Part shown: in pieces, positions 1 through 64,000 of the stretch
How the letters are laid out: the number at the start of each line of letters is the position of its first letter
How positions within the stretch are numbered: position 1 is the first letter of the stretch
Assembly (NCBI GenBank): GCA_963734155.1
Contig: CAVTGG010000014.1
Location: 309,841-373,840 of the forward strand
DNA length: 64,000 bases
Direction of reading: 5' to 3'
Source: an uncultured Acidobacteriota bacterium
GTDB lineage: Bacteria > Acidobacteriota > Thermoanaerobaculia > Gp7-AA8
Notes under the pieces: generated by a model
Told to the model about the DNA's origin: nothing
What the model saw: only the letters and a program-made list of their open reading frames with translations
The model's database searches: none
Made by a program: the position numbers and the translations under genes

Positions 1-1
1 C

Positions 2-1984
2 TTGTTTCAATACGACGAGTGGCGCGTGTCGAGCCGCTCGACGGAAATGCAGACGACGATCGGGCGCAAGCTGATTCGCCGCGACCGCACGCGCGAGCAG
101 AGCTACCGCAACCGCCTCGGCGCATCGCAGGCGATCGCCGTGTGGGACGGCTGGCGCGTGCGTCTTCCGCAACTCGAAGAGCTCGCGCGCACGCTCGGCT
201 CGGAAGGATGGACGATCGAGATCGACTCCGCGCCGCTGCGCGTCACGGACGACTTCGACGTCGAGATCACGAGCGGCATCGACTGGTTCGATCTCGATGC
301 GCACGCGAGCTTCGGCGACGCGCGCCTCGGTCTTCCGGAGTTGCTCGCGGCGTCGGAAGCGAAGCGCACGCTGCTGCGGTTGTCCGACGGCTCCTACGGC
401 ATCGTTCCTTCTTCCTGGACGGACACGCTCGCGCCGCTCGTCGACCTCGGCAAACGCGAAAACGATCGCATCCGCTTCCGACCGACGCAGGCGCTGCTGA
501 TCGACGCGCTGCTGCAATCGCGCTTGAAAAAGAGCGACAACGCCTTCGCCGATCTGCGCCAGCGGCTCGCCGCCGCGGCACCGGTCCCGCGCAACGAGCC
601 GCGGACGCTGCAAGCGACGTTGCGTCCCTATCAACGCGCCGGCCTGGGATGGCTGCACTTTCTCCGCTCGATCAACACCGGCGGTTGTCTCGCCGACGAC
701 ATGGGCCTCGGCAAGACCGTGCAGACGCTCGCGTTGCTCGAAGAGCTGCGCGCGGGCGGCACCACGCGGCCGTCGCTCGTCGTCGCCCCGCGCTCGCTGC
801 TGTTCAACTGGGCCGCGGAGGCGCAGCGATTCGCGCCGAAGCTGCGCGTGCTGCAGCATCACGGCACCGAGCGCGCGAAGAACGAATTCGCCGGCTACGA
901 CCTCGTGCTCACCACGTACGCAACGATGCGGCTCGACGTCGCGCGTCTCGCGGAGACGGAGTTCGAATACGTCATCCTCGACGAAGCGCAGGCGATCAAG
1001 AACACGACGAGTCAGGTCGCGAAGGCGAGCCGCCTCTTGAACGCAAAACATCGGCTCGCACTGAGCGGCACGCCGATCGAGAATCACCTCGGCGAGCTTT
1101 GGAGCCTGTTCGAGTTTCTCAATCCCGGTCTCCTCGGCTCGTCGCGCGCGTTCGGCCGCACGTTCGCATCGAAGACCACGCCGCCCGAGCGCCGCGAAGC
1201 GCTCGCGCGCGCGCTGCGTCCGCTGATCCTGCGCCGCACGAAGGAACAGGTCGCGCCCGAGCTGCCGGAGCGCATCGAGCAGACGATCTACTGCGAGCTG
1301 GATGGAAAACAGCGAAAGCAGTACGACGAGCTGCGCGAGCATTACCGGCAGTCGCTGCTCACGAAGGTTCAGAAGGGCGGCATCGAGAAAGCGCGCATGC
1401 AGATCCTCGAAGCGCTGCTGCGTTTGCGCCAGGCCGCCTGCCATCCCGCGCTCATCGATCCGCGCACGGACGCGGAAAGCGCGAAGATGGATCTGCTCAT
1501 GGACGAGCTGCGCGAAGTGCTCGACTCCGGCCACCGCGCGCTCGTCTTCTCGCAATTCACGTCGCTGCTCGCGCTCGTCCGCCGCGCGCTCGACGCCGAA
1601 GGCGCCGGCTATCTCTATCTCGACGGCAAAACGCGCGACCGCCAATCGCTCGTCAATGCGTTCCAGCACGACAACGGTCCGTCGCTCTTTCTCATCAGCC
1701 TCAAAGCCGGCGGCCTCGGATTGAATCTCACGAACGCCGACTACGTCTTCCTGCTCGACCCGTGGTGGAACCCGGCCGTCGAAGCGCAGGCCATCGACCG
1801 CGCCCACCGCATCGGCCGCCAGAAACCGGTCGTCGCCTACCGCCTCATCGCCCGCGACACCGTCGAAGAAAAAATCGTCGAGCTGCAAGCGCGAAAACGC
1901 GAGCTGGCCGAGTCGATTTTCTCGGAGGACAACAGCGTGCTGCGGAAGATCGAAGTGGAGGATCTGGAGCTGCTGCTGTCGTAG
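2..1984 (+). CDS. SNF2/RapA-like superfamily-2 helicase, 5'-truncated at window edge
   Basis: The ORF runs from the window edge. It has an SNF2_N-type ATPase core (LADDMGLGKT Walker A, DEAQAIKN DEAH-like box) followed by helicase-C motifs (LFLISLKAGGLGLNLT, QAIDRAHRIGQ). Confidence 0.85.
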   Translation: MFQYDEWRVSSRSTEMQTTIGRKLIRRDRTREQSYRNRLGASQAIAVWDGWRVRLPQLEELARTLGSEGWTIEIDSAPLRVTDDFDVEITSGIDWFDLDAHASFGDARLGLPELLAASEAKRTLLRLSDGSYGIVPSSWTDTLAPLVDLGKRENDRIRFRPTQALLIDALLQSRLKKSDNAFADLRQRLAAAAPVPRNEPRTLQATLRPYQRAGLGWLHFLRSINTGGCLADDMGLGKTVQTLALLEELRAGGTTRPSLVVAPRSLLFNWAAEAQRFAPKLRVLQHHGTERAKNEFAGYDLVLTTYATMRLDVARLAETEFEYVILDEAQAIKNTTSQVAKASRLLNAKHRLALSGTPIENHLGELWSLFEFLNPGLLGSSRAFGRTFASKTTPPERREALARALRPLILRRTKEQVAPELPERIEQTIYCELDGKQRKQYDELREHYRQSLLTKVQKGGIEKARMQILEALLRLRQAACHPALIDPRTDAESAKMDLLMDELREVLDSGHRALVFSQFTSLLALVRRALDAEGAGYLYLDGKTRDRQSLVNAFQHDNGPSLFLISLKAGGLGLNLTNADYVFLLDPWWNPAVEAQAIDRAHRIGRQKPVVAYRLIARDTVEEKIVELQARKRELAESIFSEDNSVLRKIEVEDLELLLS

Positions 1985-1987
1985 CGC

Positions 1988-2716
1988 TCACGGCGCGACG
2001 CCGACCGGCGAGTGATCGACTAGATAGCCGAAGATCTGCACGTTCTCCGCGCGCGCGTCGAGCTCGATCGTTTCGTAGCGCTCGTTCGTGCTCGTCAGGC
2101 GGATGGTGTGGCCGCTGATCTCGAATCGCTTGAGAAAGAGAGCATCGTCGCGGCGAAGCAGAACGGTGCGTCCGTTCGCGGTGCGAGGGCTGCGCGTCGG
2201 TTTGAGATACGTGAGCTCGCCATTGCGCAGCGGATCGATGCCGCCATCCATCGAATCGCCGACGACCTTGGCGATGATCCGCGCGCCGCGATTCCACGCC
2301 GTGCGCGGGATGAGCACGCGCTCCGTCTCCAGTTCCGCGATCAACTCCGCATTCGGATCAGCCGCAGCACGAACGGGCGACGCCGATCGATCGCGCGATG
2401 GCTTCACCAGCGAAACCACCGGCGCCATCGCCGCCGGCGGCAGCCAGTTGCTCAGAATCTCCTGCGCCCGCAACACCGCGGCGTGCGCGGTGCGCACCTG
2501 ATCGACTTCGACGACGATGTCGCCGTCGGTGAGGAGCAGCGCCGGATCGGCTCCGATGGCGCGCGCGATGGCGATGAACTCCAGCACCGTCGGAACCTGC
2601 TTCCGGTTCAGGATCTTGCTCAGCTTCGTCGCCGGCATTCCCGCGTCCGTGGCCACGCGAAGCCGTTTCAAACCGCTGGCCTGGACCGCGGCGATGAGCC
2701 GCTCGATGGCATCCAT
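1988..2716 (-). CDS. XRE-type HTH plus S24 peptidase (phage CI/LexA-like autoproteolytic repressor)
   Basis: The N-terminal HTH reads ATKLSKILNRKQVPTVLEFIAIARAIG. The C-terminal S24 domain carries the catalytic Ser in VVGDSM with Lys downstream (LFLKRF). It is divergent from the peptide operon. Confidence 0.8.
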   Translation of the reverse strand: MDAIERLIAAVQASGLKRLRVATDAGMPATKLSKILNRKQVPTVLEFIAIARAIGADPALLLTDGDIVVEVDQVRTAHAAVLRAQEILSNWLPPAAMAPVVSLVKPSRDRSASPVRAAADPNAELIAELETERVLIPRTAWNRGARIIAKVVGDSMDGGIDPLRNGELTYLKPTRSPRTANGRTVLLRRDDALFLKRFEISGHTIRLTSTNERYETIELDARAENVQIFGYLVDHSPVGVAP

Positions 2717-2789
2717 CTACCCGGGACGGTACGTCGGCGTTTCGAATGGGTGTTGCACGAGCAGTTTCGCGACACGCAACACAGCTGCA

Positions 2790-2865
2790 CCGAATTGCGA
2801 ATATCGCGAGAAGACTCCAGTAAGTTACTTATTAAGCAACAAATGTTACTTGTCAAGCAACTGCA
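2790..2865. promoter_or_regulatory. AT-rich divergent promoter/operator region with two 17-bp direct repeats GTTACTT(A/G)T(T/C)AAGCAAC
   Basis: This is the only AT-rich patch between the repressor gene and the peptide operon. Repeats lie at 2824-2840 and 2845-2861. On the minus strand, TTGACA, a 17-nt spacer and TAATAA resemble a promoter reading toward the repressor. Confidence 0.45.
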
Positions 2866-2987
2866 CCCGCCGCACTTCACCGCCGCCGACGAGCCGCAAG
2901 CGTCTGAATTGCCGTGGCGCTGCTGTTGCATCCGCCTAACGGGACTTCCCGCATTCCACACGTTGCGCGACGAAAGGATGACGACAC

Positions 2988-3197
2988 ATGGCCGAGAACG
3001 AAACTCCCGATCGCCTGATTCACGAGATCCGCGAGATCAACGAGGCGCAGGACCGCTACGCCGTCAGCATGTCCGACACCGGCAGCGGCGGCGGCGCCGG
3101 CGACTCGAACGACAACACCAGCAGCGGCGGCAGCAGCGACACCACCGATACCAGCGACGGCAACGATTCGAACGACTCCTCCGACTCGGGCAACTGA
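2988..3197 (+). CDS. small acidic Ser/Asp/Asn/Gly/Thr-rich peptide (69 aa), candidate precursor or substrate peptide
   Basis: An AAGGA SD lies 9 nt upstream of the ATG. The N-terminal 30 aa look helical and leader-like (MAENETPDRLIHEIREINEAQDRYAVSMSD). The C-terminal 39 aa are low-complexity (TGSGGGAGDSNDNTSSGGSSDTTDTSDGNDSNDSSDSGN). The stop lies 5 nt before the next ATG. Confidence 0.5.
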   Translation: MAENETPDRLIHEIREINEAQDRYAVSMSDTGSGGGAGDSNDNTSSGGSSDTTDTSDGNDSNDSSDSGN

Positions 3198-3202
3198 CGG
3201 CG

Positions 3203-4387
3203 ATGGCGCAGGAAGACATCCTGCAGTTGGTCGGCAGCGAGGATTTCCTTCGGGAAACCTGGGGCCGGACCATGCAGCATTTCCAGGGAACGCCCGGCGC
3301 GTTCCATCAGGTGCTGCCGTGGGATGCGCTCAATGAGATCCTGCGCGCGCACCGGCTGGAACCTCCGCGCCTGCGGCTCGTCCGCCACGCGCAGTACGCG
3401 GCGGCGGAGAGCTACATCCGCGTCCGGCCGAACCGCCGCGGGCAGGCCATTCCGGAGATCATTCCGGAGCGCTTCACGGCACTGCTGCGCGACGGCTACA
3501 CGCTGATCGTCGATGCCATCGACGAAATGGCGCCGGCGATCCGGGAGATCGCGGTGGCGCTCGAGCGGTTGTTTCACGAGACCGTGCAGGCCAACCTTTA
3601 CACAGCCTGGCGTGATCTGCAGGGCTTCGACGTCCACTGGGACGACCACGACGTTTTGATCCTGCAGGTCTACGGCCGCAAACACTGGCGCGTGTACCGG
3701 GGCGGGCGGGAACATCCGCTGCACCGCGACATCGCGCCGAACACCGAGCCGCCGAAAGAGCTCCATTGGGAAGGAGAGCTGCGCGACGGCGACGTGCTGT
3801 ATCTCCCGCGCGGCTGGTGGCACGAGGCGGCAGGGTGCGGCGAGCCGACGCTGCATCTCACCTTCGGCATTCCGAAACGGAACGGCATCAACCTGCTGCA
3901 ATGGCTCACGGACGAACTGCGCGCGGCGACGGAGTTTCGCGCCGATCTGCCGCGCTTCGCGGACGCGGCAGAGCGCGCGCGGCACATGCAGGCGCTGCGC
4001 GCGCAGCTGCTTGCGCGCTGGGATGACACACTGCTCGAGCGGTATCTCGCTTCGGAAGACCAGCGCGCGCGCCCGCGCACCTGGGTGAATCTCCCGCTTG
4101 CGGCGCAGGAGGAGGCCGTTCCTCCGCTCGATGCAGTCGTCTCGCTCGCGATCGCGCGGCCGCCCGAGATTGCGAAAGGCGATGCCATGATCACCATCCG
4201 CGCGCTCGGCCGCGAATGGGATCTGGCCGCCGGAACAGAGCCCGCGTTTCGCCGCCTGATCGACGGCCCGACGACGGTCGCGGAGCTCTCGCGCACGCTG
4301 GAAGGCACGGCGACGGTCGGCCAGACGCAGACGTTCGTGGCCGACCTCGTCCGGCGCGGGCTGCTGACCGTTCACCATGCCGGCTGA
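3203..4387 (+). CDS. cupin-4/JmjC-family Fe(II)/2-oxoglutarate oxygenase (RoxA/YcfD-like) with C-terminal winged-helix region
   Basis: An HxD motif sits in VHWDDHD. LRDGDVLYLPRGWWHEA provides the second His, matching the YcfD-type cupin core. The length (394 aa) and C-terminal helical domain resemble ribosomal-oxygenase family proteins. Confidence 0.75.
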   Translation: MAQEDILQLVGSEDFLRETWGRTMQHFQGTPGAFHQVLPWDALNEILRAHRLEPPRLRLVRHAQYAAAESYIRVRPNRRGQAIPEIIPERFTALLRDGYTLIVDAIDEMAPAIREIAVALERLFHETVQANLYTAWRDLQGFDVHWDDHDVLILQVYGRKHWRVYRGGREHPLHRDIAPNTEPPKELHWEGELRDGDVLYLPRGWWHEAAGCGEPTLHLTFGIPKRNGINLLQWLTDELRAATEFRADLPRFADAAERARHMQALRAQLLARWDDTLLERYLASEDQRARPRTWVNLPLAAQEEAVPPLDAVVSLAIARPPEIAKGDAMITIRALGREWDLAAGTEPAFRRLIDGPTTVAELSRTLEGTATVGQTQTFVADLVRRGLLTVHHAG

Positions 4388-5288
4388 CGTCGCGCGGCCG
4401 TCGCGCGCGCTCTGTTCCACGGCATCGCGCGCCGCGGAGGAAGACCTCATCGGCACCGCCGAGCCGGTACATCACTGGATCGCCATCGAGCTGCGCTCGG
4501 GCTGGGGCCGCAATCCCATCGATCACGCCAATCTGCCGCCGGCGGTACGCGCGCGACTCGTCGAGCTCGTCGCTCGCGTGCCGCGGACGCGCGTCGTGTT
4601 CATCCGGCGCGACGGAACCCCTCCACCCGGCGTACAGGTGTATGTCGCGCGCACGCGCGAGTCGGGATCGGTTCTGCGGGCAGCGCGCGTTTCTGCAATC
4701 GACGACGTGGTCTCGATTCCGTTCGAACGTTTCTTCGACGCGGATGAGCCAATCGGCGACGATGCGCAACCGATTGCGCTCGTTTGCACGCATGGTCAAC
4801 ACGACTCCTGCTGCGGGTTGCGCGGCTATCCGACGTTCGAGGCGCTGAGCCGCCGATACGAGCACGTCTGGCAGTGCTCGCATGTCGGCGGCGACCGCTT
4901 CGCAGCGAACGTCGTGGTCCTGCCGGCCGGGATTTACTACGCTCGCGTCGAACCCGGCGATGCCGAAGCGATCGACGCAGCGCTGCGGAACGGCCGCATC
5001 GTTCTTCGCCACTACCGCGGGCGCAGCTGCTACGACCGCGCGGCACAAGTGATCGAAACGGTCGTTCGCCGCGCCCACCGTCTGATGCACCTCGACGACG
5101 TGCGCGTGCTCGACGTTCAGTCAACACGGCCGCAGGTCTGGATCGGCAGCGCGAGCGATTCCTCGGGAACCGTGCATACGATCGAAGTCATCGAACGGCG
5201 GACCTCCGCAGTCGGATTTCTCACCTGTTCGGCGAAGAAGCAGGAGCCGTGGCGCGAGTATGAAGTGCTGCGCCACGAGAGGTCCTAG
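4377..5288 (+). CDS. sucrase/ferredoxin-like (Apd1-type thioredoxin-fold, putative [2Fe-2S]) protein
   Basis: Family motifs are VCTHGQHDSCCG and CSHVGGDRFAANVVVLP. The ATG overlaps the JmjC stop by 11 nt (ATGCCGGCTGA), which suggests translational coupling. Confidence 0.7.
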   Translation: MPADVARPSRALCSTASRAAEEDLIGTAEPVHHWIAIELRSGWGRNPIDHANLPPAVRARLVELVARVPRTRVVFIRRDGTPPPGVQVYVARTRESGSVLRAARVSAIDDVVSIPFERFFDADEPIGDDAQPIALVCTHGQHDSCCGLRGYPTFEALSRRYEHVWQCSHVGGDRFAANVVVLPAGIYYARVEPGDAEAIDAALRNGRIVLRHYRGRSCYDRAAQVIETVVRRAHRLMHLDDVRVLDVQSTRPQVWIGSASDSSGTVHTIEVIERRTSAVGFLTCSAKKQEPWREYEVLRHERS

Positions 5289-5300
5289 CGCACGAGCTTC

Positions 5301-5660
5301 TCAAACAAATGCGCCAGCGCCGCCGCCAGATCGGCGTTCACTCCCGAATGCACCGGCGAGGTTTGAATGATCGTGCTGCGCGGAGCGACGAGCCAGTGAA
5401 AGCGCTCGCTCTGCGACAAGCAGGCCGATCGGTCCGGCGTCGGGGCCGCCGGCACAGATGCGCGGGATCGAATCGAGATAGCTTTGCACGACATCGCGAT
5501 CGAGCGACGGGGCGAGTGCGCTGAGGCGCGCTGCGTCGAGTGCGATGCGGGCGTCGAGGAAACGCGCCGTGCGGCTGAAGAGAATCACGCCCGCGTTGAC
5601 GAACTCACCGCGCTCCACGCGGGGGACGATGCGCACGACGGCGTAGTCAAACGCGTGCAC
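5301..5660 (-). CDS. DUF3037 domain protein (partner of HipA-like kinase)
   Basis: The conserved DUF3037 N-terminus is FDYAVVRIVPRVERGEFVNAGVILF. The start is a probable GTG at 5660, 14 nt inside the kinase gene end. An upstream ATG at 5732 is an alternative. Confidence 0.55.
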   Translation of the reverse strand: MHAFDYAVVRIVPRVERGEFVNAGVILFSRTARFLDARIALDAARLSALAPSLDRDVVQSYLDSIPRICAGGPDAGPIGLLVAERALSLARRSAQHDHSNLAGAFGSERRSGGGAGAFV

Positions 5661-6405
5661 GAATCGCCTCCTCCAGCCATGCGCGCGGCGACGCGAGGCG
5701 TCGCACGAGATAGTCGGCGTATGGCATCGCATCCTCTTCGAGCCACGAATCCGGAATCAGTTGCACGACTCGCTCGATCGCGTCGCGCGTGAGCAGCGCG
5801 CTCAGCTCTTCATCGACTTCGCGCAGCATCGTCGCCCAACGCAACAGCACATGATCGCGGATCTGCGGAAACGCGCTCGTCGCGCGCGACGGATCGCCGT
5901 TCCAGGAGTGATGCACGATCAGCGTCGCGCCGTGGTCGATCAGCCAGAGATCGCGATGCCAGATGAGGAGATTCGTGTTCTTCGCCGTGCGGTCGACATT
6001 CGTCACCAGCGCGTCGAGCCAGACGATGGACGAGGCGAGCCGCGGCTGGCCGGCGATCGCGGCGGCGCGCTCGACGAGAGGATCGAACGTGATCGATCCC
6101 GGGAGATAGTCGAGGGCGAGATTCAGTCCGACGCTCTTCCGCAGCAGATCCTGGATCTCGGGATCGGGCTCCGTCTTCGCCATCCGCTCATCGACCATGG
6201 CGAAGACGATCTCCGGCACGCGCAGTCCGAGGAGCCGGGCCAACTCGCCCGAGACCAGCTCGGCGATCAGCGCCTTCACTCCCTGCCCCGCGCCGCGGAA
6301 CTTGAGGACGTACGTGCCGTCGTCATCGCCTTCGACGATGGCCGGCAGCGAGCCTCCTTCGCGAAGCGGCGTCACATATTCGGTGCAAGTGATGGTGCGA
6401 AGCAT
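5647..6405 (-). CDS. HipA-like Ser/Thr kinase (HipA_C catalytic core only)
   Basis: The catalytic-loop equivalent is LVTNVDRTAKNTN (HipA has NxDDHxKN). A DFG-like LIDHGATL and a Gly-rich N-terminus are present. The start was chosen at the internal ATG 6405, so the long ORF extension upstream is treated as non-coding. Confidence 0.6.
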   Translation of the reverse strand: MLRTITCTEYVTPLREGGSLPAIVEGDDDGTYVLKFRGAGQGVKALIAELVSGELARLLGLRVPEIVFAMVDERMAKTEPDPEIQDLLRKSVGLNLALDYLPGSITFDPLVERAAAIAGQPRLASSIVWLDALVTNVDRTAKNTNLLIWHRDLWLIDHGATLIVHHSWNGDPSRATSAFPQIRDHVLLRWATMLREVDEELSALLTRDAIERVVQLIPDSWLEEDAMPYADYLVRRLASPRAWLEEAIRARV

Positions 6406-6888
6406 GCGAGGAGGGGATTCTCTCGTAAAATGGCGACGATGCGAACGCGCGCGCTCCTCACCTTTCTCGTGCTTCTGATGGTCGCCCTCGGCGCATCTGC
6501 GCAAAGCGACAGTGAATTCGGCCGCGCTTCCAGCGGCGCGATCAGCGCGATCACGAAAGGACCGAGCCAGTTCTCCGGCACGCTCTCGCTGTCGCTGGGC
6601 AGTGGTACCGGCTACGGCGCTTCCTTCGGAGGCGAAGCGATCAAGGATCGGCTCTGGGTGTTCGCCGCGGCGGCTGTTTTGCCTCAGATCCGGTTCTCGG
6701 AAACGAAGCTCGAAGATGCGAAAGCGACAGCGCTGCCGGTCGATTGGGCGAACGTGACCGCGTCGTTCAGTCAGCTGCGTTCGAACGACGTGTTGTTGCC
6801 GATCGTCGTTCCTCTCGCTGCGCTCGACGACGATGCTCTCCGATCGCATGATGATGAACATCAGCTTTTCGCGATCGGGGCGGTAGTG

Positions 6889-6964
6889 TGGAGCCGATGA
6901 CCGGACTCGAACCGGTGACCTGCTGATTACGAATCAGCTGCTCTACCAACTGAGCTACATCGGC
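6889..6964 (-). tRNA. tRNA-Thr (anticodon CGT)
   Basis: A manual cloverleaf fits: acceptor GCCGATG/CATCGGC, D-arm GCTCAGTTGGTAGAGC, anticodon stem GCTGA/TCAGC with loop TTCGTAA, T-arm ACCGGTTCGAGTCCGGT, discriminator T plus an encoded CCA. Confidence 0.85.
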
Positions 6965-7082
6965 GCTTAGGACAGGCAAGCCTGCCTGTCCGTCATCGAC
7001 GTCCCGGCAGGAACCACATGAACAGCGCGGGCGCGCATTCTATTCACCCCGGGCGGGGGTGTCGAGTAGGATGTGATCCAAC

Positions 7083-7159
7083 GCGCCCTTAGCTCAGCTG
7101 GATAGAGCATCAGACTTCGGATCTGAGGGTCGGGGGTTCGAATCCCTCAGGGCGCGCCA
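7083..7159 (+). tRNA. tRNA-Arg (anticodon TCG)
   Basis: The acceptor is GCGCCCT/AGGGCGC. The anticodon stem is TCAGA/TCTGA with loop CTTCGGA. The T-loop is TTCGAAT. An encoded CCA is present. Confidence 0.85.
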
Positions 7160-7168
7160 ACCTCCACT

Positions 7169-8605
7169 TTGTCGAAATCCGAGCGCATTCTTTTCTGGTC
7201 GTTGGCGGCAGCCTCGCTCGTGCTGCGCGCGCTCTCGTTTTTTCGCTATCGCTTCGACTCCGACGAGCAGCAGCATCTGCATGTCGCGTGGGCGTGGACG
7301 GACGGGCTCGTGCAGTACCGCGACGTCTTCGACAATCACCTGCCGCTCTTTCATCTGCTGACCGCGCCGCTGGTGGCGCTGTTCGGCGAGCGCGCGGACA
7401 TCCTCCTCTGGATGCGCCTGCCGATGCTCGCGTTGTTCGTGGTCGTGCTTTGGGCGACGTACAAGATTTCCGAGAGCGCGTGGGCGGTGGTGCTGTTGTC
7501 GCTCTTTCCGCCGTTCTTTCTCAAGTCGCTCGAGTTCCGCAACGACAACTTGTGGACGGCGCTCTGGATGCTCGCGATTCTCGGCGTGATGCGGCAATGG
7601 CGGCCGTTCGTGATCGGCCTTCTTCTCGGCGGCGCGTTCGCGGCGTCGATCAAGACCGTCGTGCTGCTGGTCGCGTTCGTGATCGCGTTCCCGAAACAGA
7701 AATGGCTGCAGATCCTCGCCGGCTTCCTCGTCATCCCGGCCGCGCTCGCGATCTACTTCGCGAGCGCCGGCGCGTTGGATGAGCTGCTGTACTGCAACTT
7801 CACCTTCAACGCGCACTTTGCGATGACGCGCAAGGGCCTTTGGGTTCTGCGCGTGCTCTTCCCGATTCTGCTCGCCTGCGTCCTCTGGCTCGCCAAACGT
7901 TTTCGCCCGCATGCGTTCGCGATCCTGATCGCGGTCTACGCGATCACGCTCCTGCCCCTCGGCGTTCCGATCTCGCCCCGCGATTTCCTCCCGCTCATGC
8001 CGCTGCTGGCGATCCTGTTCGCCGCGAATGCCACGCACCTGCAACGAGTGCTCGTTGCCGGCGTCTGCATCCTTGCGCTGTTCAAGTACGCGGACGGGTT
8101 CAAGGATCGAACGGAGTGGCACGTCACGATGCTGCATCAGGCGCTGCGACTCTCGCATCCCGGCGAGCTGCTGATGGACATCAAGGGCGAGACGATCTTT
8201 CGCCGGCGGCCGTTCTACTACGTCTTCGAGAACCTCACCCGCGCGCAGATGGATCGCGGGATCATCCGCGACACCGTGGCCGCGGACGTGATCCGCACGC
8301 GCACACACGTCGCGCAGGCGGACGGGCCGATGTGGCCGCCGCGGGCGCGCGCGTTTCTCAGCGAAAACTTTCTCGACATGGGACGGTTGCGTGCCTCGGG
8401 GCAATGGTTGAAGCCAGATGGCTCGTTCACCATCGCGGTTCCGGGCGAATACGTGATCGTGAGCGAAAACGGGGCAATCGGTCCTGCACGCGAGTACGCG
8501 GCAGGCACGTATCGCATCGCAATCAGAAAGAAGCTCGCGGTGATGTGGGCGCCGGCGTTCCGGCGCGGACACTCACCGTTCCATCTGCGCGATCGCGAGT
8601 TCTAA
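7169..8605 (+). CDS. GT-C fold integral-membrane glycosyltransferase (ArnT/PMT-like)
   Basis: About 11 predicted TM helices. The N-terminal loop with conserved acidic residues (FRYRFDSDEQQHLHVAWAW) is typical of the ArnT / dolichyl-phosphate-mannose transferase family. Confidence 0.55.
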   Translation: MSKSERILFWSLAAASLVLRALSFFRYRFDSDEQQHLHVAWAWTDGLVQYRDVFDNHLPLFHLLTAPLVALFGERADILLWMRLPMLALFVVVLWATYKISESAWAVVLLSLFPPFFLKSLEFRNDNLWTALWMLAILGVMRQWRPFVIGLLLGGAFAASIKTVVLLVAFVIAFPKQKWLQILAGFLVIPAALAIYFASAGALDELLYCNFTFNAHFAMTRKGLWVLRVLFPILLACVLWLAKRFRPHAFAILIAVYAITLLPLGVPISPRDFLPLMPLLAILFAANATHLQRVLVAGVCILALFKYADGFKDRTEWHVTMLHQALRLSHPGELLMDIKGETIFRRRPFYYVFENLTRAQMDRGIIRDTVAADVIRTRTHVAQADGPMWPPRARAFLSENFLDMGRLRASGQWLKPDGSFTIAVPGEYVIVSENGAIGPAREYAAGTYRIAIRKKLAVMWAPAFRRGHSPFHLRDREF

Positions 8606-8609
8606 CGAC

Positions 8610-8712
8610 GTGTCATTCCGAGCCGCGAAGACGGCGAGGAATCCCCGGCGCAAGTACGGTCCTCGTGCATCGGCGGGGGATTCCTCGCCGTCTTCGCGGC
8701 TCGGAATGACAC
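8610..8712. terminator. 37-bp perfect inverted repeat between convergent genes (bidirectional terminator-like hairpin)
   Basis: GTGTCATTCCGAGCCGCGAAGACGGCGAGGAATCCCC (8610-8646) has its exact reverse complement at 8676-8712, with a 29-nt loop. There is no long T-run. Confidence 0.55.
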
Positions 8713-8717
8713 AACGA

Positions 8718-9446
<729 letters not shown>

Positions 9447-9457
9447 TCCGATTCCTT

Positions 9458-10123
9458 TCAGGCGAAAACGTACGGGCCGAGGACGTGCACTACGACGTCG
9501 CCCGCGAAGTGGCCGAGGATTGCGGCTTCGATGCCCCACTTCACGTACAGCAGGCCGAGGACGATCGCGATCAGGCCGTTCACGATCATCACCGCGGTGA
9601 TCACGACCGGTCCCGCGGCGAGCCAGCGATTCAGATGTGCCGCGCCGAAGAGCAGCGCAGCGATGATGATGGCGATCCAGATCCCTTTGTGGGTGCCGCT
9701 GCCCTCAGCGGCACCGCGACCGCTGAGGGCAGCGGTCGCCACATTGATGAGCCACACGACGAACGAGACGATGAAGAGACGAAAGATGATTTCTTCGAGC
9801 GTGGCCGAGTCGAAGGCGATGATCAGCCACTTCCAGACGGGGATCGTCGCTTCTTTGATGATGCGGCTTTGCAGGCCGCCGAGCGGCAACAGCGCGAGCA
9901 CGACTGCTCCGGAGGCGGCGCCGATCAGCAGCGACAGCGCGGCGCGTTTCGGCGAAGGGATCGACGATCCGAGGCCGTGCTTCGCGCCGAACCAAAGGCC
10001 GGCCCAGATCAGCAGGACGATGACGATCTCGACCAAGAGCAACGCGAGAAAGTTCGGCGGATAGGGGAACGAGAGGAACGTGGCGATCACGCCGAGGACG
10101 TAGATCCACCACGCGCGGTTCAT
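9458..10123 (-). CDS. CPBP family (CAAX/Abi-type) intramembrane metalloprotease
   Basis: The gene shows the EEIIFRLFI (EExxxR), FGAAHL and HFAGD motifs across 6-7 TM helices. Its stop overlaps the fabD stop region, giving an ATGA overlap with fabD at 10120-10123. Confidence 0.75.
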   Translation of the reverse strand: MNRAWWIYVLGVIATFLSFPYPPNFLALLLVEIVIVLLIWAGLWFGAKHGLGSSIPSPKRAALSLLIGAASGAVVLALLPLGGLQSRIIKEATIPVWKWLIIAFDSATLEEIIFRLFIVSFVVWLINVATAALSGRGAAEGSGTHKGIWIAIIIAALLFGAAHLNRWLAAGPVVITAVMIVNGLIAIVLGLLYVKWGIEAAILGHFAGDVVVHVLGPYVFA

Positions 10124-11052
10124 GGCCGTGCCAGGAACGCCTCGATCGACGGCACGTCCGAGACGTTGATCAGCTCCACGTTCGGGTCAATCCGTTTGAT
10201 CATGCCGGTGAGCGCGTTCTTCGGTCCGACTTCCACGAACCGCTTCACGCCCATCGAGATCATCTTCTGCACCGACTCCACCCAACGCACGGGCGAGGCG
10301 ACCTGGCGCAGCAGCGCGTTGCGCACCGCCGTCGCGGTGCCGATCGGCGATGCGTCGACGTTCGAGACGAGCGAGACCCACAGATCATGAAAAGCCGCTT
10401 CGTCGAGCACCGGCTTCAATCGTTCTTCGGCGGGCTTCATCAGCTCGCAATGGAACGGCGCGGAGACCGGCAGCGGCAGCACGCGGCGCACGCCGTGTTT
10501 CTTCGCGATCTCGACCGCGCGGTCGATGCCGCTCTTCGTGCCGGCGATGACGACTTGCTCGGGCGAGTTGATGTTCGCGACGGACAACACGTCGCCCTGC
10601 GCCGCTTCGTCGCAGATCGCGCGCGCCTGCTCGAGTGTTCCCAGGACCGCGGCCATGCCGCCGGTGCCGACCGGCACCGCTTCCTGCATGAACGTTCCGC
10701 GCAGATGCACGATCTTCGCGGCTTCGGCCGGCTTCAATCCGCCGACGCTGACGATCGCGCTGTACTCGCCGAGGGAATGGCCGGCGACGAGATCGCGCCG
10801 CGCGGCGTTGTGCTCTTCGAGCACCGCGTGGATCGCCGACGACACGGCGAGAATTGCCGGCTGCGTGTTCTCCGTCAGTTTCAGCTGGTCCTCGGGGCCT
10901 TCGAAGCAGAGTTGCGAGATCGAGTAGCCGAGTGCGGCATCGATGTCGTCGAACACGCGGCGCGCGGCGGGATACGTTTCGGCGACGTCCTTTCCCATGC
11001 CGGCGTACTGGCTGCCCTGGCCGGGAAAGACGAAGGCGGTGTTGTGCTCCAT
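10120..11052 (-). CDS. fabD: malonyl-CoA:ACP transacylase FabD
   Basis: The N-terminus is FVFPGQGSQYAGMGKD and the active-site motif is GHSLGEYSA. Confidence 0.9.
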   Translation of the reverse strand: MEHNTAFVFPGQGSQYAGMGKDVAETYPAARRVFDDIDAALGYSISQLCFEGPEDQLKLTENTQPAILAVSSAIHAVLEEHNAARRDLVAGHSLGEYSAIVSVGGLKPAEAAKIVHLRGTFMQEAVPVGTGGMAAVLGTLEQARAICDEAAQGDVLSVANINSPEQVVIAGTKSGIDRAVEIAKKHGVRRVLPLPVSAPFHCELMKPAEERLKPVLDEAAFHDLWVSLVSNVDASPIGTATAVRNALLRQVASPVRWVESVQKMISMGVKRFVEVGPKNALTGMIKRIDPNVELINVSDVPSIEAFLARP

Positions 11053-11076
11053 CGCGCGGGATCATAATCGAAGGCG

Positions 11077-11763
11077 ATGAGAGTGGAACTGGTCGACGCG
11101 ATCTCGAGAGTCAAGTGGGCGGTGTATCCGTTTCTCCTGCGATTCGCGCCGCGGCTGGCGATCGCCGCCCACGAGCCGAAAGCGACCGGCGCGTGGTGGC
11201 GCGCGATCGAGGAAGGGATGATCGTCGTCGACGGCGGCGCGAACCTCGGCGGATACTCGATGCTCGCATCGAAACGCGCCGGCGCGGCGGGGCGCATCTA
11301 CGCGTTCGAGCCGGAGCCGGACAACTTCGCCAAGCTCGTGCGGCGCGTTCGCGCGATGCACAACGTCGTGCCGGTGCAGAAAGCGCTCGGCAGGCAATCC
11401 GGCGAAGCGCAGCTGCACCTCGACCGATTCCACGCGCGCCACTCGCTGACGCGGGACGGTTCCTACACGATCACGGTACCGGTGACGACGCTCGACGATT
11501 TCGTGCGCGATGAAAAGCTGGAAGGCGTCGACGTCATCAAGCTCGACATCGAAGGCGCGGAGCTCGAGGCGATCGCCGGGATGACCGCGGTTCTCACCGC
11601 CGCACGCCGACCTGTCGTTCTATGCGAGCTGCATCCGCCGCTAACTCCGGAACAGTTCCGCGACGCGCTCGCCGTTCACGGATATCGCTGCGAGGTGCTC
11701 GACGCGCAATTCACCGGAGCGGTGCATGATGCACCCGTGCACATCCTGGCCACTCCCGCATGA
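11077..11763 (+). CDS. FkbM-family SAM-dependent methyltransferase
   Basis: It has the Methyltransf_21-type pattern VVDGGANLGGYSMLAS ... IYAFEPEPDNF ... IKLDIEGAE. Confidence 0.7.
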   Translation: MRVELVDAISRVKWAVYPFLLRFAPRLAIAAHEPKATGAWWRAIEEGMIVVDGGANLGGYSMLASKRAGAAGRIYAFEPEPDNFAKLVRRVRAMHNVVPVQKALGRQSGEAQLHLDRFHARHSLTRDGSYTITVPVTTLDDFVRDEKLEGVDVIKLDIEGAELEAIAGMTAVLTAARRPVVLCELHPPLTPEQFRDALAVHGYRCEVLDAQFTGAVHDAPVHILATPA

Positions 11764-12353
11764 ATGACGATCTCGCGCTTCTGATCCGCCAGCTGCGCGG
11801 CGCGTATTCGGGCGAGCTCGCGGCCGGCTACGCGTATCGCGGCCACTGGCACAGCGTCCGCGACGCCGCGGAGCGCGAGCGGATTCAGGTCATCGAACAG
11901 GAGGAGTGGCATCACCGCGAGCTCGTCGGCGGACTGCTCGCGCAGCTCGGCGCGAAGCCGAGCCGCATCCGCGAAGCGATCTTCTTCGTCATCGGAAAAA
12001 CGATCGCCGCGATCTGCCACATCGGCGGGCGCTTCATCCCGATGTACGGGGCCGGAAAGCTCGAGCGCAGCAACATCGTGGAGTACGAAGACGCCGCAAC
12101 GTACGCATCGCGTTGCGGGCACGAAGAGATGATCGAGTGCCTCTTGGCGATGGCGGAGACGGAGTGGGAGCACGAGCGCTACTTCCGCGAGTGCATCGAA
12201 GGGCATCCGCTGCTGCGGGTGTTCAAGTTGTGGGAGCCGCCGCCAGAACCGCGCTGTCGTGCTCGCGTCGGTGCAGATCCCCAATCTTCTCGCGAATCTT
12301 CGCGTCGATCTGATTCGCGGCAAAGTCGCGGGCGACGCGGATCGCGTTCTTGA
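11760..12353 (+). CDS. ferritin-like diiron-carboxylate protein (rubrerythrin/DUF-type)
   Basis: Two ExxH pairs are present (EEWHHRE, ETEWEHERYFRE). The ATG overlaps the upstream stop (ATGA). The 3' 130 nt overlap plsX antisense and may be an artefactual extension. Confidence 0.5.
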   Translation: MNDDLALLIRQLRGAYSGELAAGYAYRGHWHSVRDAAERERIQVIEQEEWHHRELVGGLLAQLGAKPSRIREAIFFVIGKTIAAICHIGGRFIPMYGAGKLERSNIVEYEDAATYASRCGHEEMIECLLAMAETEWEHERYFRECIEGHPLLRVFKLWEPPPEPRCRARVGADPQSSRESSRRSDSRQSRGRRGSRS

Positions 12354-13260
12354 TCGCTTTCGCGTTCGAGCGGCCGTGGCAGATGATGCAGCCGCCGTTC
12401 ACGCCGAGGAGCGGCGCACCGCCGTACTCGTCATAGTCCATCCGCTTCTTGATGTCGTCGAACGCGCCGCGCAGGATGAACGCCCCGAGCTTGCGTCCCG
12501 GCGTCCGCGTGACCTCGGCGCGCAGCCATTTGCCGACCAGTTCTCCGAGGGCCTCCCCTGCCTTCAGCACGACGTTGCCGATGAACCCGTCGCAGACGAT
12601 CACATCGGCGTTGCCGTTGAACACGTCGCGGCCTTCGGCGTTGCCCATGAAATTCAGTCCCGTCTCTTTCAGGACGCGGAACGTTTCTTTCGTCAGCTCG
12701 TTGCCCTTGCCTTCTTCTTCGCCGATCGAAAGCAATCCGACGCGCGGCGACTCGACTCCGAGAATCATCTGCGCGTAGAAGTGGCCCATGACCGCGAACT
12801 CGCGCAGGTTCGAGACTTTCGAATCGACGTTCGCGCCGACGTCGAGGATGAGCACGTGCCCATTCTCGGTGGCGCTCGGCAGGATGGTGGCGAGGGCCGG
12901 GCGGCTCACGCCTTCGATCGTGCCGAGGACCTTGTACGCAGACGTCATCGCCGCGCCGGTGTGACCCGCCGACACCATCACGTTAGCGCGCCCCTCGGCG
13001 ACGAGGTTCGCGGCCACCCGCACGGACGAGTTGCGTTTGCGGCGCAGCGGCGCGAGCGCGTTGTCGGTCATGTCCACGACTTCGCGCGCATCGACGATCT
13101 CGATGCGCGGAACCGCGGCACCCATTTTTTCGCGTAGGACTTCTTCCCGGCCGACGAGCAGGATCTCGACCGCCGGGTATTCCGCGGCGGCGAGCATCGC
13201 CCCTTTGACGATTTCGTCCGGAGCGTTGTCGCCGCCCATCGCATCAAGCGCGATGCGCAT
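12223..13260 (-). CDS. plsX: phosphate acyltransferase PlsX
   Basis: It starts MRIALDAMGGDNAP and has conserved PlsX-family blocks throughout. Confidence 0.9.
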   Translation of the reverse strand: MRIALDAMGGDNAPDEIVKGAMLAAAEYPAVEILLVGREEVLREKMGAAVPRIEIVDAREVVDMTDNALAPLRRKRNSSVRVAANLVAEGRANVMVSAGHTGAAMTSAYKVLGTIEGVSRPALATILPSATENGHVLILDVGANVDSKVSNLREFAVMGHFYAQMILGVESPRVGLLSIGEEEGKGNELTKETFRVLKETGLNFMGNAEGRDVFNGNADVIVCDGFIGNVVLKAGEALGELVGKWLRAEVTRTPGRKLGAFILRGAFDDIKKRMDYDEYGGAPLLGVNGGCIICHGRSNAKAIKNAIRVARDFAANQIDAKIREKIGDLHRREHDSAVLAAAPTT

Positions 13261-13272
13261 AGTTCACCGCGA

Positions 13273-13458
13273 CTAGAGAACGTCCTTCGTGGCGATGACT
13301 TCGCGGCCCTTGTAGTAGCCGCACTTCGGGCAGACGCGGTGCGGCAGCTTGGCCTCGTGGCACTGCGGGCAGGTGGAGATCGACTTCTGCTCGAGAAAGT
13401 CGTGCGCGCGGCGCGTGCGTGTTCTCGCCTTCGAATGGCGTCGTTTCGGATTTGGCAT
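13273..13458 (-). CDS. rpmF: 50S ribosomal protein L32
   Basis: It starts [20 protein letters not shown] and has [20 protein letters not shown] zinc-ribbon cysteines. An AAGGAG SD is present. The start was set at the internal ATG 13458. Confidence 0.85.
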
Positions 13459-13469
13459 CGTGAAGCTCC

Positions 13470-14024
13470 TTAAACGTTTTTCTTCTTCGTCAACTCGTCG
13501 CGGATGCCTTTCAGCGCATCCCACCGCTCGTCCACGATCGACCCCTCACACGAGCACGACTCGCGGGAGCGGTTCGCGCCGCAGTGCGGACACAAACCGA
13601 GACAGCTCTCATCGCACAACGGCTTCATCGGAATCGAGAGCTGAATCTGCTCCAGCGCGAGGTCTCGCAGAGGGATCGTTCGTTCCGAGTAAAACTCGAC
13701 ATCGAGCTCTTCCTCATCGGTGATCTCGATCTCTTCTTCGGTGATCTCGGGACGAGGGCGAAATCTTACGTGAAACGTGGACGTGTTCGCAAACGGATAC
13801 GGCTCGAGGCAGCGCGAACAATTCAGGTCGGTCGTGAAGGTGGAGGTGCCGTCGGCGAGGTACTCGCCGTCCGCATCTCCTTTGGATACTGTCGCTTCGA
13901 TGCGAGCGCTGCCCGAGTTCGCCACTTCGACGCGCGCGATTTCCTCGGCGGACACGTCGTACGTGCCGCGGTAGGTTTGCGGGCCGTGCTCGTCGATGAC
14001 GTCGAAGTCGATCAGGTCGTTCAT
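13470..14024 (-). CDS. yceD: YceD/DUF177 family protein (23S rRNA accumulation protein)
   Basis: The DUF177 fold has a C-terminal Cys cluster ([13 protein letters not shown] ... CSC). It sits in the canonical position upstream of rpmF-plsX. Confidence 0.8.
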
Positions 14025-14059
14025 TTAGGCCGCTCCCGTAACCTGACGAGGCCGTAAAT

Positions 14060-15295
14060 CTATTTCGATGCAATGCGCACGCGCAATTCCTCAAAGCCGC
14101 CGGAGACCGAGTCCGCCGCCTCGATCGATCGGGCCTGGCGCAGGGCTTCGGTCCAGCGGCGCAGGTCGCGCGAGGCGCGGTGGACGCGCGACGCGACGAG
14201 GCGTAACCCGCGGCTGTCGCTGAGTTTGTCGAGAATCGGCGGCATCCGCTGGGCGTCGATGCGCAGCGACCAGACCGTCGCCGGCCACGCCGCGGGCTCG
14301 AACGTATCCTTTATATATAGCGGCATGCTCTGGCGGTCGAACGAGACCAGGACCTCGGCGCCGGTGTCGCGCGTCTCGCCGACGAGCGAGATCGCGCTCT
14401 GGACGTCGCCGATCGCGCGGCGCGATTGCTCGTTGGCCGGCAGCGAGATCACACCCTTCGGACGCGGGAGGAACGTGCCGGCGTCGATGTCGTAGAGCGC
14501 GACCGAGCCGCCGTTGCCGAGGAGCGTGGAGAGATCGGTGCCGAGGAGGCGTTGCACGTCGCCGAGGATGCGGGGCGGGCGGGCGAAGGTGGCGGAGAGG
14601 AGCGCGTTTTTCGGATGGCGGGCGGGAGTAGCGCGCGCCTCTGGCGCGCCTCCGTCCTCAGGCGCGCCGGGATCCGCGCCGGCGCGCGAGACGAGATCGA
14701 TCGCAGCCGGCGTCACGCGCACCGAGGTCACGGACGGGCGCGCGATCGGCGGAAACATCCCGCGGGCGCGGTCGCGCTGCACGGCGAAGAAATCGCCTTC
14801 GGGCAAACCGTTCGCGAGCGCGAGGATGTCGTCGAGAGAACGCGCGTCGAGCGGAGCGCCGGGCTCGCCGATCACGAACACGCTGCCGTCCCACACGCCG
14901 TTCGCGTTCGTCGAGGACATCAGCCAGAGACGGACGAGAAACGCGCGGAACGGATCGAGACGGATGGCGTAGCTGATTTTCTTGCCGCGACGCCAGGCCA
15001 CGGCGTCGGCGCCGCCGAGCATCCACGGTTGGGGGACGTCGTGTTCGGACGTCCAGCGCTCGACGGCATCGCGCGTGACGGGATTCGCGAGCAGCCGTTT
15101 GTTCAGCAGCGCGGCGGTGGGGATGAGCGCGAACGAGTCGGCGGATGCGGGCACGCGCGCGATGAGCGCGCGCTGCGAGGCGCTGAGCGGAAAGCGAACC
15201 GGCGCCGCGGCGCTCGGCGTGGTGAGCGCGAGGTAGGCCGCCATCGCGCCAATGAGCACGGCCACGATGGCGAGGATGATGAGGAACGTACGCAT
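14060..15295 (-). CDS. hypothetical membrane-anchored protein
   Basis: There is an N-terminal signal-anchor (MRTFLIILAIVAVLIGAMAAYLAL) and no recognisable catalytic motif. The start was chosen at the internal ATG. Confidence 0.4.
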   Translation of the reverse strand: MRTFLIILAIVAVLIGAMAAYLALTTPSAAAPVRFPLSASQRALIARVPASADSFALIPTAALLNKRLLANPVTRDAVERWTSEHDVPQPWMLGGADAVAWRRGKKISYAIRLDPFRAFLVRLWLMSSTNANGVWDGSVFVIGEPGAPLDARSLDDILALANGLPEGDFFAVQRDRARGMFPPIARPSVTSVRVTPAAIDLVSRAGADPGAPEDGGAPEARATPARHPKNALLSATFARPPRILGDVQRLLGTDLSTLLGNGGSVALYDIDAGTFLPRPKGVISLPANEQSRRAIGDVQSAISLVGETRDTGAEVLVSFDRQSMPLYIKDTFEPAAWPATVWSLRIDAQRMPPILDKLSDSRGLRLVASRVHRASRDLRRWTEALRQARSIEAADSVSGGFEELRVRIASK

Positions 15296-15319
15296 GGGTT
15301 GCACTACTATCGCGCGCGC

Positions 15320-16522
15320 ATGGCGCTGGTCTCCGCGATTCGGATCGTTTTTCACACTCTACGCCATGCGCTCACGGATCGTGTCCATCGCGTGTGGCGC
15401 GGCGCGGCGCATCGCGAGCGGAAGTTGCGCATCGGCGTCGACATCCGCCCGTTTTACGAGCCGCTGACCGGCGTCGGCTGGTACCTCTACTTCGTCCTCC
15501 ACGAGCTCGCGAAATACAAGCACGTCGAGCTCTATCTCTTCGGCGATGCGCGCGTCACGGACCTCGGCCCGACGCTGCACGTCGACATCCCGTCGAACGC
15601 GAAGCTCTGCTCGTTCGATCTGCGCGGCATCCCGTGGCGCAACGCGATGCGGCCGATGACCGCGGCTGGTTACGTCGCCTGGCTCGCGCTCTCCGACTGC
15701 GACGTGTACTTCGGCGCGAACTATTTCCTGCCGCGGCTGCACGGCGCGATCGCGAAGCGGCGCGTGATCACCGTGCACGATCTGACGTACAAGCGCTTCC
15801 CGGAGCTGCTGCAGAAGGAGACGCTCGAGAATCTCGAGCGCGAGATGGCGCGCGAGGTGGCGATCGCGGACGCGATCATCTGCGTGTCGGAATCGACGCG
15901 GCGCGATCTGCTCGAGTTCTATCCGATCGCTCCCACGCGCGCCGTGGCGATTCACTCCGGCCTCGCCCCCGCGCCCGCACCCGAGCCGCTCGAAGGTCTC
16001 CCCTCCCGCTACATCCTCTTCGTCTCCACGATCGAGCCGCGCAAGGACCTCGGCACGCTGATCTCCGCGTACGAGCGCCTGAACGATCCGACCGTGTCGC
16101 TCGTCGTCGTCGGAAAAGTCGGCTGGAAATCGAAAGCGTTGCTTCCGCGGCTGCGCGGCCGCGGCATCGTGCACCTCGACTACCTGCCGCCGTCGCAGCT
16201 GGCGACGGTGTACGAGCGCGCCGCGGCATTCGTGTTTCCGTCGATCTACGAAGGATTCGGATTCCCGCTGCTCGAGGCCATGCGCCACGGCATCCCGTCG
16301 ATCGCCGCGCGCTCGTCCTCGCTGCCGGAGATCGGCGGCGACGCGGCTCTGTACTTTCCCGCCGGGCGATGTCGACGCGCTCGAATCGCAGCTGCGGCGC
16401 GTGCTCACCGATGATGCTCTGCGCATCGATTTGTCCACGCGTGGAAAAGCGCGCGCGGCGGAGTTCCGATGGGAGATCGCAGGCGCGAAGACGCTGGAGG
16501 TGTTACAAAGAGCGGCGGAATG
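15320..16522 (+). CDS. GT4-family glycosyltransferase (apparent +1 frameshift near 16361-16367)
   Basis: The GT-B C-terminal motif is FVFPSIYEGFGFPLLEAMRHGIPSIAA. The reading frame breaks after LYFPAG (ccgggcg) and resumes in another frame to a TGA at 16521-16523. Confidence 0.55.
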
Positions 16523-17533
16523 AGAGTCGTCATCGACGGCCGCCCGCTCGTCGGCAACCGCACCGGCATCGGCGTGCACACCGCCGAGATCACGAAGCGC
16601 CTCCCCTTCGAAACGATCATCGCTTCTCACAAAGCAATCGAAGATTGCGCCAGATCTTCATCGCTCATCCTTCATCGTTCATCCTTCATCCCTCGGCGTC
16701 CTCTGGCAGCAAACTCAACCTCCCGAAAATCGATGGCGATGTTCTCTGGGGTCCTCACGGCACTCTTCCTCTGACCTCGCGCCTTCCGTCTGTCGTCACG
16801 CTGCACGACTTCACCTCCATCACGATGCCGGGCCGGCATCGCCTGAAGACGATCCTCTCCTTCAACCTCTTCATCGGCGCGAGCCTGGAAAAAGCATCGC
16901 GCGTCGCCTGCGTCTCGCGCGCGGTCGCGGACGAGGCGATGCGCGGCTTCGGCGTGCCCGCATCGAAGATCGAGCTCGTGCCGAACGGAGTGGACTCGTT
17001 TTTTTCTCCCGACGGTGAGGAAGAAGACTACGTGCTCTACGCGGGCACGATCGAGCCGCGGAAGGGACTGAATGATTTGTTCGCGGCGTGGAGTGCGCTG
17101 CCGCAGCCGCGGCCGCGGCTCGTGCTGTGCGGCGACGCGGGCTGGGGCATGCGCATCCCGGACGGCGTCGAAGTGACGGGATACGTTTCGCGCGAGCGGT
17201 TGCGCGAGCTGTATCGCCACGCGCGCGCGTTCGTCTATCCGTCGCACTACGAAGGCTTCGGCATTCCTCCGCTCGAAGCGATGGCGTGCGGCGCGCCGGT
17301 GATCGCCACGCGCGTCGGTGCAATCCCCGAATACGCGGAAGGCGCCGCGGAACTGATCGCACCCGGCGACGTCGCGCGTGCTGCGCGCTGCACTCACGCG
17401 TGTGCTGGGCGATGCGACGCTGCGGCGCGAGCTTCGCGCGCGCGGTCCGCAGCGCGCACGCGCGTTCGGATGGGACGAAAGCGCGCGCACGATGGCCGAG
17501 CTGATTCGTGGAACACCGTGGAACATCGCGTGA
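16520..17533 (+). CDS. GT4-family glycosyltransferase (at least 2 frame disruptions, including a 13-bp tandem duplication)
   Basis: It begins MRVVIDGRPLVGNRTGIGVHT and has the motif FVYPSHYEGFGIPPLEAMACGAPVIAT. The frame changes near 16640-16700 (TTCATCCTTCATC x2) and again near 17385. Confidence 0.5.
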
Positions 17534-17559
17534 TCATTTCGATTTTCATAAACAAATGC

Positions 17560-17588
17560 TTGACAATATCGTTTAAGGATTCTATTTT
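17560..17588 (+). promoter_or_regulatory. near-consensus sigma70 promoter (TTGACA-N17-TATTTT) in AT-rich patch
   Basis: The -35 TTGACA is at 17560-17565, followed by a 17-nt spacer and the -10 TATTTT at 17583-17588. The local AT-rich composition is unusual for this genome. Confidence 0.5.
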
Positions 17589-17761
17589 TCGATCAGTAAA
17601 ACGATGATCGCCGAAAAGAAGACGAAATCTTCATTCACGCCGCAGGTCATCGATGTTCGTTTCCCCACCCAACCGTTAACGATTAGCCGGATTCAATCCG
17701 GCGCGTTATGCCAAGAGCGCGACCGGGAGGTCCCGTACGGCATGAAAGGTGGTGAGCACTG

Positions 17762-17830
17762 ATGGCTGCTAAGAAGGGTGGCAAGAAAGCCGCTGCGAAG
17801 GGCGGAAAGAAGACCGCGAAGAAGAAATAA
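17762..17830 (+). CDS. 22-aa Lys/Ala/Gly-rich micro-protein MAAKKGGKKAAAKGGKKTAKKK
   Basis: A strong SD (AAAGGTGGTGA) lies 6 nt before the ATG. The stop TAA is followed at +35 nt by an intrinsic terminator. It lies downstream of the promoter at 17560. Confidence 0.5.
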   Translation: MAAKKGGKKAAAKGGKKTAKKK

Positions 17831-17864
17831 GCGATCATCACCGAACTTTTGGGGAGTCGTATGC

Positions 17865-17897
17865 GTCAGGCCGGCAAACGCCGGCCTGACGTTTTTC
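17865..17897 (+). terminator. rho-independent terminator
   Basis: A GTCAGGCCGGC-AAAC-GCCGGCCTGAC stem-loop is followed by GTTTTT. Confidence 0.65.
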
Positions 17898-17935
17898 AGC
17901 GCAACTTTTCGAATCCGCGCAACGTAACTCTCATC

Positions 17936-18604
17936 ATGCGATACGCCCTTGCCTGCCTCACGGCGGCCGTGCTGTTTGCACCGGCCGCTCTCGCTGACGA
18001 TGATGTCGAGCATTCCTTTCAGACGTCGGTGCCCCGCGGGCAGGTCCAGCGCGTGGTGATCGACATTCCGTTCGGCGAGTTCACCGTGCGCAACGGCGCG
18101 GCGAACGCGATCACCGTCGCCGGCATCGCCTCACGCGACTACGACGGCCACCGCGAGCGCCTCTGGGCGCAGCAGGTGGTCAACGACACGAGCGTCGAGA
18201 TCGTGGTCCGCGGCGCCGAAGCGACCGTGCGAAGGAAGTTCGGCCCGAAGGCGCAGAGCTGGCGGGCGAAGAAGTTCACCGGAATCGACGTGAAGCTCGA
18301 GCTGCCGCCGGGACTCGACGTGAAGTTCGAGACCAGCGCCGGCGAGATCGACGTCGCCGGACACTTCGGCGATCTCGACATCGATCTCAGCGCGGGCGAA
18401 GTCGACGTGCGCGTGCCGCGCGCGACCGTGCGCGAGCTGAACGCCTCCTGCCGCATCGGCGAAGTGCGCACGAACCTCGGCCACGAGATCGTAGCGCGCG
18501 AAGGGATCTTTCCCGGCAAGACGCACTTTTACAACGCCGCCGGCCAGGGACACGTGAACGTGCACACGACGTTCGGCGAAGTGCGGGTCACGCTGACGCA
18601 GTAA
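17936..18604 (+). CDS. secreted DUF4097/DUF2807-like beta-helix (putative adhesin-fold) protein
   Basis: There is a signal peptide (MRYALACLTAAVLFAPAALA). GEIDV, GEVDVRV and GEVRVTL strand motifs repeat. The long ORF start at 17849 was rejected because it encodes the upstream terminator hairpin. Confidence 0.5.
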   Translation: MRYALACLTAAVLFAPAALADDDVEHSFQTSVPRGQVQRVVIDIPFGEFTVRNGAANAITVAGIASRDYDGHRERLWAQQVVNDTSVEIVVRGAEATVRRKFGPKAQSWRAKKFTGIDVKLELPPGLDVKFETSAGEIDVAGHFGDLDIDLSAGEVDVRVPRATVRELNASCRIGEVRTNLGHEIVAREGIFPGKTHFYNAAGQGHVNVHTTFGEVRVTLTQ

Positions 18605-18695
18605 CGCGGCAGCGTGCAACGAGCGCGCGGGTCCTCGGTCCGTTCGTCGTCACCTCGCCGCGCAATCCTGCGCCTCGAGCACGCGCGCGCTCTGG

Positions 18696-19647
18696 TCACC
18701 GCGGCCTGCGCTCGGCGCGCCGCCGGCGCGATGCGGCCGATGCGATCTCTTCGCCGGTGAGCAGCGGGCGGATCGAGAAGTCGGGGAAGTCGAGCGCGTC
18801 GTCGCGGCCGAGGGCGCGGAGGAGCGCGGGAAGCTGCCGTGCGATCGATTCGCCGGCGTCGTAGAGCGCGATGCGGTCGTGATGATCGATCAGCCGCCGC
18901 AGCGTCTGCACCTCTCGCAGCAGCGCGTGGCTCCAGCCCAACTGATCGCCGCCCGCGAGCGCGAGCGCAGCCGGCGAACGAGACGTCGTCCGCATGAAAC
19001 ACGCCCGCGCGGATGCCGAGGACTTCGTCGAGCGCGGTGCGGTGCAACAGATCGAGTGCCGTTCGAAACGCGTTCGACGAGAAGATCACCGACAGCTCGT
19101 ACATCACGCGCTCTTTCGCGACGCTGGCCAGCTTCGGCGCACGCTCGCGGATCGCCGCGATCGTCGCGTCATCGATCGACATGCCGTACTTCACGGCCAT
19201 GCGCACGCCTTTCAGCGTCCGCAGCGGATCGTCGTCGAAATTCTCGGCGTGGACCATCCGCACGACTCGGTCGCGAAGGTCCTGCTGTCCGCCATGCGGA
19301 TCGAGCAGCGCGCCGTTGGAGAGATCGACGGCCATCGCGTTGACGGTGAAATCGCGGCGCGCGAGGTCGTCGGCGATGTTGGCGTCGAGCAGCTCCGCGA
19401 AATCGTAGACGTGCTCGGGCAGCACGACGCGGTACGCGCTCAAATGCTCCTGATCGCCGAGGCGGATGACTTTCGGGGAAACCGTGCGCGCTGCGGCGAG
19501 GGGATCGAGACAGGCCACGTCGGCGTCGGCGGGCTCGCGTCCCATGAGCAGATCGCGAATCGCGCCGCCGACGACGTAGGAGCTCGGCGGGAGCGTCGCG
19601 AGCGCGGGGAAACGGCGAACGAGCTCGTCACGCCACATGGTCGGCAA
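18696..19647 (-). CDS. cca: tRNA nucleotidyltransferase (CCA-adding)/poly(A) polymerase family (apparent frameshift near 18990)
   Basis: The Pol-beta head motif is GGAIRDLLMG ... DADV ... RRDFTVNAM. The C-terminal region continues in another frame (ORF 18696-18995). Confidence 0.7.
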
Positions 19648-19656
19648 GGTACGTTG

Positions 19657-19778
19657 CCCTTCTCCCCGCTTGCGGGGAGAAGGTGGCCGAAGGCCGGATG
19701 AGGGGCGGCTCTTCGCACGAGGAACGACCCCTCACCCGGCCCTTCGGGCCACCCTCTCCCCGCAAGCGGGGAGAGGGG
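19657..19778. repeat. ~120-bp imperfect palindromic REP-like element (two hairpins CCCT(T/C)CTCCCCGC-N4-GCGGGGAGA(A/G)GG around an inverted core)
   Basis: The left half (19657-19710) is approximately the reverse complement of the right half (19722-19778). A related copy lies at 34770-34811. Confidence 0.6.
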
Positions 19779-19793
19779 CAACGGCAGGGGAAA

Positions 19794-20473
<680 letters not shown>

Positions 20474-20477
<4 letters not shown>

Positions 20478-21991
20478 GCGCCGCGATCGTAAATCAACCA
20501 GAGGCCGGAAAACCCGCGGAGCAAGCGAAAACGCGATCGGTAGAGCTGATGCAGGATCTGCCGGTTCGAGTAATACACCGCCTCCTGCAGGAAATCGGCG
20601 AATAGCGCGTCGAGCTCTTTCGCGAGATCGAGGCTCTGCTTCGCGCGGGCGAGCAGCAGCGGCTCCGGATGCACGCCGGCCGCGATCGCGGTGGCGAGGA
20701 TCGTCGCCTCTTCATCCACCTTGATCCGCAGCGCCGCCGCGCGCACATGCAGAACCCACAGCTCCTCGGTGTCATCCTCCGAATCCGCTTCGCATCGCCC
20801 GAACAGCTTCTCGTACGCAGTGATCTCCCATGGCTCGAGGCGCAGCCGCTCTTCCGCGCCGGCATCGATCGCGGCGCCGATGCGGACGAGAAAATCGTGG
20901 AGCGGCTCGGCGCGGCCGAAGCGCGACGTCACGTCCTCGACCTGCCGCGTCTCGTCGAAGAACTGCGCCGGCGGCTCGGGCGACGGCTCCGGCTCCTCCT
21001 CGACGTCGAGCCCGCGGTCGAGCTGCGCGAGGATGTTGTTCATGCTCCCTTTCAGGTGCGCGACGACGTCGTGCTTGATGTTCGACTGCGCGCGCAGCGT
21101 GTCGAAGCGCTCCTTGAACTCACGGAAGCGGGCGATCTCTTCGATCAGCGCCGGATTGGCGTCGCCGAAATTGCGCTCGATGGCGTCGCCGTGCTCCATC
21201 AGCTTCGCCGAGTCCTCGACGATCCGCTGCTCCTCGCCGCGATAGAGACGCAGGAAGCGATTCTTCGACGCGACGTTGAGCTCGATGATCGACAGCAGCA
21301 CATCGGGATCGAAGAAGAGATCGCCGACGCGATGCTTGAACGTGCGCGCATCCTTGAGCAGATTGCGCTCGGTGAGATCGTCGAACTTCACGGCCGTGGC
21401 GATGTCGTCGCGCATCGAGCGGACGGCGCGGATCACGCGGACCACTTCGTCGCGCGGCGCGGTGGCGACGTTGAGCAGCGAGACCAGGGCGATGATCCGC
21501 TGGCGCAGCTCGAGCGACTCGCGCACGGAAAACTCGCCGCGCTGCGCGTTGAAGTCTTCGCCGAGGCGGGTGAAGAGGAAATCGAGCTTGTCGCGGCGGT
21601 CCGCTTCGACGGCGTCGGCGTAGAGATAGAACTTGATCAGGTACTCGATGATCGTGTCCTCCTGCCGCTTGAGCTTCTCGAAGAAGCGGCGCAGCAGCGA
21701 GGGACTGATGGCGTCGTCGGCGGTGAGGAGGTAGCGCGTGACGCGGTCGAGCGCATCCTCGAGATCGGTCACGGCGGCGATCGTGGCCACGAGCCTGCGG
21801 TCTTCCATCGTCGCGGTGAGATCGCGCACGCGGTCGTAGATGCGCGTGAAGTCGACGTTGTACGGAAGCGGCGCGGCGAGGAAGTGGCGATAGGTTCCGG
21901 AGACGAACTGGTGCGACGTCCAGGCCGCTTTCAAGCGATCGGAGATGCGCTCGTATCGCTTCTGCAGGGACAGGCTCTCTGCGACGGTCAC
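20474..21991 (-). CDS. conserved hypothetical protein (505 aa, helical, acidic)
   Basis: This long ORF overlaps the FAH gene start by 4 nt. No recognisable motif was found. Confidence 0.45.
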
Positions 21992-22008
21992 CCGAAAACC
22001 TCGATGCT

Positions 22009-22539
22009 ATGATTCTGGCACGAATGGCACAGACGACGTTAATCAGCCGCGAACAAATCGACCGCCGGGTGGCGGAGATGGCGAAGGAGATCAGCGCCGA
22101 CTTCGCCGGCACGGACGCCATCGCGCTCTGCGTGCTCAAAGGGGCGATGTTCTTCTGCGCGGACCTCGTGCGCAATCTCTCGTTCGACATCGCCCTCGAC
22201 TTCATCCAGATCAGCAGCTACGGCAACGAGAAATACTCGTCCGGCGTGGTGACGATCCTCAAAGAGCCGCAGCTCGACATGCGCGGCAAGGCCGTGCTGA
22301 TCGTCGAGGACATCATCGACAGCGGCCTCTCGATCCGCGAGGTCAACAACTACATCGAAAGCCGCGGCGCATCGATGGTGAAGACGGCGTCGTTTCTCGA
22401 CAAGCCGAAGGCGCGCAAAGTGCCGTTCGTGCCGACGTACGTCGGCTTCTCGATCGAGCCGCAGTTCGTGATCGGCTACGGGCTCGACTTCGCGGAGAAG
22501 TACCGGAACATTCCGGAAGTTCAAGTGCTCAGCGACTAA
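22009..22539 (+). CDS. hpt: hypoxanthine-guanine phosphoribosyltransferase
   Basis: The PRPP-binding motif is VLIVEDIIDSGLS. Confidence 0.9.
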   Translation: MILARMAQTTLISREQIDRRVAEMAKEISADFAGTDAIALCVLKGAMFFCADLVRNLSFDIALDFIQISSYGNEKYSSGVVTILKEPQLDMRGKAVLIVEDIIDSGLSIREVNNYIESRGASMVKTASFLDKPKARKVPFVPTYVGFSIEPQFVIGYGLDFAEKYRNIPEVQVLSD

Positions 22540-22985
22540 GGCGACAAACGGAACGGCACGGTGACGTGGAGCAGCGTTCGCACGGGCTCGCCGCGAACAT
22601 TCCTGCCCGGCTCGTACCGCCAGTACAGAACGGCCTGGCGCGCGGCAGCGTCCAATCCCATCGGCAGCGGCTTGAGCACGCGCGCATCGCTCACGCTGCC
22701 ATCGCGCTCGATCAGCACCTCCAGGATGACCACACCCTGAATGCGCGCCTTTCGTGCGATCGCGGTGTATTTGGGCTGCACGGATTTGATCAACTCCGGC
22801 GGAGTCGCCGGATTGCGGACGGGATCGTCCGGCCGCGGCGCGCTCGGAATGCGATCGAGCGGATGGACGGCGCGCGGCGCGGGCATCGGCGCCGCGGCGC
22901 TCTTCACGGGCCGCACCGGCGGCGTGTTGGGCGTTTCCTGCGCACATGCCGCGAGCACCAGCAGACACGCGATCCGGACGTTCAT
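22536..22985 (-). CDS. TonB C-terminal domain protein (lipoprotein-like N-terminus)
   Basis: There is a Pro-rich linker. The C-terminal TonB_C-like block is PKYTAIARKARIQGVVILEVLIERDGSV. Confidence 0.55.
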   Translation of the reverse strand: MNVRIACLLVLAACAQETPNTPPVRPVKSAAAPMPAPRAVHPLDRIPSAPRPDDPVRNPATPPELIKSVQPKYTAIARKARIQGVVILEVLIERDGSVSDARVLKPLPMGLDAAARQAVLYWRYEPGRNVRGEPVRTLLHVTVPFRLSP

Positions 22986-23398
22986 GCGCGCAGAGTGTCC
23001 GGCCGCCAGTTGCGGATGCGCCGCTTGATCGCGTCGCCGCCGCGCAGATTTTCATCCACGACGCAGCGCGCGAGCTCCGGCAACTCGTCATCCGCGCAGA
23101 AGCGCATCGCGATCAGCTGCCGCGTCGAGTAGCGCGACGGATCGAGGCCGAGCTCGCGCAGCCGCGCGCGCTCTTCGAATCGGATGAGGCGATTCTGCAC
23201 AGTGAGTGCGAAGACGCGCGCGGACAGCATCAGCATGGCCAGCGCCGCGGCGACGATGACCTCCCATCCGTTCGTCCACGACCACCAGCGCGCGGCGACA
23301 TAGATGCGCACCAGCAGATTGAGGATGAGCACCGGCATGGCCACGAAGTGATAGGGCCAGTAGTAGCGTGCGTGGTTGGCGTAAGTCTGTTCGGACAT
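22982..23398 (-). CDS. hypothetical small membrane protein
   Basis: It has two predicted TM helices and no recognisable motif. It overlaps both neighbours by 4 nt. Confidence 0.4.
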   Translation of the reverse strand: MSEQTYANHARYYWPYHFVAMPVLILNLLVRIYVAARWWSWTNGWEVIVAAALAMLMLSARVFALTVQNRLIRFEERARLRELGLDPSRYSTRQLIAMRFCADDELPELARCVVDENLRGGDAIKRRIRNWRPDTLRA

Positions 23399-24811
23399 CT
23401 AGCGGGCCTCCGGCAGAAGGACTCTCACCCACTCAGAATACTGCTGTCCTGAGGGATGGAGTCCATCGCCGGCGACCAGCGAGGGGTCGTTGCGGCGGGA
23501 AATGGGCGTGATGTCGACCCATTTCGCGCCCGCGCGCCGCGCTTCTTCGCGATTGATGGCGTTGAATTGATCGATCTCGCGGGCGATCTTCGCGCGGTCG
23601 CGCCCTTCCGCGAACGGCGTGACGCCCCAGTCGGGAATCGAGACGACGATCACGTGCTGCGCGTTTCCGCCCGCGAATCCAATCGCGCGCTGCAGCAGTC
23701 CGACGAACTGCGTGCGGTACTCATCCGCGCTGCGCCCGCGGTATTGGTTGTTCACGCCGATCAGCAGCGTGACGAGGTCGTACGGTCCTTTCGGATCCGC
23801 GGCGTCGATGGCGGCGTTGAGCTCGTCCGTCGTCCAGCCGGTCCTGGCGATGATCTGCGGCTCGCCGAGGTTCAGCTGCTTCGCGAGCTGCACCGGAAAG
23901 CGATCCTCGGCGGCAACGCTCTCGCCGATCGTGTACGAATCGCCCAGCGCGAGATAGCGCGTGTCCTTCGAAGGCATCGCCGAGCATGATGTCAGAAGAA
24001 GCACGGCCAGGACCGCGCCGAGGGCGTAGCGGTAGTAGATGAAGATGTGCGTCGTGTGCGTGCGGAGGTAGCGCAGCAGGAACCAGATCGACGCCCAGCC
24101 GGAAACGAACGCGACGACGATCGAGACGAGGATCGGGGTCATGCCGATCGCCGCCAGCGCTTTGCGCTCCGAGACGAGCTCGTACAACCCGGCGGCGGTG
24201 ATCGCGGGGATGCTCATGATGAAGGAGAACCGCGCGGCCTGTTCGTGCGGGATGCGGCGGAAGAGCGCGGTCATGATCGTCGATCCGCTGCGCGACGATC
24301 CCGGAATGAGCGCGATGCACTGTCCGAATCCCATCCACCACGCGTCCTTCGCGTTGAACTCTTCCGGCGCGCGGAATCCGCGCGTGCGCGCGTAACGCTC
24401 CGCCATCTGCATGAGAAACGCGATGAACACGAGCTGAAACGTGACGACCCAGGTGCTGCGAAAGACGCCGTGGATGAGGTCTTTGAGCAGGATGCCGAGG
24501 ACGATGATCGGAATCGTCGCGAAGATGACGTACCAGGCCATGCGCGAGTCGTCGTCGCCGAACGGCTGGCGCGTGATGAGGCCGCGAAAGAACGCGACGG
24601 TCAGGCGCACGATGTCGCGCGCGAAGTAGAGGATGACGGCGACGATGGTCCCGAACTGGATGACCGCCGACGCCGCGGCGCCGGGATCGCCCCATCCGAG
24701 AAGCTCGGGGACGAGTTTGAGATGCCCGGTGGATGAGATCGGAATGAACTCGGTCAGACCCTGCACGAGTCCGAGAACGATCGCTTCGGTAATGGACACT
24801 ACATCTCCCAA
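23399..24811 (-). CDS. uppP: undecaprenyl-diphosphatase (UppP/BacA) fused in-frame to an SGNH/GDSL hydrolase domain
   Basis: The BacA motifs are LTEFIPISSTGHL and PGSSRSGSTI. With no intervening stop, an SGNH domain follows (ALGDSYTIG ... DGLHPS). The junction (LLLTSC) resembles a lipobox. Confidence 0.65.
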   Translation of the reverse strand: MGDVVSITEAIVLGLVQGLTEFIPISSTGHLKLVPELLGWGDPGAAASAVIQFGTIVAVILYFARDIVRLTVAFFRGLITRQPFGDDDSRMAWYVIFATIPIIVLGILLKDLIHGVFRSTWVVTFQLVFIAFLMQMAERYARTRGFRAPEEFNAKDAWWMGFGQCIALIPGSSRSGSTIMTALFRRIPHEQAARFSFIMSIPAITAAGLYELVSERKALAAIGMTPILVSIVVAFVSGWASIWFLLRYLRTHTTHIFIYYRYALGAVLAVLLLTSCSAMPSKDTRYLALGDSYTIGESVAAEDRFPVQLAKQLNLGEPQIIARTGWTTDELNAAIDAADPKGPYDLVTLLIGVNNQYRGRSADEYRTQFVGLLQRAIGFAGGNAQHVIVVSIPDWGVTPFAEGRDRAKIAREIDQFNAINREEARRAGAKWVDITPISRRNDPSLVAGDGLHPSGQQYSEWVRVLLPEAR

Positions 24812-26439
24812 ATGACAGGCAGAATCATCGGCCGCCTGCCCATGCTCTTTCGAAAGTATCGCTTCAGCAGCGCGCGGATTTTTTCCTGCAGCAGGTCGGA
24901 ATCGCGCAGTTCCTCGGCGGGACTTTCGTCAAACATGCCAACGATCATCTGCTGCACTTCGGCGAGGATCTCCTGGCTCGCGTCGACGTGCACCAGTCCG
25001 CGGGTGATGATCTCGGGATCGCGGATCAATCGCCCGTTGCTGTCGACGGCGACGACGGCAATCACGAATCCGTCCTCGGCGAGATGCTGGCGGTCGCGCA
25101 CGACGACTTCCGGCACTTCCTCGGCCTGCGCGTCGATGAACACTTTGCCCTGCGTCACGCGCTCCTCGAGCACGCGAATCGCATCGCCCTCGATCTCCGC
25201 CACCTGCCCGTTCGTGATCACCACGCCGTGCGGCACTCCCACATCCTTCGCCAGCCGCGCGTGATGAATGAGGTGGCGCAACGTGCCGTGCATCGGGATG
25301 AAGAACTTCGGCCGCGTGACGTTCAGCATCAGCTTCAGCTCTTCCTGGCAGGCGTGGCCGGAGACGTGGATGTCGGGCTGCTCGTGATGCACGACGTCTG
25401 CGCCGCGGCGATAGAGGTGATCGATCACGTGCGCGACCGCGCGCTCGTTACCGGGGATCGTGCGCGCGGAGATGATGACGACGTCGCCGCGCTCGATCGC
25501 GACCTGTTTGTGCTCGCCGATGGCCATGCGCGAAAGCGCCGACGACGGCTCGCCCTGCGTGCCGGTGGTGAGGATGACGAGCTCGCGCGGCGCGAGATCG
25601 GCGGAGCCGGCGCGGACTTCGCGCGGAACGCGCAGATACCCGAGGCGCTCCGCGGTCTCGACGTTATCGACGAGCGAGCGCCCGACGAACAGCATCTTGC
25701 GGCGGTGCTTGCGCGCGAGATCGATGATCTGCTGCACGCGATGAATGTGCGACGCGAAGGTCGTGACGATGACGCGCCCGGTCGCGTTCGCGAACAGACG
25801 ATCGAGCGCGGTGCCGACCGTGCGCTCGGACGGACCGTGGCCGGGCACGAGTGCGTTGGTGGAATCGCTGACGAGGAGCAGCACGCCCTCTTCGCCGTAG
25901 TGCGCGAACCGCGCGAGATCGGTCGGCTTGGCGTCGATCGGCGTGTGATCGATCTTGAAGTCGCCGGTGTGAATGATCGTTCCGGCGGGCGTCGTGATCG
26001 CGTATCCGAGCGCGTCGACGATCGAATGCGTGACGCGGATCGCTTCGACGCGGAACGCGCCGGCCTCGACGACGTCGCCGCGCGGCATCGATCGTTTACG
26101 TCATCGCGAGCAGTCTCGATGACGTCCGTCGATGCCGAACTCTTCGAACTTGTCGGCGACGAAGCCGAGCGTCAGCGGCATGCCGTACACCGGCAGCGGC
26201 AACCGCTCGACGAGAAACGGCACCGCGCCGACGTGGTCTTCGTGCCCGTGCGTGAGAAAGAGCGCCTTGATCTTCGACGCGTTGTCGAAGAGGTACGTCA
26301 TGTCGGGCACGATGACGTCGACGCCGAGCGTGGCCGCGTCGGGAAACATCATCCCGCAGTCGACGAGGATGGCTTCATCGCCAACCTCGTAGACCATGAG
26401 GTTCATGCCGATCTCGCCGAGTCCGCCGAATGGGATCAC
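24799..26439 (-). CDS. rnj: ribonuclease J (interrupted by an in-frame TGA at 26101-26103)
   Basis: The N-terminal MBL domain carries HGHEDH. The beta-CASP domain and C-terminus follow in the same frame after a TGA (…GIDGRHRDCSR*RKRSMPRGDVVEAG…). The start is a probable GTG at 26439. Confidence 0.75.
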
Positions 26440-26448
26440 GCGAAGAAC

Positions 26449-26527
26449 GGGTTGCTGGGTTGCTGAGTTGCTGAATTGCTGTGGTCTTCGTCGGTCATGT
26501 GTTCCTAGCGATCTAGCAATTCAGCAA

Positions 26528-26530
<3 letters not shown>
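26449..26530. repeat. tandem GGTTGCT heptamer array with downstream inverted partner (AGCAATTCAGCAAC)
   Basis: GGTTGCTGGGTTGCTGAGTTGCTGAATTGCTG is followed 28 nt later by CTAGCAATTCAGCAACTAC. This is the same family as 45084-45150. It lies in the 5' region of rnj. Confidence 0.5.
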
Positions 26531-27821
<1,291 letters not shown>

Positions 27822-27842
27822 GAGGCGGCGGATTATAGCGAT

Positions 27843-28545
27843 TCAGGCCAACAGCTCGCGCAGCATGGCCTCGCGGCGATTCATGAAGTCGCGCATGACC
27901 GTGTAGTGCTCGGTTTCCTCGTAGGCGACTTCACGAATTTTCTCGTCGAGCTGATAAATCGTCGCGCCGGGATACGCCATGAGGATCGGCGAGTGCGTGG
28001 CGATGATGAACTGCGATCCCCATCCCGCGAGATCGTGAAGGCGCACGAGCATCGACAACTGCCGCATCGGCGACAGCGCCGCCTCCGGCTCGTCGAGGAT
28101 GTACAGCCCATCGCCGAGAAAGCGATTGAGCAAGCAGCGCCATGAACGACTCGCCATGCGACTGCGCATGCAGCGAAGCGCCGCCGTACCCGCGCGTCAC
28201 GCCAAGACGGTCGATCTCCGTGGCGACGTTGAAGAAGCTCTCCGCTCTCAGAAAGTACCCGTCACTCGGCCATTTTGCTGACCTCATTAGTTTCACGAGC
28301 CGTTCTTCTTCCGCCTCGCGCTTGACCGTCTCGAATTGAAAGTTCTTCGAGCCGCCCTCGGGATTGAACCCCGCCGCCAGTGCGATCGCCTCCACGAGCG
28401 TGGATTTGCCCGAACCGTTCTCGCCGATGAAGAACGTGATTGGGTTCGTGAACTCGAGGGTTTCCGTGCGGCGGATGGCGGGGATGCGGGCGCGATAGTC
28501 GGCGACGGGCTGGAGGAAGGCGGAGCGAACGAACACGGTGTTCAT
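27843..28545 (-). CDS. AAA/ABC-type ATPase (AAA_21-like; apparent frameshift near 28150)
   Basis: The Walker A is FFIGENGSGKST. The Walker B / D-loop YILDEPEAALSP ... IIATHSP is in a second frame. Confidence 0.6.
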
Positions 28546-28550
28546 CGTAC

Positions 28551-28666
28551 GGCGGCGGGACGCCGCCGGGCCAGCCGGCGAGGACGCCGGCGTTCCGAGG
28601 ACAGCGCCGTTAGCGTCGGAGCGCCGGCGTCCTCGCCGGCTGGTCAGGCGGCGTCCCCGCCGCCTC
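28551..28666. repeat. REP doublet (43-bp imperfect inverted repeat built from GCCGGCGAGGACGCCGGC units)
   Basis: The left arm (28551-28592) is approximately the reverse complement of the right arm (28622-28666). It lies immediately 3' of the RAYT gene. Confidence 0.6.
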
Positions 28667-29231
28667 ACCCAACCCACGGCCAGTCTTTCAAACCAGCTTT
28701 GTACGGATTGTCCCAAATGTACTTCTGCGTATCGTGAAACTCCGCCGGCGAACGCACAATTCGATCAAAGTACTCGCGCTGCCAGATGACACCTCGCTTG
28801 ATGCGATGCGCGGTGTACGACTTCCAGGCCTGCACGATGGCCGGTACATCGCGGCCGCGTAACACATGCAGCATGACGTGCACGTGATTCGGCATCACGC
28901 ACCACGCATGAAGCTCGTAGCGCGCACGATCGAAATGCGCGAGCGCATTCGCGACGAGCTCCGCATGGTCACGCAACACGCATGAGCCGCGGCTTTCATC
29001 GAGAAATTGATCGAGGCGAATGCCGAAGAGACGATCGGCTCGCGCACGATCAATGTTCGTCGCGTCGCGCAGCATTCGCTCGCGCTCTTGGTACAGCTGC
29101 TGGGCGATCTCTCGTGGAAGGGAATCGCGGAGGCGGAAGGTGATGAAGTAGACGGACTCGTCGACCTGCCAATGCGGGAGACGGCCGCGCGAGGTGATGG
29201 TGGCGTTGGGGATGAAGTTGTCGTGGCGCAA
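28665..29231 (-). mobile_element. REP-associated tyrosine transposase (RAYT; IS200/IS605 TnpA-like Y1 transposase)
   Basis: The HUH motif is MPNHVHVML and the catalytic Tyr region is WKSYTAHRI. It is flanked on both sides by GCCGGCGAGGACGCCGGC palindromes. Confidence 0.8.
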
Positions 29232-29297
29232 TTTGTCCGGTGAGCCGAGAGGTTGGACGGCAAACGGGACGTGTGGGAGGAGAGAAGAATAGCACGA

Positions 29298-29364
29298 GGC
29301 GGCGAGGACGCCGCCTGATCAGCCGGCGAGGACGCCGGCGCTCCGAAGCTCGTTGGCTTCGGAG
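29298..29364. repeat. REP palindromes (GGCGGCG-AGGA-CGCCGCC, GCCGGCG-AGGA-CGCCGGC) plus hairpin CTCCGAAGC-N6-GCTTCGGAG
   Basis: These are the same unit as 28571-28643. They overlap the last 15 codons of the dynamin-like gene, on the upstream side of the RAYT. Confidence 0.55.
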
Positions 29365-31004
29365 ACGATGCTTGTTAGTTTCGAAGCGAAGCGCTCTACC
29401 TTTTCCGACTCCGCGGCATAGAACCGCTCGTATGGTTCGAAGGCGGACTTGATGTTGCGGAGCATGCGGTCGATTTCGATGGTGCTTTCGCGGTCGAGGG
29501 AGTCGCGGAGTTGGCCGCGCAGCTCCTGGATGCGGCGTTTGAACTCTTCCTTTGCCTTCGAGCGCTTGTACGGGAGGATGAGGAAGCTGGTGACGAGGAG
29601 CATGGTGGCGGCGGTGAGGCCGGTGACGTCGATGGCGGTGCTGGTGACGGCGCTGGTGATCAGGTAGCCGAGTCCGAGGGCGCCGGCGCCGAGGCCGAAG
29701 GAGTGGAGGACGGCGCGCATGGCGTTGTCGATGATGCGGCGGCTCTCGAGGTTCACGTCGTACGCGGCCAGGCGCTGCTCCGCGTTGCGGTGCATCCGGC
29801 CGTACACCTCCTCGCGGTTATAAGCGAACTCGCGTCCGACGTTGTTGATCACTTCCTCGCGCCGCTGGCGCTGGAACGCATCGACCGTCCCATTCCACAG
29901 CTTCATGTTCTCGCGCACCAGCCAGTCCACCGCCTCCTGGATGGTCGTATCGATCGAGCCGCGCCAGCCCATGAACACCTGCCGCTCGAACTCCTCGCGG
30001 AAGCGGCTCGCGTCGCGCAGCATCATCACGTGCTGGATGCGCACGTAGCGATCGAGGAAATCGAGACCGCGGCGCTCGAGGTCCATCAGCAGGTTGTCGA
30101 TGCGGATCACGAACTGCGAGAAATTCGAAACGAGATCGGCGCGCGCGCGCTCGAGCTGATCGTGAATCGTATCGATGTGCGCCTTGTCCGACGACAGCAC
30201 CTGGCGCCGCGACTCGATCATCCGGAACTGCTTCTTCGCCAGCGAGAGAATCGTCTCCAGCGGCGCGGTGAGCTTGATCCGCACGCGCTCTTTCTCCGAC
30301 AGCACGCGGAAGATGTAATCCTCGAGCGCGTCGAAGCGGCTGCGCGTCTTCGTCGACACCGGATAGATCACGGGGTCGAATCCGAAAATCGAACGCGTGT
30401 TCGTGCGCAGGTAGTCGATCACCTGCGCGATCTCGGCGTCGTCTTTCGTGTCGATCTTGTTCAGCACGAATACGACTTTCTTGCCCCACTCGCGGATGTA
30501 TTCGAGGAAGCGCCGTTCCGACTCCGACAGCGGGCGATCGATCGACGTGACGAACAAGACGAGATCGGCGCGCGGGACAAAGTCCTCGGTGATTTCCTGA
30601 TGCCGCTGCACGATCGAGTTCGTGCCCGGCGTGTCGACGAGCGTGATGTTGCGCAGGAACTCGACGGGATAGAACTGCTCGACGACGTAGTCCGATACGC
30701 GCCGCTGCGTCGCTTTCTCGCCGTAACGCAGGACCGAGATGACGTCGTCGACGGGAACCGGTCCCTCGGTGCGCAGCTTTTCGCCGAACAGGGCGTTGAT
30801 CAATGACGACTTGCCGGAGTTGAACTCGCCGACGATGACGATCGTGAAGAGATCCTCGAGCGTGGCGATCAGCTCATCGACGCGGCGGCGGTCGTCGGCC
30901 TGCTCGCGCTCGAGCGTTTCGCGCAGCTCGACCAGGAGGCGTTGCTCGCGGCGGAGCAGCGCCTGCACTTCGGGGTCGAGGACGGAGGCGAAGGTGCCGG
31001 ACAT
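29319..31004 (-). CDS. bacterial dynamin-like GTPase
   Basis: G1 is GEFNSGKSSLINALFG, G3 is DTPG and G4 is NKID. Long helical stalk regions are present. The start was chosen at ATG 31004, and the ORF's N-terminal extension is antisense junk over the kinase gene. Confidence 0.7.
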   Translation of the reverse strand: MSGTFASVLDPEVQALLRREQRLLVELRETLEREQADDRRRVDELIATLEDLFTIVIVGEFNSGKSSLINALFGEKLRTEGPVPVDDVISVLRYGEKATQRRVSDYVVEQFYPVEFLRNITLVDTPGTNSIVQRHQEITEDFVPRADLVLFVTSIDRPLSESERRFLEYIREWGKKVVFVLNKIDTKDDAEIAQVIDYLRTNTRSIFGFDPVIYPVSTKTRSRFDALEDYIFRVLSEKERVRIKLTAPLETILSLAKKQFRMIESRRQVLSSDKAHIDTIHDQLERARADLVSNFSQFVIRIDNLLMDLERRGLDFLDRYVRIQHVMMLRDASRFREEFERQVFMGWRGSIDTTIQEAVDWLVRENMKLWNGTVDAFQRQRREEVINNVGREFAYNREEVYGRMHRNAEQRLAAYDVNLESRRIIDNAMRAVLHSFGLGAGALGLGYLITSAVTSTAIDVTGLTAATMLLVTSFLILPYKRSKAKEEFKRRIQELRGQLRDSLDRESTIEIDRMLRNIKSAFEPYERFYAAESEKVERFASKLTSIVSEANELRSAGVLAG

Positions 31005-31009
31005 AAGAA

Positions 31010-31948
31010 CTATCGCGGCACACGCACCAGCAGCGATTGCGGCACGATCGTAATCGAAAGCGGCGTCCGCATCGTGAAGACCTCGCCGTCGACGCCGACG
31101 TGGAGGTGCGGCCGCGACGATTGGACGCGCATGCGCTGCGTGCGGAACGAGCGGAAGCCCGGCACTGCGCGTACGCGCCCGGCGAGATAGCGCGCGACGA
31201 ATTTCATCAGCTGCCACCGCGGGATGTGCGACAGCCAGTAAACCGAGAGACGGCCTTCCTCGAGCGTGCTGCGCGGCGCCTGAATGCCGATGCGCGAGAG
31301 GTCGTAGGAGTTGTTGGAGACCATGAACACGTGAGTGCGAATCAGGTCCTGGCGGAAATCGGATTCCACGGTGAACGTCACGTGCGGATACTTGCGCAAC
31401 GTGACGTACGCGGCGTACAGCCGCGCCTTCCAACGCGGATAGTCGCGTCCCTTTTCCTCGCGGCGCGCCACGAGCTCGGGATAGAGACCCATCGAGACGT
31501 TGTTGACGAAGAACCGATCGTTCACGCGCGCGGTATCGATCTGGCGGCGCTCGCCGGTGAGCGCGACCTCGAGCGCGGCACGCCAGTCGAGCGGGATGCC
31601 GAGATCGCGGGCGAAATGGTTGTAGGTCCCGATCGGGAGCACGGCGAGCGCGGCTTCGGTGTGCACGACGGCCTGCATCACGTGGTGCACGGTCCCGTCG
31701 CCGCCGGCGGCGATGAAGAGCTTCGTGCCGCGGCGGAGGTGATCGCGACAGATGGCGGCGATGTCGACACCGGGCCCGAGCTGGACGACTTCGAGATTCG
31801 CCGCGCTCGCGGCGCTCAGCAAAGCGTCGACTTCGGCGGGAGGAAGTTTCGCGCCGGAGGTCATATTCAAGAAAACGATGCCTTTGGCTGGCAATTTCGT
31901 CCGTCCGACCGGCGTTTCCACCGCCGATTCTGCCCATGAGGTTCCCAT
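31010..31948 (-). CDS. diacylglycerol-kinase catalytic-domain lipid kinase (YegS/BmrU-like)
   Basis: The DAGK_cat pattern is KGIVFLNMTSGAK ... FIAAGGDGTVHHV ... LPIGTYNHFARDLG. The start codon overlaps the divergent neighbour's ATG (CATG). Confidence 0.65.
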   Translation of the reverse strand: MGTSWAESAVETPVGRTKLPAKGIVFLNMTSGAKLPPAEVDALLSAASAANLEVVQLGPGVDIAAICRDHLRRGTKLFIAAGGDGTVHHVMQAVVHTEAALAVLPIGTYNHFARDLGIPLDWRAALEVALTGERRQIDTARVNDRFFVNNVSMGLYPELVARREEKGRDYPRWKARLYAAYVTLRKYPHVTFTVESDFRQDLIRTHVFMVSNNSYDLSRIGIQAPRSTLEEGRLSVYWLSHIPRWQLMKFVARYLAGRVRAVPGFRSFRTQRMRVQSSRPHLHVGVDGEVFTMRTPLSITIVPQSLLVRVPR

Positions 31949-34770
31949 GAAAAAGTTCGCGCTCGCGCTCGTCCTACTGCAATTCCTTGTCCTCCCCCTT
32001 TCGGCCGCCGATGCGCCGAAGGAATGCACGCTCTGTGTCGGTGTCGTCGCGCCCGACGGCGCGGGCGTTCCGACGCTCAACCGCGTCGCCGAAGCCGACC
32101 TCGCGACCTACGCGCCGGCGCATCCCACTGACGTCGCGCTGGTCGTCGAGTACGCGATCGACGCACAGAAGGACGCGCTGCTGCAGGTCGAAGAGCACAC
32201 CAAAACCATCATCGACTGGGCGCGCGCACACGGTCCGTTCGATTCCCTCGGCGTCACCGTGATTGGTGCCGATCCGGCATCCGCCGCGTATGCGGTCAAA
32301 CGCCTCGCCGTCACCGCGCAAGGCCTCGACGTCGCGAAGCGGATCGTCGTGACGAGCGGCGTGAAGGAGCTGTTCGACAACGGCGCCGGCGGTTACTTCG
32401 ACGCGGTCGTCGTCGATGCCGCGCAGGTCGCAGACACCCTCGCACTCCTTGCCGAGAAAGATCCTTCGAAGAAGATCTTCGCCGTCGTCAACGTCGAATC
32501 GCCGAACGCGATCTTCGATCTCGCGAAAGTCTTCGGCACCGGCGCGACGCGCGCGTACGCGAACGGCACGGTCGACGCGAGCTCGCTCGCGCAGTTCAAC
32601 AAATCGATGACCGGCGACTGGGCCTTCGACTCGACGTCGAAGATCACCGTTCTCGATGCGAAAGGCAACTCGGTCGACATGCCGGTGCTCGGTTTCGTGC
32701 GCGGCGAAGACCTCCGCACGATGCTCATTCCGCGCGGCGACGCAGCCGCGCCGTCGATCCTCGCGCTGCCGGTCGATCGCTACGTGAATCCGCGCCGCGT
32801 CGACGCGGCGGGCGAGCGCGCGATCACCGACACCGGAAAGAAAGGCAATCGCCTGCTCGTCGGCTCGCCGAAGACGACGCTGCCGTACGCGGTGGTCGTC
32901 GACTACGCGGAGAAGCCGAACCGCAACGTGACGAAGGAAACGATCAGCGTCGCGACGGAGCGCGGTATCTCGGTCGAAGAAGTGATCCGCAATCATCAGG
33001 CGTACGACGCCTATCAGGAAACGATTCAGCCGCGCTACATCGCGCGCAACACGACCAAGCTCCGCTTCGACATCGGCACGGGCAGCGATTCGCTCGAGGC
33101 CACGATCGCCGGCGATTACTTTTCGGATCCGAAAGGGCCGCGCCGATTGGGTGTGGTCGGAGTTCCTGATCAACGGCGTGAAGTGGAAGTACGGCCGCAT
33201 CCCCGAGCTGCCGCTGATTCAGCCGGAGAAAGTCACGCAGCTGCCGCTCGACATCCATCTGACGAACGAGTATCGCTACGAGCTCGTCCGGCAGACCGAG
33301 GTCGACGGATATCGCGTGTATGAAGTGCGCTTCGAGCCGCCGCAGAACGCGCCGGAAAATCTGCCGCTGTATCGCGGCACGGTGTGGATCGACGCGCGGA
33401 CGTGGGCGCGCGTGCGGATCTCGATGATCCAGCTGCACCTCACCGGCGAAGTGCTCTCGAACGAGGAGCGCGTCGACTTCGTGCCGTTCTCGCGCGAGAC
33501 GAAGCAGCCGTTGACCGCCGCGGACGCGGCGAAAATCGACGCCCGCGAGCTGATCTGGCTGCCGGTCGAAGTCGGCGCGCAGCAGGTGGTCTCGGCCGCG
33601 GGACGCGCGAACGTGATTCAGCGCGCGACGACGTTCGACAACTTCCGCGTCGAGCCGCAGGAGTTCGACTCGCTGCTCGCCTCGACGTCCGCGTCGGACG
33701 CGCGCATGGTGCGCGAGACCGAAGCCGGTCTGCGTTACCTCGAAAAGCGCGGGGACGGCGAGCGCGTCGTCAAAGAGGGCTTCGACACGTCGCAGCTCTT
33801 CATGCTCGGCGGCGTGCATCACGACGCGGGACTCGAGTTCCCGGTCGTGCCGCTCGGCGGCATCGACTACTTCAATTTCAATCTCTTCAACAAAGGGATT
33901 CAGACGAACGTCTTCTTCGCCGGAGTCGTGGTCGCGGCGAACGCGACGAAGCCGAGCGTCTTCGGCACGCGCACGAACGTCGGCGCCGATTTCTTCGGCA
34001 TCGCGCTGCCGGTGACGAACTCGATGTATCGCGGCGGCGAGGAGCAGGTCGAGGAAGCGGTGAAGACGATTCCGACTGCGCTGACGCTGCGCGCCGGCCA
34101 TCCCGTGCTGCAGTTCGGAAAGATCGACGTGTCCCTCGGACTCGGACACACGTTCTACAAGCGCGGCGAAGAGACGCCCGACAACTACATCCTGCCGACC
34201 GACACATTCCTCATTCAGCCCGGCATCAACGGCACGTACACGCGCCGCGGCTATTCGCTCTCCGCGTACTACGACTACGCGCGACGCACGTCATGGGAGG
34301 CGTGGGGAAATCTCGCCGAGTTCGATCCCGATCAGAAGAGCTACGCGCGCTTCGGCGGCTCGATCGGCAAGACATTCTTCCTGCCGAAGTTCCAGCGCTT
34401 CGGCATCGACCTCAACTATCTCGACGGCAAGCGCCTCGACCGTTTCTCGAAGTACGAGCTCGGATTCTTCGGCGCGCAGCGCGTGCACGGCGTCCGCTCC
34501 GGTTCGGTGCGCGCCGAGCGCGCGATCCTCGGACATCTGTCGTACGGCTTCGTCTTCTCGCAGCAGTTCCGCCTCGAGGCCTTCTACGATCACGCGCTGA
34601 TCGACGACGCGAACGCGGGATTCAAACGCGAGCCGTTCCAGGGAATCGGCATCGCGGGACAGACCGTCGGTCCGTACGGAACGCTGCTGCGGCTGGACAT
34701 CGGAAAGATGATCGGCCGCAACGCGCAGGAGGGGTTCGTGGCGAACGTGGTGTTTTTGAAGTTGTTCTGA
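31947..34770 (+). CDS. large secreted outer-membrane protein (signal peptide, LolA-like middle region, C-terminal beta-barrel ending ...VVFLKLF; apparent frameshift near 33135)
   Basis: The signal peptide is MKKFALALVLLQFLVLPLSAADA. The two long ORFs join across ...DYFSDPKG | WSEFLINGVKW. There is an OMP-type C-terminal aromatic residue. Confidence 0.5.
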
Positions 34771-34811
34771 GCCCCTCACCCCGACCCTCTCCCCGCGACG
34801 CGGGGAGAGGG
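34770..34811. repeat. REP-like hairpin CCCTCTCCCCGC-GACG-CGGGGAGAGGG with CCCCTCACCCCG leader; likely bidirectional terminator
   Basis: It is homologous to the right half of the 19657-19778 element. It sits between convergent genes. Confidence 0.55.
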
Positions 34812-34825
34812 GGAACGATGAGGGA

Positions 34826-36436
34826 TCAAGGTTGCGGGTTGTTGTTCGCTACGTAGAAGTCCTGCGAGCCGATCTCGTTCGACGTGCCGAACTTGCTCAC
34901 GACGCGCACGGTCAGACGATGCTGCGCATTCACGAGCTTGCGCGTGTCGAACGTGAACGACCAGCCGGACAACCGCGAGTCGACGACGAACGGATACTGC
35001 TCCTGAACGTCGGGCCGCTGCAATCCATAGATCGCATTGCCGACGTAATTGCCATCGACGATCAGCTGCACTTCTTTGACGCCCTGTTCGTTGATCGCCC
35101 AGCCGCGGAACACGACGTCGCCGCCGACATAGTCGTACTTCTGCGGGAACTCGATGAAGCCGGTCGACGGGAATCCGAAGTTGTCGGGCGCGCACTGGAA
35201 CCAGACCGGGATGCCGTCGCCATTCGGCAGATCGGCGAACGTTCCTTCGAGATCGCCGACGCGAATGTGCATCGTGTGATTTCCGGGACGCACGCCGTTG
35301 CTCATCAGCGCGCCGACGTCCATCGTGAAGAAGAAGCCGGCCCGCGGCGCATCGGGATAGGTCGGGTAATACCGCGCCACGTCATATCGCGGCAGGCCGT
35401 AGCAGTTCGCGAATCGCCCGAGGATGATGCCGCAATCGTTCGTCGAATACCAGGAAACGCCGTCGATGAGCAGTTCCGCGTATGCGACGCGGCCGGTGCG
35501 GCCGCGCGTACCGAGGTCGAGCGCCCAGCCGCGGACCGGCGTGAGGTGCGCTTCGGTGCGCACGATCGGTGAAGCGCGCACGGGCTGATTCGTACACGTG
35601 CCCCACAGCACCGCGTCGCGCAACGGCTCATCGAGATAGCCGAACGGCGCGAGGAACGAGTCATTGTTGATGACCTGGATCTGCCGGCGTCCCAGCATGT
35701 TCGACATGCCGAGGCGGTCGACGGCGCGGACTTCGAGAAGATGCACGCCGTTCTCGATCTTGGTCGTGTCGACGTTCGCCACCCATCCGCTCAAGAGCGC
35801 TGCGGGGAAATCGGGATAGCTCGCGCCGACGTCCGGGCGCGGATCGCCGAACATCGCACCCTGAATGATGCCGCCGTCGACGAGCACTTCGATGCGGTTG
35901 ATGCCGTCGAGGTCGGCCGCCCATCCGTTGACCGGGAACGATCCGGTGGCGTTGTACACGGCGGCTTCGTTCGGGATGTCGATGTATCCGAACGGCGCCT
36001 GGTTGATGGAGTTGTTGATGGTGATGGTGCGCCGGCCGAGGAAGTGGATCTGGCCGTTGCTGGCATACACGCGCAACTCGACGGTGTGATTGCCGTTCGT
36101 GAAGCGAGTCGAGCTGAACCCGGTGAGGAATCCGGGACGGGCGGTGTGGATGCCGGGGAAGGTCGGGAAGGCGAGGGCGATGTCGATGCGCGGGAGATTC
36201 AGAACGAAATCGTGCTGATACTGGTCATCGACATAGAGCTCGATCTTGCTGATCTGTGCGACGTCGAGCGCCCAGCCCTGAACGAGAACCATTCCGGACT
36301 GTACGACGTTCGGATCCGGCTTCTCGACGACGCCGATGAATTCCTGTGCGGTGAGTGCGGGCGCAAGAAGCGCGGCCAGCAAGGCGAGAACAAACCCGCG
36401 GGTAACCCATCTCCACATAACCCCAACCTCCAACAC
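34826..36436 (-). CDS. secreted protein with four tandem ~115-aa repeats
   Basis: There is a signal peptide. Each repeat carries GW(A)xDxxGIxxIEVxVDG...RPDV...YP. Confidence 0.5.
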   Translation of the reverse strand: MLEVGVMWRWVTRGFVLALLAALLAPALTAQEFIGVVEKPDPNVVQSGMVLVQGWALDVAQISKIELYVDDQYQHDFVLNLPRIDIALAFPTFPGIHTARPGFLTGFSSTRFTNGNHTVELRVYASNGQIHFLGRRTITINNSINQAPFGYIDIPNEAAVYNATGSFPVNGWAADLDGINRIEVLVDGGIIQGAMFGDPRPDVGASYPDFPAALLSGWVANVDTTKIENGVHLLEVRAVDRLGMSNMLGRRQIQVINNDSFLAPFGYLDEPLRDAVLWGTCTNQPVRASPIVRTEAHLTPVRGWALDLGTRGRTGRVAYAELLIDGVSWYSTNDCGIILGRFANCYGLPRYDVARYYPTYPDAPRAGFFFTMDVGALMSNGVRPGNHTMHIRVGDLEGTFADLPNGDGIPVWFQCAPDNFGFPSTGFIEFPQKYDYVGGDVVFRGWAINEQGVKEVQLIVDGNYVGNAIYGLQRPDVQEQYPFVVDSRLSGWSFTFDTRKLVNAQHRLTVRVVSKFGTSNEIGSQDFYVANNNPQP

Positions 36437-36559
36437 CCGAGTATGCCCTTGGTTACGTTGGCAGAAGTTCGACGTTGCCGACGATACTCCGCTGACTCAG
36501 CAAAATCAAATAATCGCTGCGTCCGTCAGTTTCGTTTTGGCGAGTTTATACTACGGTGC

Positions 36560-37507
36560 GTGAGTTCTCCAACTACCAGCATCGCCATCGACTTAGCCGA
36601 CATCCGCGCCGCCGCCGCGCGCATCGCTCCGTACATTCACCGGACGCCGCTGCTCGCGAGCCGTTCGCTGTCCGAGCGCCTCGGCGTGGAAGTGCGGCTG
36701 AAGTGCGAAAACCTCCAGCGCTCCGGCTCGTTCAAGATCCGCGGCGCGATGAACGCGCTGCTGCAGCTCGACGAAGCGCAGCGCCGCCGCGGCGTCGTGG
36801 CGTTCTCGTCCGGCAATCACGGCCAGGGCGTCGCGCTCGCGGCGAAGATCCTCGGCGTTCCGGCGACTGTCGTGATGCCGGAGAACTCCGTCGAGACGAA
36901 GGTGCTTGCCGTGCGCGCGTATGGCGCCGAGGTCGTGCAGGCGGGCGTGACGGCGGCGACGCGGGACACGGTTGCGCGCCGGATCGCGGAAGAAAAGGGC
37001 GCGGCAGTGATCCCGCCGTTCGACGACGAGCGGATCATCGCCGGACAGGGCACGGTCGGACTCGAGATCGTCGAAGAATGGCCGGAAGCGACGGCGATCG
37101 TCACGCCCCTCGGCGGCGGCGGCTTGCTCTCGGGAGTCGCGCTCGCGGCCGGCGGCCGCGACGCGTACGGCGTCGAGCCGGCGGCAGGAAACGACGGCGA
37201 GCAATCGTTCCGCAAAGGCGAGATCGTTTCGATCGATGCGCCGAAGACGATTGCCGACGGCGCGCGGACGCTGCGCATCGGCGACCGCAACTTCCCCATC
37301 CTGCGCGAGCACGTGCGCGACATCGTGAGCGTCGACGACGACGTGCTGCTCGAGACGCTGAAGTTTGCGATGTATCGGACGAAGATGGTGATGGAGCCGA
37401 CGGCCGTCCTCGGGCTCGCCGCGCTGCTGAGTGGAAAGATCAAGGTGGCCGGGCCGGTGGCGGTGGTGATCAGTGGAGGGAACCTGGACTTCAGGCTCCT
37501 GTGCTGA
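36560..37507 (+). CDS. PLP-dependent threonine/serine dehydratase-family enzyme
   Basis: The PLP-Lys motif is SGSFKIRGA and the Gly-rich loop is SSGNHGQGVA. A GTG start is proposed at 36560, about 120 nt from the divergent gene. Confidence 0.7.
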   Translation: MSSPTTSIAIDLADIRAAAARIAPYIHRTPLLASRSLSERLGVEVRLKCENLQRSGSFKIRGAMNALLQLDEAQRRRGVVAFSSGNHGQGVALAAKILGVPATVVMPENSVETKVLAVRAYGAEVVQAGVTAATRDTVARRIAEEKGAAVIPPFDDERIIAGQGTVGLEIVEEWPEATAIVTPLGGGGLLSGVALAAGGRDAYGVEPAAGNDGEQSFRKGEIVSIDAPKTIADGARTLRIGDRNFPILREHVRDIVSVDDDVLLETLKFAMYRTKMVMEPTAVLGLAALLSGKIKVAGPVAVVISGGNLDFRLLC

Positions 37508-37994
37508 CGATGCGAACGCGAACGATCGTCGCAGTTGCCCTGCTCGCACTGGCCTGTCACTCACGGAGCGGCATTCGCGGCGACGCGGTCGGCTCGGCGT
37601 GGCTCGAGAGGGTGTATCTCACCTACCGCGTTCCCACGGTCTATTTACTCTTCGTCGCCGATGTCGGTCCGCCGGGTGCACCAGGTGGGTGGATGGGCAG
37701 CGGAAGCGTCGGAGGCTGGAACGCGGAGTTGGCCAAGCGTTACCGGGACGACGCATCTCTCACCGAGATCAACGCGCAGCCGATCACCATTCGATTCGCG
37801 ACGCTGCGCGCGGGGGGAACGTCGTTCGATCTGACAGATGGCAATGTTCTGGTCGCACACATGAGCTCAACCGGCGCGCTGACCATCACTCAATTGCCGG
37901 GGCGTGTCGGGCCGGACGAGCCGGTGCATGCCGTCGTGTCACTGATCAAACGCTCCCTTCCCTACGATGCGCGCGTGCAAGCGCTGCCGCTCCC

Positions 37995-39330
37995 ATGACC
38001 GGCTCCCTCTTCGGTGACGACGCCTTTCCATCCGAGCCCGCCGCTCCCGACGACGCTCCTCTCGCCGAACGCCTCCGCCCCCGATCGCTCGACGACGTCG
38101 TCGGGCTCGAGGATCTCCTCGGCAAAGGAAAGTTTCTCCGCAACGCGATCGAGAGCGACCGCATCCCGTCGATGATCTTCTGGGGTCCGCCGGGCTCCGG
38201 AAAAACGACGCTGGCGCGGATCATCGCGCGGACGACGCGCGCGCGGTTCGTGCAGTTTTCCGCGACGAGCACTTCGATCAAAGACATCAAGACGCTGATG
38301 GAAGAGGCGCGCAAGGCGAGGCGCGCGCGAAACTCCAAGACCATCGTCTTCATCGACGAGATTCATCGCTTCAACAAAGCGCAGCAGGACGCGTTTCTGC
38401 AATACGTCGAAGCGGGCGACATCATCCTGATCGGCGCGACGACCGAGAATCCGTCGTTCGAGGTGAACTCGGCGCTGCTCTCGCGCTCGAAGGTGGTCGT
38501 GATTCCGGCGCTGGAGCGCGAGCAGGTGATGACGATTCTGCATCGCGCCGTCGAAGACGCGTCGGTGCGCAAATTCGGAGTCGCGCTGACTGAAGAAGCG
38601 CTCGACTTCATCGCCGCAACCTCGGCGGGCGATGCGCGGCAGGCGCTGACGAGCTTGCAGCTCGTCACGGAGACCGCGTCGACGGAAGACAGTCCGATCG
38701 ACGTCGCGAAGGTGAAAGAGATCCTGCAGCGCCGCTCGCTGATGTACGACAAGTCGGGCGAGGAGCACTACAACATCATCTCCGCGCTGCACAAATCGGT
38801 GCGCAACGGCGACGCCGACGCGGCGGTGTACTGGCTCGTGCGGATGCTCGAAGGCGGCGAAGACCCGCTCTACATCGCGCGGCGCATGGTGCGCGCGGCG
38901 TCGGAAGACATCGGCAACGCCGACCCGCAGGCGCTCGTCCTCGGGATGGCGGTGAAGGAGGCCGTGCACTTCATCGGCATGCCCGAAGCCGGAGTCGCGC
39001 TCGCCCAACTCGTCGCCTACCTCGCCGCCGCCCCGAAATCGAACGCCGCCTACATGGGCTACGGAGACGCCGTCCGCGAAGTGCGCCAGGGCGACAATCC
39101 CCCCGTCCCCCTCCACATCCGCAACGCCCCCACCCGCCTGATGAAAGACCTCGGCTACGGCCACGGCTATCAGTACGCCCACGACCACGAAGACCAAACC
39201 GCAGCGATGGATTGCCTGCCGGAGTCTTTGGCCGGACGGCGGTTTTATGAGCCGAAGGAGGTGGGGGCGGAGACGGGAGATTCGGGAGAGGTTGGAGAGG
39301 ATGAGGAAGGCAAGGGGGAAGAAGGGTTAG
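37995..39330 (+). CDS. rarA: replication-associated recombination protein A (apparent frameshift at G5 run near 39265)
   Basis: The Walker A is GPPGSGKTTLA and the Walker B is FIDEIHRF. The MgsA C-terminal domain is present. A frame-shifted tail ...EIRERLERMRKARGKKG* ends at the TAG at 39328-39330. Confidence 0.8.
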
Positions 39331-40037
39331 GACACTTCCGCGAGGAACGCGGAGATCTCCCTCCACGCCTCCACCGGCGCCGTCTGCAACAGCAAGTGCG
39401 GCGCATCCACCGATTTGTGCACCACGCGCGATCCGATCTGCTCGAACTCGCGCACGTTCGGCCTAACGAGCGCATCGCGCTTGCCGGACAGAATGAGCAT
39501 CGGCGCTTCAATGCGAAAGTCCGCTTTCGGCAGCGAGAAGACCGCACGCATCCGCGCCGCGAGCACGCGTCGCGGAGTCATGGAAATTGCGGCACGAACA
39601 GCAGAGACGAGATCAGGCGAGGCGTGGCGGCCGACGAAGAGCCATCGAATGAGGAAGGGCGGCAAGGGAAGAAGGAAAAGAGCGTTCCAGGGAAGGAAGC
39701 GAAGCAACGGCGTAATCGGCGGTGACACGAAGGTGTTGCAGAGGATCACGGCGATCACGCGATCGGGAAACGCGCGCGTGATCGCGAGAGCGAGCGGGCC
39801 GGAGAAGGAATCGCCGAGGACAGCGAAGCGGCCGGCAGGAAGTTGCGGGCGGACGGCGTGAAAGAGCTCGTCGTAGGACGCGAGCTCCGGAAGGCGGATG
39901 ACGACGGGAGTGACAAAAGAGGGCGCGGTGGCGGTCAGCGGCTCGAAGAGCGTGCCGGTGCCGTCGAGCCCGGGCAGCAGTACCAGCGGCAGCGACGGCA
40001 CGTCATCCCCGAATCGGCTTCTTTTTCCGGTCCTCAC
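39327..40037 (-). CDS. alpha/beta-hydrolase
   Basis: The nucleophile elbow is LGDSFSG. The N-terminal pattern LVLLPGLDGTG is present. Confidence 0.7.
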   Translation of the reverse strand: MRTGKRSRFGDDVPSLPLVLLPGLDGTGTLFEPLTATAPSFVTPVVIRLPELASYDELFHAVRPQLPAGRFAVLGDSFSGPLALAITRAFPDRVIAVILCNTFVSPPITPLLRFLPWNALFLLPLPPFLIRWLFVGRHASPDLVSAVRAAISMTPRRVLAARMRAVFSLPKADFRIEAPMLILSGKRDALVRPNVREFEQIGSRVVHKSVDAPHLLLQTAPVEAWREISAFLAEVS

Positions 40038-40386
40038 CCACGTTCACGTACACCACGTTCGCTTCCGTGACCACCACGCGCTTGTTTACGTCGCGGATCA
40101 CTTCACACACGACCTTCGTCGTGATCGAGGTGTTGCCGATGCGGAGGGTCTCGGTCCAGAACGAGACCAGGTCGCCGACGAAGACGGGCTCGTGGAAGAC
40201 GACCTTGTCCATCGAGACCGTCACCATCAGCTGGCACCCCTGGCGGCGCGCTTCGATCGCGCCGGCCTGGTCGATGTAAGAGAGGATGACTCCGCCGAAG
40301 ATAGTGCCGTGCGCATTCGTGTCGCGCGGCATCATGAGCACGCGGATCGCGGGCTCATCCCACTTCGGCAGAATCTCCGCCGTCAC
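40003..40386 (-). CDS. acyl-CoA thioesterase (hotdog fold, YciA-like)
   Basis: The motifs are NAHGTIFGG and VTVSMDKVVFHEPVFVGDL. Confidence 0.8.
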   Translation of the reverse strand: MTAEILPKWDEPAIRVLMMPRDTNAHGTIFGGVILSYIDQAGAIEARRQGCQLMVTVSMDKVVFHEPVFVGDLVSFWTETLRIGNTSITTKVVCEVIRDVNKRVVVTEANVVYVNVGEDRKKKPIRG

Positions 40387-42347
40387 TAAAGTCCCGCCTG
40401 CTGCTGTTGCTGCGCGGGCGGGTTGAGCAACTGATCGTTCACTTCGATCTTCGACTGCGCGCGGAGGCGCTTGACCAGCGACTGCCGCAGGCTGCGCGCC
40501 TGCTGCTGGCGCAGCTGATTGATGAACGTCCCGCGATTCGCGGTCAGTTCCTGCGCCGTCACCTTCTTCTGCTCGAGCACCTGGAACGCGACCGCGCCTT
40601 CCTTCACGTTGACCGGTCCCTTCAGCTCGCCGACATTCGCGGCGATCGCGGCATCGACGAGCGGCGTGATGTCGCCCGTGATTCCGGGGATCGAGCCCTG
40701 GCGATTCGCGCTGCCTTCCTGCGCCGCGAGTCCCGCCTTCTGCGCGATCTGATCGACCGACGTCGCGCCGAGCATCATCTGCGCGAGCGCGGTCTTCGCG
40801 GCATCGGCGGCCTTCGACTGGCGCACGTCTTCCTCGACCTTCGCGCGCACTTCTTCGAGCGCGGAGACGCCCGAGGGACGGACGTTCTCGAGATACGCGA
40901 TCACCGGACCGCGCGGCGTACCGATCGACGGGCTGACGTCATTCTTCGACGCGGAGAAGATCCACTCCTGCAGCGGCTGGTGTGCGCCGATGCCGGGAAT
41001 CTCGTCGGTCTTCTGAACCCAGCCGGAGTCGTTGGACGTCACCTTGTCGTTCGCGTACGTGATGAACTCCGGCGCGTTGCCGATCTTCTTGCCGGCCAGG
41101 ATCGCCGAGAGACGGTTGATCTCGTTCTGTGCCTGTTCGCGCACCATCGTCTCCGCGGTCCGCGCGGCGAGCTCGCCGCGCACTTCCTCGAACGGCCGCA
41201 GTCCGCCGGCGCGGCGATCGAGAACCTTCACGATGTGAAAGCCGAAGTCGGCGGAGCGGACGGGATCGCTGATCGTGTTCAGAGGAATCTTGAAGATCAC
41301 CTGATCGAAGACGTCGACCGTGACGCCGCGCTCGACCCAGTTCATGTCGCCGCCGTTCGCAGCGGACGACGGATCCTGCGAATTCGCGCGCGCGACCGCC
41401 GCGAAATCCGCGCCGCCGCGCAGCTGGGCCACGAGCGCGTCGGCTTTCGCCTTCGCTGCCGTGACGACGGGGGGCGGCGCGTTCGGCTCGACCTTGATGA
41501 GGATGTGCAGCACGTGCGCTGCTTCCTTCGTGGTGTACTGATCCTTCGCCTCTTCGTACTTTTTGCGCAGCTCCGCTTCGGTCGGAACGACCTGCGCGCG
41601 CAGCTTCGCGTAGTCGGCGAGGAGATAGCGAACCGTGCGCTGCTCGCTGTGCGTGTACTTCGACTGATTGTTGCGGTAGTAGGCGGCGACTTCCTGCGGC
41701 GTGACCGTCACGGTCGCCGCCTGCTGCATCGCCGGCAGGACGACGTAGCGGATCTTCGCGTTCTCGTTGACCCGCTTGTATTCGGCGTCGGCCGCCTTCG
41801 GCGAGATCACCACCGAGTTCGTGAGGACGCTGTCCATCTTCGACGTGGCGATGTCGCGCGCGAGCGCTGCTTCGAAGTCCGCGGCGCTCGGATAGCCGAG
41901 GGGGCCGGTCACGTAGCGGTTGTACATCTCCATCCCGACGAACTTGCCGTCCTGGTTGAAGACCGGAATCGCCAGCAGCTTCTTGCGCACCTCTTCCGGC
42001 GTCGCCGCCAGGTTGAGCTTGCGCGCCTGCTGCGCGAGCAGGCGCTGTTCGATCAGCGACTCCATCACCTGCTGCGGCAGCTTCATCGCCGCCGCCATTT
42101 CCGGCGTGAACTGGCCGCCGTACATCTGGCGGTACATGTCCTCATAGTTCTTGAGGGCACGGTAATAGTCGTTGTGTGTGATCGTCTCGCCGTTCACGCG
42201 CGCGGCGAACGCGCTCGTGTCGGTCCTGCCGCTCAGCGCGCCGCTGATGCCCATGTCGAGAAACACGAAGCCGAACACGAACGCCGCCACGATGGCGATG
42301 AGGATCCACTTGAGTTGATTGAAACTCTCCCGCATCAACTTGAGCAT
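40386..42347 (-). CDS. ppiD: periplasmic chaperone PpiD-like (SurA_N plus parvulin PPIase)
   Basis: There is an N-terminal TM anchor. The parvulin block is DFAAVARANSQDPSSAANGGDMNWVERG. Confidence 0.75.
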   Translation of the reverse strand: MLKLMRESFNQLKWILIAIVAAFVFGFVFLDMGISGALSGRTDTSAFAARVNGETITHNDYYRALKNYEDMYRQMYGGQFTPEMAAAMKLPQQVMESLIEQRLLAQQARKLNLAATPEEVRKKLLAIPVFNQDGKFVGMEMYNRYVTGPLGYPSAADFEAALARDIATSKMDSVLTNSVVISPKAADAEYKRVNENAKIRYVVLPAMQQAATVTVTPQEVAAYYRNNQSKYTHSEQRTVRYLLADYAKLRAQVVPTEAELRKKYEEAKDQYTTKEAAHVLHILIKVEPNAPPPVVTAAKAKADALVAQLRGGADFAAVARANSQDPSSAANGGDMNWVERGVTVDVFDQVIFKIPLNTISDPVRSADFGFHIVKVLDRRAGGLRPFEEVRGELAARTAETMVREQAQNEINRLSAILAGKKIGNAPEFITYANDKVTSNDSGWVQKTDEIPGIGAHQPLQEWIFSASKNDVSPSIGTPRGPVIAYLENVRPSGVSALEEVRAKVEEDVRQSKAADAAKTALAQMMLGATSVDQIAQKAGLAAQEGSANRQGSIPGITGDITPLVDAAIAANVGELKGPVNVKEGAVAFQVLEQKKVTAQELTANRGTFINQLRQQQARSLRQSLVKRLRAQSKIEVNDQLLNPPAQQQQQAGL

Positions 42348-42419
42348 TTGAAAAAACTACCTTTCGAGGGTGCAGAGGTCTGGTCGAAGTTGCAGAAAAA
42401 GCGCGGCAGTCTACCTATT

Positions 42420-42506
42420 CCCGGCGAGGACAGACAATTTATCTGGTGGAGGACAGACAATCCTGTCTGTCCAAGCTTTCCTTCGGACAGACAGGATGTC
42501 TGTCCT
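42420..42506. promoter_or_regulatory. operator-like array of 9-bp GGACAGACA half-sites (two direct copies plus two palindromes)
   Basis: GAGGACAGACAAT occurs twice. The palindromes are GGACAGACA-ATCC-TGTCTGTCC and GGACAGACA-GGA-TGTCTGTCC. It lies in the divergent intergenic region between ppiD and the FecR-domain gene. Confidence 0.5.
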
Positions 42507-42536
42507 CCACCTTGATACACTCTCCCGCGCGGTTCC

Positions 42537-45082
<2,546 letters not shown>

Positions 45083-45083
45083 A

Positions 45084-45150
45084 GGTTGCTAGGTTGCTGA
45101 GTTGCTCAGTTGACTTCAGCAACCCAGTAACCCAGCAACTCAGTAACCCT
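45084..45150. repeat. inverted heptamer array (GGTTGCT x3 ... AG(C/T)AACCC x4) between mreB and mreC
   Basis: GGTTGCTAGGTTGCTGAGTTGCTCAGTTGAC is followed by TTCAGCAACCCAGTAACCCAGCAACTCAGTAACCC. This is the same family as 26449-26530. Confidence 0.5.
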
Positions 45151-45193
45151 TCTTAACTGGCAACAAATCTGCTGATCTCGCCCGCGGACAAAC

Positions 45194-46054
45194 ATGGCAG
45201 TACCGACAGACGTCATCCCCCGCCGCCCGACCTTGCTGCTGATTCTCGTACTGGCTGGACTCTTCGTCCTCATGAGCGTCAGCAGCCAGACTCGCTACGT
45301 CGGCGAGACGCGCACGATGTTCGAGCGCACGGTCATGACCATCTTCTCGCCCGTGCCGAAGCTCGTGCACTGGGCCGGCGGCTCGCTGCAGGACATGTAT
45401 CACGGCTACGTCGACATGCGCGGCTCGGTCAACGAGAACCTCGAGCTGCGCCGCAAGGTCGCGTCGCTCACCACCGAGAACCTCAAGCTGCGGCAATCGG
45501 AAGGCGATCTGCGCCGGCTGCGCAGCCTCCTCGCCTACTCCGAACAATTCACGATGTCGACGTCGATGGCGCAGACGATCATGCTCGACACCGCCGGCCG
45601 CTTCAAATCAATCATCATCGACCGCGGCTCGTCCGGCGGCGTGGAAGTGAATGATGTCATCGCCAACGCCAACGGACTCGTCGGCCGCGTCGTGCTGACG
45701 ACGAAGGACCTCGCCAAGGTCCAGCTCGTGACCGACAACAACTGCTCGGTCGGCGCGCTGATCGAGCGGACGCGGCGGCAGGGCGTCGTTCGCGGCAACG
45801 GCTCCACCGCGCTGCAGATGGGAGACATCCCGTCGCTCGCGGACGTCGCGCCGGGGGACCGCGTGCTCACCGCCGGCATCGACGGCGTCTATCCGCGCGG
45901 CATTCCCCTCGGCCTCGTCACGAAGGCGGAGCCGGGGCAGTCGCTGTTCAAGACCGTGACCGTGAAGCCGTCGGTCGACTTCGGCGCGATCGAGGAAGTG
46001 ATCGTGATTCACACGCGCAAAGTGCCGCCCGGGATCGTGAGGTACACACCTTGA
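45194..46054 (+). CDS. mreC: rod shape-determining protein MreC
   Basis: It has an N-terminal TM helix, a coiled coil and the MreC beta-domains. Confidence 0.85.
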   Translation: MAVPTDVIPRRPTLLLILVLAGLFVLMSVSSQTRYVGETRTMFERTVMTIFSPVPKLVHWAGGSLQDMYHGYVDMRGSVNENLELRRKVASLTTENLKLRQSEGDLRRLRSLLAYSEQFTMSTSMAQTIMLDTAGRFKSIIIDRGSSGGVEVNDVIANANGLVGRVVLTTKDLAKVQLVTDNNCSVGALIERTRRQGVVRGNGSTALQMGDIPSLADVAPGDRVLTAGIDGVYPRGIPLGLVTKAEPGQSLFKTVTVKPSVDFGAIEEVIVIHTRKVPPGIVRYTP

Positions 46055-46558
46055 GGTGGTTGCGGTTCGCCATTGGCCTCCTGATCGCGCTGACGCTGCA
46101 CTCGCTGCTCGACAGCTTCTATCCGAACGCGCTCGCGTTCTTCAATCCGTACATCATCCTCGTCGCCTACTACTCGATGGGCGGCAACATCGTCGGCGCG
46201 ATCTTCGCCGGCATCGCCGCCGGGCTTCGTGCAGGACGCGTTTTCGAACGCGATGTTCGGCCTGCATGCATTCTCGATGACGTTCTGCGCATACATCATC
46301 GCCTCGATCAACGCCCGTCTGATGCTCCGCGGCACGCTCGCGTTCGGCGCCTGCCTCGGCGGTGCGGTGATCGTGAACGAGTTCGTGATCTACATCCTCG
46401 TGAACATTCTCGTGAAGCAGCGCATCGAGATGTTCGAGCAGGCGTTGTTCGTGAAGACGATCTTCACGCTGCTGTTCGGAATGCTGGTGTATCAGCTGTT
46501 GACACTGTTCTTGCGCGAGGAGCCGATCGAGGCAACGAGACGGCCGGCCGGGTGGTGA
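46051..46558 (+). CDS. mreD: rod shape-determining protein MreD (apparent frameshift near 46225)
   Basis: The N-terminal TM helices are in the 46051 frame. The conserved segment ...QDAFSNAMFGLHAF... continues in the 46229 frame. Confidence 0.7.
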
Positions 46559-46559
46559 C

Positions 46560-48494
46560 ATGCGCGTTTATCGCGACGACCAAAAGTTCCTGCAGTTCCG
46601 TATCAACGCCCTGCTCTGGGCGATCGTGGCGATGTTCGTGTTTCTCGCGGGCTCGTTCTGGTTCGTGCAGGGCGTGCAGGCGGAGAAATACCGCGGCCTC
46701 TCCGAGGCGAACGCGCTGCGCGAGATCGAGATCCCGGCCAAGCGCGGGCTCATCATGGACCGCGTCGGAAAAATCCTCGCCGACAACCGTCCCGCGTATT
46801 CGCTCCAGATCGATCGCGTGGTGCTGAAGCCGCTCATCAAAGCGGACCCGAATCACAAGGCGCGCCTCCTCGAGTTTCTCTCCACCGTGCTCGCGTTTCC
46901 GCCGCAGGAGTTGCAGACGCGCTGGGACAAAGCGTCCGCGGCGGTCGTGCACTCGCAGCCGTTCGTGCTCGCCGAAGAGTTGTCGATGGCCCAGGTGGCG
47001 ACGGTGCAGTCGCAGTCGATCGCGTTTCCCGAAGTCAACGTCGTGCCGATGCAGCGCCGCAACTATTCGTACGGCCCGATGGCCGCGCACGTCCTCGGCT
47101 TCATCGGCGAAGTGAGCGAGAAAGAGCTCGCGCAGAGTCAGGATCTCAAGCAGGGCGATCTGATCGGCAAGCGCGGCGTCGAGCTGATGTACGACCAGTA
47201 CCTGCGCGGCAAGAGCGGCGCGGAGTATTGGGAGTACGACGCCGATGGTCGCCGCCTCAGCGAATACGTTCCCGCGCGCAAGACGCCGGTGCCGGGCGAC
47301 AACATCTATCTGACGGTCGACTTCGAGCTGCAGCGGCGGGCCGAGCAGTACTTCGCCGAAAACGAAATGGTCGGCTCCGCGGTCGCGCTCGATCCGCGCA
47401 ACGGCGAAGTGCTGGCGATGGTGTCGTCGCCGACCTACAACCCGAACGTCTACTCGAAGCGCTTCACGCCCGACGTCTACAAGCTGATCACCAGCAATCC
47501 GTTCAAGATCGAGCTGAATCGCGCGATCCAGGGACTCTACTCACCGGGCTCGGTCTTCAAAGTGGTCATGGCCATGGCCGGCATGTCGGAAGGCGTAATC
47601 GGGCCGGGCACGACGTTCAACTGCGGCGGCAGTGGCGTCTTCCGAGGACGACGGTTCCGGTGCTGGCGGCGCGAGGGACACGGCGCGGTGAACGTCGAAA
47701 CCGCGATGATGAAGTCGTGCGACATCTTCTTCTACAACACGGGCGACCGCCTCGGCGTGGACAAGATCCACGACTACGCGAACCGGCTCACGTTCGGCGA
47801 GATCTCGCACATCGATCTCGACGGCGAGCGCGCGGGCCTGGTGCCGTCGACGAAGTGGGCGAACGAGAAGCAGCATCGCAAGTGGTATCCCAGCGAGACC
47901 ATCTCCGTCTCCATCGGACAGGGTCCGCTCATCGTGACGCCGCTGCAGGTGGCGAACATGATCGCGGCCGTCGCGAACGGCGGGAAGGTGTTTCAGCCGC
48001 ACGTCGTCCGCTATGTCGATCGCGTACAGAAGGACGGTTCGTACAAACGCTTCCGCGTGCCGAGCCGCGTGATTCATGAAGTCGCGCTCGCGCCGAATGC
48101 GCTGAAGGCCGTGAAAGACGGTCTGTGGAAAGTCGTCAACGACGACGGCGGCACGGGCGGTAACGCGCGCGTCGCGGGGCTCGACATCTCCGGCAAGACC
48201 GGCACCGTGCAGGTCATCGCGCAGCACGGCTGGGTGAAGGCGGAAGGATTGCCGTTCAAGTATCGCGACCACGCCTGGTTCGCGTCGTTCGCGCCGCTGA
48301 ACAATCCGCAGATGGTCGTGGTCGTGTTCATCGAGCACGGCGGCCACGGCGGCACCGACGCCGCGCCGCTGGCGAAACTGCTTTACGAAGCGCGCTTCCG
48401 CGACAGCGTCACCGGCGCAAAGCTCGATCTCAGCAATCCCGAAACGCTCGAGCAGATCAAGGAAGGCGAGCTGCCGCTCCCCTCGACTCGATGA
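46560..48494 (+). CDS. mrdA: penicillin-binding protein 2
   Basis: It has the PBP dimerisation domain and the transpeptidase motifs SVFK, SxN and KTG. Confidence 0.9.
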   Translation: MRVYRDDQKFLQFRINALLWAIVAMFVFLAGSFWFVQGVQAEKYRGLSEANALREIEIPAKRGLIMDRVGKILADNRPAYSLQIDRVVLKPLIKADPNHKARLLEFLSTVLAFPPQELQTRWDKASAAVVHSQPFVLAEELSMAQVATVQSQSIAFPEVNVVPMQRRNYSYGPMAAHVLGFIGEVSEKELAQSQDLKQGDLIGKRGVELMYDQYLRGKSGAEYWEYDADGRRLSEYVPARKTPVPGDNIYLTVDFELQRRAEQYFAENEMVGSAVALDPRNGEVLAMVSSPTYNPNVYSKRFTPDVYKLITSNPFKIELNRAIQGLYSPGSVFKVVMAMAGMSEGVIGPGTTFNCGGSGVFRGRRFRCWRREGHGAVNVETAMMKSCDIFFYNTGDRLGVDKIHDYANRLTFGEISHIDLDGERAGLVPSTKWANEKQHRKWYPSETISVSIGQGPLIVTPLQVANMIAAVANGGKVFQPHVVRYVDRVQKDGSYKRFRVPSRVIHEVALAPNALKAVKDGLWKVVNDDGGTGGNARVAGLDISGKTGTVQVIAQHGWVKAEGLPFKYRDHAWFASFAPLNNPQMVVVVFIEHGGHGGTDAAPLAKLLYEARFRDSVTGAKLDLSNPETLEQIKEGELPLPSTR

Positions 48495-49600
48495 CGACGA
48501 CGATCTTCCGCGACCGCATCCGGCCCAACATCGATCTGAATTTCCTCGGAACGGCGATCGTGCTCGCGGTCATCGGCGTGCTGCTGGTTTACAGCGCGAC
48601 GTACTACAGCGATCCCGGGCTGGGGCTCGTGAAACGACAGATCCTCTGGGTCGGCATCGCTCTCGTGTTGATGGCCATCTTCCTGATCATCGACTATCAC
48701 GTGCTCTTCGACATCGCCCCGATCCTGTACGGCATCGGTATCGTGTTGCTCATCTACTTACTGGCGTTCGGCAAGCTGACTGCGAACGTGAAGTCGTGGA
48801 TCCGCTTCGGCGGATTCCAGTTCCAGCCGTCGGAGTTCATGAAGCTCTTCACCGCGCTGATGCTGGCGCGCTTCTTCGACTCGAACGACCGCGCCTACCT
48901 CGACTTCCGCTCGTTTCTCATCGCCATGGGCATCGTCGGAGCGCCGGTGGCGCTCATCATCGTGCAGCCCGACTTCGGAACCGCGGCGACGTTCTTTCCT
49001 CTGATCGCGGTGACGATGTTCTTCGGCGGCATCCGCGCGCGGATCTGGATCGCGATGATCCTGATCGTCGCCATCGCACTGCCGGCCGGCTACGCGTTTT
49101 TTCTCAAGCCGTATCAGCGCGACCGGCTGCTGACGTTCCTCAATCCCGAACGCGATCCGCTCGGCAAGGGCTATCAGGTCACGCAGGCAAAAATCGCCAT
49201 CGGCTCGGGCGGGATTCACGGCAAGGGCTTCAAGCACGGCACGCAGGCGAAGCTCGAGTTTCTCCCCGCGCGGCACACCGACTTCATCTTCGCCGTCCTC
49301 GGCGAGGAGTGGGGATTCATCGGCGTTGTGATCGTGCTCGGGCTCTATCTCTATCTCATCGTCCAGGCATTGCTGTTCGCGAAGCACGCTCGCGACAGGG
49401 GTGGCACCTTCCTGGTCATCTGCCTGATCGCCTTCTTCATCTTTCACGTGGCAATCAACGTGTCGATGCAGATTGGCGTTTTGCCGACAACCGGCATTCC
49501 GCTGCCGCTGATCTCGTACGGCGGCTCGTCGACGATGATGTTTTTCATCGCCATCGGGTTGATGCTGAACGTCGACATGCGCCGCTTCGTCAACGCTTGA
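48491..49600 (+). CDS. rodA: peptidoglycan glycosyltransferase RodA (SEDS family)
   Basis: It matches the FtsW/RodA/SpoVE family (SEDS family): 10 predicted TM helices and conserved GGFQFQPSEF. Confidence 0.9.
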   Translation: MTTTIFRDRIRPNIDLNFLGTAIVLAVIGVLLVYSATYYSDPGLGLVKRQILWVGIALVLMAIFLIIDYHVLFDIAPILYGIGIVLLIYLLAFGKLTANVKSWIRFGGFQFQPSEFMKLFTALMLARFFDSNDRAYLDFRSFLIAMGIVGAPVALIIVQPDFGTAATFFPLIAVTMFFGGIRARIWIAMILIVAIALPAGYAFFLKPYQRDRLLTFLNPERDPLGKGYQVTQAKIAIGSGGIHGKGFKHGTQAKLEFLPARHTDFIFAVLGEEWGFIGVVIVLGLYLYLIVQALLFAKHARDRGGTFLVICLIAFFIFHVAINVSMQIGVLPTTGIPLPLISYGGSSTMMFFIAIGLMLNVDMRRFVNA

Positions 49601-49946
49601 ACTTCTCGATCTCGCGGCGCTCTTTCTTCGTCGGACGTCCCGCGCCGCGATCGCGGAAGACCTGCGCCACGATGTCGGGCTTCGTGGGCGGCGGCGACTC
49701 GTCGAGGTACATCGTGCGCGCGGCTTCCTTGGAGACGTTCGATTCCGGCAGCTGCTGCACGATCACGCGCCGGAATCGATCGCCCTGGTAGAACTCGACG
49801 ACGTCGCCTTCGTTCAGCGCCGCGGACGGCTTCACGCGCGAGCCGTTCACTTTGACCAATCCGCCCTTGCACGCCTCCGTCGCATCCGCGCGGTGTTTGA
49901 AGAGGCAGACGAGCTTCAGCCACATGTCGATCCGATGCCGTTCCAC
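49590..49946 (-). CDS. S4-domain RNA-binding protein (Hsp15/HslR-like)
   Basis: The S4 fold is RIDMWLKLVCLFKHRADATEACKGGLVKVNG. The C-terminus is basic. Confidence 0.65.
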   Translation of the reverse strand: MERHRIDMWLKLVCLFKHRADATEACKGGLVKVNGSRVKPSAALNEGDVVEFYQGDRFRRVIVQQLPESNVSKEAARTMYLDESPPPTKPDIVAQVFRDRGAGRPTKKERREIEKFKR

Positions 49947-49956
49947 GTAACTATCG

Positions 49957-49980
49957 TATAATCAGCGCCTTCGCGGAGGA
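49957..49980 (+). promoter_or_regulatory. -10 box TATAAT and GGAGGA SD upstream of HU/IHF gene
   Basis: TATAAT is at 49957-49962. GGAGGA is at 49975-49980, 3 nt before the ATG. Confidence 0.4.
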
Positions 49981-49983
49981 CAC

Positions 49984-50253
49984 ATGATCAAGGCGGACAT
50001 CGTCAACAAGGTTGCGGAGACTTCCGAGATCTCGCGAGTCAAGGCCGCTCAGGCCGTCGACACGGTGATCGAAGGGCTGCGCAACGCGCTCGCGCGCGGC
50101 CAGCGCATCGAGCTCCGCGGCTTCGGCGTGTTTCAGGTCAAGCAGCGCAAAAAAGGAATCGGCCGCAACCCGAAGACCGGCGTCGAGGTCAAAATCCCGC
50201 CGGGAAACACCATCCGCTTCAAGCCGGGCAAAGAACTGCGCAACCTTCTCTGA
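49984..50253 (+). CDS. HU/IHF-family DNA-binding protein (IHF-like)
   Basis: The motifs are RGFGVFQVKQR and GRNPKTGVEVKIP. Confidence 0.85.
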   Translation: MIKADIVNKVAETSEISRVKAAQAVDTVIEGLRNALARGQRIELRGFGVFQVKQRKKGIGRNPKTGVEVKIPPGNTIRFKPGKELRNLL

Positions 50254-50440
50254 CAAAACAGTGAACACGAGAAACAGCGGGACGTGGCGCGCGTCTTAAG
50301 AAGTATGAACATGCCGCATCGCAGAACCCCAGTGATGCAAAGTCCCGCCTGAAATCCCGCCTTGCCGCCGGCGCAAAAAGGCTGCGCGCCGGCGGCCTCC
50401 CGCCTTTCCTGCAAGCCGCCAGCGGTATTCTGGTCCACGG

Positions 50441-53400
50441 ATGCCGAAGGTCTATATCTCATCGACGTTCAAGGATCTCCGCGAGCATCGTCAGGTCGCG
50501 ATCCATACGCTCGATCGATTGGGGTACTCGACGCGTGCGATGGAGAAGTACTTCGCCTCGGACGAACGGCCGCTCGATCTTTGCTTGGCCGATGTCGCGC
50601 AGTGCGACCTTTACGTCGGGATCTTCGCGTGGCGCTACGGGCACATCCCCTCGGAAGGCAATCCCGAAGGTCAGTCGATTACCGAATGCGAATTTCGTGA
50701 GGCAGTGCGTCTCCGGATTCCCTGCCTGATCTTTCTCAGCGACGAGAGTGATCGCTGGCTCGTGGACAGTGCGAACGATCGCGCACAGATCGCACGACTG
50801 CGTGAGGAGCTCGGCAAAACATGCGCATCCTTTGACACACCCGAGAAACTCGGGCTGGAGATCAGCGTTGCGGTCGCCAACTGGGAGCGCAACCCCGACT
50901 TTCGGCGCTACCTGCAGGCGTTGGCGACCGAGTTTGCCGACCTTCCGGAGCTGCCGGGACATACGAGAAACCTGGCGATCAGCGAAATCATGACGATCGC
51001 CGTCAACCTGAATACCACCGCAGCGCGTGAGCAACCCTCGATCGTTCCCCTGCCGCAGGCCGTCGCAGAACAACGCGCCCTGCTCGTCGTTGGCGAGGGA
51101 GGAATCGGCAAGTCGACAGCGCTGCGATTTCTGACATATCACCATGCACGCTCGCGCCTGGAGGCCGAAGCCAACGGCGCGGACCTGAAGACGACGCTGA
51201 TCCCCATCTACATCCAGCTGCGCGGCGAGCGAACGGATCTTCGAAAGCAGTTATGGACGGCGCTGCAGCGGCCCGATTTTCATTGCAGCCGCGAGCTCTT
51301 CGATCGATGGCTTGCTGAACAGCCGTTCCTCCTGCTCGTCGACCGGCTCGAGGACGTAAATGTGAGATCGATCCTCGAAGAGCTCGCCGAATTGCTGCAG
51401 CATGCAGCACATGCGCGGATCGTGGTGGCCAGTCGACCACATCCGGCACTCAAGGATTCACCCTGGTCTCACGCGGCGCTTCAACTTCCAAGCGATGCCC
51501 GGCTTGCGGCGTTCTTCAGGGCGCTGCTCGGAGCGCAACGTGGCGGCGAGCTGTTCGACATGCTCGCACATCACGGTCTCCTCGAGCCGTTTCGCCGGCC
51601 GCTGTTCGCGCGTCTCCTCGCGCTGAGCTCACTGGAGTTGCTGCAACAGGAGCGCCTCACGCCGGCTTCGGTATTCCAGGACGTCATCGAACGTCGATTT
51701 CTGACTGAGTGGGAACGACCCGATGATGCACACAACCAGCATGCGATCATGCAGGACTTTCTTGCGCGTCTTGCTCACCGCATGATCGCGGCGAACACCG
51801 ACAGCGTCTCAAGCGATGAGGCACTGCTCGACGCGCGCAGCACGATCACCGGGCGCGGTCTCCTCCCGGACGTGCGCACACTGCAGAACGTTATGGACTG
51901 GACGATGCGGCACGGGCTGCTGACACACGTCGACGGGCAGCTCCAGTTCTGGCATGCGACGTTCCGCGATTACTTTGCAGCACTCTGGCTCGAGCGGCAT
52001 GCGAACCTGTTCACCGTTTACCGCCGCAGCTGGAGCCCACGATGGCACGAATGCCTGGCCTACTACTTCGGTTTGCTCCAGGGCCGGCAACTGCAGCGAG
52101 CAGTGCGCGTTCTGCTGCTCGGCCTCCGCGTGAACATCGCGATCCTGCATTTCAAGCCGTCCCCGGACTCGTCAGGGCGGCTGCTGCTCGTATTGCGATG
52201 CCTGGTGCAAGCCGGCACCGGCGGCAGGCGATGGCACAATGACGTTCTGCGCCGGCTTCCCACGACATTCAGCTACTTCTACCTGAGCGGCGCACCGACC
52301 CCAATCACGTATTCCTATCGACGCGACGGTTATGACCCGCATCATTATCTTTGCGATCTGATCGGGCAATTACGGTCGCCGGAAGGCTTTGCGTACCTCG
52401 ACAGGGTGCAAGCGGATCTCGATGTTGTCGCACCGGGACTATTGCACAGCCCCGATCATCAGGTCATCGAACGCCTGGCCCAGGCACTCATCGACCAGCC
52501 TGACGATGAACGCCACCGGTCGGGCAACGAAGTGCTGAGTCATCTGCTTCTCCGGTCGCGTGATCCTCGTTGTTTTGCCGCGCTTCGTCGCGTCGCCTGT
52601 GACCTGGGTGCAACACCGAGAGCAAAACTTCTGGGCTTACTGGCGCACACCATGATCTGGTATCGCCACGATATCGATCTCCGACAGGTACTCGGCGATG
52701 AATGGGGCGAACTGCTCATCGGATTCACGTTGCATGATGACGACGCGAAGGTGCGGACTGCGGCGGTAACGTTCCTTCGAGAGCTCGGCCCCACTCCGGA
52801 ATATCCAAGCGAATCCCTGGCCCCACGGGCTCGTCAAGCGTTCCTGCATGCGTTGACGGACACGAATCCGACGATACGTGACACGCGCCCTTGCGGCATT
52901 TCGCATTCCGGAGCTCGAGCATCACCTGGAGATCCTCCAGCGATTCCTCGCCGAAGACGATCTCGACGTCGTGTTCCGTGCGCTCTATCACTTCCGTCAT
53001 TCTGCCGAGCCCCGTCGCTTTTGCGGGGCGACGCTGAAGGTTCTTCGCAGGTACTCGACCGATGCCACAAGGCCTTTAGCCGCAGTTTTTTACAAAGGCT
53101 TGTGCGGCGAGGAGCATGCTGCCGCCGATCTGCCGCGCCGATCAGTGGCCTTTCTCATGAGCAGCGTGTTCTGTGGAAAGTACAAAGGACTCACGCTGTA
53201 CGCCATCCTTGCGTTGGGCACTCTCGCGGGCGAGTGGGCAGTGCCGTTCCTGACGGCGGTGTTGAGGAGTGAGGCATGGGAGGACACACGCTCCGCCGCC
53301 CTCGGGATCCTGGTCAAGCTTCTCGGCGTCCAGGCAGGCGACCTGGTGGCTGAGATGCTCGCCGACCCGTCGGCGCTGATGCGCGGAAGCGCCGCGGCCG

Positions 53401-53612
53401 ACTGCTTCATCCGTGACTTCGGGAACGATTTCCCCCCGCGCGTTGGCGCGCTCCTGTTTCGGCTCGTGACGGATGAGCATGAATACGCCTCACGCTACGC
53501 GACCTATGCCCTGCAGAAATGGGGGTATCTCGCAAAGGACTGGTATCCACACGAGGGCAATCCGATCTATCTCGGCCCACCACCTCCGGACACGCCGGAG
53601 TTGCAGGGCTGA
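50441..53612 (+). CDS. STAND NTPase: DUF4062-like N-terminal domain, NACHT-like P-loop ATPase, C-terminal HEAT/PBS-lyase repeats (apparent frameshift near 52885)
   Basis: The N-terminus MPKVYISSTFKDLREHRQVAI...CDLYVGIFAWRYGH matches the DUF4062 pattern. The Walker A is VVGEGGIGKST and the Walker B is LLLVDRLED. At least five HEAT-like repeats follow (DDDAKVRTAAVTFLRELG etc.). Confidence 0.6.
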
Positions 53613-53633
53613 CGTTACAATCCGCGCCAGCAC

Positions 53634-55176
53634 ATGCAGCCAGCGCAGACGGTCCTCGTTCTCGATTTCGGATCGCAATTCACCCAACTGATCGCCCGGC
53701 GGATTCGCGACCATCGCGTCTACTCGGTCGTGCATCCGTGCGATCTCGCTCCCGACAAAATCCGCGAGCTCGCGCCGACGGCGATCATCCTCAGCGGCGG
53801 GCCGCAGTCGGTGTACGCCGAGAGTGCGCCGTACTGCTCGCGCGAAGTGTTCGAGCTCGGCGTGCCGATCCTCGGCATCTGCTACGGCATGCAGCTCACC
53901 GCGTACTTCCTCGGCGGCAACGTCGAGCCGGTGCTCGAGCGCGAATACGGGCGCGCGGAAATCGACGTCATCCGCGAGTCGCCGCTGTTCACCTCCACGC
54001 CGCCGCATCAGCGCGTATGGGCCAGTCACGGCGACAGCATCCTCGCGCCGCCGCCCGGCTTCGAGGTCACGGCGTCGTCCTCGAGCGCGCCGATCGCCGC
54101 GTTCGAAAACCGCGAGCGCGACTGCTACGGGATTCAGTTTCATCCCGAAGTCACGCACACCGAGGCCGGCGGGCAGATCCTGAAAAATTTTCTGTTCGAC
54201 ATCGCCAAATGCGAGCCGACGTGGGACCTCGGCGACTTTCGCAAGCGAAAAGTCGACGAGATCCGCAAGCAGGTCGGCGATCGCCATGTCATCGCCGCGG
54301 TCAGCGGCGGCGTCGACTCCTCCGTCGCTGCGCTGCTCGTCGGCGAAGCAATCGGCGATCAACTCACCGCGATCTTCGTCGACAACGGCGTGCTGCGAAA
54401 ACACGAAGCGATGCAGGTCGTCTCGCGCCTCTCCGAAGGCCTCGGCATGCACATCGTCGCCGTCGACGCACGCGAGCGCTTCTACGAGAAGCTCGCCGGC
54501 ATCGAAGAGCCGGAGACGAAGCGCAAGCGCATCGGCAACGAGTTCATCGCCATCTTCGAGGAAGAAGCGAAGCGGATTCCGAACGTCGAGTTCCTCGTGC
54601 AGGGCACGCTCTACCCCGACGTCATCGAGTCGGTCTCGATCAAAGGACCGTCCTCGGTGATCAAGACCCATCACAACGTCGGCGGGCTGCCGGAGAAGAT
54701 GGGGCTGAAGCTCATCGAGCCGGTGCGCGAGCTGTTCAAGGACGAAGTCCGCCAACTCGGCGATCGAGCTCGGACTCGAAGAGGAGTTCGTCTGGCGGCA
54801 TCCGTTCCCCGGGCCCGGCCTCGCCGTCCGTATCCTCGGCGAAGTCAACGCCGCGCGCGTAGAGATCCTGCAGAACGCGGACGAGATCGTGATCGACGAG
54901 ATCCGCAAAGCCGGCCTGTATCGCGAGATTTCGCAAGCCTTCGCTGTCCTTTTGCCGGTGCGGAGCGTCGGCGTCATGGGCGACGAGCGCACCTACGAGA
55001 ATGTGCTTGCAATCAGGGCAGTCACGACCACGGACTTCATGACCGCGGACTGGTACCGGATGCCGCACGACCTGCTCGATCGCATGGCGCGGCGGATCGT
55101 GAACGAGGTTCGCGGCGTCAATCGCGTCGTCTACGACGTCTCGTCGAAACCTCCCAGCACGATCGAATGGGAATGA
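53634..55176 (+). CDS. guaA: GMP synthase (glutamine-hydrolysing) (apparent frameshift near 54775)
   Basis: The GATase Cys is in GICYGMQ. The ATP-PPase motif is SGGVDSSV. The C-terminal dimerisation domain ...[20 protein letters not shown]... is in a second frame. Confidence 0.85.
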
Positions 55177-55340
55177 GTTTCCGAAATTGGAGTCAAAAAA
55201 ACGTGCACGCGGGACGTTCCGGACTTATAGTTACGCATCCGCGTCTAGTCAGATCATCTCGGACGGCGTAACCAATACGCCAAAACATCAGGAGTCACAT
55301 CCCCTGTGGATGTCCTCGTAGTCAAGGAGGAGGCAACGAT

Positions 55341-57050
55341 ATGGTGGTAAATCGGTCCCCCATCTTCAGGTTGATTGTCGCCGCAGTTCTGATCGCGGTC
55401 CCGATGGCGGCGTTCGCAGCGCCCGCCGGGAAAGCGGTCGGCGGCGGTTCGTACATTGAATGGCAGTTGTCGGCCGGATATGAGAAGGTCATTCTCACCA
55501 TTTCCGACCCGACGGGTGAGGTCTCCACGCGTGAGTACGCGGCCGGCAAACCGGTCTCGCTCAGCCTGAAAGACCTGCCGACTGCCGGCGACGGCAGCTA
55601 CACCTATCAGCTGCTGCTCGTGCCGAAGGTTTCGGCGGCGTTGCAGGCGCAGTTGTCGAAGGCGCGCGAAGCCGGAAACGACGCCGCGGCCCGCGCTCTG
55701 CTCCGATCGGCAGGCCTCGCCGAGCCGAATGTGGTGAGCGGCGCGTTCCTCGTCACGAACGGCTCGATCGTCGCGCCGGATCGCGCGGAAGAAGGCATCG
55801 GCGGCGGAACGGTGCAGGCGAACTCGATCCGCGAAGAAGGTCCCGCGAAGCTGGGCGGCGGAACGTCCTCGACGGCTCGCCCGGGCACGCCGGTCGTCAA
55901 CGACCAGGTCATTCCTGACGATCTCATCGTGCAGGGCAGCGGCTGCTTCGGCTTCGACTGCGTGAACAACGAGTCGTTCGGCTTCGACACGATCCGTCTC
56001 AAAGAGAACAACCTCCGCATCAAGGCCGAGGACACGAGCACCGGCAGCTTCCCGACCAACGATTGGCAGCTGACGTTCAACGACTCCGCGAGCGGCGGCT
56101 CCAGCAAGTTCTCGGTGGAAGACATCACCGGATCGCGGGTTCCGTTCACGATCACGGCCGGCGCCGCGACGAACTCGATGTTCGTCGACAGCACGGGCCG
56201 CCTCGGCCTCCGCACCTCCACTCCGGTCCTCGATCTCCACATCAACACCAGCAACACGCCGGCGATCCGCCTCGAGCAGAACAACTCGGGCGGCTTCACG
56301 GCGCAGACCTGGGACATCGGTGCGAACGAAGCGAACTTCTTCGTGCGCGACGTGACCGGCGGCTCGAAGCTCTCGTTCCGCATTCGTCCGGGAGCGCCGA
56401 CGAGCTCGATCGACATCTCCTCGGATGGTGACGTCGGCATCGGTACGGCTTCGCCGAGCGCGGCGCTGCACGTCCTCGACAGCACCAGCGCTGCTTCCGA
56501 TATCGTGCTCGCTGAGAACAACAACGAGGCCCGCATCTCGATCAAGAACAACGGCACGTCTCAGAAGTACATCCTCGGCGTGAACAACACCAACCCGGGT
56601 CTGTTCTTCATCTCGAAGGACGCCGGCGGCGGCACGATCGTCGAAGTCAACCAGCGTCTCGACGGCGGCGGCGTTGCCTCGGTGAAAGTCAACGGCAGCG
56701 TGCAGGCCACGAACGTGGTGTTCAGTTCTTCGCGCGAGCTGAAGAACGAGATCGACCTCGTCGACGGCAAAGAGACGCTTGCGCGTCTGACCGCGATGCC
56801 GATCGCGCACTGGTCGCTCAAGACCGACGAATCCGCGACGAAGCACGTCGGCCCGATGGCCGAGGACTTCTATGCGGCGTTCGGAGTCGGCAGAGACAAC
56901 AAGACCATCTCCGTCACCGACGCGAACGGCGTCGCGTTCTCTGCGATTCAGGGTCTCGCGCAGACTCTGAAGGAGAAGGACGAAGAGCTCACCCAGCTGA
57001 AAGCGCGCATGGCCGAGCTCGAGAAGCTCGTCAAGGCGCAGCAGCAGTAA
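55341..57050 (+). CDS. secreted fibre/beta-helix protein with C-terminal peptidase-S74 intramolecular-chaperone (autoproteolytic tail-fibre chaperone) domain
   Basis: A GGAGGAGG SD and a signal peptide are present. The C-terminal block SSRELKNEIDLVDGKETLARLTAMPIAHWSLKTDESATKHVGPMAEDFYAAFGVG...ELTQLKARMAELEKL is characteristic of the S74 chaperone domain. Confidence 0.65.
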   Translation: MVVNRSPIFRLIVAAVLIAVPMAAFAAPAGKAVGGGSYIEWQLSAGYEKVILTISDPTGEVSTREYAAGKPVSLSLKDLPTAGDGSYTYQLLLVPKVSAALQAQLSKAREAGNDAAARALLRSAGLAEPNVVSGAFLVTNGSIVAPDRAEEGIGGGTVQANSIREEGPAKLGGGTSSTARPGTPVVNDQVIPDDLIVQGSGCFGFDCVNNESFGFDTIRLKENNLRIKAEDTSTGSFPTNDWQLTFNDSASGGSSKFSVEDITGSRVPFTITAGAATNSMFVDSTGRLGLRTSTPVLDLHINTSNTPAIRLEQNNSGGFTAQTWDIGANEANFFVRDVTGGSKLSFRIRPGAPTSSIDISSDGDVGIGTASPSAALHVLDSTSAASDIVLAENNNEARISIKNNGTSQKYILGVNNTNPGLFFISKDAGGGTIVEVNQRLDGGGVASVKVNGSVQATNVVFSSSRELKNEIDLVDGKETLARLTAMPIAHWSLKTDESATKHVGPMAEDFYAAFGVGRDNKTISVTDANGVAFSAIQGLAQTLKEKDEELTQLKARMAELEKLVKAQQQ

Positions 57051-57072
57051 TCGCTCCGTCACGCAACTGAAA

Positions 57073-57102
57073 CGGCCGGCGGAAACGCCGGCCGTTTTTT
57101 TT
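57073..57102 (+). terminator. rho-independent terminator
   Basis: A CGGCCGGCG-GAAA-CGCCGGCCG stem-loop is followed by T8. Confidence 0.7.
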
Positions 57103-57120
57103 GCTATTCTGCGCGCACCG

Positions 57121-59244
57121 TTGCTGCACACCCGGGCCGTTGTCTCTCTCGCCTTTCTGACGCTCCTCCTCGCCTGCCGTCGCTCCGAGCCGGCGTTTGA
57201 TTTCGCCGCGAATTTCGACCAGGCATCGCTGACATCGGAGACCTCGCGCATCGACTTCGGCACAAGCGATGGCCGCCGGTTTCTGCTGGAAGGGTGGTCG
57301 ATCGACGAGACGTGGGGCAATTCCGAAACGACCGCGGTGTGGGGCGTCGGATCGTCGTCACGCCTCTTCTTTCATCACTTCGGAAGCGGCGCCGTCACGC
57401 TCACCTTCCACTGCATTCCGATCTGGTTCGATGCCCGCCAGCAGAGCATTCGCCTCCTCGTGAACGGCACACCGATCGATCGCATCACGCTCGGCGCAGG
57501 CTTCCGCACGTATCAACTGACCGTTCCCCGCGCGGCACTCCGAAAGGGCGCGAACGAGTTGCGCATCGAATACGCGATCACGCAGCAGAATGCGCCGGCC
57601 GGCCGGCAACTCGCGGTGGCCTGGGACTGGATGACGTTCAGCGTCGCGCCGCCAAAAGGCGTCGCGGAGCGCGACGACGACACGATCCGGCTGCCGGCGC
57701 GCACGCAACTCACCTACCTCGCTCCCGTCGCGCCGCGCTGTTCGATCAAGCTCGATCGGATCTACAGCGCGGGCGAAGCCTCGCTGCGGATCGCGATCGG
57801 CCGCTCCGATGCCGTTCCGCCGTCGGTGCACATTCTCGGCAAGCAGCGCGACGTGGAGATCGCGCTGCCGGTCCGCAGAGCCGCGCTGGCGCAAATCGAT
57901 TTCATGACCGGCGATCGCGACGTGAAACTCATCCGTCCCCGCATCGAATGCGAGAACGCCGCCGTCCCGCCGGCTGGTCCGGCGCCGTCCCGGCGCCGCC
58001 CAAATGTCCTGATCTACCTCGTCGACACCCTGCGCGCCGATCACCTCGGCGTCTACGGATACGCACGCCCGACTTCTCCGCACATCGACGCCTTCGCGCG
58101 CGACTCCGTCGTCTTCACCAGCGCCATCGCCCAATCGGGGTGGACCAAGACCTCCGTCGCGTCGATCCTCACCGGGCTCGTGCCGTTTCATCACGGCACC
58201 ATCGACCGCGACGACGCGCTTCCACCGTCGATTCCCACGCTGCCGATGATGCTCGCGCGCGCCGGCTACGCGCGCTACGCGGCCATCGCCAACGGCAATC
58301 TCAGCCCCGCGTTCGGGCTGCAACGCGGATTCGAGCCGTATCGCTATCTTGCGTCCGGCGAATACGAAGCCGGAGCCGTCGCCGGCGTGGTCGTCGACGC
58401 GTGGCAGCAGTGGCTCGACACGCGCCGCGGCGCAGAGCCGTGGTTCGCGTACCTGCACACGATCGACCCGCACGATCCGTATCACGCGCCGGAGCCGTTC
58501 ACGAGCCGCAGCACGATCCCGATCACCGGCGTCGGCGAGATCCCCGCGTTTCTGCAAACGCATCACGGCGTGAGCGCCGAACAGTTAGGCGCGGACCTCA
58601 TCGACAAATACGACGCCGAGATCGTCTACACCGACGCCATGTTCGGCCGCGCCATCGAGGATCTGAAGCGCCGCGGTCTCTACGACGAGACGCTCATCCT
58701 CTTCGCCTCGGACCACGGCGAGGAGTTTCTCGATCACGGCGGCTGGGGACACGGCCATTCGCTCTATCGCGAGCTCCTGCACGTACCGCTGATCGTGAAG
58801 TTTCCCCGCAATCGCCACGCGGGGATGATCGTGAAGACGAACGTGCAGCACGTCGACATCGTGCCGACGGTGCTGCAAGCCGCGGGAGTGGCGATTCCGA
58901 AGAACCTCGACGGCATGCCGCTGATGGAGGTCCCGGGCGCAGCCGAGCGCCGGATCGCGTCGTACCTGCGCATGGATCGGCACGACGTCATGAGCGTGAT
59001 CTACGGCGAGCGGCAGTATCTCGTGAATTCGACGTTCGGAACGCCGGTGGAATCGCTGCTGCGTTTCGCGCCGTCGAGCACGGACCGCGAGCGGATCTAT
59101 CTCGCGCAGACCGACGTGTGGCGAAAGGACCTTCGGCGGACGCTCGTGCGTCTGCGGCAAGAGTCGCGGCGCGTCGCCGCGCCGCAGGTGCCGCTCGAAG
59201 GCGAGCTCGCAAAGCAGCTGCGCGCACTCGGCTATTTGCGCTGA
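57121..59244 (+). CDS. sulfatase-family (alkaline-phosphatase superfamily) lipoprotein
   Basis: There is a lipobox (LLLAC). The sulfatase core is NVLIYLVDTLRADHLG ... LILFASDHGEEF ... GWGHGHSLYRE. Confidence 0.8.
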   Translation: MLHTRAVVSLAFLTLLLACRRSEPAFDFAANFDQASLTSETSRIDFGTSDGRRFLLEGWSIDETWGNSETTAVWGVGSSSRLFFHHFGSGAVTLTFHCIPIWFDARQQSIRLLVNGTPIDRITLGAGFRTYQLTVPRAALRKGANELRIEYAITQQNAPAGRQLAVAWDWMTFSVAPPKGVAERDDDTIRLPARTQLTYLAPVAPRCSIKLDRIYSAGEASLRIAIGRSDAVPPSVHILGKQRDVEIALPVRRAALAQIDFMTGDRDVKLIRPRIECENAAVPPAGPAPSRRRPNVLIYLVDTLRADHLGVYGYARPTSPHIDAFARDSVVFTSAIAQSGWTKTSVASILTGLVPFHHGTIDRDDALPPSIPTLPMMLARAGYARYAAIANGNLSPAFGLQRGFEPYRYLASGEYEAGAVAGVVVDAWQQWLDTRRGAEPWFAYLHTIDPHDPYHAPEPFTSRSTIPITGVGEIPAFLQTHHGVSAEQLGADLIDKYDAEIVYTDAMFGRAIEDLKRRGLYDETLILFASDHGEEFLDHGGWGHGHSLYRELLHVPLIVKFPRNRHAGMIVKTNVQHVDIVPTVLQAAGVAIPKNLDGMPLMEVPGAAERRIASYLRMDRHDVMSVIYGERQYLVNSTFGTPVESLLRFAPSSTDRERIYLAQTDVWRKDLRRTLVRLRQESRRVAAPQVPLEGELAKQLRALGYLR

Positions 59245-60266
59245 TCGAGCTCGCGCAGTTGATCGATCGTGATGCGCACGGCCTGCGGCTGCGTTTCCGC
59301 GAGCAGCGCGTCGAGCTCCGCGCCGCCGCCGGCGATCATGTCGTAATGAAAGCGCCGCGATCCGAGCCACGCCGGTGAGACGGCGTCGACGACGTCCGCG
59401 GCGAAGCCGGCGAGCCGCAGCGATTCCGCCAGGCCGTGATCGTCGCCGATGATGAGGATCGAGTCTCTCGCCATCGCGTCGCGCGCGGCGATGATGCGCT
59501 CCAGCCTCTTCGCGAGCGGCGCATCGGGACGGACGCGGAGGAACGCGCGCCAGCGATGGTGAAAGCGCGGGTGATTGATCGCCAGTAACGCGCGGCTTCC
59601 CTCCTCGGAACCGGACGCGCCGCCGGCATGCGTCACCACCGACGCGGGCTCGTACCAGATTTCCCAGCCGCGCGCGGCGAGGCGGAGACAGAGATCGGCA
59701 TCTTCGAAGTAGGCGATGTGAAACCAGGGATCGAAGCCGCCGGTCTCGTGAAAGAGCCGCGTGCGCACGGCCAGGCACGCGCCGGTCACGTAGTCGACGC
59801 GGCGCGCGAACGCGTACTCCGGCTTGTCCGGATCGTCGCCGGCGCCGTAGTGCATCGCCCAGCCGTCATGGCCGAGGAGCGCGCCGGCATGATCGATGCG
59901 GCCGTGGAGATCGACGATCTTCGCGCCGGCGACCGCGTTCCGCGGATGCTCTTCGAGCCGGCGGCAGAGAGGATCGAGCCAGTTCGGAGAAACGATCACG
60001 TCGCTGTTGATGAAGACGACAATCGGCGCGCGCGCGCGGGCGGCGCCGAGATTCGCGGCTACGCCGAAGCCGAGGTTCGCGTCGTTGAAGATGATCGTCG
60101 CGTTGCGCACTTCGTCGCGCAGAAACTCGCGCGTGCCGTCGGTCGACGCGTTGTCGACGACGATCAGCTCGTACGGAACCGCGGTGTGCTCGGCGATGGA
60201 TTGGATGCAGCGCCGCGACCATTCGAGCGCGTTGAACGTGACGACGACGAGACTGGCGCGGATCAT
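59232..60266 (-). CDS. GT2-family glycosyltransferase
   Basis: The GT-A N-terminus is SLVVVTFNALEW...ELIVVDNASTDGT with a DxD-like INSDV. Confidence 0.8.
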   Translation of the reverse strand: MIRASLVVVTFNALEWSRRCIQSIAEHTAVPYELIVVDNASTDGTREFLRDEVRNATIIFNDANLGFGVAANLGAARARAPIVVFINSDVIVSPNWLDPLCRRLEEHPRNAVAGAKIVDLHGRIDHAGALLGHDGWAMHYGAGDDPDKPEYAFARRVDYVTGACLAVRTRLFHETGGFDPWFHIAYFEDADLCLRLAARGWEIWYEPASVVTHAGGASGSEEGSRALLAINHPRFHHRWRAFLRVRPDAPLAKRLERIIAARDAMARDSILIIGDDHGLAESLRLAGFAADVVDAVSPAWLGSRRFHYDMIAGGGAELDALLAETQPQAVRITIDQLRELDQRK

Positions 60267-61648
60267 TTTCGCAATCGCGCGAGCCAGCTCTGCACGCGCA
60301 ACGCGGCGGAGACAATGCGCGTGCGCAGCACGAGGCGATGCCGTTCGTTCTCCGCCGTCACCGTTTCCAGTTGCGCGGAGGCGCGCCCGACATCCACTCG
60401 CGCGCTCGTCAGGTCGCGACGGACCTGTTCGAGTTGATCCTGCACGCGGTCATGCGCGGCCTCGATTTCGCCGAGCCGCGTTTCGACCGCATCCGCGCGC
60501 GCCTCCGCCTCCTCCGCGCGTTGCTCCGCAAGGCCGCGTCCGTGGTTCGCGTCCGATTCGTTTCGCAGCAACTCCGCGTTCCGGATCACGAGACTCTCGA
60601 CGTCGAGGTCGCCCTCGCTGAAGCGATTCACCGCCTCGGCGAAGATGGCGCGTTCCATCCGCAGCTGCTGATCCGCGCGCACCTCGTCCACCTCGCGAAT
60701 TCGCACCGAGCGCGCAATCGCCGCGAGCTCGGGCGAGGATCCGAGATAGGCAGACGCTTGCGCGAGTGCGCTGACGATGTCTTCGCGCGTCGCGTGCGAG
60801 TCGATGATGAAAATGTTCTGCCGCACGCGGCCGCGCAGCTGCTGCGCCTGCGCTTCTTCTTCCGGCGTGGTCGCGATGACGACGACGTCGTGCGCGGTCT
60901 CGGATGCCGTCCATGTCGGATCGACGACGATCGGACGCCCGAACGGCGGATACGCGCCGATCGCGCGCAACTGCCTCAGGCGCCGCTCGAAGACATCGGC
61001 CGGCAGCGGCGTGACGCGAGCGTCCGCGACCACGATCCAATACGAGCCCTCCGGATCGCGGCCCGGAACGATCAGCGGCGCGCCCTGCAACTGTTGGAGA
61101 TGCGTCAGCTCCAGTGACGGGTAATGCGGCTTCGCCGCGGCGCGCAACTCGTCCTCGAACTGCTCCAGCGTCCAGTCGTTCACGTGGTACTTGTTGATGT
61201 GCGAGCCGTGATACTTCGGATTCGGGAATGACGTGATCAGCAGCGGCGCGGCGGCGAAGGCGAGGCGCAGCGCCTGCGGCGCATCGTGAAGATGCTCGAT
61301 GACTTCGAACATCACCGCCGCGTCGGCAGGCGGGAGCGGCTGCGCGCAGAGATCGTGTCCGTACGTCAGCGTCGCGCCGCCCGGCCACTGCGGCCTCTCG
61401 TGCGATTCCGGCTCCCACAAATCGAAGCCCTGCACCGACGCCGCGACCCACGTCAGCATCTCGCTGCCGTACCCGGTGCCGCATCCGAGGTCGAGCACGC
61501 GCATGCGCGGCACGAGGTGCTGCGCGAACGCGTAGCGCATGCAGTGCTCCGCGATCAAACCGGCGTTCGGCATTCCCGGAAACGCGCGCTCCGGCAAATC
61601 GAGATCGGGTCCGCCGAGGGTTTGCGACTCGCGCCAATCGACACTCAT
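60263..61648 (-). CDS. class I SAM-dependent methyltransferase with C-terminal coiled-coil
   Basis: The SAM motif I is VLDLGCGTGYG. The C-terminal ~100 aa are helical and Glu/Arg-rich. Confidence 0.7.
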   Translation of the reverse strand: MSVDWRESQTLGGPDLDLPERAFPGMPNAGLIAEHCMRYAFAQHLVPRMRVLDLGCGTGYGSEMLTWVAASVQGFDLWEPESHERPQWPGGATLTYGHDLCAQPLPPADAAVMFEVIEHLHDAPQALRLAFAAAPLLITSFPNPKYHGSHINKYHVNDWTLEQFEDELRAAAKPHYPSLELTHLQQLQGAPLIVPGRDPEGSYWIVVADARVTPLPADVFERRLRQLRAIGAYPPFGRPIVVDPTWTASETAHDVVVIATTPEEEAQAQQLRGRVRQNIFIIDSHATREDIVSALAQASAYLGSSPELAAIARSVRIREVDEVRADQQLRMERAIFAEAVNRFSEGDLDVESLVIRNAELLRNESDANHGRGLAEQRAEEAEARADAVETRLGEIEAAHDRVQDQLEQVRRDLTSARVDVGRASAQLETVTAENERHRLVLRTRIVSAALRVQSWLARLRK

Positions 61649-64000
61649 GCATCACCATCCAACAGCATGCGCACGCGCTCGCCGACCGCCCGCGGCGACA
61701 ACAGCGTCTCGACCGTCACGCGTCCGCGCGCGCCGTGCGCCGCGGCCTCGTCGCGATGTTCGAACACGCGGCGCATCAGCTCCGCCGCGTGATCGACGTC
61801 CGGCTCGGCCCACACACTGCCGCGATGAAACGGCCCTTCCTGAACGTTCGTCTCCACTTCCTTGATAAGAGACGAGATACGAGTTCTCCTCGTTCATGAA
61901 GTGCATGTTGCCCGAGTATCCGGTCGCGATGACCGGCTTCGAGTACGCCATGGCCTCGGCGCACGTGTAGCCGAATCCCTCGCCGCGATGCAGCGAGACG
62001 TAGCAGTCCGTGGCGGAGAAGAGGCCGTACAGATCGCGGCGGCTCAGGTCTTCCGCGCGGATCTCGATGTTGTGCGCACCGCGCACCTTTCTCCATCAGC
62101 CGCCGCAGCCGCGCGCGGCCGCCCATGTCGGCGAAGCTCGACGACTTGATGAGCAGGCGGACGCGATCGTCGTTGCCGAACGCGCGGCGGAACGCTTCGA
62201 TCGCGCCGTCAGGATTCTTCCGCTCCGTCGCGCTGCTCGCGTCGAAGATGAACAGGAACGTGAAGACGCCGGGATCGAGACGATGCGCTTCCTTCGTCGA
62301 CGGCGGCGGAAACGCAGCGAGGTCGACGACGCACGGAACGGAGTGCACCTTCCGCTGCAGCGTCTCCGTCAGCGAATCGGCGACGAAGTCCGACAGCGCC
62401 CACACCTGATCGAATTCCGCGAACGCATCCTTCCAGTAATGATTCCCCTCGCGCTGCTCCCACGCGAGATAGACGATGTTGCGATGCCGCTCCACGACTT
62501 CGTCCGGCACCGTACGCAGGAGCAGCTGCTGCAAATGCGTGACGCTGACGAAGATGTTCGTTCCCTTCGCGACGTCATATCGCTGGATGAAATCCTCGGG
62601 GCGAAGATCATCGTCCATGCGGCTCGTCGGCAGCGGGATGTCCGACGTCGCGCAGCCGATCGTGTGCAGCGCCTGCGTGAGACCGCGCGTCATCTGCCCG
62701 AGGCCCGTGTCGCTGCGATGAAATCCGAACACGTTCGCGCCGCGCGGAATCGGCCGCGGCGGCGGCTGAATCTTCCTCGGCGGCTTGCCGATCGCCGAGT
62801 AAACGTGGATGTCGATCCCGGTGCGCTTCGAGCGCGGCGCGGGATCGTCGACCGGCGGATAGCGCCGGCGATAGTCGTCGAGCGCAACGGCGAACGCGCG
62901 GTCGCGCCGCAGCACCGGCTCGAGAATCTCCTGCTGCCCGGCGCGCGAGCGCGACGACGGATGCCGCGTCGTGTGAATCGGCAGTTCCAGCGTGAGCGGC
63001 ACGCCGGCCCACGGCTTGACGTCCATCGTCCAGAGAAACATCTCGACGTCGTGCAGGTCGTACTCGGCGGCGTATTTGAAGATGTCGAGCAGCGCGCGGC
63101 CGAACTCCGCCTTCCCTTCGCCGACCATCGCCAACGGCCACGCTTCCATGAAATGCCACGTGCGCGAGAACAGCGAGAACACGCGCGCGAGCGGCCGTCC
63201 GTTCGCGCGCTCCGCGAACAGCTCGATGGCCTCGGCGGGAGAGGAAGTGCTCTTTCAAACGGTGATCGCGCAGCCACTGCGCGAACGCCGCTCCGTCATC
63301 GAACAGCACGTCGGGAAACGCGTCGCGCAGATCGGGGCGCGCGTCGTACAGCTCGCGAATCGCGCGGATCGGCGAGAGCACGAACTGCTCGGTCGCGCCG
63401 ATGAGAATCTGATCGGCCTCGTGCCGCGCGACTTCCTGCAGGCGCGCGACAAACTCGCGGCGGTCTTCGCGCAGCGGCGCCTTCAGTCCCTCGAATACGC
63501 GCGGCCATTTCTTGTGGACCGCCGAGAGCAGCATCGCGCCGTAGTGCGTCGGCACGGCCGGGCGATAGCGATCGATCAGCGCCTCGTAGCCGTGATCCTG
63601 TACGCCGCTGGCGAGCATCCATTCGAGCAGCGGGCGCGGATTCAAACTGACGTCGCCGAATTTGGCGCCGAGGTCCGGACGCAGTTCCTGAATGCGCTTG
63701 ACGAGAATCGGCACGAGCGACGACGTCGACGGCACGGGTTGCAGCAGCGCGCGGCAATAGAACGCTTCGCCTTCCGGCGTCCACGGACTCACGTCCGAGC
63801 GAAGGAACACCTCTTCGTCGCGAAAGATATGGCGCATGATCGCGCCGTCGATCGCGATGCCCGACGGAAACGCGCCGAAGCCGTACGCCGTGCCGAGCTC
63901 TCCGCGATTGTTCGCCTCCACGCGATTCACGTAGAAGTCGCGGATGCGTGCGAGCGCTGGAAAGTCGAAGAAGTTGTAGCGATTCTGATGATGGGAAAGG
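61645..64000 (-). CDS. large GT4-family glycosyltransferase with N-terminal extension (5' end beyond window; at least 3 apparent frameshifts near 61862, 62060 and 63235)
   Basis: The GT-B C-terminal motif is EGFGYTCAEAMAYSKPVIATGYSGNMHF. Consecutive ORFs in different frames join with continuous family-like sequence. Confidence 0.5.

Follow-up and report, generated by a model that had tools for sequence, protein, structure and literature searches.

A conserved bacterial module of an acidic peptide, a JmjC oxygenase and a Suc_Fer-like protein looks like a RiPP-like modification system

Three coupled genes of an uncultured Acidobacteriota bacterium encode a 69-aa acidic peptide, a JmjC oxygenase of 394 aa (below also the cupin) and a Suc_Fer-like protein of 303 aa. 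The module is conserved in soil bacteria of three phyla, and the combination of peptide, JmjC oxygenase and Fe-S module looks like an undescribed RiPP-like modification system. We give a probability of roughly one half to the reading in which the acidic peptide undergoes leader-guided oxidation, probably β-hydroxylation of Asp or Asn, with the Suc_Fer-like protein acting on the same pathway. No named family was found for the three-gene module, and no publication was found that describes it.

A coupled and conserved three-gene module

The genes occupy positions 2988-5288 on the plus strand of the window (the whole 64,000-nt stretch of DNA that was analyzed), in the order peptide, oxygenase, Suc_Fer-like protein (Table 1). 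The TGA of the peptide gene (3195-3197) is followed after a gap of 5 nt by the ATG of the cupin gene (from 3203), and the cupin and Suc_Fer-like genes overlap by 11 nt, an arrangement that fits a single translationally coupled module. Between positions 1900 and 5500, terminator-like sites do not exceed the count expected by chance. The ORF positions, gap, overlap, protein motifs and repeats listed in a preliminary description of this DNA were all reproduced on re-checking, and Pfam placed the cupin in JmjC_2 and the third protein in PF06999, the domains anticipated there.

Table 1. Features of the module and of the adjoining region, in window coordinates.
Feature	Position	Strand	Basis
XRE-HTH + S24 peptidase repressor, 242 aa	1988-2716	-	HTH_31 2.4e-6, Peptidase_S24 1.5e-12
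Operator-like pair of imperfect 17-bp palindromes in tandem, GTTACTTATTAAGCAAC and GTTACTTGTCAAGCAAC	2824-2861		repeat search
Shine-Dalgarno-like AAAGGA, 9 nt 5′ of peptide ATG	2973-2978	+	sequence
Precursor-like peptide gene, 69 aa + stop	2988-3197	+	ORF; coding-type substitutions against L085
Leader motif DRLIHEIREI, residues 8-17	3009-3038	+	leader comparison, 46 distinct peptides
Core-like acidic tail, residues 29-69	3072-3194	+	sequence; family cores
JmjC Fe(II)/2OG oxygenase, ribosomal-oxygenase architecture, 394 aa	3203-4387	+	Pfam JmjC_2 1.9e-25
JmjC domain	about 3203-3886	+	
HxD Fe ligands, His145 (3635-3637) and Asp147 (3641-3643)	3635-3643	+	invariant in 43 homologues; NO66 alignment
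Lys160, predicted 2OG C5-carboxylate binder	3680-3682	+	invariant; aligns with Lys of NO66 'GRKLWRVY'
His207, third Fe ligand	3821-3823	+	invariant; aligns with His of NO66 'PRGFIHQA'
Helical domain of oxygenase	about 3887-4102	+	
C-terminal winged helix of oxygenase, RRE-like fold	4103-4384	+	
Suc_Fer-like (thioredoxin-like ferredoxin) protein, 303 aa	4377-5288	+	PF06999 5.5e-23
Predicted cluster-ligand segment, Cys137 (4785-4787), Cys145/146, His169 (4881-4883), Asp173 (4893-4895)	4785-4895	+	conservation

Co-occurrence across related loci supports the earlier proposal that the three genes are a functional unit. Among the 122 related loci that extend far enough to either side, 102 carry the peptide, cupin and Suc_Fer-like genes in this order and 16 carry neither partner gene; three have a Suc_Fer-like gene with a variant D-rich ORF, and one has a chance motif. 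The association between peptide and Suc_Fer-like genes has a Fisher p of 4e-16 over these 122 loci, with kinship ignored. A Suc_Fer-like gene lies directly 3′ of the cupin in 83/85 loci and, in the larger set, in 105/122. The loci come from Acidobacteriota, many genera of Pseudonocardiaceae and one Phenylobacterium MAG. A search of gene neighborhoods for D-rich ORFs beside cupin genes elsewhere had been proposed as a test of the small ORF, and homologous ORFs upstream of the cupin in the 102 loci establish it as a conserved partner of this cupin subfamily. Around the module, no further genes are conserved beyond genus-level synteny. No leader peptidase, protease or transporter/exporter is conserved in these neighborhoods, so the product may stay inside the cell.

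Peptide, oxygenase and Suc_Fer-like protein

The 69-aa ORF is a real coding gene. Its closest relative, at locus L085, is equally long, aligns without indels and is 81% identical in nucleotide sequence; of the 40 differences, 24 are at third positions, and the codon changes comprise 19 synonymous and 15 non-synonymous ones. GC3 is 0.90. The L085 counterpart has AAGGAG at a similar distance from its start, whereas the remaining upstream DNA is unconserved. Across 46 distinct peptides, the leader follows the consensus S-G-L-[LI]-x-[DE]-V-[ER]-[ED]-[LI], and the acidic tails are hypervariable, usually with 1 to >10 DxDG[T/N]D units. Minimal tails consist of a single DNDGND unit, in actinomycete peptides of 32-44 aa, and W/D/G-rich cores also occur behind the identical leader type. 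The last 41 residues of the window peptide are D9 S12 G9 N5 T5 A1. A D-x-D-G unit (DSDG, DADG, DTDG or DNDG) is found in 57 of the 64 peptides scored; the window peptide and that of L085 carry DTSDG instead, which in the window is part of DTSDGND, a degenerate form of the repeat. This absence of an exact DxDG unit from the window peptide counts against the pathway favored below.

The second protein has the JmjC, helical dimerization and C-terminal winged-helix architecture of ribosomal oxygenases (ROX), and the solved structures nearest to it all belong to ribosomal-protein hydroxylases built from these three domains. His145 and Asp147 sit in VHWDDHD and His207 in GWWHEA, and the NO66 lysine that aligns with Lys160 binds the C5 carboxylate of 2OG. 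The catalytic site is intact as judged from these residues, and the enzyme is read as an active Fe(II)/2-oxoglutarate oxygenase. The preliminary description had raised the possibility that it is an orthologue of RoxA; orthology to YcfD/RoxA is ruled out by an identity of about 20%, an hmmsearch E of 5.6e-7 and the lack of an NCBIfam match. A paralogous cupin clade that occurs without the peptide and the Suc_Fer-like protein keeps all four site residues and 43% identity in the catalytic domain, while its helical and winged-helix domains have diverged to 24-25%. In its fold, the winged helix corresponds to a RiPP recognition element (RRE), and the isolated domain gives no match to PqqD (PF05402), even at E ≤ 1. 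The peptide-linked cupins are acidic (median net charge -11); as the peptide is polyanionic, the pair is without electrostatic complementarity, which we count against the peptide being the substrate.

The third protein scores 82.5 bits against PF06999 (gathering cut-off 34.9) and is extended at its C terminus by about 90 aa; no sequence relative with a solved structure was found. It contains the conserved motifs CTHGQHDSCCG and CSHVGGDRFAANV, and the invariant residues are C13, C137, H139, C145, C146, H169, D173 and C284. An earlier label, 'Apd1-type', holds for the Pfam family and for the invariant C137-x8-C146 pair (CX8C); it does not hold for the bis-His HX3H motif, since the protein has HX3D instead (H169-V-G-G-D173), with D173 at least 95% conserved in 81 cupin-linked sequences. 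A profile comparison matched the protein weakly to Aquifex Fd4 (1f37; E 0.0015) and aligned H169 and D173 with Cys55 and Cys59, two cluster ligands of Fd4. These conserved positions suggest a candidate thioredoxin-like [2Fe-2S] protein with ligation of a Cys2-His-Asp type.

Proposed pathway and competing explanations

In the pathway that we favor, the small gene supplies a precursor-like peptide whose N-terminal recognition motif is conserved and whose acidic tail is hypervariable. The winged helix of the oxygenase would dock the N-terminal motif, and the JmjC domain would then oxidize residues of the tail, the likeliest chemistry being C-β hydroxylation of Asp (or Asn) within or adjacent to units of the DxDG type. 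The third protein, Suc_Fer-like, may keep the iron of the oxygenase reduced, or may carry out a second step on the oxidized peptide. Oxygenases dependent on 2OG normally need no ferredoxin, a point against the pathway as far as the third gene is concerned. Of RiPP-type features, the module has a short co-inherited precursor gene, a conserved leader with a variable core and an RRE fold, and it lacks a member of the PqqD sequence family and a leader peptidase or exporter in the cluster. The leader/core organization and the RRE-like domain fit the earlier suggestion of a candidate RiPP-like substrate/enzyme system.

Two other explanations concern the peptide itself. The 69-aa ORF might be a spurious low-complexity frame beside an ordinary two-gene operon of cupin and Suc_Fer-like protein, as the 65% GC region holds many spurious ORFs, the window peptide has no match in Pfam or NCBIfam, and few of the related small ORFs have been annotated (8 clusters, each of them a 'hypothetical protein' or nameless). 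This is highly improbable and already contradicted by the frame, length and stop kept in L085, by the third-position bias and GC3, by a ribosome-binding site that is conserved where its flanking DNA is not, and by the leader-sharing ORFs of the 102 loci. It is less improbable, though in our judgment still unlikely, that the acidic protein is an accessory factor (for example a Ca2+/Fe2+ buffer or metallochaperone, a regulator of the oxygenase, or a partner that docks to or inhibits it) and that the oxygenase hydroxylates another protein, for example a ribosomal one, in the manner of its structural relatives. The nearest solved structures, the lack of a conserved protease or exporter and the shared acidity of enzyme and peptide are all in its favor, and acidic repeats of the DxDG type could coordinate metal without being modified; in lipopeptide antibiotics, Ca2+ is bound by a DXDG motif (PMC12954748). 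A conserved N-terminal motif with a hypervariable tail is, however, the pattern of a recognized substrate, unlike that of a structured partner, and the variation in repeat number and the W-rich cores behind the same leader point the same way. So does the paralogous clade without a peptide, which differs mainly in the winged-helix and helical domains, as do the distance from YcfD and the failure of NCBIfam, including its equivalog models, to assign a family.

A further explanation concerns regulation and holds that the operon is inducible in an SOS-like or prophage-like manner, the XRE-S24 repressor binding the 17-bp operators until RecA-stimulated self-cleavage inactivates it. We consider this rather unlikely. 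The repressor does have the HTH and S24 domains, with GDSM and LKRF motifs that by inspection may form a Ser/Lys dyad, and the paired repeats reported earlier in the shared intergenic region were confirmed: they are tandem, imperfectly palindromic by inspection and 15/17 identical (2824-2840 and 2845-2861, 21 nt start to start), in a pattern confined to these two sites within the 64 kb, where 0.13 matches are expected by chance. Yet none of the 166 related loci has a repressor homologue; the closest relative (cupin 79% identical), which is one of them, has different upstream genes. The repressor and its operators are thus specific to the present genome and lie outside the conserved module, and repressor control as a general property, as claimed earlier, has to be given up. 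The distance of the operators is 108-145 nt to the repressor start codon and 127-164 nt to the peptide ATG; by inspection, they overlap a minus-strand TTGACA, so they may only autoregulate the repressor. Also against inducibility, no consensus promoter was found at the locus, no Ala-Gly site is evident in the repressor linker, the score for the LexA equivalog model TIGR00498 (25.9 bits) is below its cut-off (110.95), and the base composition does not mark the region as a foreign island. In the present genome, the repressor may still regulate the operon.

A bolder version of our favored pathway is tentative, and on balance we doubt it. Here, the module would represent a widespread RiPP-like class in which a ROX-type JmjC enzyme with a leader-recognizing winged helix β-hydroxylates Asp/Asn in DxDG repeats, a Cys2-His-Asp [2Fe-2S] partner is obligatory, and the product is a metal-binding poly(hydroxy-aspartate) peptide. 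If true, this would be the first description of the class, which would span soil Acidobacteriota and cultured Pseudonocardiaceae (Amycolatopsis, Saccharothrix, Kutzneria). Its product would be the ribosomal equivalent of the DXDG lipopeptides that bind Ca2+, or of siderophores with hydroxy-Asp, and a peptide-docking function common to RiPP recognition elements and the winged helix of ROX enzymes would be suggested.

Comparison with known systems

The ribosomal oxygenases NO66, MINA53 and YcfD/RoxA are only about 20-22% identical to the present cupin, with no shared NCBIfam family. The ROX genes known so far lack flanking genes for an acidic peptide and a Suc_Fer-like protein, whereas both flank the cupin in the present clade. 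ROX enzymes act on uL16 Arg81, uL2 His and uL15 His; the present locus has no ribosomal context, and its gene neighborhood points to the adjacent peptide. The winged helix also differs from the PqqD-like RRE of RiPP systems: it has no PqqD sequence match, and it is an ancestral part of the ROX architecture instead of an RRE acquired by a new fusion.

The third protein shares with Apd1 and Aim32 the Pfam family, the CX8C pair (C137 to C146) and an SH-x-GG motif. The Aim32 and Apd1 motif is CX8C...HX3H (PMC8482512), while the second His is replaced by Asp here (H169-x3-D173), the invariant C13 and C284 are additional, and the C-terminal extension is present. The present gene is moreover bacterial and operon-linked to an oxygenase.

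Some calcium-dependent lipopeptides carry β-hydroxylated Asn/Asp made by Fe/2OG enzymes. The D-x-D-G units of the family cores recall the non-ribosomal, calcium-dependent daptomycin, CDA and laspartomycin (PMC12954748), but the present peptides are ribosomal, linear as encoded and without lipid or macrocycle machinery, so that the resemblance is one of motif only, and the window peptide has DTSDG, not DxDG. Asp β-hydroxylation on RiPPs has precedents in CinX (cinnamycin), α-KG HExxH enzymes and MNIO domains (PMC11575548, PMC12636437); the enzyme folds differ from that of the present cupin, for which the reaction is predicted.

JmjC enzymes that act on RiPP precursors include CzlI, the curacozole Phe hydroxylase (PMC11575548), and BipG, the biphenomycin ornithine hydroxylase (PMC12707348), and fusions of JmjC (PF08007) with RRE-like domains, as well as RiPP-like contexts of bacterial homologues, have been described (PMC12710340). 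As in the CzlI and BipG systems, a JmjC Fe/2OG enzyme and a ribosomal precursor peptide are here encoded in one cluster. The protein closest to CzlI is YxbC (1vrb), which ranks no higher than fifth among the matches of the present cupin. Both CzlI and BipG tailor peptides within large clusters that also encode azole-forming, MNIO or rSAM enzymes, proteases and transporters, whereas in the present module the JmjC oxygenase is the sole recognizable modifying enzyme and is accompanied by a putative Fe-S partner and Asp-rich repeat cores.

Operon Layout and Coding Status of the Small Gene

The anatomy proposed in the preliminary description, a plus-strand operon of a small acidic peptide gene, a JmjC oxygenase ("cupin") gene and a Suc_Fer-like Fe-S protein gene, was borne out by the sequence and the ORF table, and Pfam placed the expected domains on the second and third proteins. 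NCBIfam offered no family name for any of the three proteins. No RNA element or riboswitch matched 5′ of the peptide gene at E ≤ 1, and terminator-like sites were no more numerous than expected by chance. GC content and skew gave no foreign-island signal. Nor is an island evident between the SNF2-type helicase gene and the two tRNA genes, ∼1.6 kb beyond the module, a stretch where GC content shows no anomaly. The DUF3037 and HipA_2 genes are convergent with the operon; their ORFs overlap as listed, and because the Pfam matches begin well inside both, the actual start codons probably lie downstream of those listed.

Features of the module and its surroundings (window coordinates)
Feature	Position	Strand	Details
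SNF2-type helicase gene	2..1984
XRE-S24 repressor gene	1988..2716	-	Pfam HTH_31 and Peptidase_S24
17-bp repeats	2824-2840, 2845-2861		15/17 identical, 21 nt apart; repeat search
Shine-Dalgarno-like AAAGGA	9 nt before peptide ATG	+	sequence
Peptide ORF	2988..3197	+	69 aa; sequence and ORF table
Cupin gene	ATG 3203, end 4387	+	394 aa; 5 nt after peptide stop; Pfam JmjC_2 1.9e-25
Suc_Fer-like gene	4377..5288	+	303 aa; 11-nt overlap with cupin stop; Pfam PF06999 5.5e-23
DUF3037 gene / HipA_2 (HipA-like kinase) gene	5301..5732 / 5647..6861	-	convergent with operon
tRNA-Thr(CGT)	6889..6964	-
tRNA-Arg(TCG)	7083..7159	+

Comparison with L085, the closest relative of this locus, shows that the small ORF is a gene. 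On that unrelated contig, a 69-aa ORF occupies the same place beside the closest cupin relative (P0002, 79% identity). The two ORFs share 81% nucleotide identity with no indels, their codon changes are 19 synonymous and 15 non-synonymous, and third positions hold 24 of the 40 differences (GC3 0.90), which is the same substitution pattern as that of the cupin gene. The DNA 5′ of the ORF is not conserved between the two, save for the Shine-Dalgarno site. This coding-type pattern contradicts a spurious ORF, even though Pfam and NCBIfam assign no family to the window, acidobacterial, actinomycete or Phenylobacterium peptides, and databases list the small ORFs as "hypothetical protein" or do not call them, most being wholly unannotated.

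The divergent repressor falls far under the NCBIfam LexA equivalog cut-off. The paired repeats reported between the repressor and the operon are real: the pattern has no other match in the 64-kb window (0.13 expected), and each repeat appears by inspection to be imperfectly palindromic, the form to be expected of an operator bound by a dimeric HTH protein. A consensus promoter scan detected none. By inspection, a TTGACA lies within the operators on the repressor's strand. The description of the operon as repressor-controlled fails as a property of the system, with repressor homologues in 0 of 166 related loci, but both the S24 repressor and the operators are real features, specific to this genome. 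Here the repressor may control the operon, or the operators may serve only autoregulation of the repressor.

Conservation of the Module and Classes of Peptide

More than 970 cupin homologues were found, mostly in Thermoanaerobaculia/Acidobacteriota metagenomes. Four unrelated contigs have different flanks, yet a small ORF, the cupin and a Suc_Fer-like gene recur in them. Scanning species-representative genomes yielded 80 loci, mainly from Pseudonocardiaceae (Amycolatopsis, Saccharothrix, Kutzneria, Kibdelosporangium, Actinosynnema, Actinocrispum and Actinophytocola), with some Acidobacteriota and one Phenylobacterium MAG, and a metagenome scan added 80 further loci. The 122 loci whose flanks were long enough in both directions were scored for a Suc_Fer-like gene downstream and a D-rich small ORF with D.DG/DG.D upstream. 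Both were present in 102 loci and both absent in 16; three others (L083, L085 and L110) had the Suc_Fer-like gene with variant D-rich ORFs recognized by inspection, and one had a chance motif only and no Suc_Fer-like gene. The co-occurrence gives a Fisher p of 4e-16, a value that counts sequences rather than events and is not phylogeny-corrected. An identity threshold did not separate peptide-linked from unlinked cupins (34–79% vs. 33–43%), and because these ranges overlap, loci were classed by gene context. On these sequence patterns the trio is translationally coupled and co-inherited, and the module is widespread, minimal and found in culturable actinomycetes.

All-vs-all ORF clustering of two locus sets revealed no fourth conserved gene (protease, transporter or regulator), only genus- or clade-level synteny. 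In Amycolatopsis (L006 and ∼20–30 other loci) the neighbors include an S9/DPP-IV-type peptidase, a luciferase-like monooxygenase and a MarR regulator, with a 641-aa radical SAM protein directly 3′ of the Suc_Fer-like gene in 22 loci and an aspartyl-tRNA synthetase further on; none of these is conserved beyond the genus, although the radical SAM protein and the peptidase are candidate accessory enzymes. One acidobacterial subgroup, whose peptides are long and D/S/G/T-rich, has a gene for a hybrid histidine kinase/response regulator upstream in the same orientation (L109:373-2448, with 10 similar loci).

Across 46 distinct sequences, the peptides share the N-terminal motif S-G-L-[LI]-x-[DE]-V-[ER]-[ED]-[LI], which in the window takes the form D-R-L-I-H-E-I-R-E-I. 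Behind this leader the tails split into classes. Acidobacterial peptides (69–100 aa) carry tandem DGTDGGDSDGTD units and usually end in ...DSDGTDNA, while longer D/S/G/T-rich proteins end in ...DADGTDAK. Actinomycete peptides (30–44 aa) carry a single unit, ...AVDRGKANGAVADNDGND, and a 43-aa Amycolatopsis peptide (A. orientalis DSM 40040 or A. azurea locus) carries ...AVDRGKANGAAADNDGNDG. The window and L085 form a clade with a degenerate S/T/N/D/G tail that contains DTSDGND and lacks an exact DxDG. The recurring core unit is D-x-D-G-[T/N]-D, and the invariant feature of the cores is Asp. This combination, in which a conserved head precedes a hypervariable tail that expands through repeats, is the signature of a leader/core precursor.

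Three metagenomic loci (L119, L120 and L127) have, upstream of the cupin match, the same SGLLLG-type leader with a tryptophan/aspartate/glycine-rich core (GWDGDGWDGWDGDW, e.g., ...GWDADWWDGDGWDGWDGDW). These peptides suggest that the enzyme family accepts very different cores; the flanks of the three loci end too soon for a Suc_Fer-like gene to be confirmed. The peptide in a record titled Rhodococcus rhodnii NRRL B-16535 (L023) is identical to that of Kibdelosporangium/Actinosynnema loci (the L014 group), and the taxonomic label of this record may be wrong.

The Oxygenase and the Suc_Fer-like Protein

The cupin has the architecture of a ribosomal oxygenase (ROX), with a JmjC barrel, a helical domain and a C-terminal winged helix (residues 301-394); the values in the oxygenase table are NO66 22.7, E. 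coli YcfD 20.3, Rhodothermus YcfD 19.4, MINA53 19.3 and YxbC 17.1. In a profile alignment to NO66, H145, D147 and H207 coincide with the residues that bind Fe, and K160 coincides with the lysine that binds 2OG. All four are invariant among homologues, so the cupin should be a working 2OG oxygenase. Its ∼20% identity to YcfD (E 5.6e-7) shows that it is not an orthologue of the ribosomal-protein hydroxylase RoxA. Database pipelines give many entries of the clade the name "(ribosomal protein) L16 Arg81 hydroxylase", which, given this low identity and the conserved peptide/Suc_Fer-like context, is probably a mis-annotation.

Bona fide RiPP recognition elements (RREs) form a long series interleaved with NO66 (8.4): TigE 8.5, ThcOx 8.4, PqqD 8.1, MibB 8.0, TbiB1 7.9, LynD 7.7, NisB 7.5, PbtF 7.1, TfuB1 6.9, McbB 6.9 and TglI 6.3. 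At the level of the fold, the ROX winged helix is thus itself RRE-like, in agreement with a report of RRE-like folds in PF08007 proteins and of RiPP-like contexts around bacterial homologues (PMC12710340). The isolated winged helix gave no PqqD/RRE match in Pfam at E ≤ 1; it is an ancestral domain of the family, not a new acquisition. In a paralogous clade of cupins that lacks both partners, the catalytic domain is retained (43% identity, with the four site residues all present), while the helical and winged-helix domains have diverged (24–25% identity), which fits a partner-specific role for those two domains. The partnerless loci (L132-L166) have a conserved ∼80-nt DNA element 50–90 nt before the cupin ATG (e.g., L159:2830-3010 and L147:2830-3010; consensus CGCCGGAAGCATGATAATTTGC..AGCGTATCGCCGGTTGGGGGCTTCGCCAAGCGACTGTGCC), which has no Rfam match and could be a promoter plus 5′-UTR element; a TonB-dependent-receptor-like gene is often nearby.

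In 81 cupin-linked sequences of the Suc_Fer-like protein, C13, C137, H139, C145, C146, H169, D173 and C284 are invariant. C137-x8-C146 and S-H169-V-G-G-D173 match the Aim32/Apd1 motif CX8C...HX3H, save that the second His is Asp (PMC8482512). A phmmer search against PDB sequences found no match, and the only match to the family profile spans 30 residues of Fd4, a thioredoxin-like [2Fe-2S] ferredoxin of Aquifex (1f37, E 0.0015). In this register H169 and D173 sit on Cys55 and Cys59, which are ligands in Fd4. From the motif and the register we infer a candidate thioredoxin-like [2Fe-2S] site with Cys2-His-Asp-type ligation. Two further cysteines of the protein are invariant, and its C-terminal extension (∼90 aa) has no Pfam match at E ≤ 1. 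Its relatives among 50%-identity representatives number 3547 at E ≤ 1e-3 and 412 at E ≤ 1e-30; the literature found on Suc_Fer-like/PF06999 is fungal, and no description of a function for bacterial Apd1-like members was found in the literature searched.

Proposed Mechanism and Comparison With Known Systems

We propose that the winged helix would dock the SGLLxxVExL-type leader and the JmjC domain would oxidize the acidic tail. That the peptide is the oxygenase's substrate is about an even call (probability ∼0.5), and any specific chemistry is less probable. ROX enzymes, like FIH of the JmjC group, place the hydroxyl on C-3 of the side chain, and Asp is invariant in the cores, so the most likely reaction would be C-beta hydroxylation of Asp/Asn. 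The Fe-S protein may either re-reduce the oxygenase iron or perform a second step. Because there is no conserved peptidase or exporter, the product may function intracellularly or depend on factors not linked to the module. Two points count against this mechanism. Peptide-linked cupins are acidic, like their putative substrates, and a test of electrostatic complementarity between cupin and peptide was negative; in addition, 2OG oxygenases normally need no ferredoxin.

RRE-guided modification is well established. Searches of the JmjC and RiPP literature returned CzlI, BipG and an RRE survey, none of which describes the module, and no description was found of a ROX-type JmjC enzyme with a Suc_Fer-like protein and DxDG-repeat peptides sharing a leader, nor any match to "DNDGND"; Xia et al. 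(2025, JACS), on alpha-KG dioxygenase macrocyclisation in RiPPs, may concern a related JmjC enzyme. If the proposal holds, the module defines a large, hitherto unnamed family of modified ribosomal peptides, with chemistry directly testable because some members belong to antibiotic-producing actinomycetes that are genetically tractable, and it would give the small ORFs their first functional context. The D-x-D-G of the cores is also the Ca2+-binding motif that defines non-ribosomal calcium-dependent lipopeptides, a resemblance only (PMC12954748). CzlI (PMC11575548) and BipG (PMC12707348) are JmjC hydroxylases that act on RiPP precursors, and beside them the module would, if the proposal is true, be the first link between the ROX branch of JmjC enzymes, RiPP-style leader recognition and bacterial Apd1-like Fe-S proteins.

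Follow-up and report, generated by a model that had tools for sequence, protein, structure and literature searches.

The characterisation of abortive-infection and toxin-antitoxin systems that are based on kinases has only just begun. One of them is DS-6 of Escherichia coli, which was identified with DefensePredictor and consists of the kinase DS-6A (WP_000389051.1) and its partner DS-6B (WP_000210934.1) (PMC13092281). This system is also called HipAD (Brenes & Laub 2025, cited in PMC13092281). The substitution D139A in DS-6A leads to loss of defence, AF3 predicts a complex of the A and B proteins (ipTM 0.76-0.79), and the DUF1829-like C-terminal half of DS-6B is predicted by AF3 to contact DNA (PMC13092281). 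A second kinase/DUF3037 pair lies in the Retron-Sda1 operon, where it works alone: deletion of the kinase abolishes defence against Bas51, and deletion of the DUF3037 gene is toxic (PMC12548924). The target of the HipAD/DS-6 kinase and the mode of its restraint by DUF3037 are not given in PMC12548924 or PMC13092281. Short Hip kinases (HipG/I/J/M) that lack N-subdomain-1 and have partners other than HipB have also been described (Gerdes et al. 2021, PMC8262856).

The window analysed here, a stretch of 64,000 nucleotides from a soil member of the Thermoanaerobaculia, contains a pair of this kind. The idea of a kinase/DUF3037 pair, put forward in a first-pass annotation of this DNA, is no longer new, as the pair is already listed by PADLOC as PDC-M66. 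The features of the pair are the following.

5647..6405, minus strand: HipA_2-family protein kinase gene; the ORF starts at ATG 6405, has its stop codon at 5647-5649 and encodes 252 aa plus stop
5285..5660, minus strand: gene of the DUF3037 partner, 376 nt with one surplus base; GTG 5660 to TAG 5285-5287
5647..5660, minus strand: overlap of kinase stop and DUF3037 start, 14 nt, GTGCACGCGTTTGA

When the sequence was re-read, both genes were found on the minus strand with the motifs that the first-pass annotation had quoted, and the DUF3037 gene, starting at GTG 5660, overlaps the kinase gene by exactly the 14 nt that it had given. The kinase length of 253 aa had to be corrected to 252 aa, since the stop codon had been counted. 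Overlaps of 4-32 nt are also present in the relatives L001, L003, L004, L068 and L069, in E. coli DS-6 and in a pair from Aeromonas caviae (L067). The 14-nt overlap implies that translation of the DUF3037 gene would be coupled to that of the kinase gene.

The assignment of the two proteins as HipA-like and DUF3037 was borne out by matches far above chance to Pfam HipA_2 (PF20613, kinase residues 11-227, E=5e-17) and DUF3037 (PF11236, E=4.6e-26). The PADLOC model PDC-M66A matches the kinase with E=1.7e-22 over profile positions 9-251 of 270, and NCBIfam holds no meaningful family for either protein. The kinase sequence includes TNVDRTAKNTNLL and LIDHGATL. Near its N-terminus lies a Gly-rich loop (G17-G18-S19, residues 17-19); the catalytic loop is N136-V-D138-R-T-A-K-N143, the Mg-binding motif is D157-H-G, and K35 and E49 are further catalytic residues. 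In 11 sequences from both subfamilies G17, K35, E49, D131, N136, D138, R139, N143, N145, D157 and H158 are invariant, and K35, E49, N143 and D157-H158 are likewise invariant in 24 sequences across phyla. Whether the catalytic Asp is retained had been set beforehand as a check, and when properly aligned D138 corresponds to D139 of DS-6A. The first gene encodes a minimal enzyme of protein-kinase-like type, whose catalytic set is complete.

This kinase is linked to HipA by Pfam naming and fold similarity only. Its AF2 model (pLDDT 83.7) was matched by Foldseek with probability 1.0 to CtkA, Fam20 and HipA, where CtkA (3akk) gave E=4.8e-5 and TM 0.54, HipA (4pu5) E=2e-3 and TM 0.44, and Fam20 equal scores. 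The modelled fold is no nearer to HipA than to CtkA and Fam20. Pfam returned HipA_2 alone for the kinase, with no match to HipA_C or the HipA N-terminal domain even at E<=1, and a PDB search with phmmer and a family profile HMM gave nothing relevant and no HipA by sequence. The protein is a Pfam HipA_2 member and not a classical HipA. The partner is comparably isolated: phmmer and profile HMM searches of the PDB gave nothing relevant for it, structure comparison found no significant PDB neighbour of its predicted fold, and its similarity to HipS was below significance, with no match in Foldseek. Could the locus nevertheless be a classical HipBA type II toxin-antitoxin system, in which the kinase phosphorylates an aminoacyl-tRNA synthetase while the operon is repressed by a DNA-binding antitoxin? 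The resemblance of the kinase fold to HipA and CtkA and the existence of short Hip kinases with non-HipB partners (PMC8262856) would agree with this. However, besides the search results for HipA and HipS given above, the kinase has 252 aa against about 440 aa, the operon encodes no HTH protein, and the partner gene lies downstream, not upstream. We consider a HipBA system extremely improbable.

Closer inspection of the second gene revealed a broken reading frame, for which the relevant features are given below.

From GTG 5660, minus strand: codons 1-81 of the DUF3037 gene; the conserved C-terminal 43 codons lie in the +1-shifted frame
5417..5421, minus strand: frameshift site, with one base (at about 5418-5421) more than in L001, L003 and L004 (alignment column 273)
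5301..5660, minus strand: 119-aa reading of the DUF3037 gene, its last 38 residues out-of-frame

The first-pass annotation had let the DUF3037 ORF end at 5301, a 119-aa reading that is identical to the public annotation (P0121) and includes FDYAVVRIVPRVERGEFVNAGVILF. The stop at 5301 is an artefact, because this reading is frameshifted; the conserved DUF3037 C-terminus (SERFHWLVAPRSTIIQTSPVH...) sits in a different frame, which ends at 5285. Accordingly, the HMM matches are spread over two ORFs in different frames, one ending at 5304 (profile positions 4-88) and one at 5288 (positions 82-127), and a tblastn search with the L001 DUF3037 protein gave a match divided between frames -3 and -1. The 119-aa reading is 93% identical to relatives, which have 124-127 aa, over its first 81 residues only, with 68% of the reading aligned, and covers only positions 1-65 of the 281-position PDC-M66B model, while the intact relative P0122 covers positions 1-128. 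In the DNA alignment the extra base is seen as ggcctGcttgtcg in the window versus ggcct-cctgtcg in a relative. As written, the module would yield the kinase in intact form together with a partner cut short after residue 81. Because the gene is intact in a single frame in every relative examined, programmed frameshifting was rejected.

By three-frame translation the shifted 43 codons are stop-free, and they are about 95% identical to relatives; since the kinase residues are all kept as well, the frameshift would be either an extremely recent +1 mutation or a sequencing or assembly error in this metagenome-assembled genome (MAG). The same observations bear on the possibility that the locus is a decaying remnant, in which the frameshift is real, the partner non-functional, the kinase silent, attenuated or being lost, and no current function is left. 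Among 15 protein genes compared with L001, DUF3037 is the sole clearly conserved one that is frame-split, which argues against a generally error-prone assembly; moreover, the extra base is not within a long homopolymer, and the cassette occupies a slot with evident gene turnover (see below). Such decay is at odds, however, with the stop-free, conserved C-terminal codons and with a kinase that keeps all its invariant residues, and the frame-split kinase genes in two other MAG loci (L059 and L064) indicate that such artefacts arise in MAG data. We regard a decaying remnant as decidedly unlikely. Should the frameshift be real, this host would tolerate an intact kinase beside a truncated partner, which speaks against strong toxicity there, and the frameshifted partner would be a natural allele that could show the real toxicity of the kinase.

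Conservation of the two genes as a pair, the second check on the first-pass annotation, was complete: adjacent same-strand kinase and DUF3037 genes occur in 63/63 related loci with downstream DNA, and the adjacency was seen again in L068-L070 and L073. The 63 paired loci span Acidobacteriota, Actinomycetota, Bacteroidota and Sericytochromatia, and their partner is always short (~125 aa; relatives of the window partner have 124-135 aa). Pairwise identities of kinase and partner correlate with r=0.87. The kinase and DUF3037 genes are thus always co-inherited and co-diverging, and all-against-all clustering of the flanking ORFs from 64 loci revealed no conserved third component. Seven long metagenomic proteins with both domains were considered as Rosetta stone fusions and rejected; they are probably frameshift artefacts, because in most of them the domains are matched only in part, and the overlap of the genes is out of frame.

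Upstream of the kinase gene lie a divergent small ORF and a tRNA-Thr gene, and the surroundings of the pair comprise the following features.

6889..6964, minus strand: tRNA-Thr(CGU) (ARAGORN, Rfam), conserved border of a variable slot with the cassette
7083-7159, plus strand: tRNA-Arg(UCG) (ARAGORN, Rfam)
2863..5284: rest of the variable slot, with a JmjC_2 protein gene and a Suc_Fer-like gene (Pfam)

Both tRNA genes had been named as neighbours in the first-pass annotation and are present, and Rfam found no other ncRNA in the window; a reverse transcriptase (RT) is also missing from it. The island-like character that had been ascribed to the region holds in part. The slot, with its JmjC_2 and Suc_Fer-like genes, the kinase/DUF3037 pair and the small ORF, carries variable cargo beside tRNA-Thr, but GC content is flat across the window, there is no integrase or recombinase among the slot genes, and no tRNA 3'-end or att repeat was found, nor any direct-repeat family with a copy inside the tRNA genes. 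Between tRNA-Thr and an S24-HTH gene the cargo differs among the window, L001 and L071. The closest relative, L001, has NMO, Hen1 and Pnkp in place of the 2863..5284 stretch, and in L071 the entire slot consists of two alpha/beta hydrolases without the kinase pair (tblastx, Pfam). In most of 24 metagenome loci tRNA-Thr stands next to tRNA-Arg and a 478-aa gene, and in 12 related loci the pair is absent beyond tRNA-Thr. Collinearity with L001 had placed the pair in the conserved backbone, a view that was dropped when the metagenome scan showed a variable slot beyond tRNA-Thr. Homology to more distant relatives breaks sharply at the borders of the pair (blastn collinearity). The HTH-S24 gene near the window pair is common only to the closest relatives, and it appears to be coincidence that such a gene directly precedes the Aeromonas pair.

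The distribution of the short-partner pairs raises the question whether they represent a physiological signalling module instead of a toxin-antitoxin or defence system. Such a module would be maintained within lineages for control of growth rate, dormancy or stress, with DUF3037 as regulator, adaptor or substrate, and as a corollary the defence systems of the E. coli type would represent a mobile offshoot with an acquired DNA-binding extension. In favour of signalling, the kinase tree groups largely by taxonomy (phylum, class), identities between Acidobacteriota, Bacteroidota and Sericytochromatia reach 57-60%, which is unusual for fast-evolving defence genes, and soil metagenomes contain more than 120 clusters with at least 70% identity. 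Divergence of the pair parallels that of its flanks: nucleotide identity to L001 is 88% for the pair and 91-92% for the flanks, and to L005 it is 84% and 81%, respectively. Phage records gave 0 matches to the subfamily in 50,697, and plasmid records only 11 in 72,556, mostly megaplasmids or mislabelled chromosomes. The neighbours of the pair are mostly housekeeping genes, upstream synteny is kept in one actinobacterial clade (~11 loci), and the partner lacks the DNA-binding half. On the other hand, two defence/toxin systems that have been validated by experiment are homologues of the pair and share its gene order and coupling, the pair is missing from the tRNA-Thr slot in the 12 related loci mentioned above, and its borders are sharp and cassette-like. 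Searches of 105 flanking ORFs from 27 diverse loci with PADLOC and Pfam revealed no recurrent defence context, but a few single defence-type neighbours were found (MkoA/C, type I S subunit, PDC-S02 and NERD-UvrD helicase). Taken together, we see a signalling module as a tentative and somewhat unlikely explanation.

The locus is a self-contained operon of two genes that belongs to the HipA_2-kinase/DUF3037 family, probably with a kinase toxin and its neutraliser acting in defence. This agrees with the toxin and partner roles proposed in the first-pass annotation, which are supported by the presence of D138, the conserved pairing and the experiments on homologous pairs (PMC12548924, PMC13092281). 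Judged from the tested homologues, the kinase would be a growth-arresting effector that needs the catalytic Asp D138, and the DUF3037 protein would bind and neutralise it. If the complex is disturbed, as by an infecting phage, the kinase would be freed and may then phosphorylate an essential host target so that the infection is aborted. Autoregulation through DNA binding by the partner is unlikely here, because the short partner lacks the predicted DNA-binding C-terminal half. Several observations count against a role in defence. The short-partner kinases are only 28-29% identical to the validated kinases, half of the validated partner is missing from the short one, and the near-absence from phage and plasmid records, the lack of recurrent defence neighbours, the mostly taxonomic kinase tree and the high conservation between phyla point in the same direction.

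A bolder view, which we consider rather unlikely, is that the short-partner clade is deep, taxonomically coherent, unusually conserved and distinct from the enterobacterial type, and that it represents an ancestral, host-maintained kinase with a stand-alone inhibitor for growth or dormancy control and not for phage defence. DUF3037 could then be a new trans-acting kinase lid or pseudosubstrate. If true, this lid would be a functional analogue of HipS that replaces the missing HipA N-terminal domain without DNA binding.

With respect to what was known before, the locus is largely explained already; it extends the known kinase/DUF3037 family and overturns no current understanding. What it adds is that a kinase with a bare DUF3037 domain is the widespread form in major soil phyla, where it is strongly conserved. 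This short-partner form marks out the core unit of interaction for structural and biochemical studies, and suggests that the C-terminal extension of the tested partners is an add-on.

For the comparison with known systems, the DS-6 sequences were taken from the supplementary table of PMC13092281. The window kinase is 29% identical to DS-6A (E=1e-12), and by hhalign the DUF3037 profile matches DS-6B residues 5-129 of 275 (85.8%, E=5e-6). The window pair and DS-6/HipAD share a ~250-aa HipA_2-type kinase followed in the same gene order by an overlapping DUF3037 gene, a conserved set of Lys, Glu, catalytic Asp, Asn and Asp-His, and a DUF3037 domain that aligns end to end with that stretch of DS-6B. 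They differ in that the partner here has ~125 aa and no DUF1829-like C-terminal half, whereas DS-6B has 275 aa, in that the window partner gene is frameshifted, and in that the host is a soil Thermoanaerobaculia while DS-6 lies in an enterobacterial prophage or mobile context. Both window proteins match the A and B models of PDC-M66 (PADLOC-DB v2.0.0) and no other system convincingly, but the short partners span only the N-terminal part of the B model. Retron-Sda1 has the same two-gene kinase/DUF3037 arrangement, and its behaviour is that expected for the window pair; it differs in a partner whose C-terminal region resembles a retron DNA-binding protein and in adjoining a retron RT and ncRNA, neither of which is present in the window. 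With HipBA, HipBST and HipG/I/J/M the window kinase shares a protein-kinase-like toxin core and a Gly-rich loop near the N-terminus, and with the short Hip kinases also the lack of HipA N-subdomain-1 and a small non-HipB partner. It is set apart from these by belonging to HipA_2 and not HipA_C and by showing no detectable sequence similarity to the solved Hip kinases, and its partner, in place of HipB, is a DUF3037 protein with no significant PDB neighbour of its predicted fold. The pair from A. caviae KAM479 (L067), from which a DNA similarity search did not recover the E. coli locus, consists of a 260-aa kinase and an overlapping DUF3037 gene of the same Pfam families. Its kinase and partner are 28% and 24% identical to the window proteins, respectively, and it differs in its long 282-aa partner and in an HTH-Peptidase_S24 repressor gene that immediately precedes the pair. 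By sequence, we file the window locus as a short-partner subfamily of the broad HipA_2/DUF3037 family and not as a HipAD orthologue, because the long extension is a trait of the tested members and not of the Pfam-defined pair.

The pair and the reading frame beside it were delimited as follows.

ATG 6405 to stop 5647-5649, minus strand: kinase ORF, 252 aa
From GTG 5660, minus strand: DUF3037 reading, 119 aa, equal to the public annotation (P0121)
6430-6900, plus strand: small ORF, divergent from the kinase and starting ~25 nt from its ATG

The first-pass annotation had given the kinase 253 residues, the stop codon having been counted. Its HipA-like kinase domain was confirmed (Pfam HipA_2, PF20613, E=5e-17), and both motifs quoted for it, TNVDRTAKNTNLL and LIDHGATL, are present. 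The catalytic segment reads N136-V-D138-R-T-A-K-N143 and is followed by D157-H-G; judged by its sequence, the gene is intact and encodes a catalytic kinase. A kinase ORF extended upstream to 6861 finds no support, since more than 120 homologues share the MLRTIT start. An in-frame deletion of ~9-13 residues at about residues 226-228 is common to the window and its closest relative locus, L001. It affects a variable loop preceding the C-terminal helices, where relatives (L005 and most others) have DFPGVAAHRGAY, a segment that is also missing from some Actinoplanes and Thermoanaerobaculia kinases.

No sequence-level link between the window kinase and solved structures was found. In a Foldseek search against the PDB, its AF2 model (pLDDT 83.7, pTM 0.85) matched H. 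pylori CtkA with probability 1.0 (E=4.8e-5, TM 0.54), and likewise Fam20 kinases and Shewanella HipA (probability 1.0, E=2e-3). As modelled, the protein has a minimal fold of the protein-kinase type, close to HipA and CtkA, with K35 at the end of a strand, E49 on helix 43-58, and G17-G18-S19 within a strand-loop-strand that forms the block of lowest confidence. Classical HipBA was rejected because the Pfam search gave no HipA_C match to the kinase, HipB is missing, and the partner lies downstream.

The partner carries the DUF3037 domain (Pfam PF11236, E=4.6e-26), the quoted motif FDYAVVRIVPRVERGEFVNAGVILF lies in the reading from GTG 5660, and the reported 14-nt overlap of kinase stop and DUF3037 start is real (GTGCACGCGTTTGA). 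The first-pass observation was essentially right, but it overlooked a frameshift in the DUF3037 gene. The window reading has 119 aa versus 124-127 aa in relatives, with ~93% identity over the first 81 residues only. The C-terminus ...LLSQSERFHWLVAPRSTIIQTSPVHSGV..LFEKLVR, found in all relatives, is encoded in another window frame, up to a TAG at 5285-5287. Two window ORFs are matched by the DUF3037 family HMM (profile positions 4-88 and 82-127), and in tblastn the match to the L001 DUF3037 is divided over frames -3 and -1. DNA alignment revealed one extra base at about 5418-5421 ('ggcctGcttgtcg' versus 'ggcct-cctgtcg' in the relative). This frameshift is the ground for reading the window copy as decaying, which we consider quite improbable. 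The shifted 43 codons are free of stops and ~95% identical to relatives, and the frameshift therefore either arose very recently or is an assembly error. When 15 genes were compared with L001, frame splits appeared only in DUF3037 and in the small ORF, which is poorly conserved; the partner is intact in all other loci examined. In two long-contig Actinomycetota MAGs the kinase gene is divided between two frames (L059:5995-6778 and L064:5995-6776); frameshifts, real or assembly-derived, therefore recur in this pair in MAG data. For DUF3037, the structure of the intact relative P0122 was modelled confidently (pLDDT 94.7). The domain has no solved structural relative, an aspect beyond the descriptions in PMC12548924 and PMC13092281.

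The window's subfamily is large, with more than 8000 word-sharing homologues (the best 120 clusters being 70-92% identical) and 2699 clusters (50% identity clustering, E<=1e-3). Scanning species-representative genomes yielded 62 loci.

Identity by taxon in the species-representative scan
Thermoanaerobaculia and other Acidobacteriota: 67-92%
Pyrinomonadaceae and Blastocatellia: 59-63%
Sericytochromatia: 57-58%
Bacteroidota: 56-60%
Actinomycetota: 43-55%

The conservation of the pair, on which the earlier proposal depended, was evident: a short DUF3037 gene lies directly 3' of the kinase, on the same strand, in every related locus with downstream DNA, and likewise in L068-L070 and L073. The pairing is obligatory and translationally coupled. 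Pairwise identities of kinase and DUF3037 are correlated (r=0.87), the partner diverging slightly faster, and the kinase neighbour-joining tree largely tracks taxonomy. No conserved third gene was found around the kinase/DUF3037 loci, and the window holds one copy of the pair. Seven metagenomic proteins of 378-429 aa (P0267, P0311, P0316, P0321, P0339, P0349 and P0351) combine HipA_2 and DUF3037 in one chain, most with incomplete domain matches; instead of true fusions, these may be artefacts that arose from the overlapping genes by frameshift or read-through.

The tRNA genes reported next to the pair, tRNA-Thr(CGU) at 6889-6964 (minus strand) and tRNA-Arg(UCG) at 7083-7159 (plus strand), were recovered by ARAGORN and Rfam. 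The small ORF is a putative gene. It has a signal-peptide-like N-terminus (MATMRTRALLTFLVLLMVALGASAQ...) and no Pfam match, its 3' part shows several indels relative to L001, where the homologue is called at 148 aa, and it overlaps tRNA-Thr by 12 nt. A close sigma-70-like promoter match (7037-7065, minus strand, TCGACA-17-TAGAAT, 10/12) lies upstream of tRNA-Thr, which is co-oriented with the kinase operon starting 484 nt downstream. No promoter-like site was detected immediately before the kinase start, and the kinase ATG is preceded by CCTCC and no Shine-Dalgarno sequence.

Window 5289-16405, comprising the pair, the small ORF, the tRNAs, a 478-aa membrane protein and the fabG-fabD-plsX-rpmF cluster, is collinear with L001 (about 90% nt identity), as is window 1-2862, which includes the following genes.

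2-1981, plus strand: SNF2/ResIII helicase gene, 97% identical to its L001 counterpart
2000-2716, minus strand: HTH_31 + Peptidase_S24 (LexA/CI-like) gene, 97% identical to its L001 counterpart

The intervening 2863-5288 encodes JmjC_2 and Suc_Fer-like proteins, and its L001 counterpart (L001:11114-16226) an NMO and a Hen1-Pnkp RNA-repair pair. DNA similarity to more distant relatives ends sharply at the pair borders. Searching metagenomes with the 478-aa protein as seed returned 24 loci, most keeping the fabG/478-aa/tRNA-Arg/tRNA-Thr backbone; only L073 has the pair beyond tRNA-Thr, and 12 others lack it within at least 5.4 kb. In L071 the S24-HTH orthologue lies 3.9 kb past tRNA-Thr, with two alpha/beta hydrolases between (L071:1990-5699). 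Given these differing contents, the cassette resides in a variable cargo slot adjoining tRNA-Thr. The slot is bounded by tRNA-Thr and the conserved HTH-Peptidase_S24/SNF2-helicase block, and its cargo varies between close relatives. The 478-aa multi-pass protein (7169-8605, plus strand; no Pfam match) is 56-80% identical in most of the 24 loci, beside both tRNAs and fabG, and its gene is a stable backbone gene. The fatty-acid/phospholipid cluster at 8718-14100 (fabG, Rce1-like, fabD, plsX, rpmF, yceD-like), collinear with L001, marks that side as core chromosome.

At the slot, no integrase and no tRNA-end or att-like repeat was found, nor any GC anomaly at the locus. The subfamily had no match in phage records and only 11 in plasmid records. 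Flanking ORFs of 27 diverse loci contained no recurrent family, only isolated defence-like matches. Absence from mobile elements, together with taxonomic coherence and high cross-phylum identity, favours the main rival, a host-maintained signalling module, which we regard as possible but unlikely. On the other side stand the co-divergence of kinase and DUF3037, the cassette-like borders, the variable-slot residence and the homology to validated systems. A growth-arresting kinase neutralised by DUF3037 and freed on infection or stress is the reading that we find probable. The kinase would be the effector and DUF3037 would restrain it through direct binding; infection or stress would release the kinase, which would phosphorylate an essential target.

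Published work with homologues lends experimental support to the proposed kinase-based TA-like role (PMC12548924, PMC13092281). The HipA-like kinase and DUF3037 genes of the Retron-Sda1 operon protect against phage Bas51 without need of the retron; kinase deletion abolishes defence and DUF3037 deletion is toxic (PMC12548924). The E. coli system DS-6, now called HipAD, pairs the kinase DS-6A with DS-6B (DUF3037 + DUF1829); A-B and B-DNA contacts were predicted by AF3, and the catalytic mutant D139A (supplementary tables) loses defence (PMC13092281). Using sequences from those supplementary tables, we found DS-6A 29% identical to the window kinase over 162 residues (E=1e-12). The catalytic Asp, whose loss had been considered, is retained: D138 aligns with DS-6A D139 in a multiple alignment in which G17, K35, E49, D131, N136, D138, R139, N143, N145, D157 and H158 are invariant in both subfamilies. 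Residues 5-129 of DS-6B match the DUF3037 profile over its whole length (hhalign 85.8%, E=5e-6). PADLOC assigned the kinase to PDC-M66A (E=1.7e-22) and the partner to PDC-M66B. The Aeromonas caviae pair L067 has the long architecture (260-aa kinase, 282-aa partner) and an HTH-S24 repressor directly upstream, a linkage that is not general across loci. Window-type partners, in contrast, consist of the DUF3037 domain alone: P0122 spans PDC-M66B positions 1-128 of 281, all partner ORFs (63/63) stop just past the domain, and the C-terminal half tied to DNA binding in the literature is missing. The window pair is therefore a short-partner member of a known family, listed as PDC-M66 and validated in DS-6/HipAD and Sda1, and its bare-domain partner and strong conservation in soil phyla go beyond what those two studies describe.

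Follow-up and report, generated by a model that had tools for sequence, protein, structure and literature searches.

The window analysed here, a 64,000 nt stretch of DNA from an uncultured bacterium of the class Thermoanaerobaculia (Acidobacteriota), contains about 55 genes, 13 of which (~24%) are broken by extra bases. Its coding sequence holds 16 confirmed sites and one probable site with a single surplus base, plus one burst of extra bases, and the density is approximately one extra base per 3–4 kb (about 3 per 10 kb). The affected genes are listed below together with intergenic candidates; where a site is exactly placed the surplus base is bracketed within its context, and L numbers refer to related loci.

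5288–5645, minus strand: DUF3037 gene; +1 frameshift within 5412..5431 (~5420), from a two-frame Pfam match
About 15320–16520, plus strand: GT4 glycosyltransferase no. 1; +1 frameshift within 16350..16368 (~16355), near the C-terminus, from the Glycos_transf_1 match
16520–17530, plus strand: GT4 glycosyltransferase no. 2; three sites, an extra A at 16652 (DNA alignment, GCC[A]GAT), an extra T at 16715 (alignment to L001, AAAC[T]CAA) and an extra C at 17373 (alignment to L001, ACGT[C]GCG)
18591–19640, minus strand: cca, CCA-adding tRNA nucleotidyltransferase; extra C on the plus strand at 18968 (alignment GCG[C]AGC)
24802–26470, minus strand: RNase J; burst of ~24 extra bases within 26079..26131, with an in-frame TGA at 26101–26103, from comparison with six relatives
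26531–27821, minus strand: asnS; extra T on the plus strand at 27535 (alignment GGA[T]CGG)
27846–28545, minus strand: AAA/ABC-like ATPase gene; extra A at 28132 (alignment to L001, L002 and L003, AGC[A]AGC)
31930, no strand assigned, between the diacylglycerol-kinase and outer-membrane-protein genes: possible extra C (alignment to L003, ATT[C]TGC)
31947–34770, plus strand: gene for a 940-aa outer-membrane protein; extra G at 33135, GG becoming GGG (alignment AAA[G]GGC)
37995–39329, plus strand: rarA; extra C or A at 39274, 18 codons before the end (seven-way alignment of the window and six relatives, GAGA[C]GGG)
46051–46558, plus strand: mreD; extra G at 46222, GG becoming GGG (alignment to L004, GCC[G]GGC)
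50441–53609, plus strand: DUF4062-NTPase-HEAT (STAND) gene; +1 frameshift within 52871..52881, junction ~52880, from HEAT continuity
53634–55176, plus strand: guaA; extra G at 54762 (alignment to L005 and L004, GGC[G]ATC)
55249 and 55322, no strand assigned, intergenic after guaA: two possible extra T's, both TAG[T]CA (alignment to L005, 90% identity)
61651 to beyond 64000, minus strand: large GT4-domain protein; +1 frameshifts at 61862..61863 (confirmed, orthologue mapping), within 62068..62097 (~62085; confirmed, L083 orthologue and profile match) and within 63240..63256 (~63245; probable, from the protein-likeness of the frames, without homologue confirmation)

Profile-HMM coordinates and intact orthologues in related Thermoanaerobaculia contigs establish that the frame breaks are truly in the sequence. 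The HMM coordinates abut across frames in asnS, guaA, mreD, the DUF3037 gene, the GT4 genes and the AAA ATPase, and intact orthologues with 80–97% protein identity fall in two successive frames of the window. Exact matching of the proteins of three intact genes gave no hit, and the closest relatives, found among species-representative genomes and JGI metagenomes, share 96% protein identity in PBP2 and 90–91% DNA identity; in alignments to relatives at 87–91% DNA identity the window has one surplus base per site, and the remaining uncompensated intragenic indels are all multiples of three. By the same profile and orthologue mapping, every break named in a preliminary description of this DNA exists, 0–25 nt from where it had been placed, although the range given there, 15320–64000, is too short, as the affected stretch begins earlier with the DUF3037 break near 5420. 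That break and the RNase J lesion at 26079–26131 are additions to the earlier list.

The two pieces of asnS match positions 3–95 and 101–450 of the 451-position model NF003037, and in five relatives AsnS residues 1–95 map to frame -3 and residues 96–430 to frame -1; removal of one base yields a 430-aa protein that aligns over 100% of its length with homologues of 430 aa, at 97% identity. The guaA pieces match positions 1–376 and 375–512 of 512 in NF000848, and in 41 related loci the gene is intact and aligns first with frame 3 and then, at 54761–54763, with frame 1; once a single base is removed, GuaA is 513 aa, a length like that of its homologues. More than 20 relatives with an intact mreD map to frames 1 and then 2 at 46223, and the corrected MreD matches its profile at 9–156/158. 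The cca orthologues (L001, L144 and L145) lie in frame -2 to residue ~232 and in frame -3 from residue ~225, the P-loop and C-terminal halves of the AAA ATPase occupy different frames, and the outer-membrane protein orthologues (L003 and L144) have residues 1–397/405 in frame 3 and the remainder in frame 1. The DUF3037 pieces match positions 1–78 and 72–118 of the 118-position Pfam model, and removing one base gives a single match at 1–118/118 with 151.6 bits. The HEAT repeats of the STAND gene carry on in the +1 frame, as judged by profile matches and not by an orthologue, and after removal of one base a HEAT_2 match bridges the junction NPTIR|TRALAAF.

In rarA the final ~18 residues, REIRERLERMRKARGKKG and stop, sit in the +1 frame, which is also where the true C-terminus EIRERLERMRKARGKKG and its stop are found; the alignments of relatives end at 39272–39275, leaving 16–21 residues over. 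This break had been assigned to a G5 run at ~39265, but the run (39262–39266) reads in frame as V-G-A, just as in relatives, and the extra base lies at ~39274. Upstream, positions 37504–37995 are placed in another frame by the codon model; an N-terminal extension of rarA in the same frame, as seen in L038, L017 and L058, is the likelier reading, and they were not counted.

Three GT4 proteins are affected. The Glycos_transf_1 match of GT4 no. 1 ends at 133/172 in the first frame and reaches 171/172 in the sequence corrected by one base, with the junction sequence ...DAALYFP|PGDVDAL. The L001 orthologue of GT4 no. 2 maps successively to frames 2, 0, 1 and 2: GVLWQQT and KLNLPKIDGDVLW are in separate frames around 16715, the last 55 residues move to the next frame after 17373, and the corrected protein has one unbroken Glycos_transf_1 match at 12–171/172. 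In the large GT4-domain protein the L083, L084 and L085 orthologues shift from frame -1 to frame -2 at 61862/61863; L083 residues 1–234 are in frame -3 and residues 244–312 in frame -1, and after correction the Glycos_transf_1 and GT4-conflict matches span the 62068..62097 site. At the probable site near 63245, the protein-like sequence that ends in ...LRDHRLKEHFLS is continued by PAEAIELFAER... in the +1 frame, while the old frame runs on stop-free for ~200 arginine-rich residues.

The 17 scorable coding events are uniform in sign: each is a +1 shift with one surplus base, an outcome with a probability of 2^-17 (~8e-6) if +1 and -1 were equally likely; the RNase J lesion likewise consists of extra bases, so that the term indels, used at first for these breaks, is too broad. 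We inspected every same-strand frame transition on a codon-usage Viterbi path; neither this inspection nor the alignment to relatives revealed an uncompensated deletion within a gene of the window. The -1 transitions on that path are all ordinary gene boundaries, none of them a deletion, and wherever the window is one base short of a close relative, the position is intergenic or belongs to a compensated alignment pair. An ORF-based screen gave further apparent frame changes at 49946–49984, 31930–32000 and 45512/45898, which we set aside as artefacts of stop-to-stop query ORFs or as errors of L057 itself.

One possible cause of such breaks is the miscounting of runs of identical bases by a long-read or flow-based instrument, and long-read homopolymer errors had been offered as an example mechanism, with some of the breaks said to sit at G/C homopolymers. 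Homopolymer indels are indeed a commonly described long-read error; the insertions at 33135 and 46222 both turn GG into GGG, and the brackets 16350–16368, 63240–63256 and 5412–5431 hold 3-base runs. Among the 13 exactly placed insertions, however, the inserted bases are mixed (A2, T4, C4, G3), ten copy neither neighbouring base, and only those two create a run of at least three, a frequency (2/13) at the level of the 13–14% expected by chance in simulation. No insertion lies at a run of at least 4 even though 219 runs of 4 and 62 of at least 5 are present across the window; a T7 inside GT4 no. 2 and a C6 and the G5 inside rarA are all read in frame, and there are zero deletions. The observation of breaks at short G runs thus stands for two sites, at a chance-level rate, and the mechanism drawn from it is largely refuted by the insertion contexts and the simulation; we regard it as very unlikely.

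Other features of the insertions are similarly unstructured. Their spacing is Poisson-like and compatible with a uniform distribution (gap CV 1.0, P = 0.33), there are two gaps of less than 100 nt (P = 0.08), and no common motif is present among the 13 contexts. Two of the 13 insertions create a GATC (post-hoc P = 0.017) and four lie no more than 3 nt from one (P = 0.05), but because GATC is very frequent (738 copies in the window) and no such association is seen at the L057 insertion sites, we retain this possible methylation-motif effect only as a weak lead.

A second question is whether these genes could be real pseudogenes, the mutations having occurred in a decaying lineage or in a defective subpopulation. 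The given sequence does contain the breaks, and some of the genes may be dispensable in certain bacteria, such as asnS where there is a tRNA-dependent transamidation route, RNase J and rarA. Against this, 13 genes are affected, guaA, mreD, cca and asnS among them, and in 12 of the 13 the only lesions are single extra bases, with no truncation, deletion or nonsense codon. Only RNase J departs from this, through an in-frame TGA that sits inside the burst of extra bases. With one base taken out per site, AsnS and GuaA regain the full length of their homologues, and a one-base correction gives a continuous Pfam match in six further genes (DUF3037, MreD, the three GT4 proteins and the STAND tail). 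The parts downstream of the breaks retain the ancestral stop codon, and downstream dN/dS is 0.04–0.09 in asnS and 0.01–0.08 in guaA, in both cases below the upstream values. With downstream dN/dS at 0.01–0.09, the broken genes are therefore not decaying pseudogenes. In GC content and coding density the window is like an ordinary free-living genome, and to our knowledge no mutational spectrum gives the uniform +1 sign. The breaks are moreover common to no relative, being present in none of 41 loci for guaA, none of more than 20 for mreD, and none of 5–6 for asnS, RNase J and cca; all of the relatives examined encode these proteins in a single frame. Genuine mutation is accordingly highly improbable.

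We treat the RNase J lesion as one burst outside the 17 single-base sites. In all six relatives the loop has a fixed length with the pattern GI[DE]xIELRA[IV][ML]PRDVVE, whereas the window reads GIDGRHRDCSR*RKRSMPRGDVV (the asterisk being the stop), with gaps of +3, +13, +1 and +4 nt relative to the relatives and ~7 extra codons in total. Among the intergenic candidates, the extra C at 31930 could equally be a natural difference, and the extra T's at 55249 and 55322 could be natural differences too.

Extra bases might also be left behind where an assembler or polisher stitches together differing alleles of mixed strains. Two of the lesions are in segments that vary between relatives, the GT4 no. 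2 insertions at 16652 and 16715 lie on either side of a short tandem repeat in which the window and L001 differ, and the events in L057 cluster within 1.9 kb; yet most sites (those in asnS, guaA, mreD, the outer-membrane protein gene, cca and rarA) are in unambiguous, highly conserved sequence with no variation nearby, the RNase J loop does not vary in length among the six relatives, and the spacing overall is unclustered. Such a mixed-strain consensus, one variant of the artefact explanation and no true alternative to it, seems quite unlikely.

The same uniform sign is what recoding would require, if the genes were expressed by programmed +1 ribosomal frameshifting or by transcriptional slippage. 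But the sites share no motif, and the shift is marked by neither a slippery run nor a stop or rare codon; no site is conserved, relatives being all single-frame, and beyond the sites the old frame remains free of stops over tens to hundreds of codons, such that we find this reading scarcely credible. It is likewise extremely unlikely that the extra bases are truly in the DNA of the natural population, whether through a recent burst of untemplated single-base insertions by a novel insertion-only mutator, or tolerated through an unrecognised, motif-independent +1 correction at the level of RNA or the ribosome.

To gauge how often such breaks occur we surveyed ~221,000 aa of nine conserved genes from 79 related loci. 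Clear frameshifts are present in L057 and L078 only, together with one doubtful case, and apart from that case the short-read assemblies in the sample have zero. L057 (MFD01916.bin.2.105) has four +1 events and one +2 event, each an insertion and most of them away from runs; L078 has one +1 insertion. Both are Microflora Danica MAGs, which were built from Nanopore reads only, using Flye and one round of Medaka (PMC12313526).

We therefore consider it very probable, from the sequence comparisons, that the breaks of the window are technical insertion errors in the consensus, most likely from a Nanopore-only long-read assembly. This Thermoanaerobaculia genome stretch would have a consensus bearing spurious extra bases, each of which, when in a gene, would cause a +1 shift and split an otherwise intact conserved gene. 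The error positions are random, the inserted base is unrelated to its neighbours and deletions are absent, with several extra bases piled up at RNase J. The extra bases presumably arose during sequencing or consensus building, and a Flye/Medaka-type metagenome assembly of Nanopore reads alone, at modest coverage, would be the likeliest source because clear insertion-only damage occurs only in public MAGs made in this way; by analogy this attribution is the most likely one, through likeness to two loci only, L057 and L078. The preliminary view, which took the breaks for errors of sequence or assembly in preference to simultaneous pseudogenisation, has good though indirect support in the restored lengths, the strong purifying selection, the absence of the breaks from relatives and the Nanopore-only analogues. 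Counting against it, the insertion-only, homopolymer-independent profile departs from textbook long-read errors. Other stochastic sources, including PacBio CLR-type noise, faulty polishing and post-assembly corruption, would give the same mixed-base, Poisson, insertion-only pattern.

As to the consequences, asnS, guaA, mreD, cca, rarA, RNase J and the other broken genes should be treated as intact, the breaks having no biological import. Because the breaks fit consensus errors and not biology, gene calls need frameshift-aware handling; without such a caller the gene calls, pseudogene counts, completeness estimates and 'novel small ORFs' in the window are unreliable, and the whole source genome is probably affected likewise. 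Since the error mode is insertion-only and homopolymer-independent, correction tools weighted towards homopolymers would miss most of the errors. The same insertion-only signature is present in two public Nanopore-only MAG loci of the class Thermoanaerobaculia, and the extra-base pattern should be useful as a flag of sequence quality.

Among pseudogenes of reductive evolution, such as those of recent obligate symbionts and Mycobacterium leprae, frameshifts affect many genes, with housekeeping genes among them, as they do here. In decaying genomes the lesions are of several kinds (deletions, stops and insertions of both signs), the dead genes evolve under relaxed selection, and coding density is often reduced and base composition drifted, whereas the window has a single type of lesion, a downstream dN/dS of 0.01–0.09, and normal density and GC; neither relaxed downstream selection (in asnS and guaA) nor mixed lesions were found. 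In programmed +1 frameshifting, as in bacterial prfB and the widespread +1 sites of Euplotes, a +1 shift is similarly needed for the full protein. Such programmed sites are marked by a defined shifty motif, often with a zero-frame stop codon, and are conserved among relatives, but the sites of the window lack both shifty motif and conservation, with no shift-prone motif in the 13 contexts and no conservation among orthologues.

Gene fragmentation through consensus indels is a known trait of long-read assemblies (PMC9262707; PMC12007338), and in Nanopore assemblies and MAGs assessed by the IDEEL test (PMC9262707; PMC12007338) single-base frame errors split conserved genes, with similarity resuming in the next frame, as in the window. 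Long-read consensus errors are described as mostly homopolymer-associated, with deletions more numerous than insertions (PMC12007338; PMC9262707). The window differs from these textbook Nanopore errors, which are homopolymer-linked and deletion-rich, in that it has no concentration at homopolymers and no deletions, usually the commoner class; continuity in the next frame, restoration by one base and absence of the breaks from relatives are all found. L057 and L078 resemble it, with insertions only and mostly outside long runs, and the error rate in L057 is of similar order, at 5 per 10 kb of tested genes compared with ~3 per 10 kb in the window.

The proteins of the 64-kb window (G+C 62–68%) are closest to those of Thermoanaerobaculia (Acidobacteriota) metagenome-assembled genomes, and the window is syntenic with contigs L001, L002, L003 and L005 at 87–91% DNA identity, with L004 at 85%, and with L143–L145. 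Of the approximately 55 protein-coding genes, 13 are interrupted. Features of this region include:

5288–6471, minus strand: a HipA-like kinase gene (HipA_2) followed by a DUF3037 gene, matching in PADLOC both components (A and B) of the candidate defence system PDC-M66
6889–7159: tRNA-Thr (CGT) and tRNA-Arg (TCG), back to back, with normal scores
28668–29318, minus strand: an intact IS200-like Y1 transposase gene of the REP-associated type (Pfam Y1_Tnp)
50420–53615: a segment of about 3.2 kb carrying a DUF4062-NTPase-HEAT (STAND) gene; L005, the closest relative, is without the segment, its alignment skipping from 50419 to 53616

Candidate breaks were listed from a codon-usage Viterbi path through the window, as same-strand changes of frame without a stop/start boundary, and each was subjected to two independent tests, namely profile HMM searches with both pieces and the placement of intact orthologues on the window by tblastn. 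In the profile searches the two asnS pieces match positions 3–95 and 101–450 of 451 in NF003037, the guaA pieces positions 1–376 and 375–512 of 512 in NF000848, and the DUF3037 pieces positions 1–78 and 72–118 of 118; the second mreD piece covers only positions 58–149 of 154, the AAA ATPase has its P-loop on one piece and its C-terminal motif on the other, the Glycos_transf_1 match of the first small GT4 gene (about 15320–16520) ends at position 133 of 172, and additional HEAT repeats of the STAND gene are found in the next frame. Orthologues placed on the window switch frame once in asnS, the AAA ATPase gene, cca and the outer-membrane protein gene, and at one point in mreD and in guaA (41 loci for guaA); those of rarA and the large GT4 protein (61651 to beyond 64000) likewise switch frame, and that of the second small GT4 gene (16520–17530) does so at three points. 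On this evidence, all of the breaks listed in the preliminary description are real. Their positions had been given to within about 25 nt, except that rarA is not broken at the run of five Gs to which its break had been assigned: that run (39262–39266) is in frame and encodes E-V-G-A-E, as compared with D-A-G-A-E in relatives, and the surplus base is found some 10 nt beyond the run, at GAGA[C]GGG. Two lesions had been overlooked, one in RNase J and one in the DUF3037 gene at about 5420, which precedes the start of the range (15320–64000) to which the damage had been confined.

Deletion of one base per site restores exact homologue lengths, with 430 aa for AsnS, which is then 97% identical across all 430 residues to Thermoanaerobaculia bacterium asparagine–tRNA ligases ('MAG TPA'), and 513 aa for GuaA. 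The repaired DUF3037 protein gives one continuous domain match (1–118 of 118) and MreD a continuous match to 9–156 of 158; Glycos_transf_1 reaches position 171 of 172 in both small GT4 proteins, a GT4-conflict match bridges two sites in the large one, and a HEAT_2 match bridges the junction in the STAND protein. In comparisons with relatives, dN/dS values 3′ of the break are 0.04–0.09 in asnS and 0.01–0.08 in guaA, both below the upstream values, and the broken genes retain their ancestral stop codons; purifying selection has therefore acted on the broken parts effectively until the present, and the lesions have no evolutionary age.

In all 17 of the scorable coding events (16 confirmed and one probable, at about 63245 in the large GT4 gene) the frame shift is +1, and there is not a single –1 shift among them; the probability of this under equal odds is 2^-17. 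The earlier term 'indels' is thus too broad, as only insertions are seen. DNA alignments with the closest relatives show exactly one surplus base in the window at each resolvable site; the remaining uncompensated in-gene indels are multiples of three (3, 6 or 9 nt), and no uncompensated one-base deletions are seen in genes, such deletions occurring only in intergenic regions or as compensated alignment pairs. Four observations contradict real pseudogenisation: there is one type of lesion, the shifts all have one sign, purifying selection is strong, and no relative carries the breaks. The main point of the preliminary description, that the breaks reflect artefact rather than decay, is upheld. 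Programmed +1 recoding is excluded, as there is neither a motif nor conservation. Taken together, this converging though indirect evidence makes it very probable that the extra bases are a technical artefact; the frame breaks are not a biological feature of the window.

The homopolymer mechanism suggested earlier does not survive examination of the insertion contexts. Thirteen insertions can be placed exactly, including three that are intergenic and may be natural differences. A was inserted in two, T in four, C in four and G in three; the inserted base differs from both neighbours in ten, makes AA in one and makes GGG in two. A run of three or more is thus created in 2/13, against 13–14% of simulated random insertions, and although the window has 219 runs of four and 62 of at least five bases, no insertions fall at any of them. 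Miscounting of homopolymers is therefore rejected as the source. The spacing of events fits a uniform process (CV of gaps 1.0, P = 0.33), and no common motif is visible among the insertion sites. Two insertions (27535 and 54762) create a GATC, and another two (16652 and 55249) are no more than 3 nt away from one; with 738 copies this tetranucleotide is unusually common in the window, and a link is possible, although the enrichment is post hoc and marginal. At 55249 and 55322, in one intergenic region, there are single-base differences from L005, both of the form TAG[T]CA, for which chance, natural variation and the error process behind the other insertions are all possible explanations.

The extra bases would then be stochastic insertion errors remaining in the consensus, and the RNase J lesion may be one local pile-up of them: the loop GI[DE]xIELRA[IV][ML]PRDVVE is invariant in length in six relatives, and in the window, at 26079–26131, it holds about 24 extra bases, including an in-frame TGA. 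A consensus of mixed strains could contribute at the variable repeat segment of the second small GT4 gene; the majority of sites, however, are in sequence that does not vary, this fixed-length loop among them. The GT4 segment (16655–16700) consists of short tandem units such as TTCATCC and TTCATCG, and the L001 orthologue has a different 7-nt repeat there (CGTTCTG, three copies), a difference that marks it as a putative hypervariable linker. Two extra bases flank this repeat.

Some neighbouring features vary among the relatives. Copies of the GC-rich motif GGCCAGCCGGCGAGGACGCCG flank the Y1 transposase gene (about 28570–28590, 29295–29315 and 29320–29340), which is missing from the same position in L003 and present in L144. 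The STAND segment looks like an inserted island adjoining guaA, and its gene has no match in PADLOC. The rarA frame is open for about 170 codons further upstream (37473–37995), and three related loci (L038, L017 and L058) show similarity to this stretch, an indication that some lineages carry an N-terminal extension; in L004 the neighbouring genes are only about 80 nt apart. The DUF3037 member of the PDC-M66-like pair bears one extra base, and the normal scores of the two tRNA genes indicate that there is none within either.

To obtain a base rate, nine conserved window genes (repaired where needed) were compared with 79 related loci, over about 221,000 aligned residues, and only three loci have frame changes. 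Five lie in L057, affecting PBP2 and mreC (8871, 9253, 10182, 10381 and 10710), all within 1.9 kb and also recovered in a second screen with orthologues of other loci; DNA alignments show each of the five to be an insertion, of one base in four cases and of two bases in the other, mostly outside runs. L078 has one insertion frameshift in mreB (about 8362–8396), and L066 one doubtful change at about 34% identity. L057 (MFD01916.bin.2.105) and L078 (MFD10043.bin.2.76) are Nanopore-only MAGs from the long-read Microflora Danica project, whose assemblies were made with Flye and one round of Medaka (PMC12313526), and among assemblies whose MEGAHIT or SPAdes contig names mark them as short-read, no clear frameshifts were found in the nine genes. 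The likeliest source of the extra bases would thus be a long-read metagenome assembly, of the Nanopore-only type, at modest coverage. This attribution is weaker than that of artefact; it draws on two analogous loci and is close to an even call, as the same picture would be expected if the errors had another stochastic origin, for example PacBio CLR-like noise, faulty polishing or post-assembly corruption.

What these observations offer is a warning about the quality of this genome, together with an example of an error mode that is insertion-only and independent of homopolymers and would escape homopolymer-weighted correctors. Consensus indels are known to fragment gene calls in long-read assemblies under about 40-fold coverage (PMC9262707). 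However, long-read errors are usually described as homopolymer-associated with deletions in excess (PMC12007338), whereas those in the window are exclusively insertions and independent of homopolymers.

Follow-up and report, generated by a model that had tools for sequence, protein, structure and literature searches.

Comparative evidence for an unannotated micro-gene encoding a lysine-rich peptide on a structured mRNA in soil Thermoanaerobaculia

Judged by sequence comparison, a locus in a soil Acidobacterium of the class Thermoanaerobaculia is a real but unannotated gene for a lysine-rich peptide of 17–35 residues. The locus was analysed within a 64,000-nt stretch of DNA (the window), and the same unit of promoter, structured leader, short open reading frame (ORF) and terminator recurs at no fewer than 144 related loci, which sets it apart from a chance feature. 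The best explanation, to which we assign a probability of roughly 0.6, is an autonomous, presumably strongly transcribed micro-gene whose translation would be gated by the structure of its own mRNA and whose product would be a polycation, similar to a histone H1 tail, that binds polyanions. An earlier note, made from the window's sequence, had proposed a micro-gene that has a promoter, Shine-Dalgarno sequence (SD) and terminator of its own and makes a basic peptide, with a leader that might be regulatory. Comparison with relatives supports that description. Beyond it, the untranslated regions (UTRs) outdo the ORF in conservation, the SD appears maskable, and the unit belongs to soil Thermoanaerobaculia.

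Recurrence and genomic context

The micro-gene is flanked by a glycosyltransferase gene and a gene for a secreted protein that carries no Pfam domain. In the whole 64-kb window, both strands included, no other lysine-rich micro-ORF of this kind occurs. Relatives were gathered either through an anchor gene or through an exact 21-nt pattern, and the range seen is the reach of those searches. Both search patterns contain the SD; the 3' half of the P3/P4 element described below also lies within the pattern, and its 5' half does not. The unit is present in 32 of 35 related species-level genomes, which were located via the neighbouring gene, and in at least 120 metagenome contigs, which were found by the RNA-pattern scan. 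The combined set holds at least 144 units with at least 98 distinct peptides. Pair counts and ORF statistics below refer to 122 distinct units among the matches listed, promoter counts to 115 units, and alignment A2 to 33 sequences. All homologues of the downstream gene come from Thermoanaerobaculia or from Acidobacteriota metagenome-assembled genomes. A Burkholderia-like, proteobacterial origin, which the 68% GC had seemed to suggest, is thereby rejected. A short-leader form, type B, lacks both the 5' hairpin H1 and the upstream tandem repeat and has a weaker anti-SD segment.

The downstream gene lies at most 440 nt away on the same strand in 102 of the 121 assessable units. In 14 loci it is displaced by 1.8–3.8 kb, behind other genes, and in five (L097, for example) it is absent; the unit persists in the former and is still intact in the latter. 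Because it persists where that gene is distant or missing, the unit appears to be autonomous. A motif resembling an ECF-type promoter precedes the downstream gene itself in many loci.

Promoter and upstream DNA

The earlier note had placed a near-consensus sigma70 promoter in an AT-rich island, and TTGACA, a 17-nt gap and TATTTT are present there, within an island of 37–38% GC surrounded by DNA of 60–78% GC. The upstream features are as follows.

17507–17524, + strand: tandem direct repeat CGTGGAAC-AC-CGTGGAAC, about 71–88 nt upstream of the putative transcription start
17537–17557, + strand: AT-rich block ATTTCGATTTTCATAAACAAA, UP-element-like, adjoining the -35 element on its upstream side
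17560–17588, + strand: sigma70-type promoter, with -35 TTGACA (17560–17565), a 17-nt spacer and -10 TATTTT (17583–17588)

This promoter is the only sigma70-like match between positions 16500 and 19000 (2.5 kb), a span for which shuffled sequences give 0.2. Its conservation among relatives is high: the -35 element is TTGACA in 114 of 115 units, and the -10 element, after a 17-nt spacer, is CATATT in 63 and TATTTT in 43. Transcription would accordingly be expected to begin near 17595. The AT-rich block shows column-wise conservation over 112 distinct promoter regions and has 37% GC against about 68% nearby; as judged by position and composition only, it may act as an UP element. The two copies of the tandem repeat stand 10–11 nt apart and 42–43 nt upstream of the -35 element in 92 of 115 units, and the repeat has no second exact copy in the 64-kb window. 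The GTGGAAC repeat is a candidate transcription-factor site; a search within the window for a regulon of this tandem site returned weak matches only, at chance level.

Coding evidence

The SD and the 22-residue ORF from ATG to TAA were both found where the earlier note had put them.

17745–17755, + strand: AAAGGTGGTGA, an extended Shine-Dalgarno sequence, with 6 nt between it and the ATG
17762–17830, + strand: micro-ORF MAAKKGGKKAAAKGGKKTAKKK, with its ATG at 17762, 22 codons and a TAA stop (17828–17830)

The homologous peptides, at least 98 of them distinct and 17–35 residues long, share the layout M-A-[A/S/T]-K-K ... K-K-x-x-K-K-K-stop, in which 2–5 residues drawn from A, S, G, P and T stand between successive KK pairs (AAKKAAKKPAKK and MAAKKKPAKKAAKKPAKKK are examples). 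Their net charge is about +8 to +12.

Coding constraint across relatives had been set beforehand as the test of this ORF, and frame, composition and codon-position variability all favour coding. First, the distance from the ATG to the KKK-stop motif takes 17 values in the 122 units, every one a multiple of three; the spacer from the stop to GGGGAG takes 14 lengths that are spread evenly over the three residue classes. Second, the claim of a basic product is borne out by the 2299 codons counted, of which 46% encode K, 22% A, 20% S, 7% G, 2% T and 2% P. Codons for D, E, N, Q, H and aromatic residues are absent, and L and internal M occur just once each. Acidic codons are wholly absent even though each is one transition away from a lysine codon, and serine is drawn from both codon families (TCN 329, AGC/AGT 124). 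Codon 2 is GCC, GCA or GCT. Third, variability by codon position is 0.12, 0.05 and 0.21, lowest at the second position and highest at the third. All 122 distinct units start with ATG; 120 of them end in TAA and two in TAG. One relative outside this set starts with TTG.

Slippage within triplet repeats (AGC, TCG, GGC, AAG) could explain part of the multiple-of-three indels. The composition of the peptides and their start and stop codons argue against slippage as the whole explanation. The peptide thus seems to be selected for frame, charge and small-residue composition and not for its exact sequence.

Structure of the leader RNA

The leader between the putative transcription start and the ORF contains several conserved elements.

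17602–17652, + strand: 5' hairpin H1, in which CGAUGAUCGC (17602–17611) pairs with GC-A-GGUCAUCG (17642–17652)
17618–17622 and 17628–17632, + strand: apical stem of H1, GAAGA paired with UCUUC
17658–17666, + strand: CGUUUCCCC, a pyrimidine-rich segment (most relatives have CGUCUCUCC); a C/U-rich spacer that varies in length comes after it
17686–17702, + strand: hairpin P2 GCCGGATTCAATCCGGC, GCCGGA paired with UCCGGC; the loop is AUUCAAU in the window and GNRA in nearly all relatives
17707–17744, + strand: near-invariant P3/P4 element UAUGCC-AAGAG-GCG-C-GACC-GGGA-GGUC-C-CGU-AC-GGCAUG, which stops 0–3 nt before the SD

Leaders are about 125–195 nt long, and their 36 lengths are evenly spread over the three residue classes. 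The length of the leader spacer correlates weakly with that of the ORF (Spearman 0.36, uncorrected for phylogeny).

The hairpins that the earlier note saw in the leader are real, and two of them covary in relatives. H1 is 94% paired in the 122 units, its closing pair being UA in 50, CG in 31 and UG in 17, and 99% of its cells pair in alignment A2; its apical stem varies in sequence and length and retains pairing. P2 is 98% paired, with compensatory changes at three pairs (AU 103 and CG 14; GC 114 and AU 7; CG 117 and UA 3). Taken together, the covarying helices H1, P2 and the terminator pair in 98.5% of cells, against 95.0% in shuffled controls and 27–54% with slid partners. The tetraloop of P3/P4 is a GNRA loop (GGGA, GUGA or GAGA), the P4 pairs are all retained in 122 of 122 units with two CG-to-UA compensations, and the 5' half of the element, outside the search pattern, is as invariant as the 3' half. 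GGA motifs of the CsrA type were considered and dropped, as they are not conserved across variants.

Ribosome-binding site, 3' UTR and terminator

Downstream of the stop codon lie three further elements.

17831–17842, + strand: post-stop segment GCGAUCAUCACC, with UCAUCACC complementary to the SD sequence GGUGGUGA and GCGAUCAUC complementary to the 5' sequence GAUGAUCGC
17848–17861, + strand: invariant 14-nt 3'-UTR block UUUGGGGAGUCGUA, directly before the terminator
17864–17896, + strand: intrinsic terminator CGUCAGGCCGGC / GCCGGCCUGACG, with loop AAAC, then UUUUU

The SD is retained in all 144 units listed, by construction of the search patterns. Among the 122 distinct units, 121 have a gap of 5–7 nt from its end to the ATG, and the remaining one has a gap of 0. 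Its mean predicted pairing probability is about 0.8, and the thermodynamic partners differ between members. Two pyrimidine-rich segments are complementary to it, and modelling suggests that they may mask it. The post-stop segment is the first: the SD:UCAUCACC helix is 90% paired in the 122 units and 97.7% in A2. The pyrimidine-rich leader segment is the second, a candidate partner of either the SD or the 3' sequence GGGGAGUCG. RNAalifold pairs this segment with GGGGAGUCG (79% paired in the 122 units, 97% in A2), in a helix whose only changes are between C and U opposite an invariant G, and the window's own fold pairs it with the SD instead.

A helix closing the 5' end on the 3' UTR (GAUGAUCGC:GCGAUCAUC), suggested by the fold of a single sequence, competes with SD:UCAUCACC and is 81% paired in the 122 units and 94.5% in A2. 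U-to-C changes convert G-U to G-C in the SD:UCAUCACC helix but break the 5'-3' helix uncompensated. The latter was therefore set aside as the main structure, H1 and SD:UCAUCACC fitting the data better, and it may form as an alternative state. Two long-range helices, SD:UCAUCACC and that of the C/U-rich segment with GGGGAG, show no double compensations, since the G-rich strand of each is invariant; SD:UCAUCACC is for this reason inferred rather than demonstrated.

The terminator claimed in the earlier note is both predicted in the fold and accompanied by compensatory changes in relatives. Its hairpin is G+C-rich, has 12 bp (17864–17891) and starts 33 nt past the stop codon. The whole-transcript fold, in which it is predicted, has z = -5.1. 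Five of 11 pairs have changed on both sides, 99% of cells pair in A2, and many pair types occur across the 122 units. A simple terminator scan of the region missed this hairpin, likely because a terminal G-T pair consumes the first T of the run.

The 14-nt block UUUGGGGAGUCGUA is identical in 33 of 33 A2 sequences, nearly so in the metagenome units, and present as a single copy in the window. It could serve as a partner of the C/U-rich leader, as a seed for targets in trans, or as a protein site.

Searches for known families

Known families offered no match. A search of the window against Rfam 15 at gathering thresholds returned two tRNAs only, and searches of the region at E <= 10 and of 11 related loci at E <= 5 returned only terminator-like hairpins or chance matches. 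Five peptide variants gave no match in Pfam and, in NCBIfam, only Rv3852_fam (E = 4.8, 7.7 bits against a cut-off of 100). No chain among the PDB sequences matched the peptide at E <= 10, and an exact look-up of ten peptides, including every 29–35-residue form, in a collection of 15 billion proteins found none. In the literature, no account was found of such a peptide or RNA.

Proposed function and alternatives

We propose that the sigma70 promoter with its UP-like block drives a transcript of about 300 nt that would end at the intrinsic terminator, and that the very strong SD would direct translation into a polycation of 17–35 residues. The free peptide, resembling the tail of histone H1, would bind and neutralise polyanions such as DNA, ribosomal or other RNA, or polyphosphate. 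Translation would be gated by closure of the SD, for which there are two candidate partners, the C/U-rich leader segment and the anti-SD-like UCAUCACC. Since UCAUCACC begins five nucleotides past the stop codon, the SD would stay accessible as long as ribosomes terminate there, and a message that is not being translated would fold shut. Modification of the peptide's serines by the neighbouring glycosyltransferase was also entertained and was dropped, as the serines vary among variants.

The support for this explanation is wholly comparative, and the greater conservation of the UTRs than of the ORF would suit an RNA-centred function at least equally well. Identity is about 90–95% in the core from P2 to the ATG and about 94% in the 3' UTR, against 68% in the ORF and about 75% (DNA) in the adjacent protein gene. 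The mRNA thus appears to be selected at the level of exact sequence in the 5' hairpin, the GNRA-capped hairpin, P3/P4 and the two 3'-UTR blocks. It is possible, although we would not expect it, that the main functional part of the unit is the RNA, with P3/P4 and the single-stranded UUUGGGGAGUCGUA either base-pairing with targets through a seed or binding a protein or the ribosome, and the small ORF yielding a secondary product or serving to open and close the RNA, as in SgrS/SgrT. The conservation of UTR blocks at 90–94%, the invariance of the 14-nt block in 33 species and the order of leader, small ORF, unpaired block and terminator, which recalls dual-function small RNAs such as SgrS, are consistent with such a role. 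However, the clear constraint on the ORF at the amino-acid level indicates that the peptide is under selection too. Moreover, typical small-RNA seeds are anti-SD-like, unlike this G-rich, SD-like block; a search of the 64-kb window for a trans target of the GGGGAGUCGUA block found no complementary site beyond chance; and no Rfam family matches.

The product could alternatively be a ribosomal or hibernation peptide like bTHX, bL36, bS22 or eL41, with the UTR blocks forming a feedback operator that mimics rRNA; we consider this unlikely. Its size and charge match those of the smallest ribosomal proteins, the very strong UP-like promoter and very strong SD would fit such a product, and GAUCAUCACC in the 3' UTR resembles GAUCACCUCC, the 3' end of 16S rRNA. 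That resemblance is short, though, and could be due to chance. The peptide matches no ribosomal-protein model or PDB chain, its gene lies outside ribosomal-protein operons, and a low-complexity product of 17–35 residues is far more variable than structural ribosomal proteins usually are.

A bolder proposal, which we hold to be similarly unlikely, is a new kind of genetically encoded bulk polycation, bound to ribosomes or rRNA or neutralising nucleic acids in place of polyamines or Mg2+, whose structured mRNA is itself the sensor. Through P3/P4, the two GNRA loops and the post-stop anti-SD, the message would open for translation once ribosomes engage or counter-ions become scarce; at other times it would fold into a closed state that is stable and silent. 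If this is true, abundant soil bacteria possess micro-genes of a new, self-gating class.

Much less probable still is a lysine-sensing leader peptide, in which stalling on lysine codons would control the terminator and thereby read-through into the secreted-protein gene. The 46% of lysine codons, the terminator downstream of the ORF and the proximity of that gene on the same strand in most assessable units (102 of 121, at most 440 nt) are features that such a leader would have. Yet the unit persists with the gene 1.8–3.8 kb away or missing, and the gene itself has neither a link to lysine metabolism nor a Pfam domain and in many loci has its own ECF-type promoter-like motif. A gap of 33 nt separates the ORF from the terminator stem, the ORF overlaps with no conserved antiterminator, and in the consensus fold and pair counts the post-stop partners are the SD or the 5' end rather than the terminator. 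A structured leader of 125–195 nt is likewise foreign to the classical design. Synteny breaks and helix partners led us to reject an attenuator of the downstream gene.

Least probable of all is that the plus strand is non-coding, its purine-rich variable region being open by chance, or that the real gene is an antisense ORF (17683–17841, - strand, 52 aa). Triplet-repeat slippage could yield the indels, and 119 of 122 units keep one antisense frame free of stops. On the plus strand, however, the ATG and strong SD are invariant, the one ATG-to-TTG change preserves a start, acidic codons are absent and both serine codon families are used. The antisense ORF was rejected: its product would mix F, D, E, P and A incoherently, it has no SD, three of the 122 units have stops in it, and conservative plus-strand changes become radical in it.

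Significance

In this part of the genome the unit ranks with the best-conserved sequences and yet is unannotated, a blind spot of annotation; to our knowledge, standard gene callers do not see genes of fewer than about 30 codons. Soil metagenomes commonly contain the unit (at least 120 contigs). The peptides would constitute a small-protein family defined by charge and composition instead of sequence, and the mRNA, with three covarying helices and several invariant blocks, is a candidate new RNA family.

Comparison with known systems

The closest likeness of the peptide is to the H1-like proteins Hc1 and Hc2 of Chlamydia, AlgP of Pseudomonas, BpH1 of Bordetella and the PAKKA tail of mycobacterial HupB, which are likewise low-complexity sequences of Lys, Ala, Pro and Ser with KK every 4–5 residues. 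Short tandem repeats rich in Lys, Ala and Pro (AKKA, PAKK or KPAA type) characterise H1-like proteins, and the peptides, with their spaced KK pairs, are built in this way. Their length varies by gain and loss of short repeats, as one report describes for Hc2 (PMC2848022), and another associates AlgP with polyphosphate granules (PMC9239181). By analogy, polyanions are the expected partners of the micro-gene product, as for H1-like proteins. The peptide differs in being 5–20 times shorter (17–35 against about 100–350 aa), in having no folded domain attached, in showing no detectable homology to Pfam or NCBIfam models, and in being encoded by a structured mRNA of its own, in which the UTRs exceed the ORF in conservation. 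A free H1-tail-like polycation, if that is what the gene makes, would be a minimal nucleoid-, ribosome- or polyphosphate-binding protein.

The smallest ribosomal proteins are about 20–45 aa long and extremely positive and have strong expression signals. The micro-gene shares size, charge and a strong expression signal with bTHX, bL36, bL34, mycobacterial bS22/bL37 and eukaryotic or archaeal eL41. Unlike these, its peptide has no Arg or aromatic residue and is variable in sequence and length; no profile or PDB chain matches it, and the gene stands apart from ribosomal-protein operons. Toxins of type I toxin-antitoxin systems insert into membranes as hydrophobic peptides, and the one L and one internal M in 2299 codons set the present family apart from them.

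Among RNAs, SgrS/SgrT, RNAIII/hld and SR1/SR1P resemble the unit in their size of about 300 nt, their small ORF, their conserved unpaired block before the terminator, and the stronger conservation of RNA parts than of the ORF. On this likeness UUUGGGGAGUCGUA is a candidate base-pairing seed, although it is G-rich and SD-like rather than anti-SD-like and the unit has no Rfam match. The attenuation leaders trpL, hisL, thrL and pheL also have a short ORF rich in one type of codon followed by a terminator. In contrast to them, the unit lacks both an antiterminator that overlaps the ORF and a cognate biosynthetic operon downstream, remains intact if the downstream gene is moved or lost, and carries its long structured leader ahead of the ORF.

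Messages of the cspA type and other SD-masked mRNAs share with the unit an UP-type promoter, a leader of about 125–195 nt and pyrimidine-rich complements of the SD. The unit is unlike them in that one candidate anti-SD lies past the stop of a 20-codon ORF, an arrangement that, according to the modelled structure, would tie masking to termination within a single short message. We know of no described example of masking coupled to termination by a post-stop anti-SD. If confirmed, it would be a compact means of making the translation of a message depend on whether that message is already being translated.

Occurrence and signals of the unit

The micro-ORF runs from the ATG at 17762 to the TAA at 17828–17830 and encodes the peptide MAAKKGGKKAAAKGGKKTAKKK; both it and its SD, AAAGGTGGTGA (17745–17755, 6 nt 5’ of the ATG), lie where the earlier note had placed them. 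Neither strand of the 64-kb window has a further ORF of this type. Homologues of the secreted 222-residue protein encoded by the downstream anchor gene (17936–18604) occur only in soil Thermoanaerobaculia or Acidobacteriota metagenome-assembled genomes, so a proteobacterial source for the DNA is rejected; 35 species-level genomes were collected through this protein. In 32 of the 35, AGG[TC]GGTGA followed by ATG opens a 20–35-codon Lys/Ala/Ser/Gly ORF, mostly 100–250 nt upstream of the anchor gene, although the unit lies further upstream in five genomes (~3.7 kb) and in one other (1.9 kb). An anchor-independent search of metagenome contigs with the pattern CCCGT-N2-3-GGCATGAAAGGYGGTGA gave matches in at least 120 contigs, mainly from soil. 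The ORF is thus conserved in relatives, the check that the earlier note had proposed. The combined genome and metagenome sets hold at least 144 units and at least 98 distinct peptides; among the matches listed, the peptides span 17–35 residues and all share the form M-A-[A/S/T]-K-K ... K-K-x-x-K-K-[K/R]-stop.

Conserved blocks of the unit (window positions)
17507–17524, tandem CGTGGAAC repeat
17537–17557, AT-rich UP-like block
17560–17588, promoter
17602–17652, hairpin H1
17658–17666, C/U-rich segment
17686–17702, hairpin P2
17707–17744, P3/P4 element, invariant
17745–17755, SD
17831–17842, post-stop segment GCGAUCAUCACC
17848–17861, UUUGGGGAGUCGUA, invariant
17864–17896, terminator

The predicted sigma70-like promoter (TTGACA at 17560–17565, a 17-nt spacer, TATTTT at 17583–17588) sits, as first described, in an AT-rich island, with 37–38% GC against 60–78% in the surrounding DNA, and is the sole such match in 16500–19000, where shuffled sequence gives 0.2. 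Of 115 units, 114 have TTGACA as the -35 element, and in 92 a tandem GTGGAAC site lies at a constant distance from the -35. In the window this repeat is perfect, CGTGGAAC-AC-CGTGGAAC, and overlaps the final codons of the upstream glycosyltransferase ORF; a two-mismatch copy at 27635–27652 (minus strand) is within chance expectation. The intrinsic terminator, proposed about 35 nt after the ORF, takes the form of a 12-bp G+C-rich hairpin (17864–17891) followed by TTTTT and starts 33 nt past the stop codon. A simple scan for terminators passed over the hairpin, likely because its terminal G-T pair takes one T of the run; it is backed by folding and covariation. In the alignment, L002, L007, L012 and L030 carry a tandem second hairpin copy directly after the first.

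Coding constraint on the micro-ORF

When the K-K-K-stop landmark is located independently of frame, 17 distinct ATG-to-landmark distances are seen, every one a multiple of three; the stop-to-GGGGAG spacer comes in 14 lengths and the leader in 36, both distributed evenly among the three residue classes. The 107 distinct ORF sequences (2299 codons) encode 46% K, 22% A, 20% S, 7% G, 2% T, 2% P and 0.4% R, with a single Leu, a single internal Met, and Asp, Glu, Asn, Gln, His and aromatic residues all absent. Glu is absent although AAG/AAA to GAG/GAA is a single transition each. Ser is drawn from both codon families (TCN 329, AGC/AGT 124), the second codon is GCC, GCA or GCT, and variability at the three codon positions is 0.12, 0.05 and 0.21. 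The ORF ends with TAA in 120 units and with TAG in 2, and relative L139 has TTG in place of ATG with the frame kept. Triplet-repeat slippage could be the source of some in-frame indels but is insufficient alone, because composition, synonymous pattern, and start and stop conservation stay unexplained by it. Variation across relatives, named at the outset as the test of coding, therefore favors a coding ORF through its in-frame lengths, restricted composition and retained start and stop codons, and the highly basic character proposed for the peptide extends to the relatives.

One antisense frame is open in 119 of 122 units, but was rejected as a real gene because its product, mixed from F, D, E, P and A, would be incoherent and because it lacks an SD. 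Two variants may be assembly chimeras: in L060, at a contig end, the leader and SD are as usual but the ORF has 41 codons and becomes EF-hand-like (DKDGDGKL), and in L120 both the GGGGAGUCGUA block and the terminator are missing.

Transcript structure and predicted SD masking

By sequence comparison, conservation is higher in the mRNA than in the peptide. Relative to the window, the core from P2 to the ATG is typically 90–95% identical and the 3’ UTR 94%, while DNA identity is 75% for the anchor gene and 68% for the ORF. The inferred transcript folds at -122.5 kcal/mol (z = -5.1 versus shuffles). Leaders are either type A (161–196 nt), with H1 and the GTGGAAC site, or type B (125–133 nt), with neither. 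In the RNAalifold consensus from a 33-genome alignment, pairing is retained in 98.5% of cells, versus 95.0% for shuffles and 27–54% for slid partners, and nine pairs are changed on both sides. Covariation in these sequences is real for three helices, the terminator and the leader hairpins H1 and P2, so the hairpins first claimed for the leader are present. The H1 closing pair is UA (50), CG (31) or UG (17), and its apical stem varies in sequence and length; P2 pairs include AU 103/CG 14 and GC 114/AU 7, with a GNRA loop. P3/P4 is nearly invariant across relatives, with a GNRA tetraloop of GGGA, GUGA or GAGA. The window’s own P2 loop is AUUCAAU, where almost every relative, L034 (93% identical) among them, has GCAA or GCGA; the window’s loop could be a sequencing error in view of nearby frameshifts.

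Two long-range helices are predicted among 122 units: SD GGUGGUGA with post-stop UCAUCACC (90% paired), and the C/U-rich leader with GGGGAGUCG (79% paired). Variation in both is confined to the pyrimidine strand (C/U facing G), and both are compatible with the data, though unproven. Post-stop GCGAUCAUC has a further complement in the 5’ GAUGAUCGC (81% paired), a helix that fits the variation less well. The mean pairing probability of the SD in thermodynamic ensembles is ~0.8, with partners that differ between members. Among the type A units (n = 95 of the 122), the C/U-rich leader spacer and the ORF correlate weakly in length (Spearman 0.36, p = 4e-4, phylogeny uncorrected), which could hint that the pyrimidine-rich spacer pairs with the purine-rich ORF.

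Translation may be gated through SD masking. The anti-SD-like segment begins five nucleotides past the stop codon, so that a ribosome terminating there would keep it open. Hypothetically, translation could then be self-sustaining, with the message closing when idle.

Neighboring genes

The anchor gene lies on the same strand within 440 nt downstream of 102 units, is 1.8–3.8 kb off in 14, and is missing from 5 among those with sufficient flanking sequence; in L097, a convergent CCA-enzyme gene directly follows the unit. Many loci have an ECF-type promoter-like motif between terminator and anchor gene, and 35 of the 123 distinct downstream regions contain a loose form, versus 0.16% of shuffles. 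A leader-peptide or attenuator role is therefore disfavored, and the arrangement indicates an autonomous unit.

In the window, GCAACTT, 15 nt and CGTAAC, with an ATG 8 nt on (17901–17938), resemble an ECF-sigma-type promoter with a near-leaderless anchor gene start. No Pfam domain is found in the anchor protein. In the ~3.7 kb lineages, three same-strand genes separate unit and anchor gene (L024, 517–3940), coding for a 597-residue membrane adenylate/guanylate cyclase, a 217-residue unknown protein and a 327-residue M48-like peptidase. Both genes neighboring the locus in the window look frameshifted, reflecting either assembly indel errors or pseudogenes: the upstream GT4 glycosyltransferase gene (16469–17533, plus strand) occupies three frames with breaks near ~16700 and ~17380, and a CCA/poly(A)-polymerase-type gene (18529–19647, minus strand) loses frame near ~18990 and carries on in ORF 18696–18995.

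Proposed role and comparison with known systems

The finding is real, and comparative analysis shows a conserved, independently organized micro-gene that combines coding constraint with a structured mRNA, which upholds the first interpretation of a micro-gene with its own signals. Transcription would be strong and probably regulated, and the product may be a free polycation that acts on cellular polyanions.

The unit has no match in Rfam 15, and two divergent tRNA genes (6892–6964, minus; 7083–7156, plus) are the sole Rfam gathering-threshold matches in the window. The peptide has no match in Pfam, NCBIfam or PDB sequences; ten variants, including all 29–35-residue forms, are absent from a 15-billion-protein collection, and literature searches found no description of such a peptide or RNA. 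The unit represents a new small-protein family and a new candidate RNA structure, widespread among soil Thermoanaerobaculia.

The transcript layout resembles that of dual-function sRNAs, and the mRNA outstrips the peptide in conservation; an RNA-centered or dual-function role is one of two main rival readings, though unlikely, at about one chance in five. The other, a ribosome-associated peptide whose operator mimics rRNA, is more doubtful still: the peptide is like the smallest ribosomal proteins in size and charge, but has no sequence in common with them and varies much more. Bacterial H1-like proteins have lysine-rich repeats of similar composition, but the micro-ORF peptide is far shorter and free-standing.
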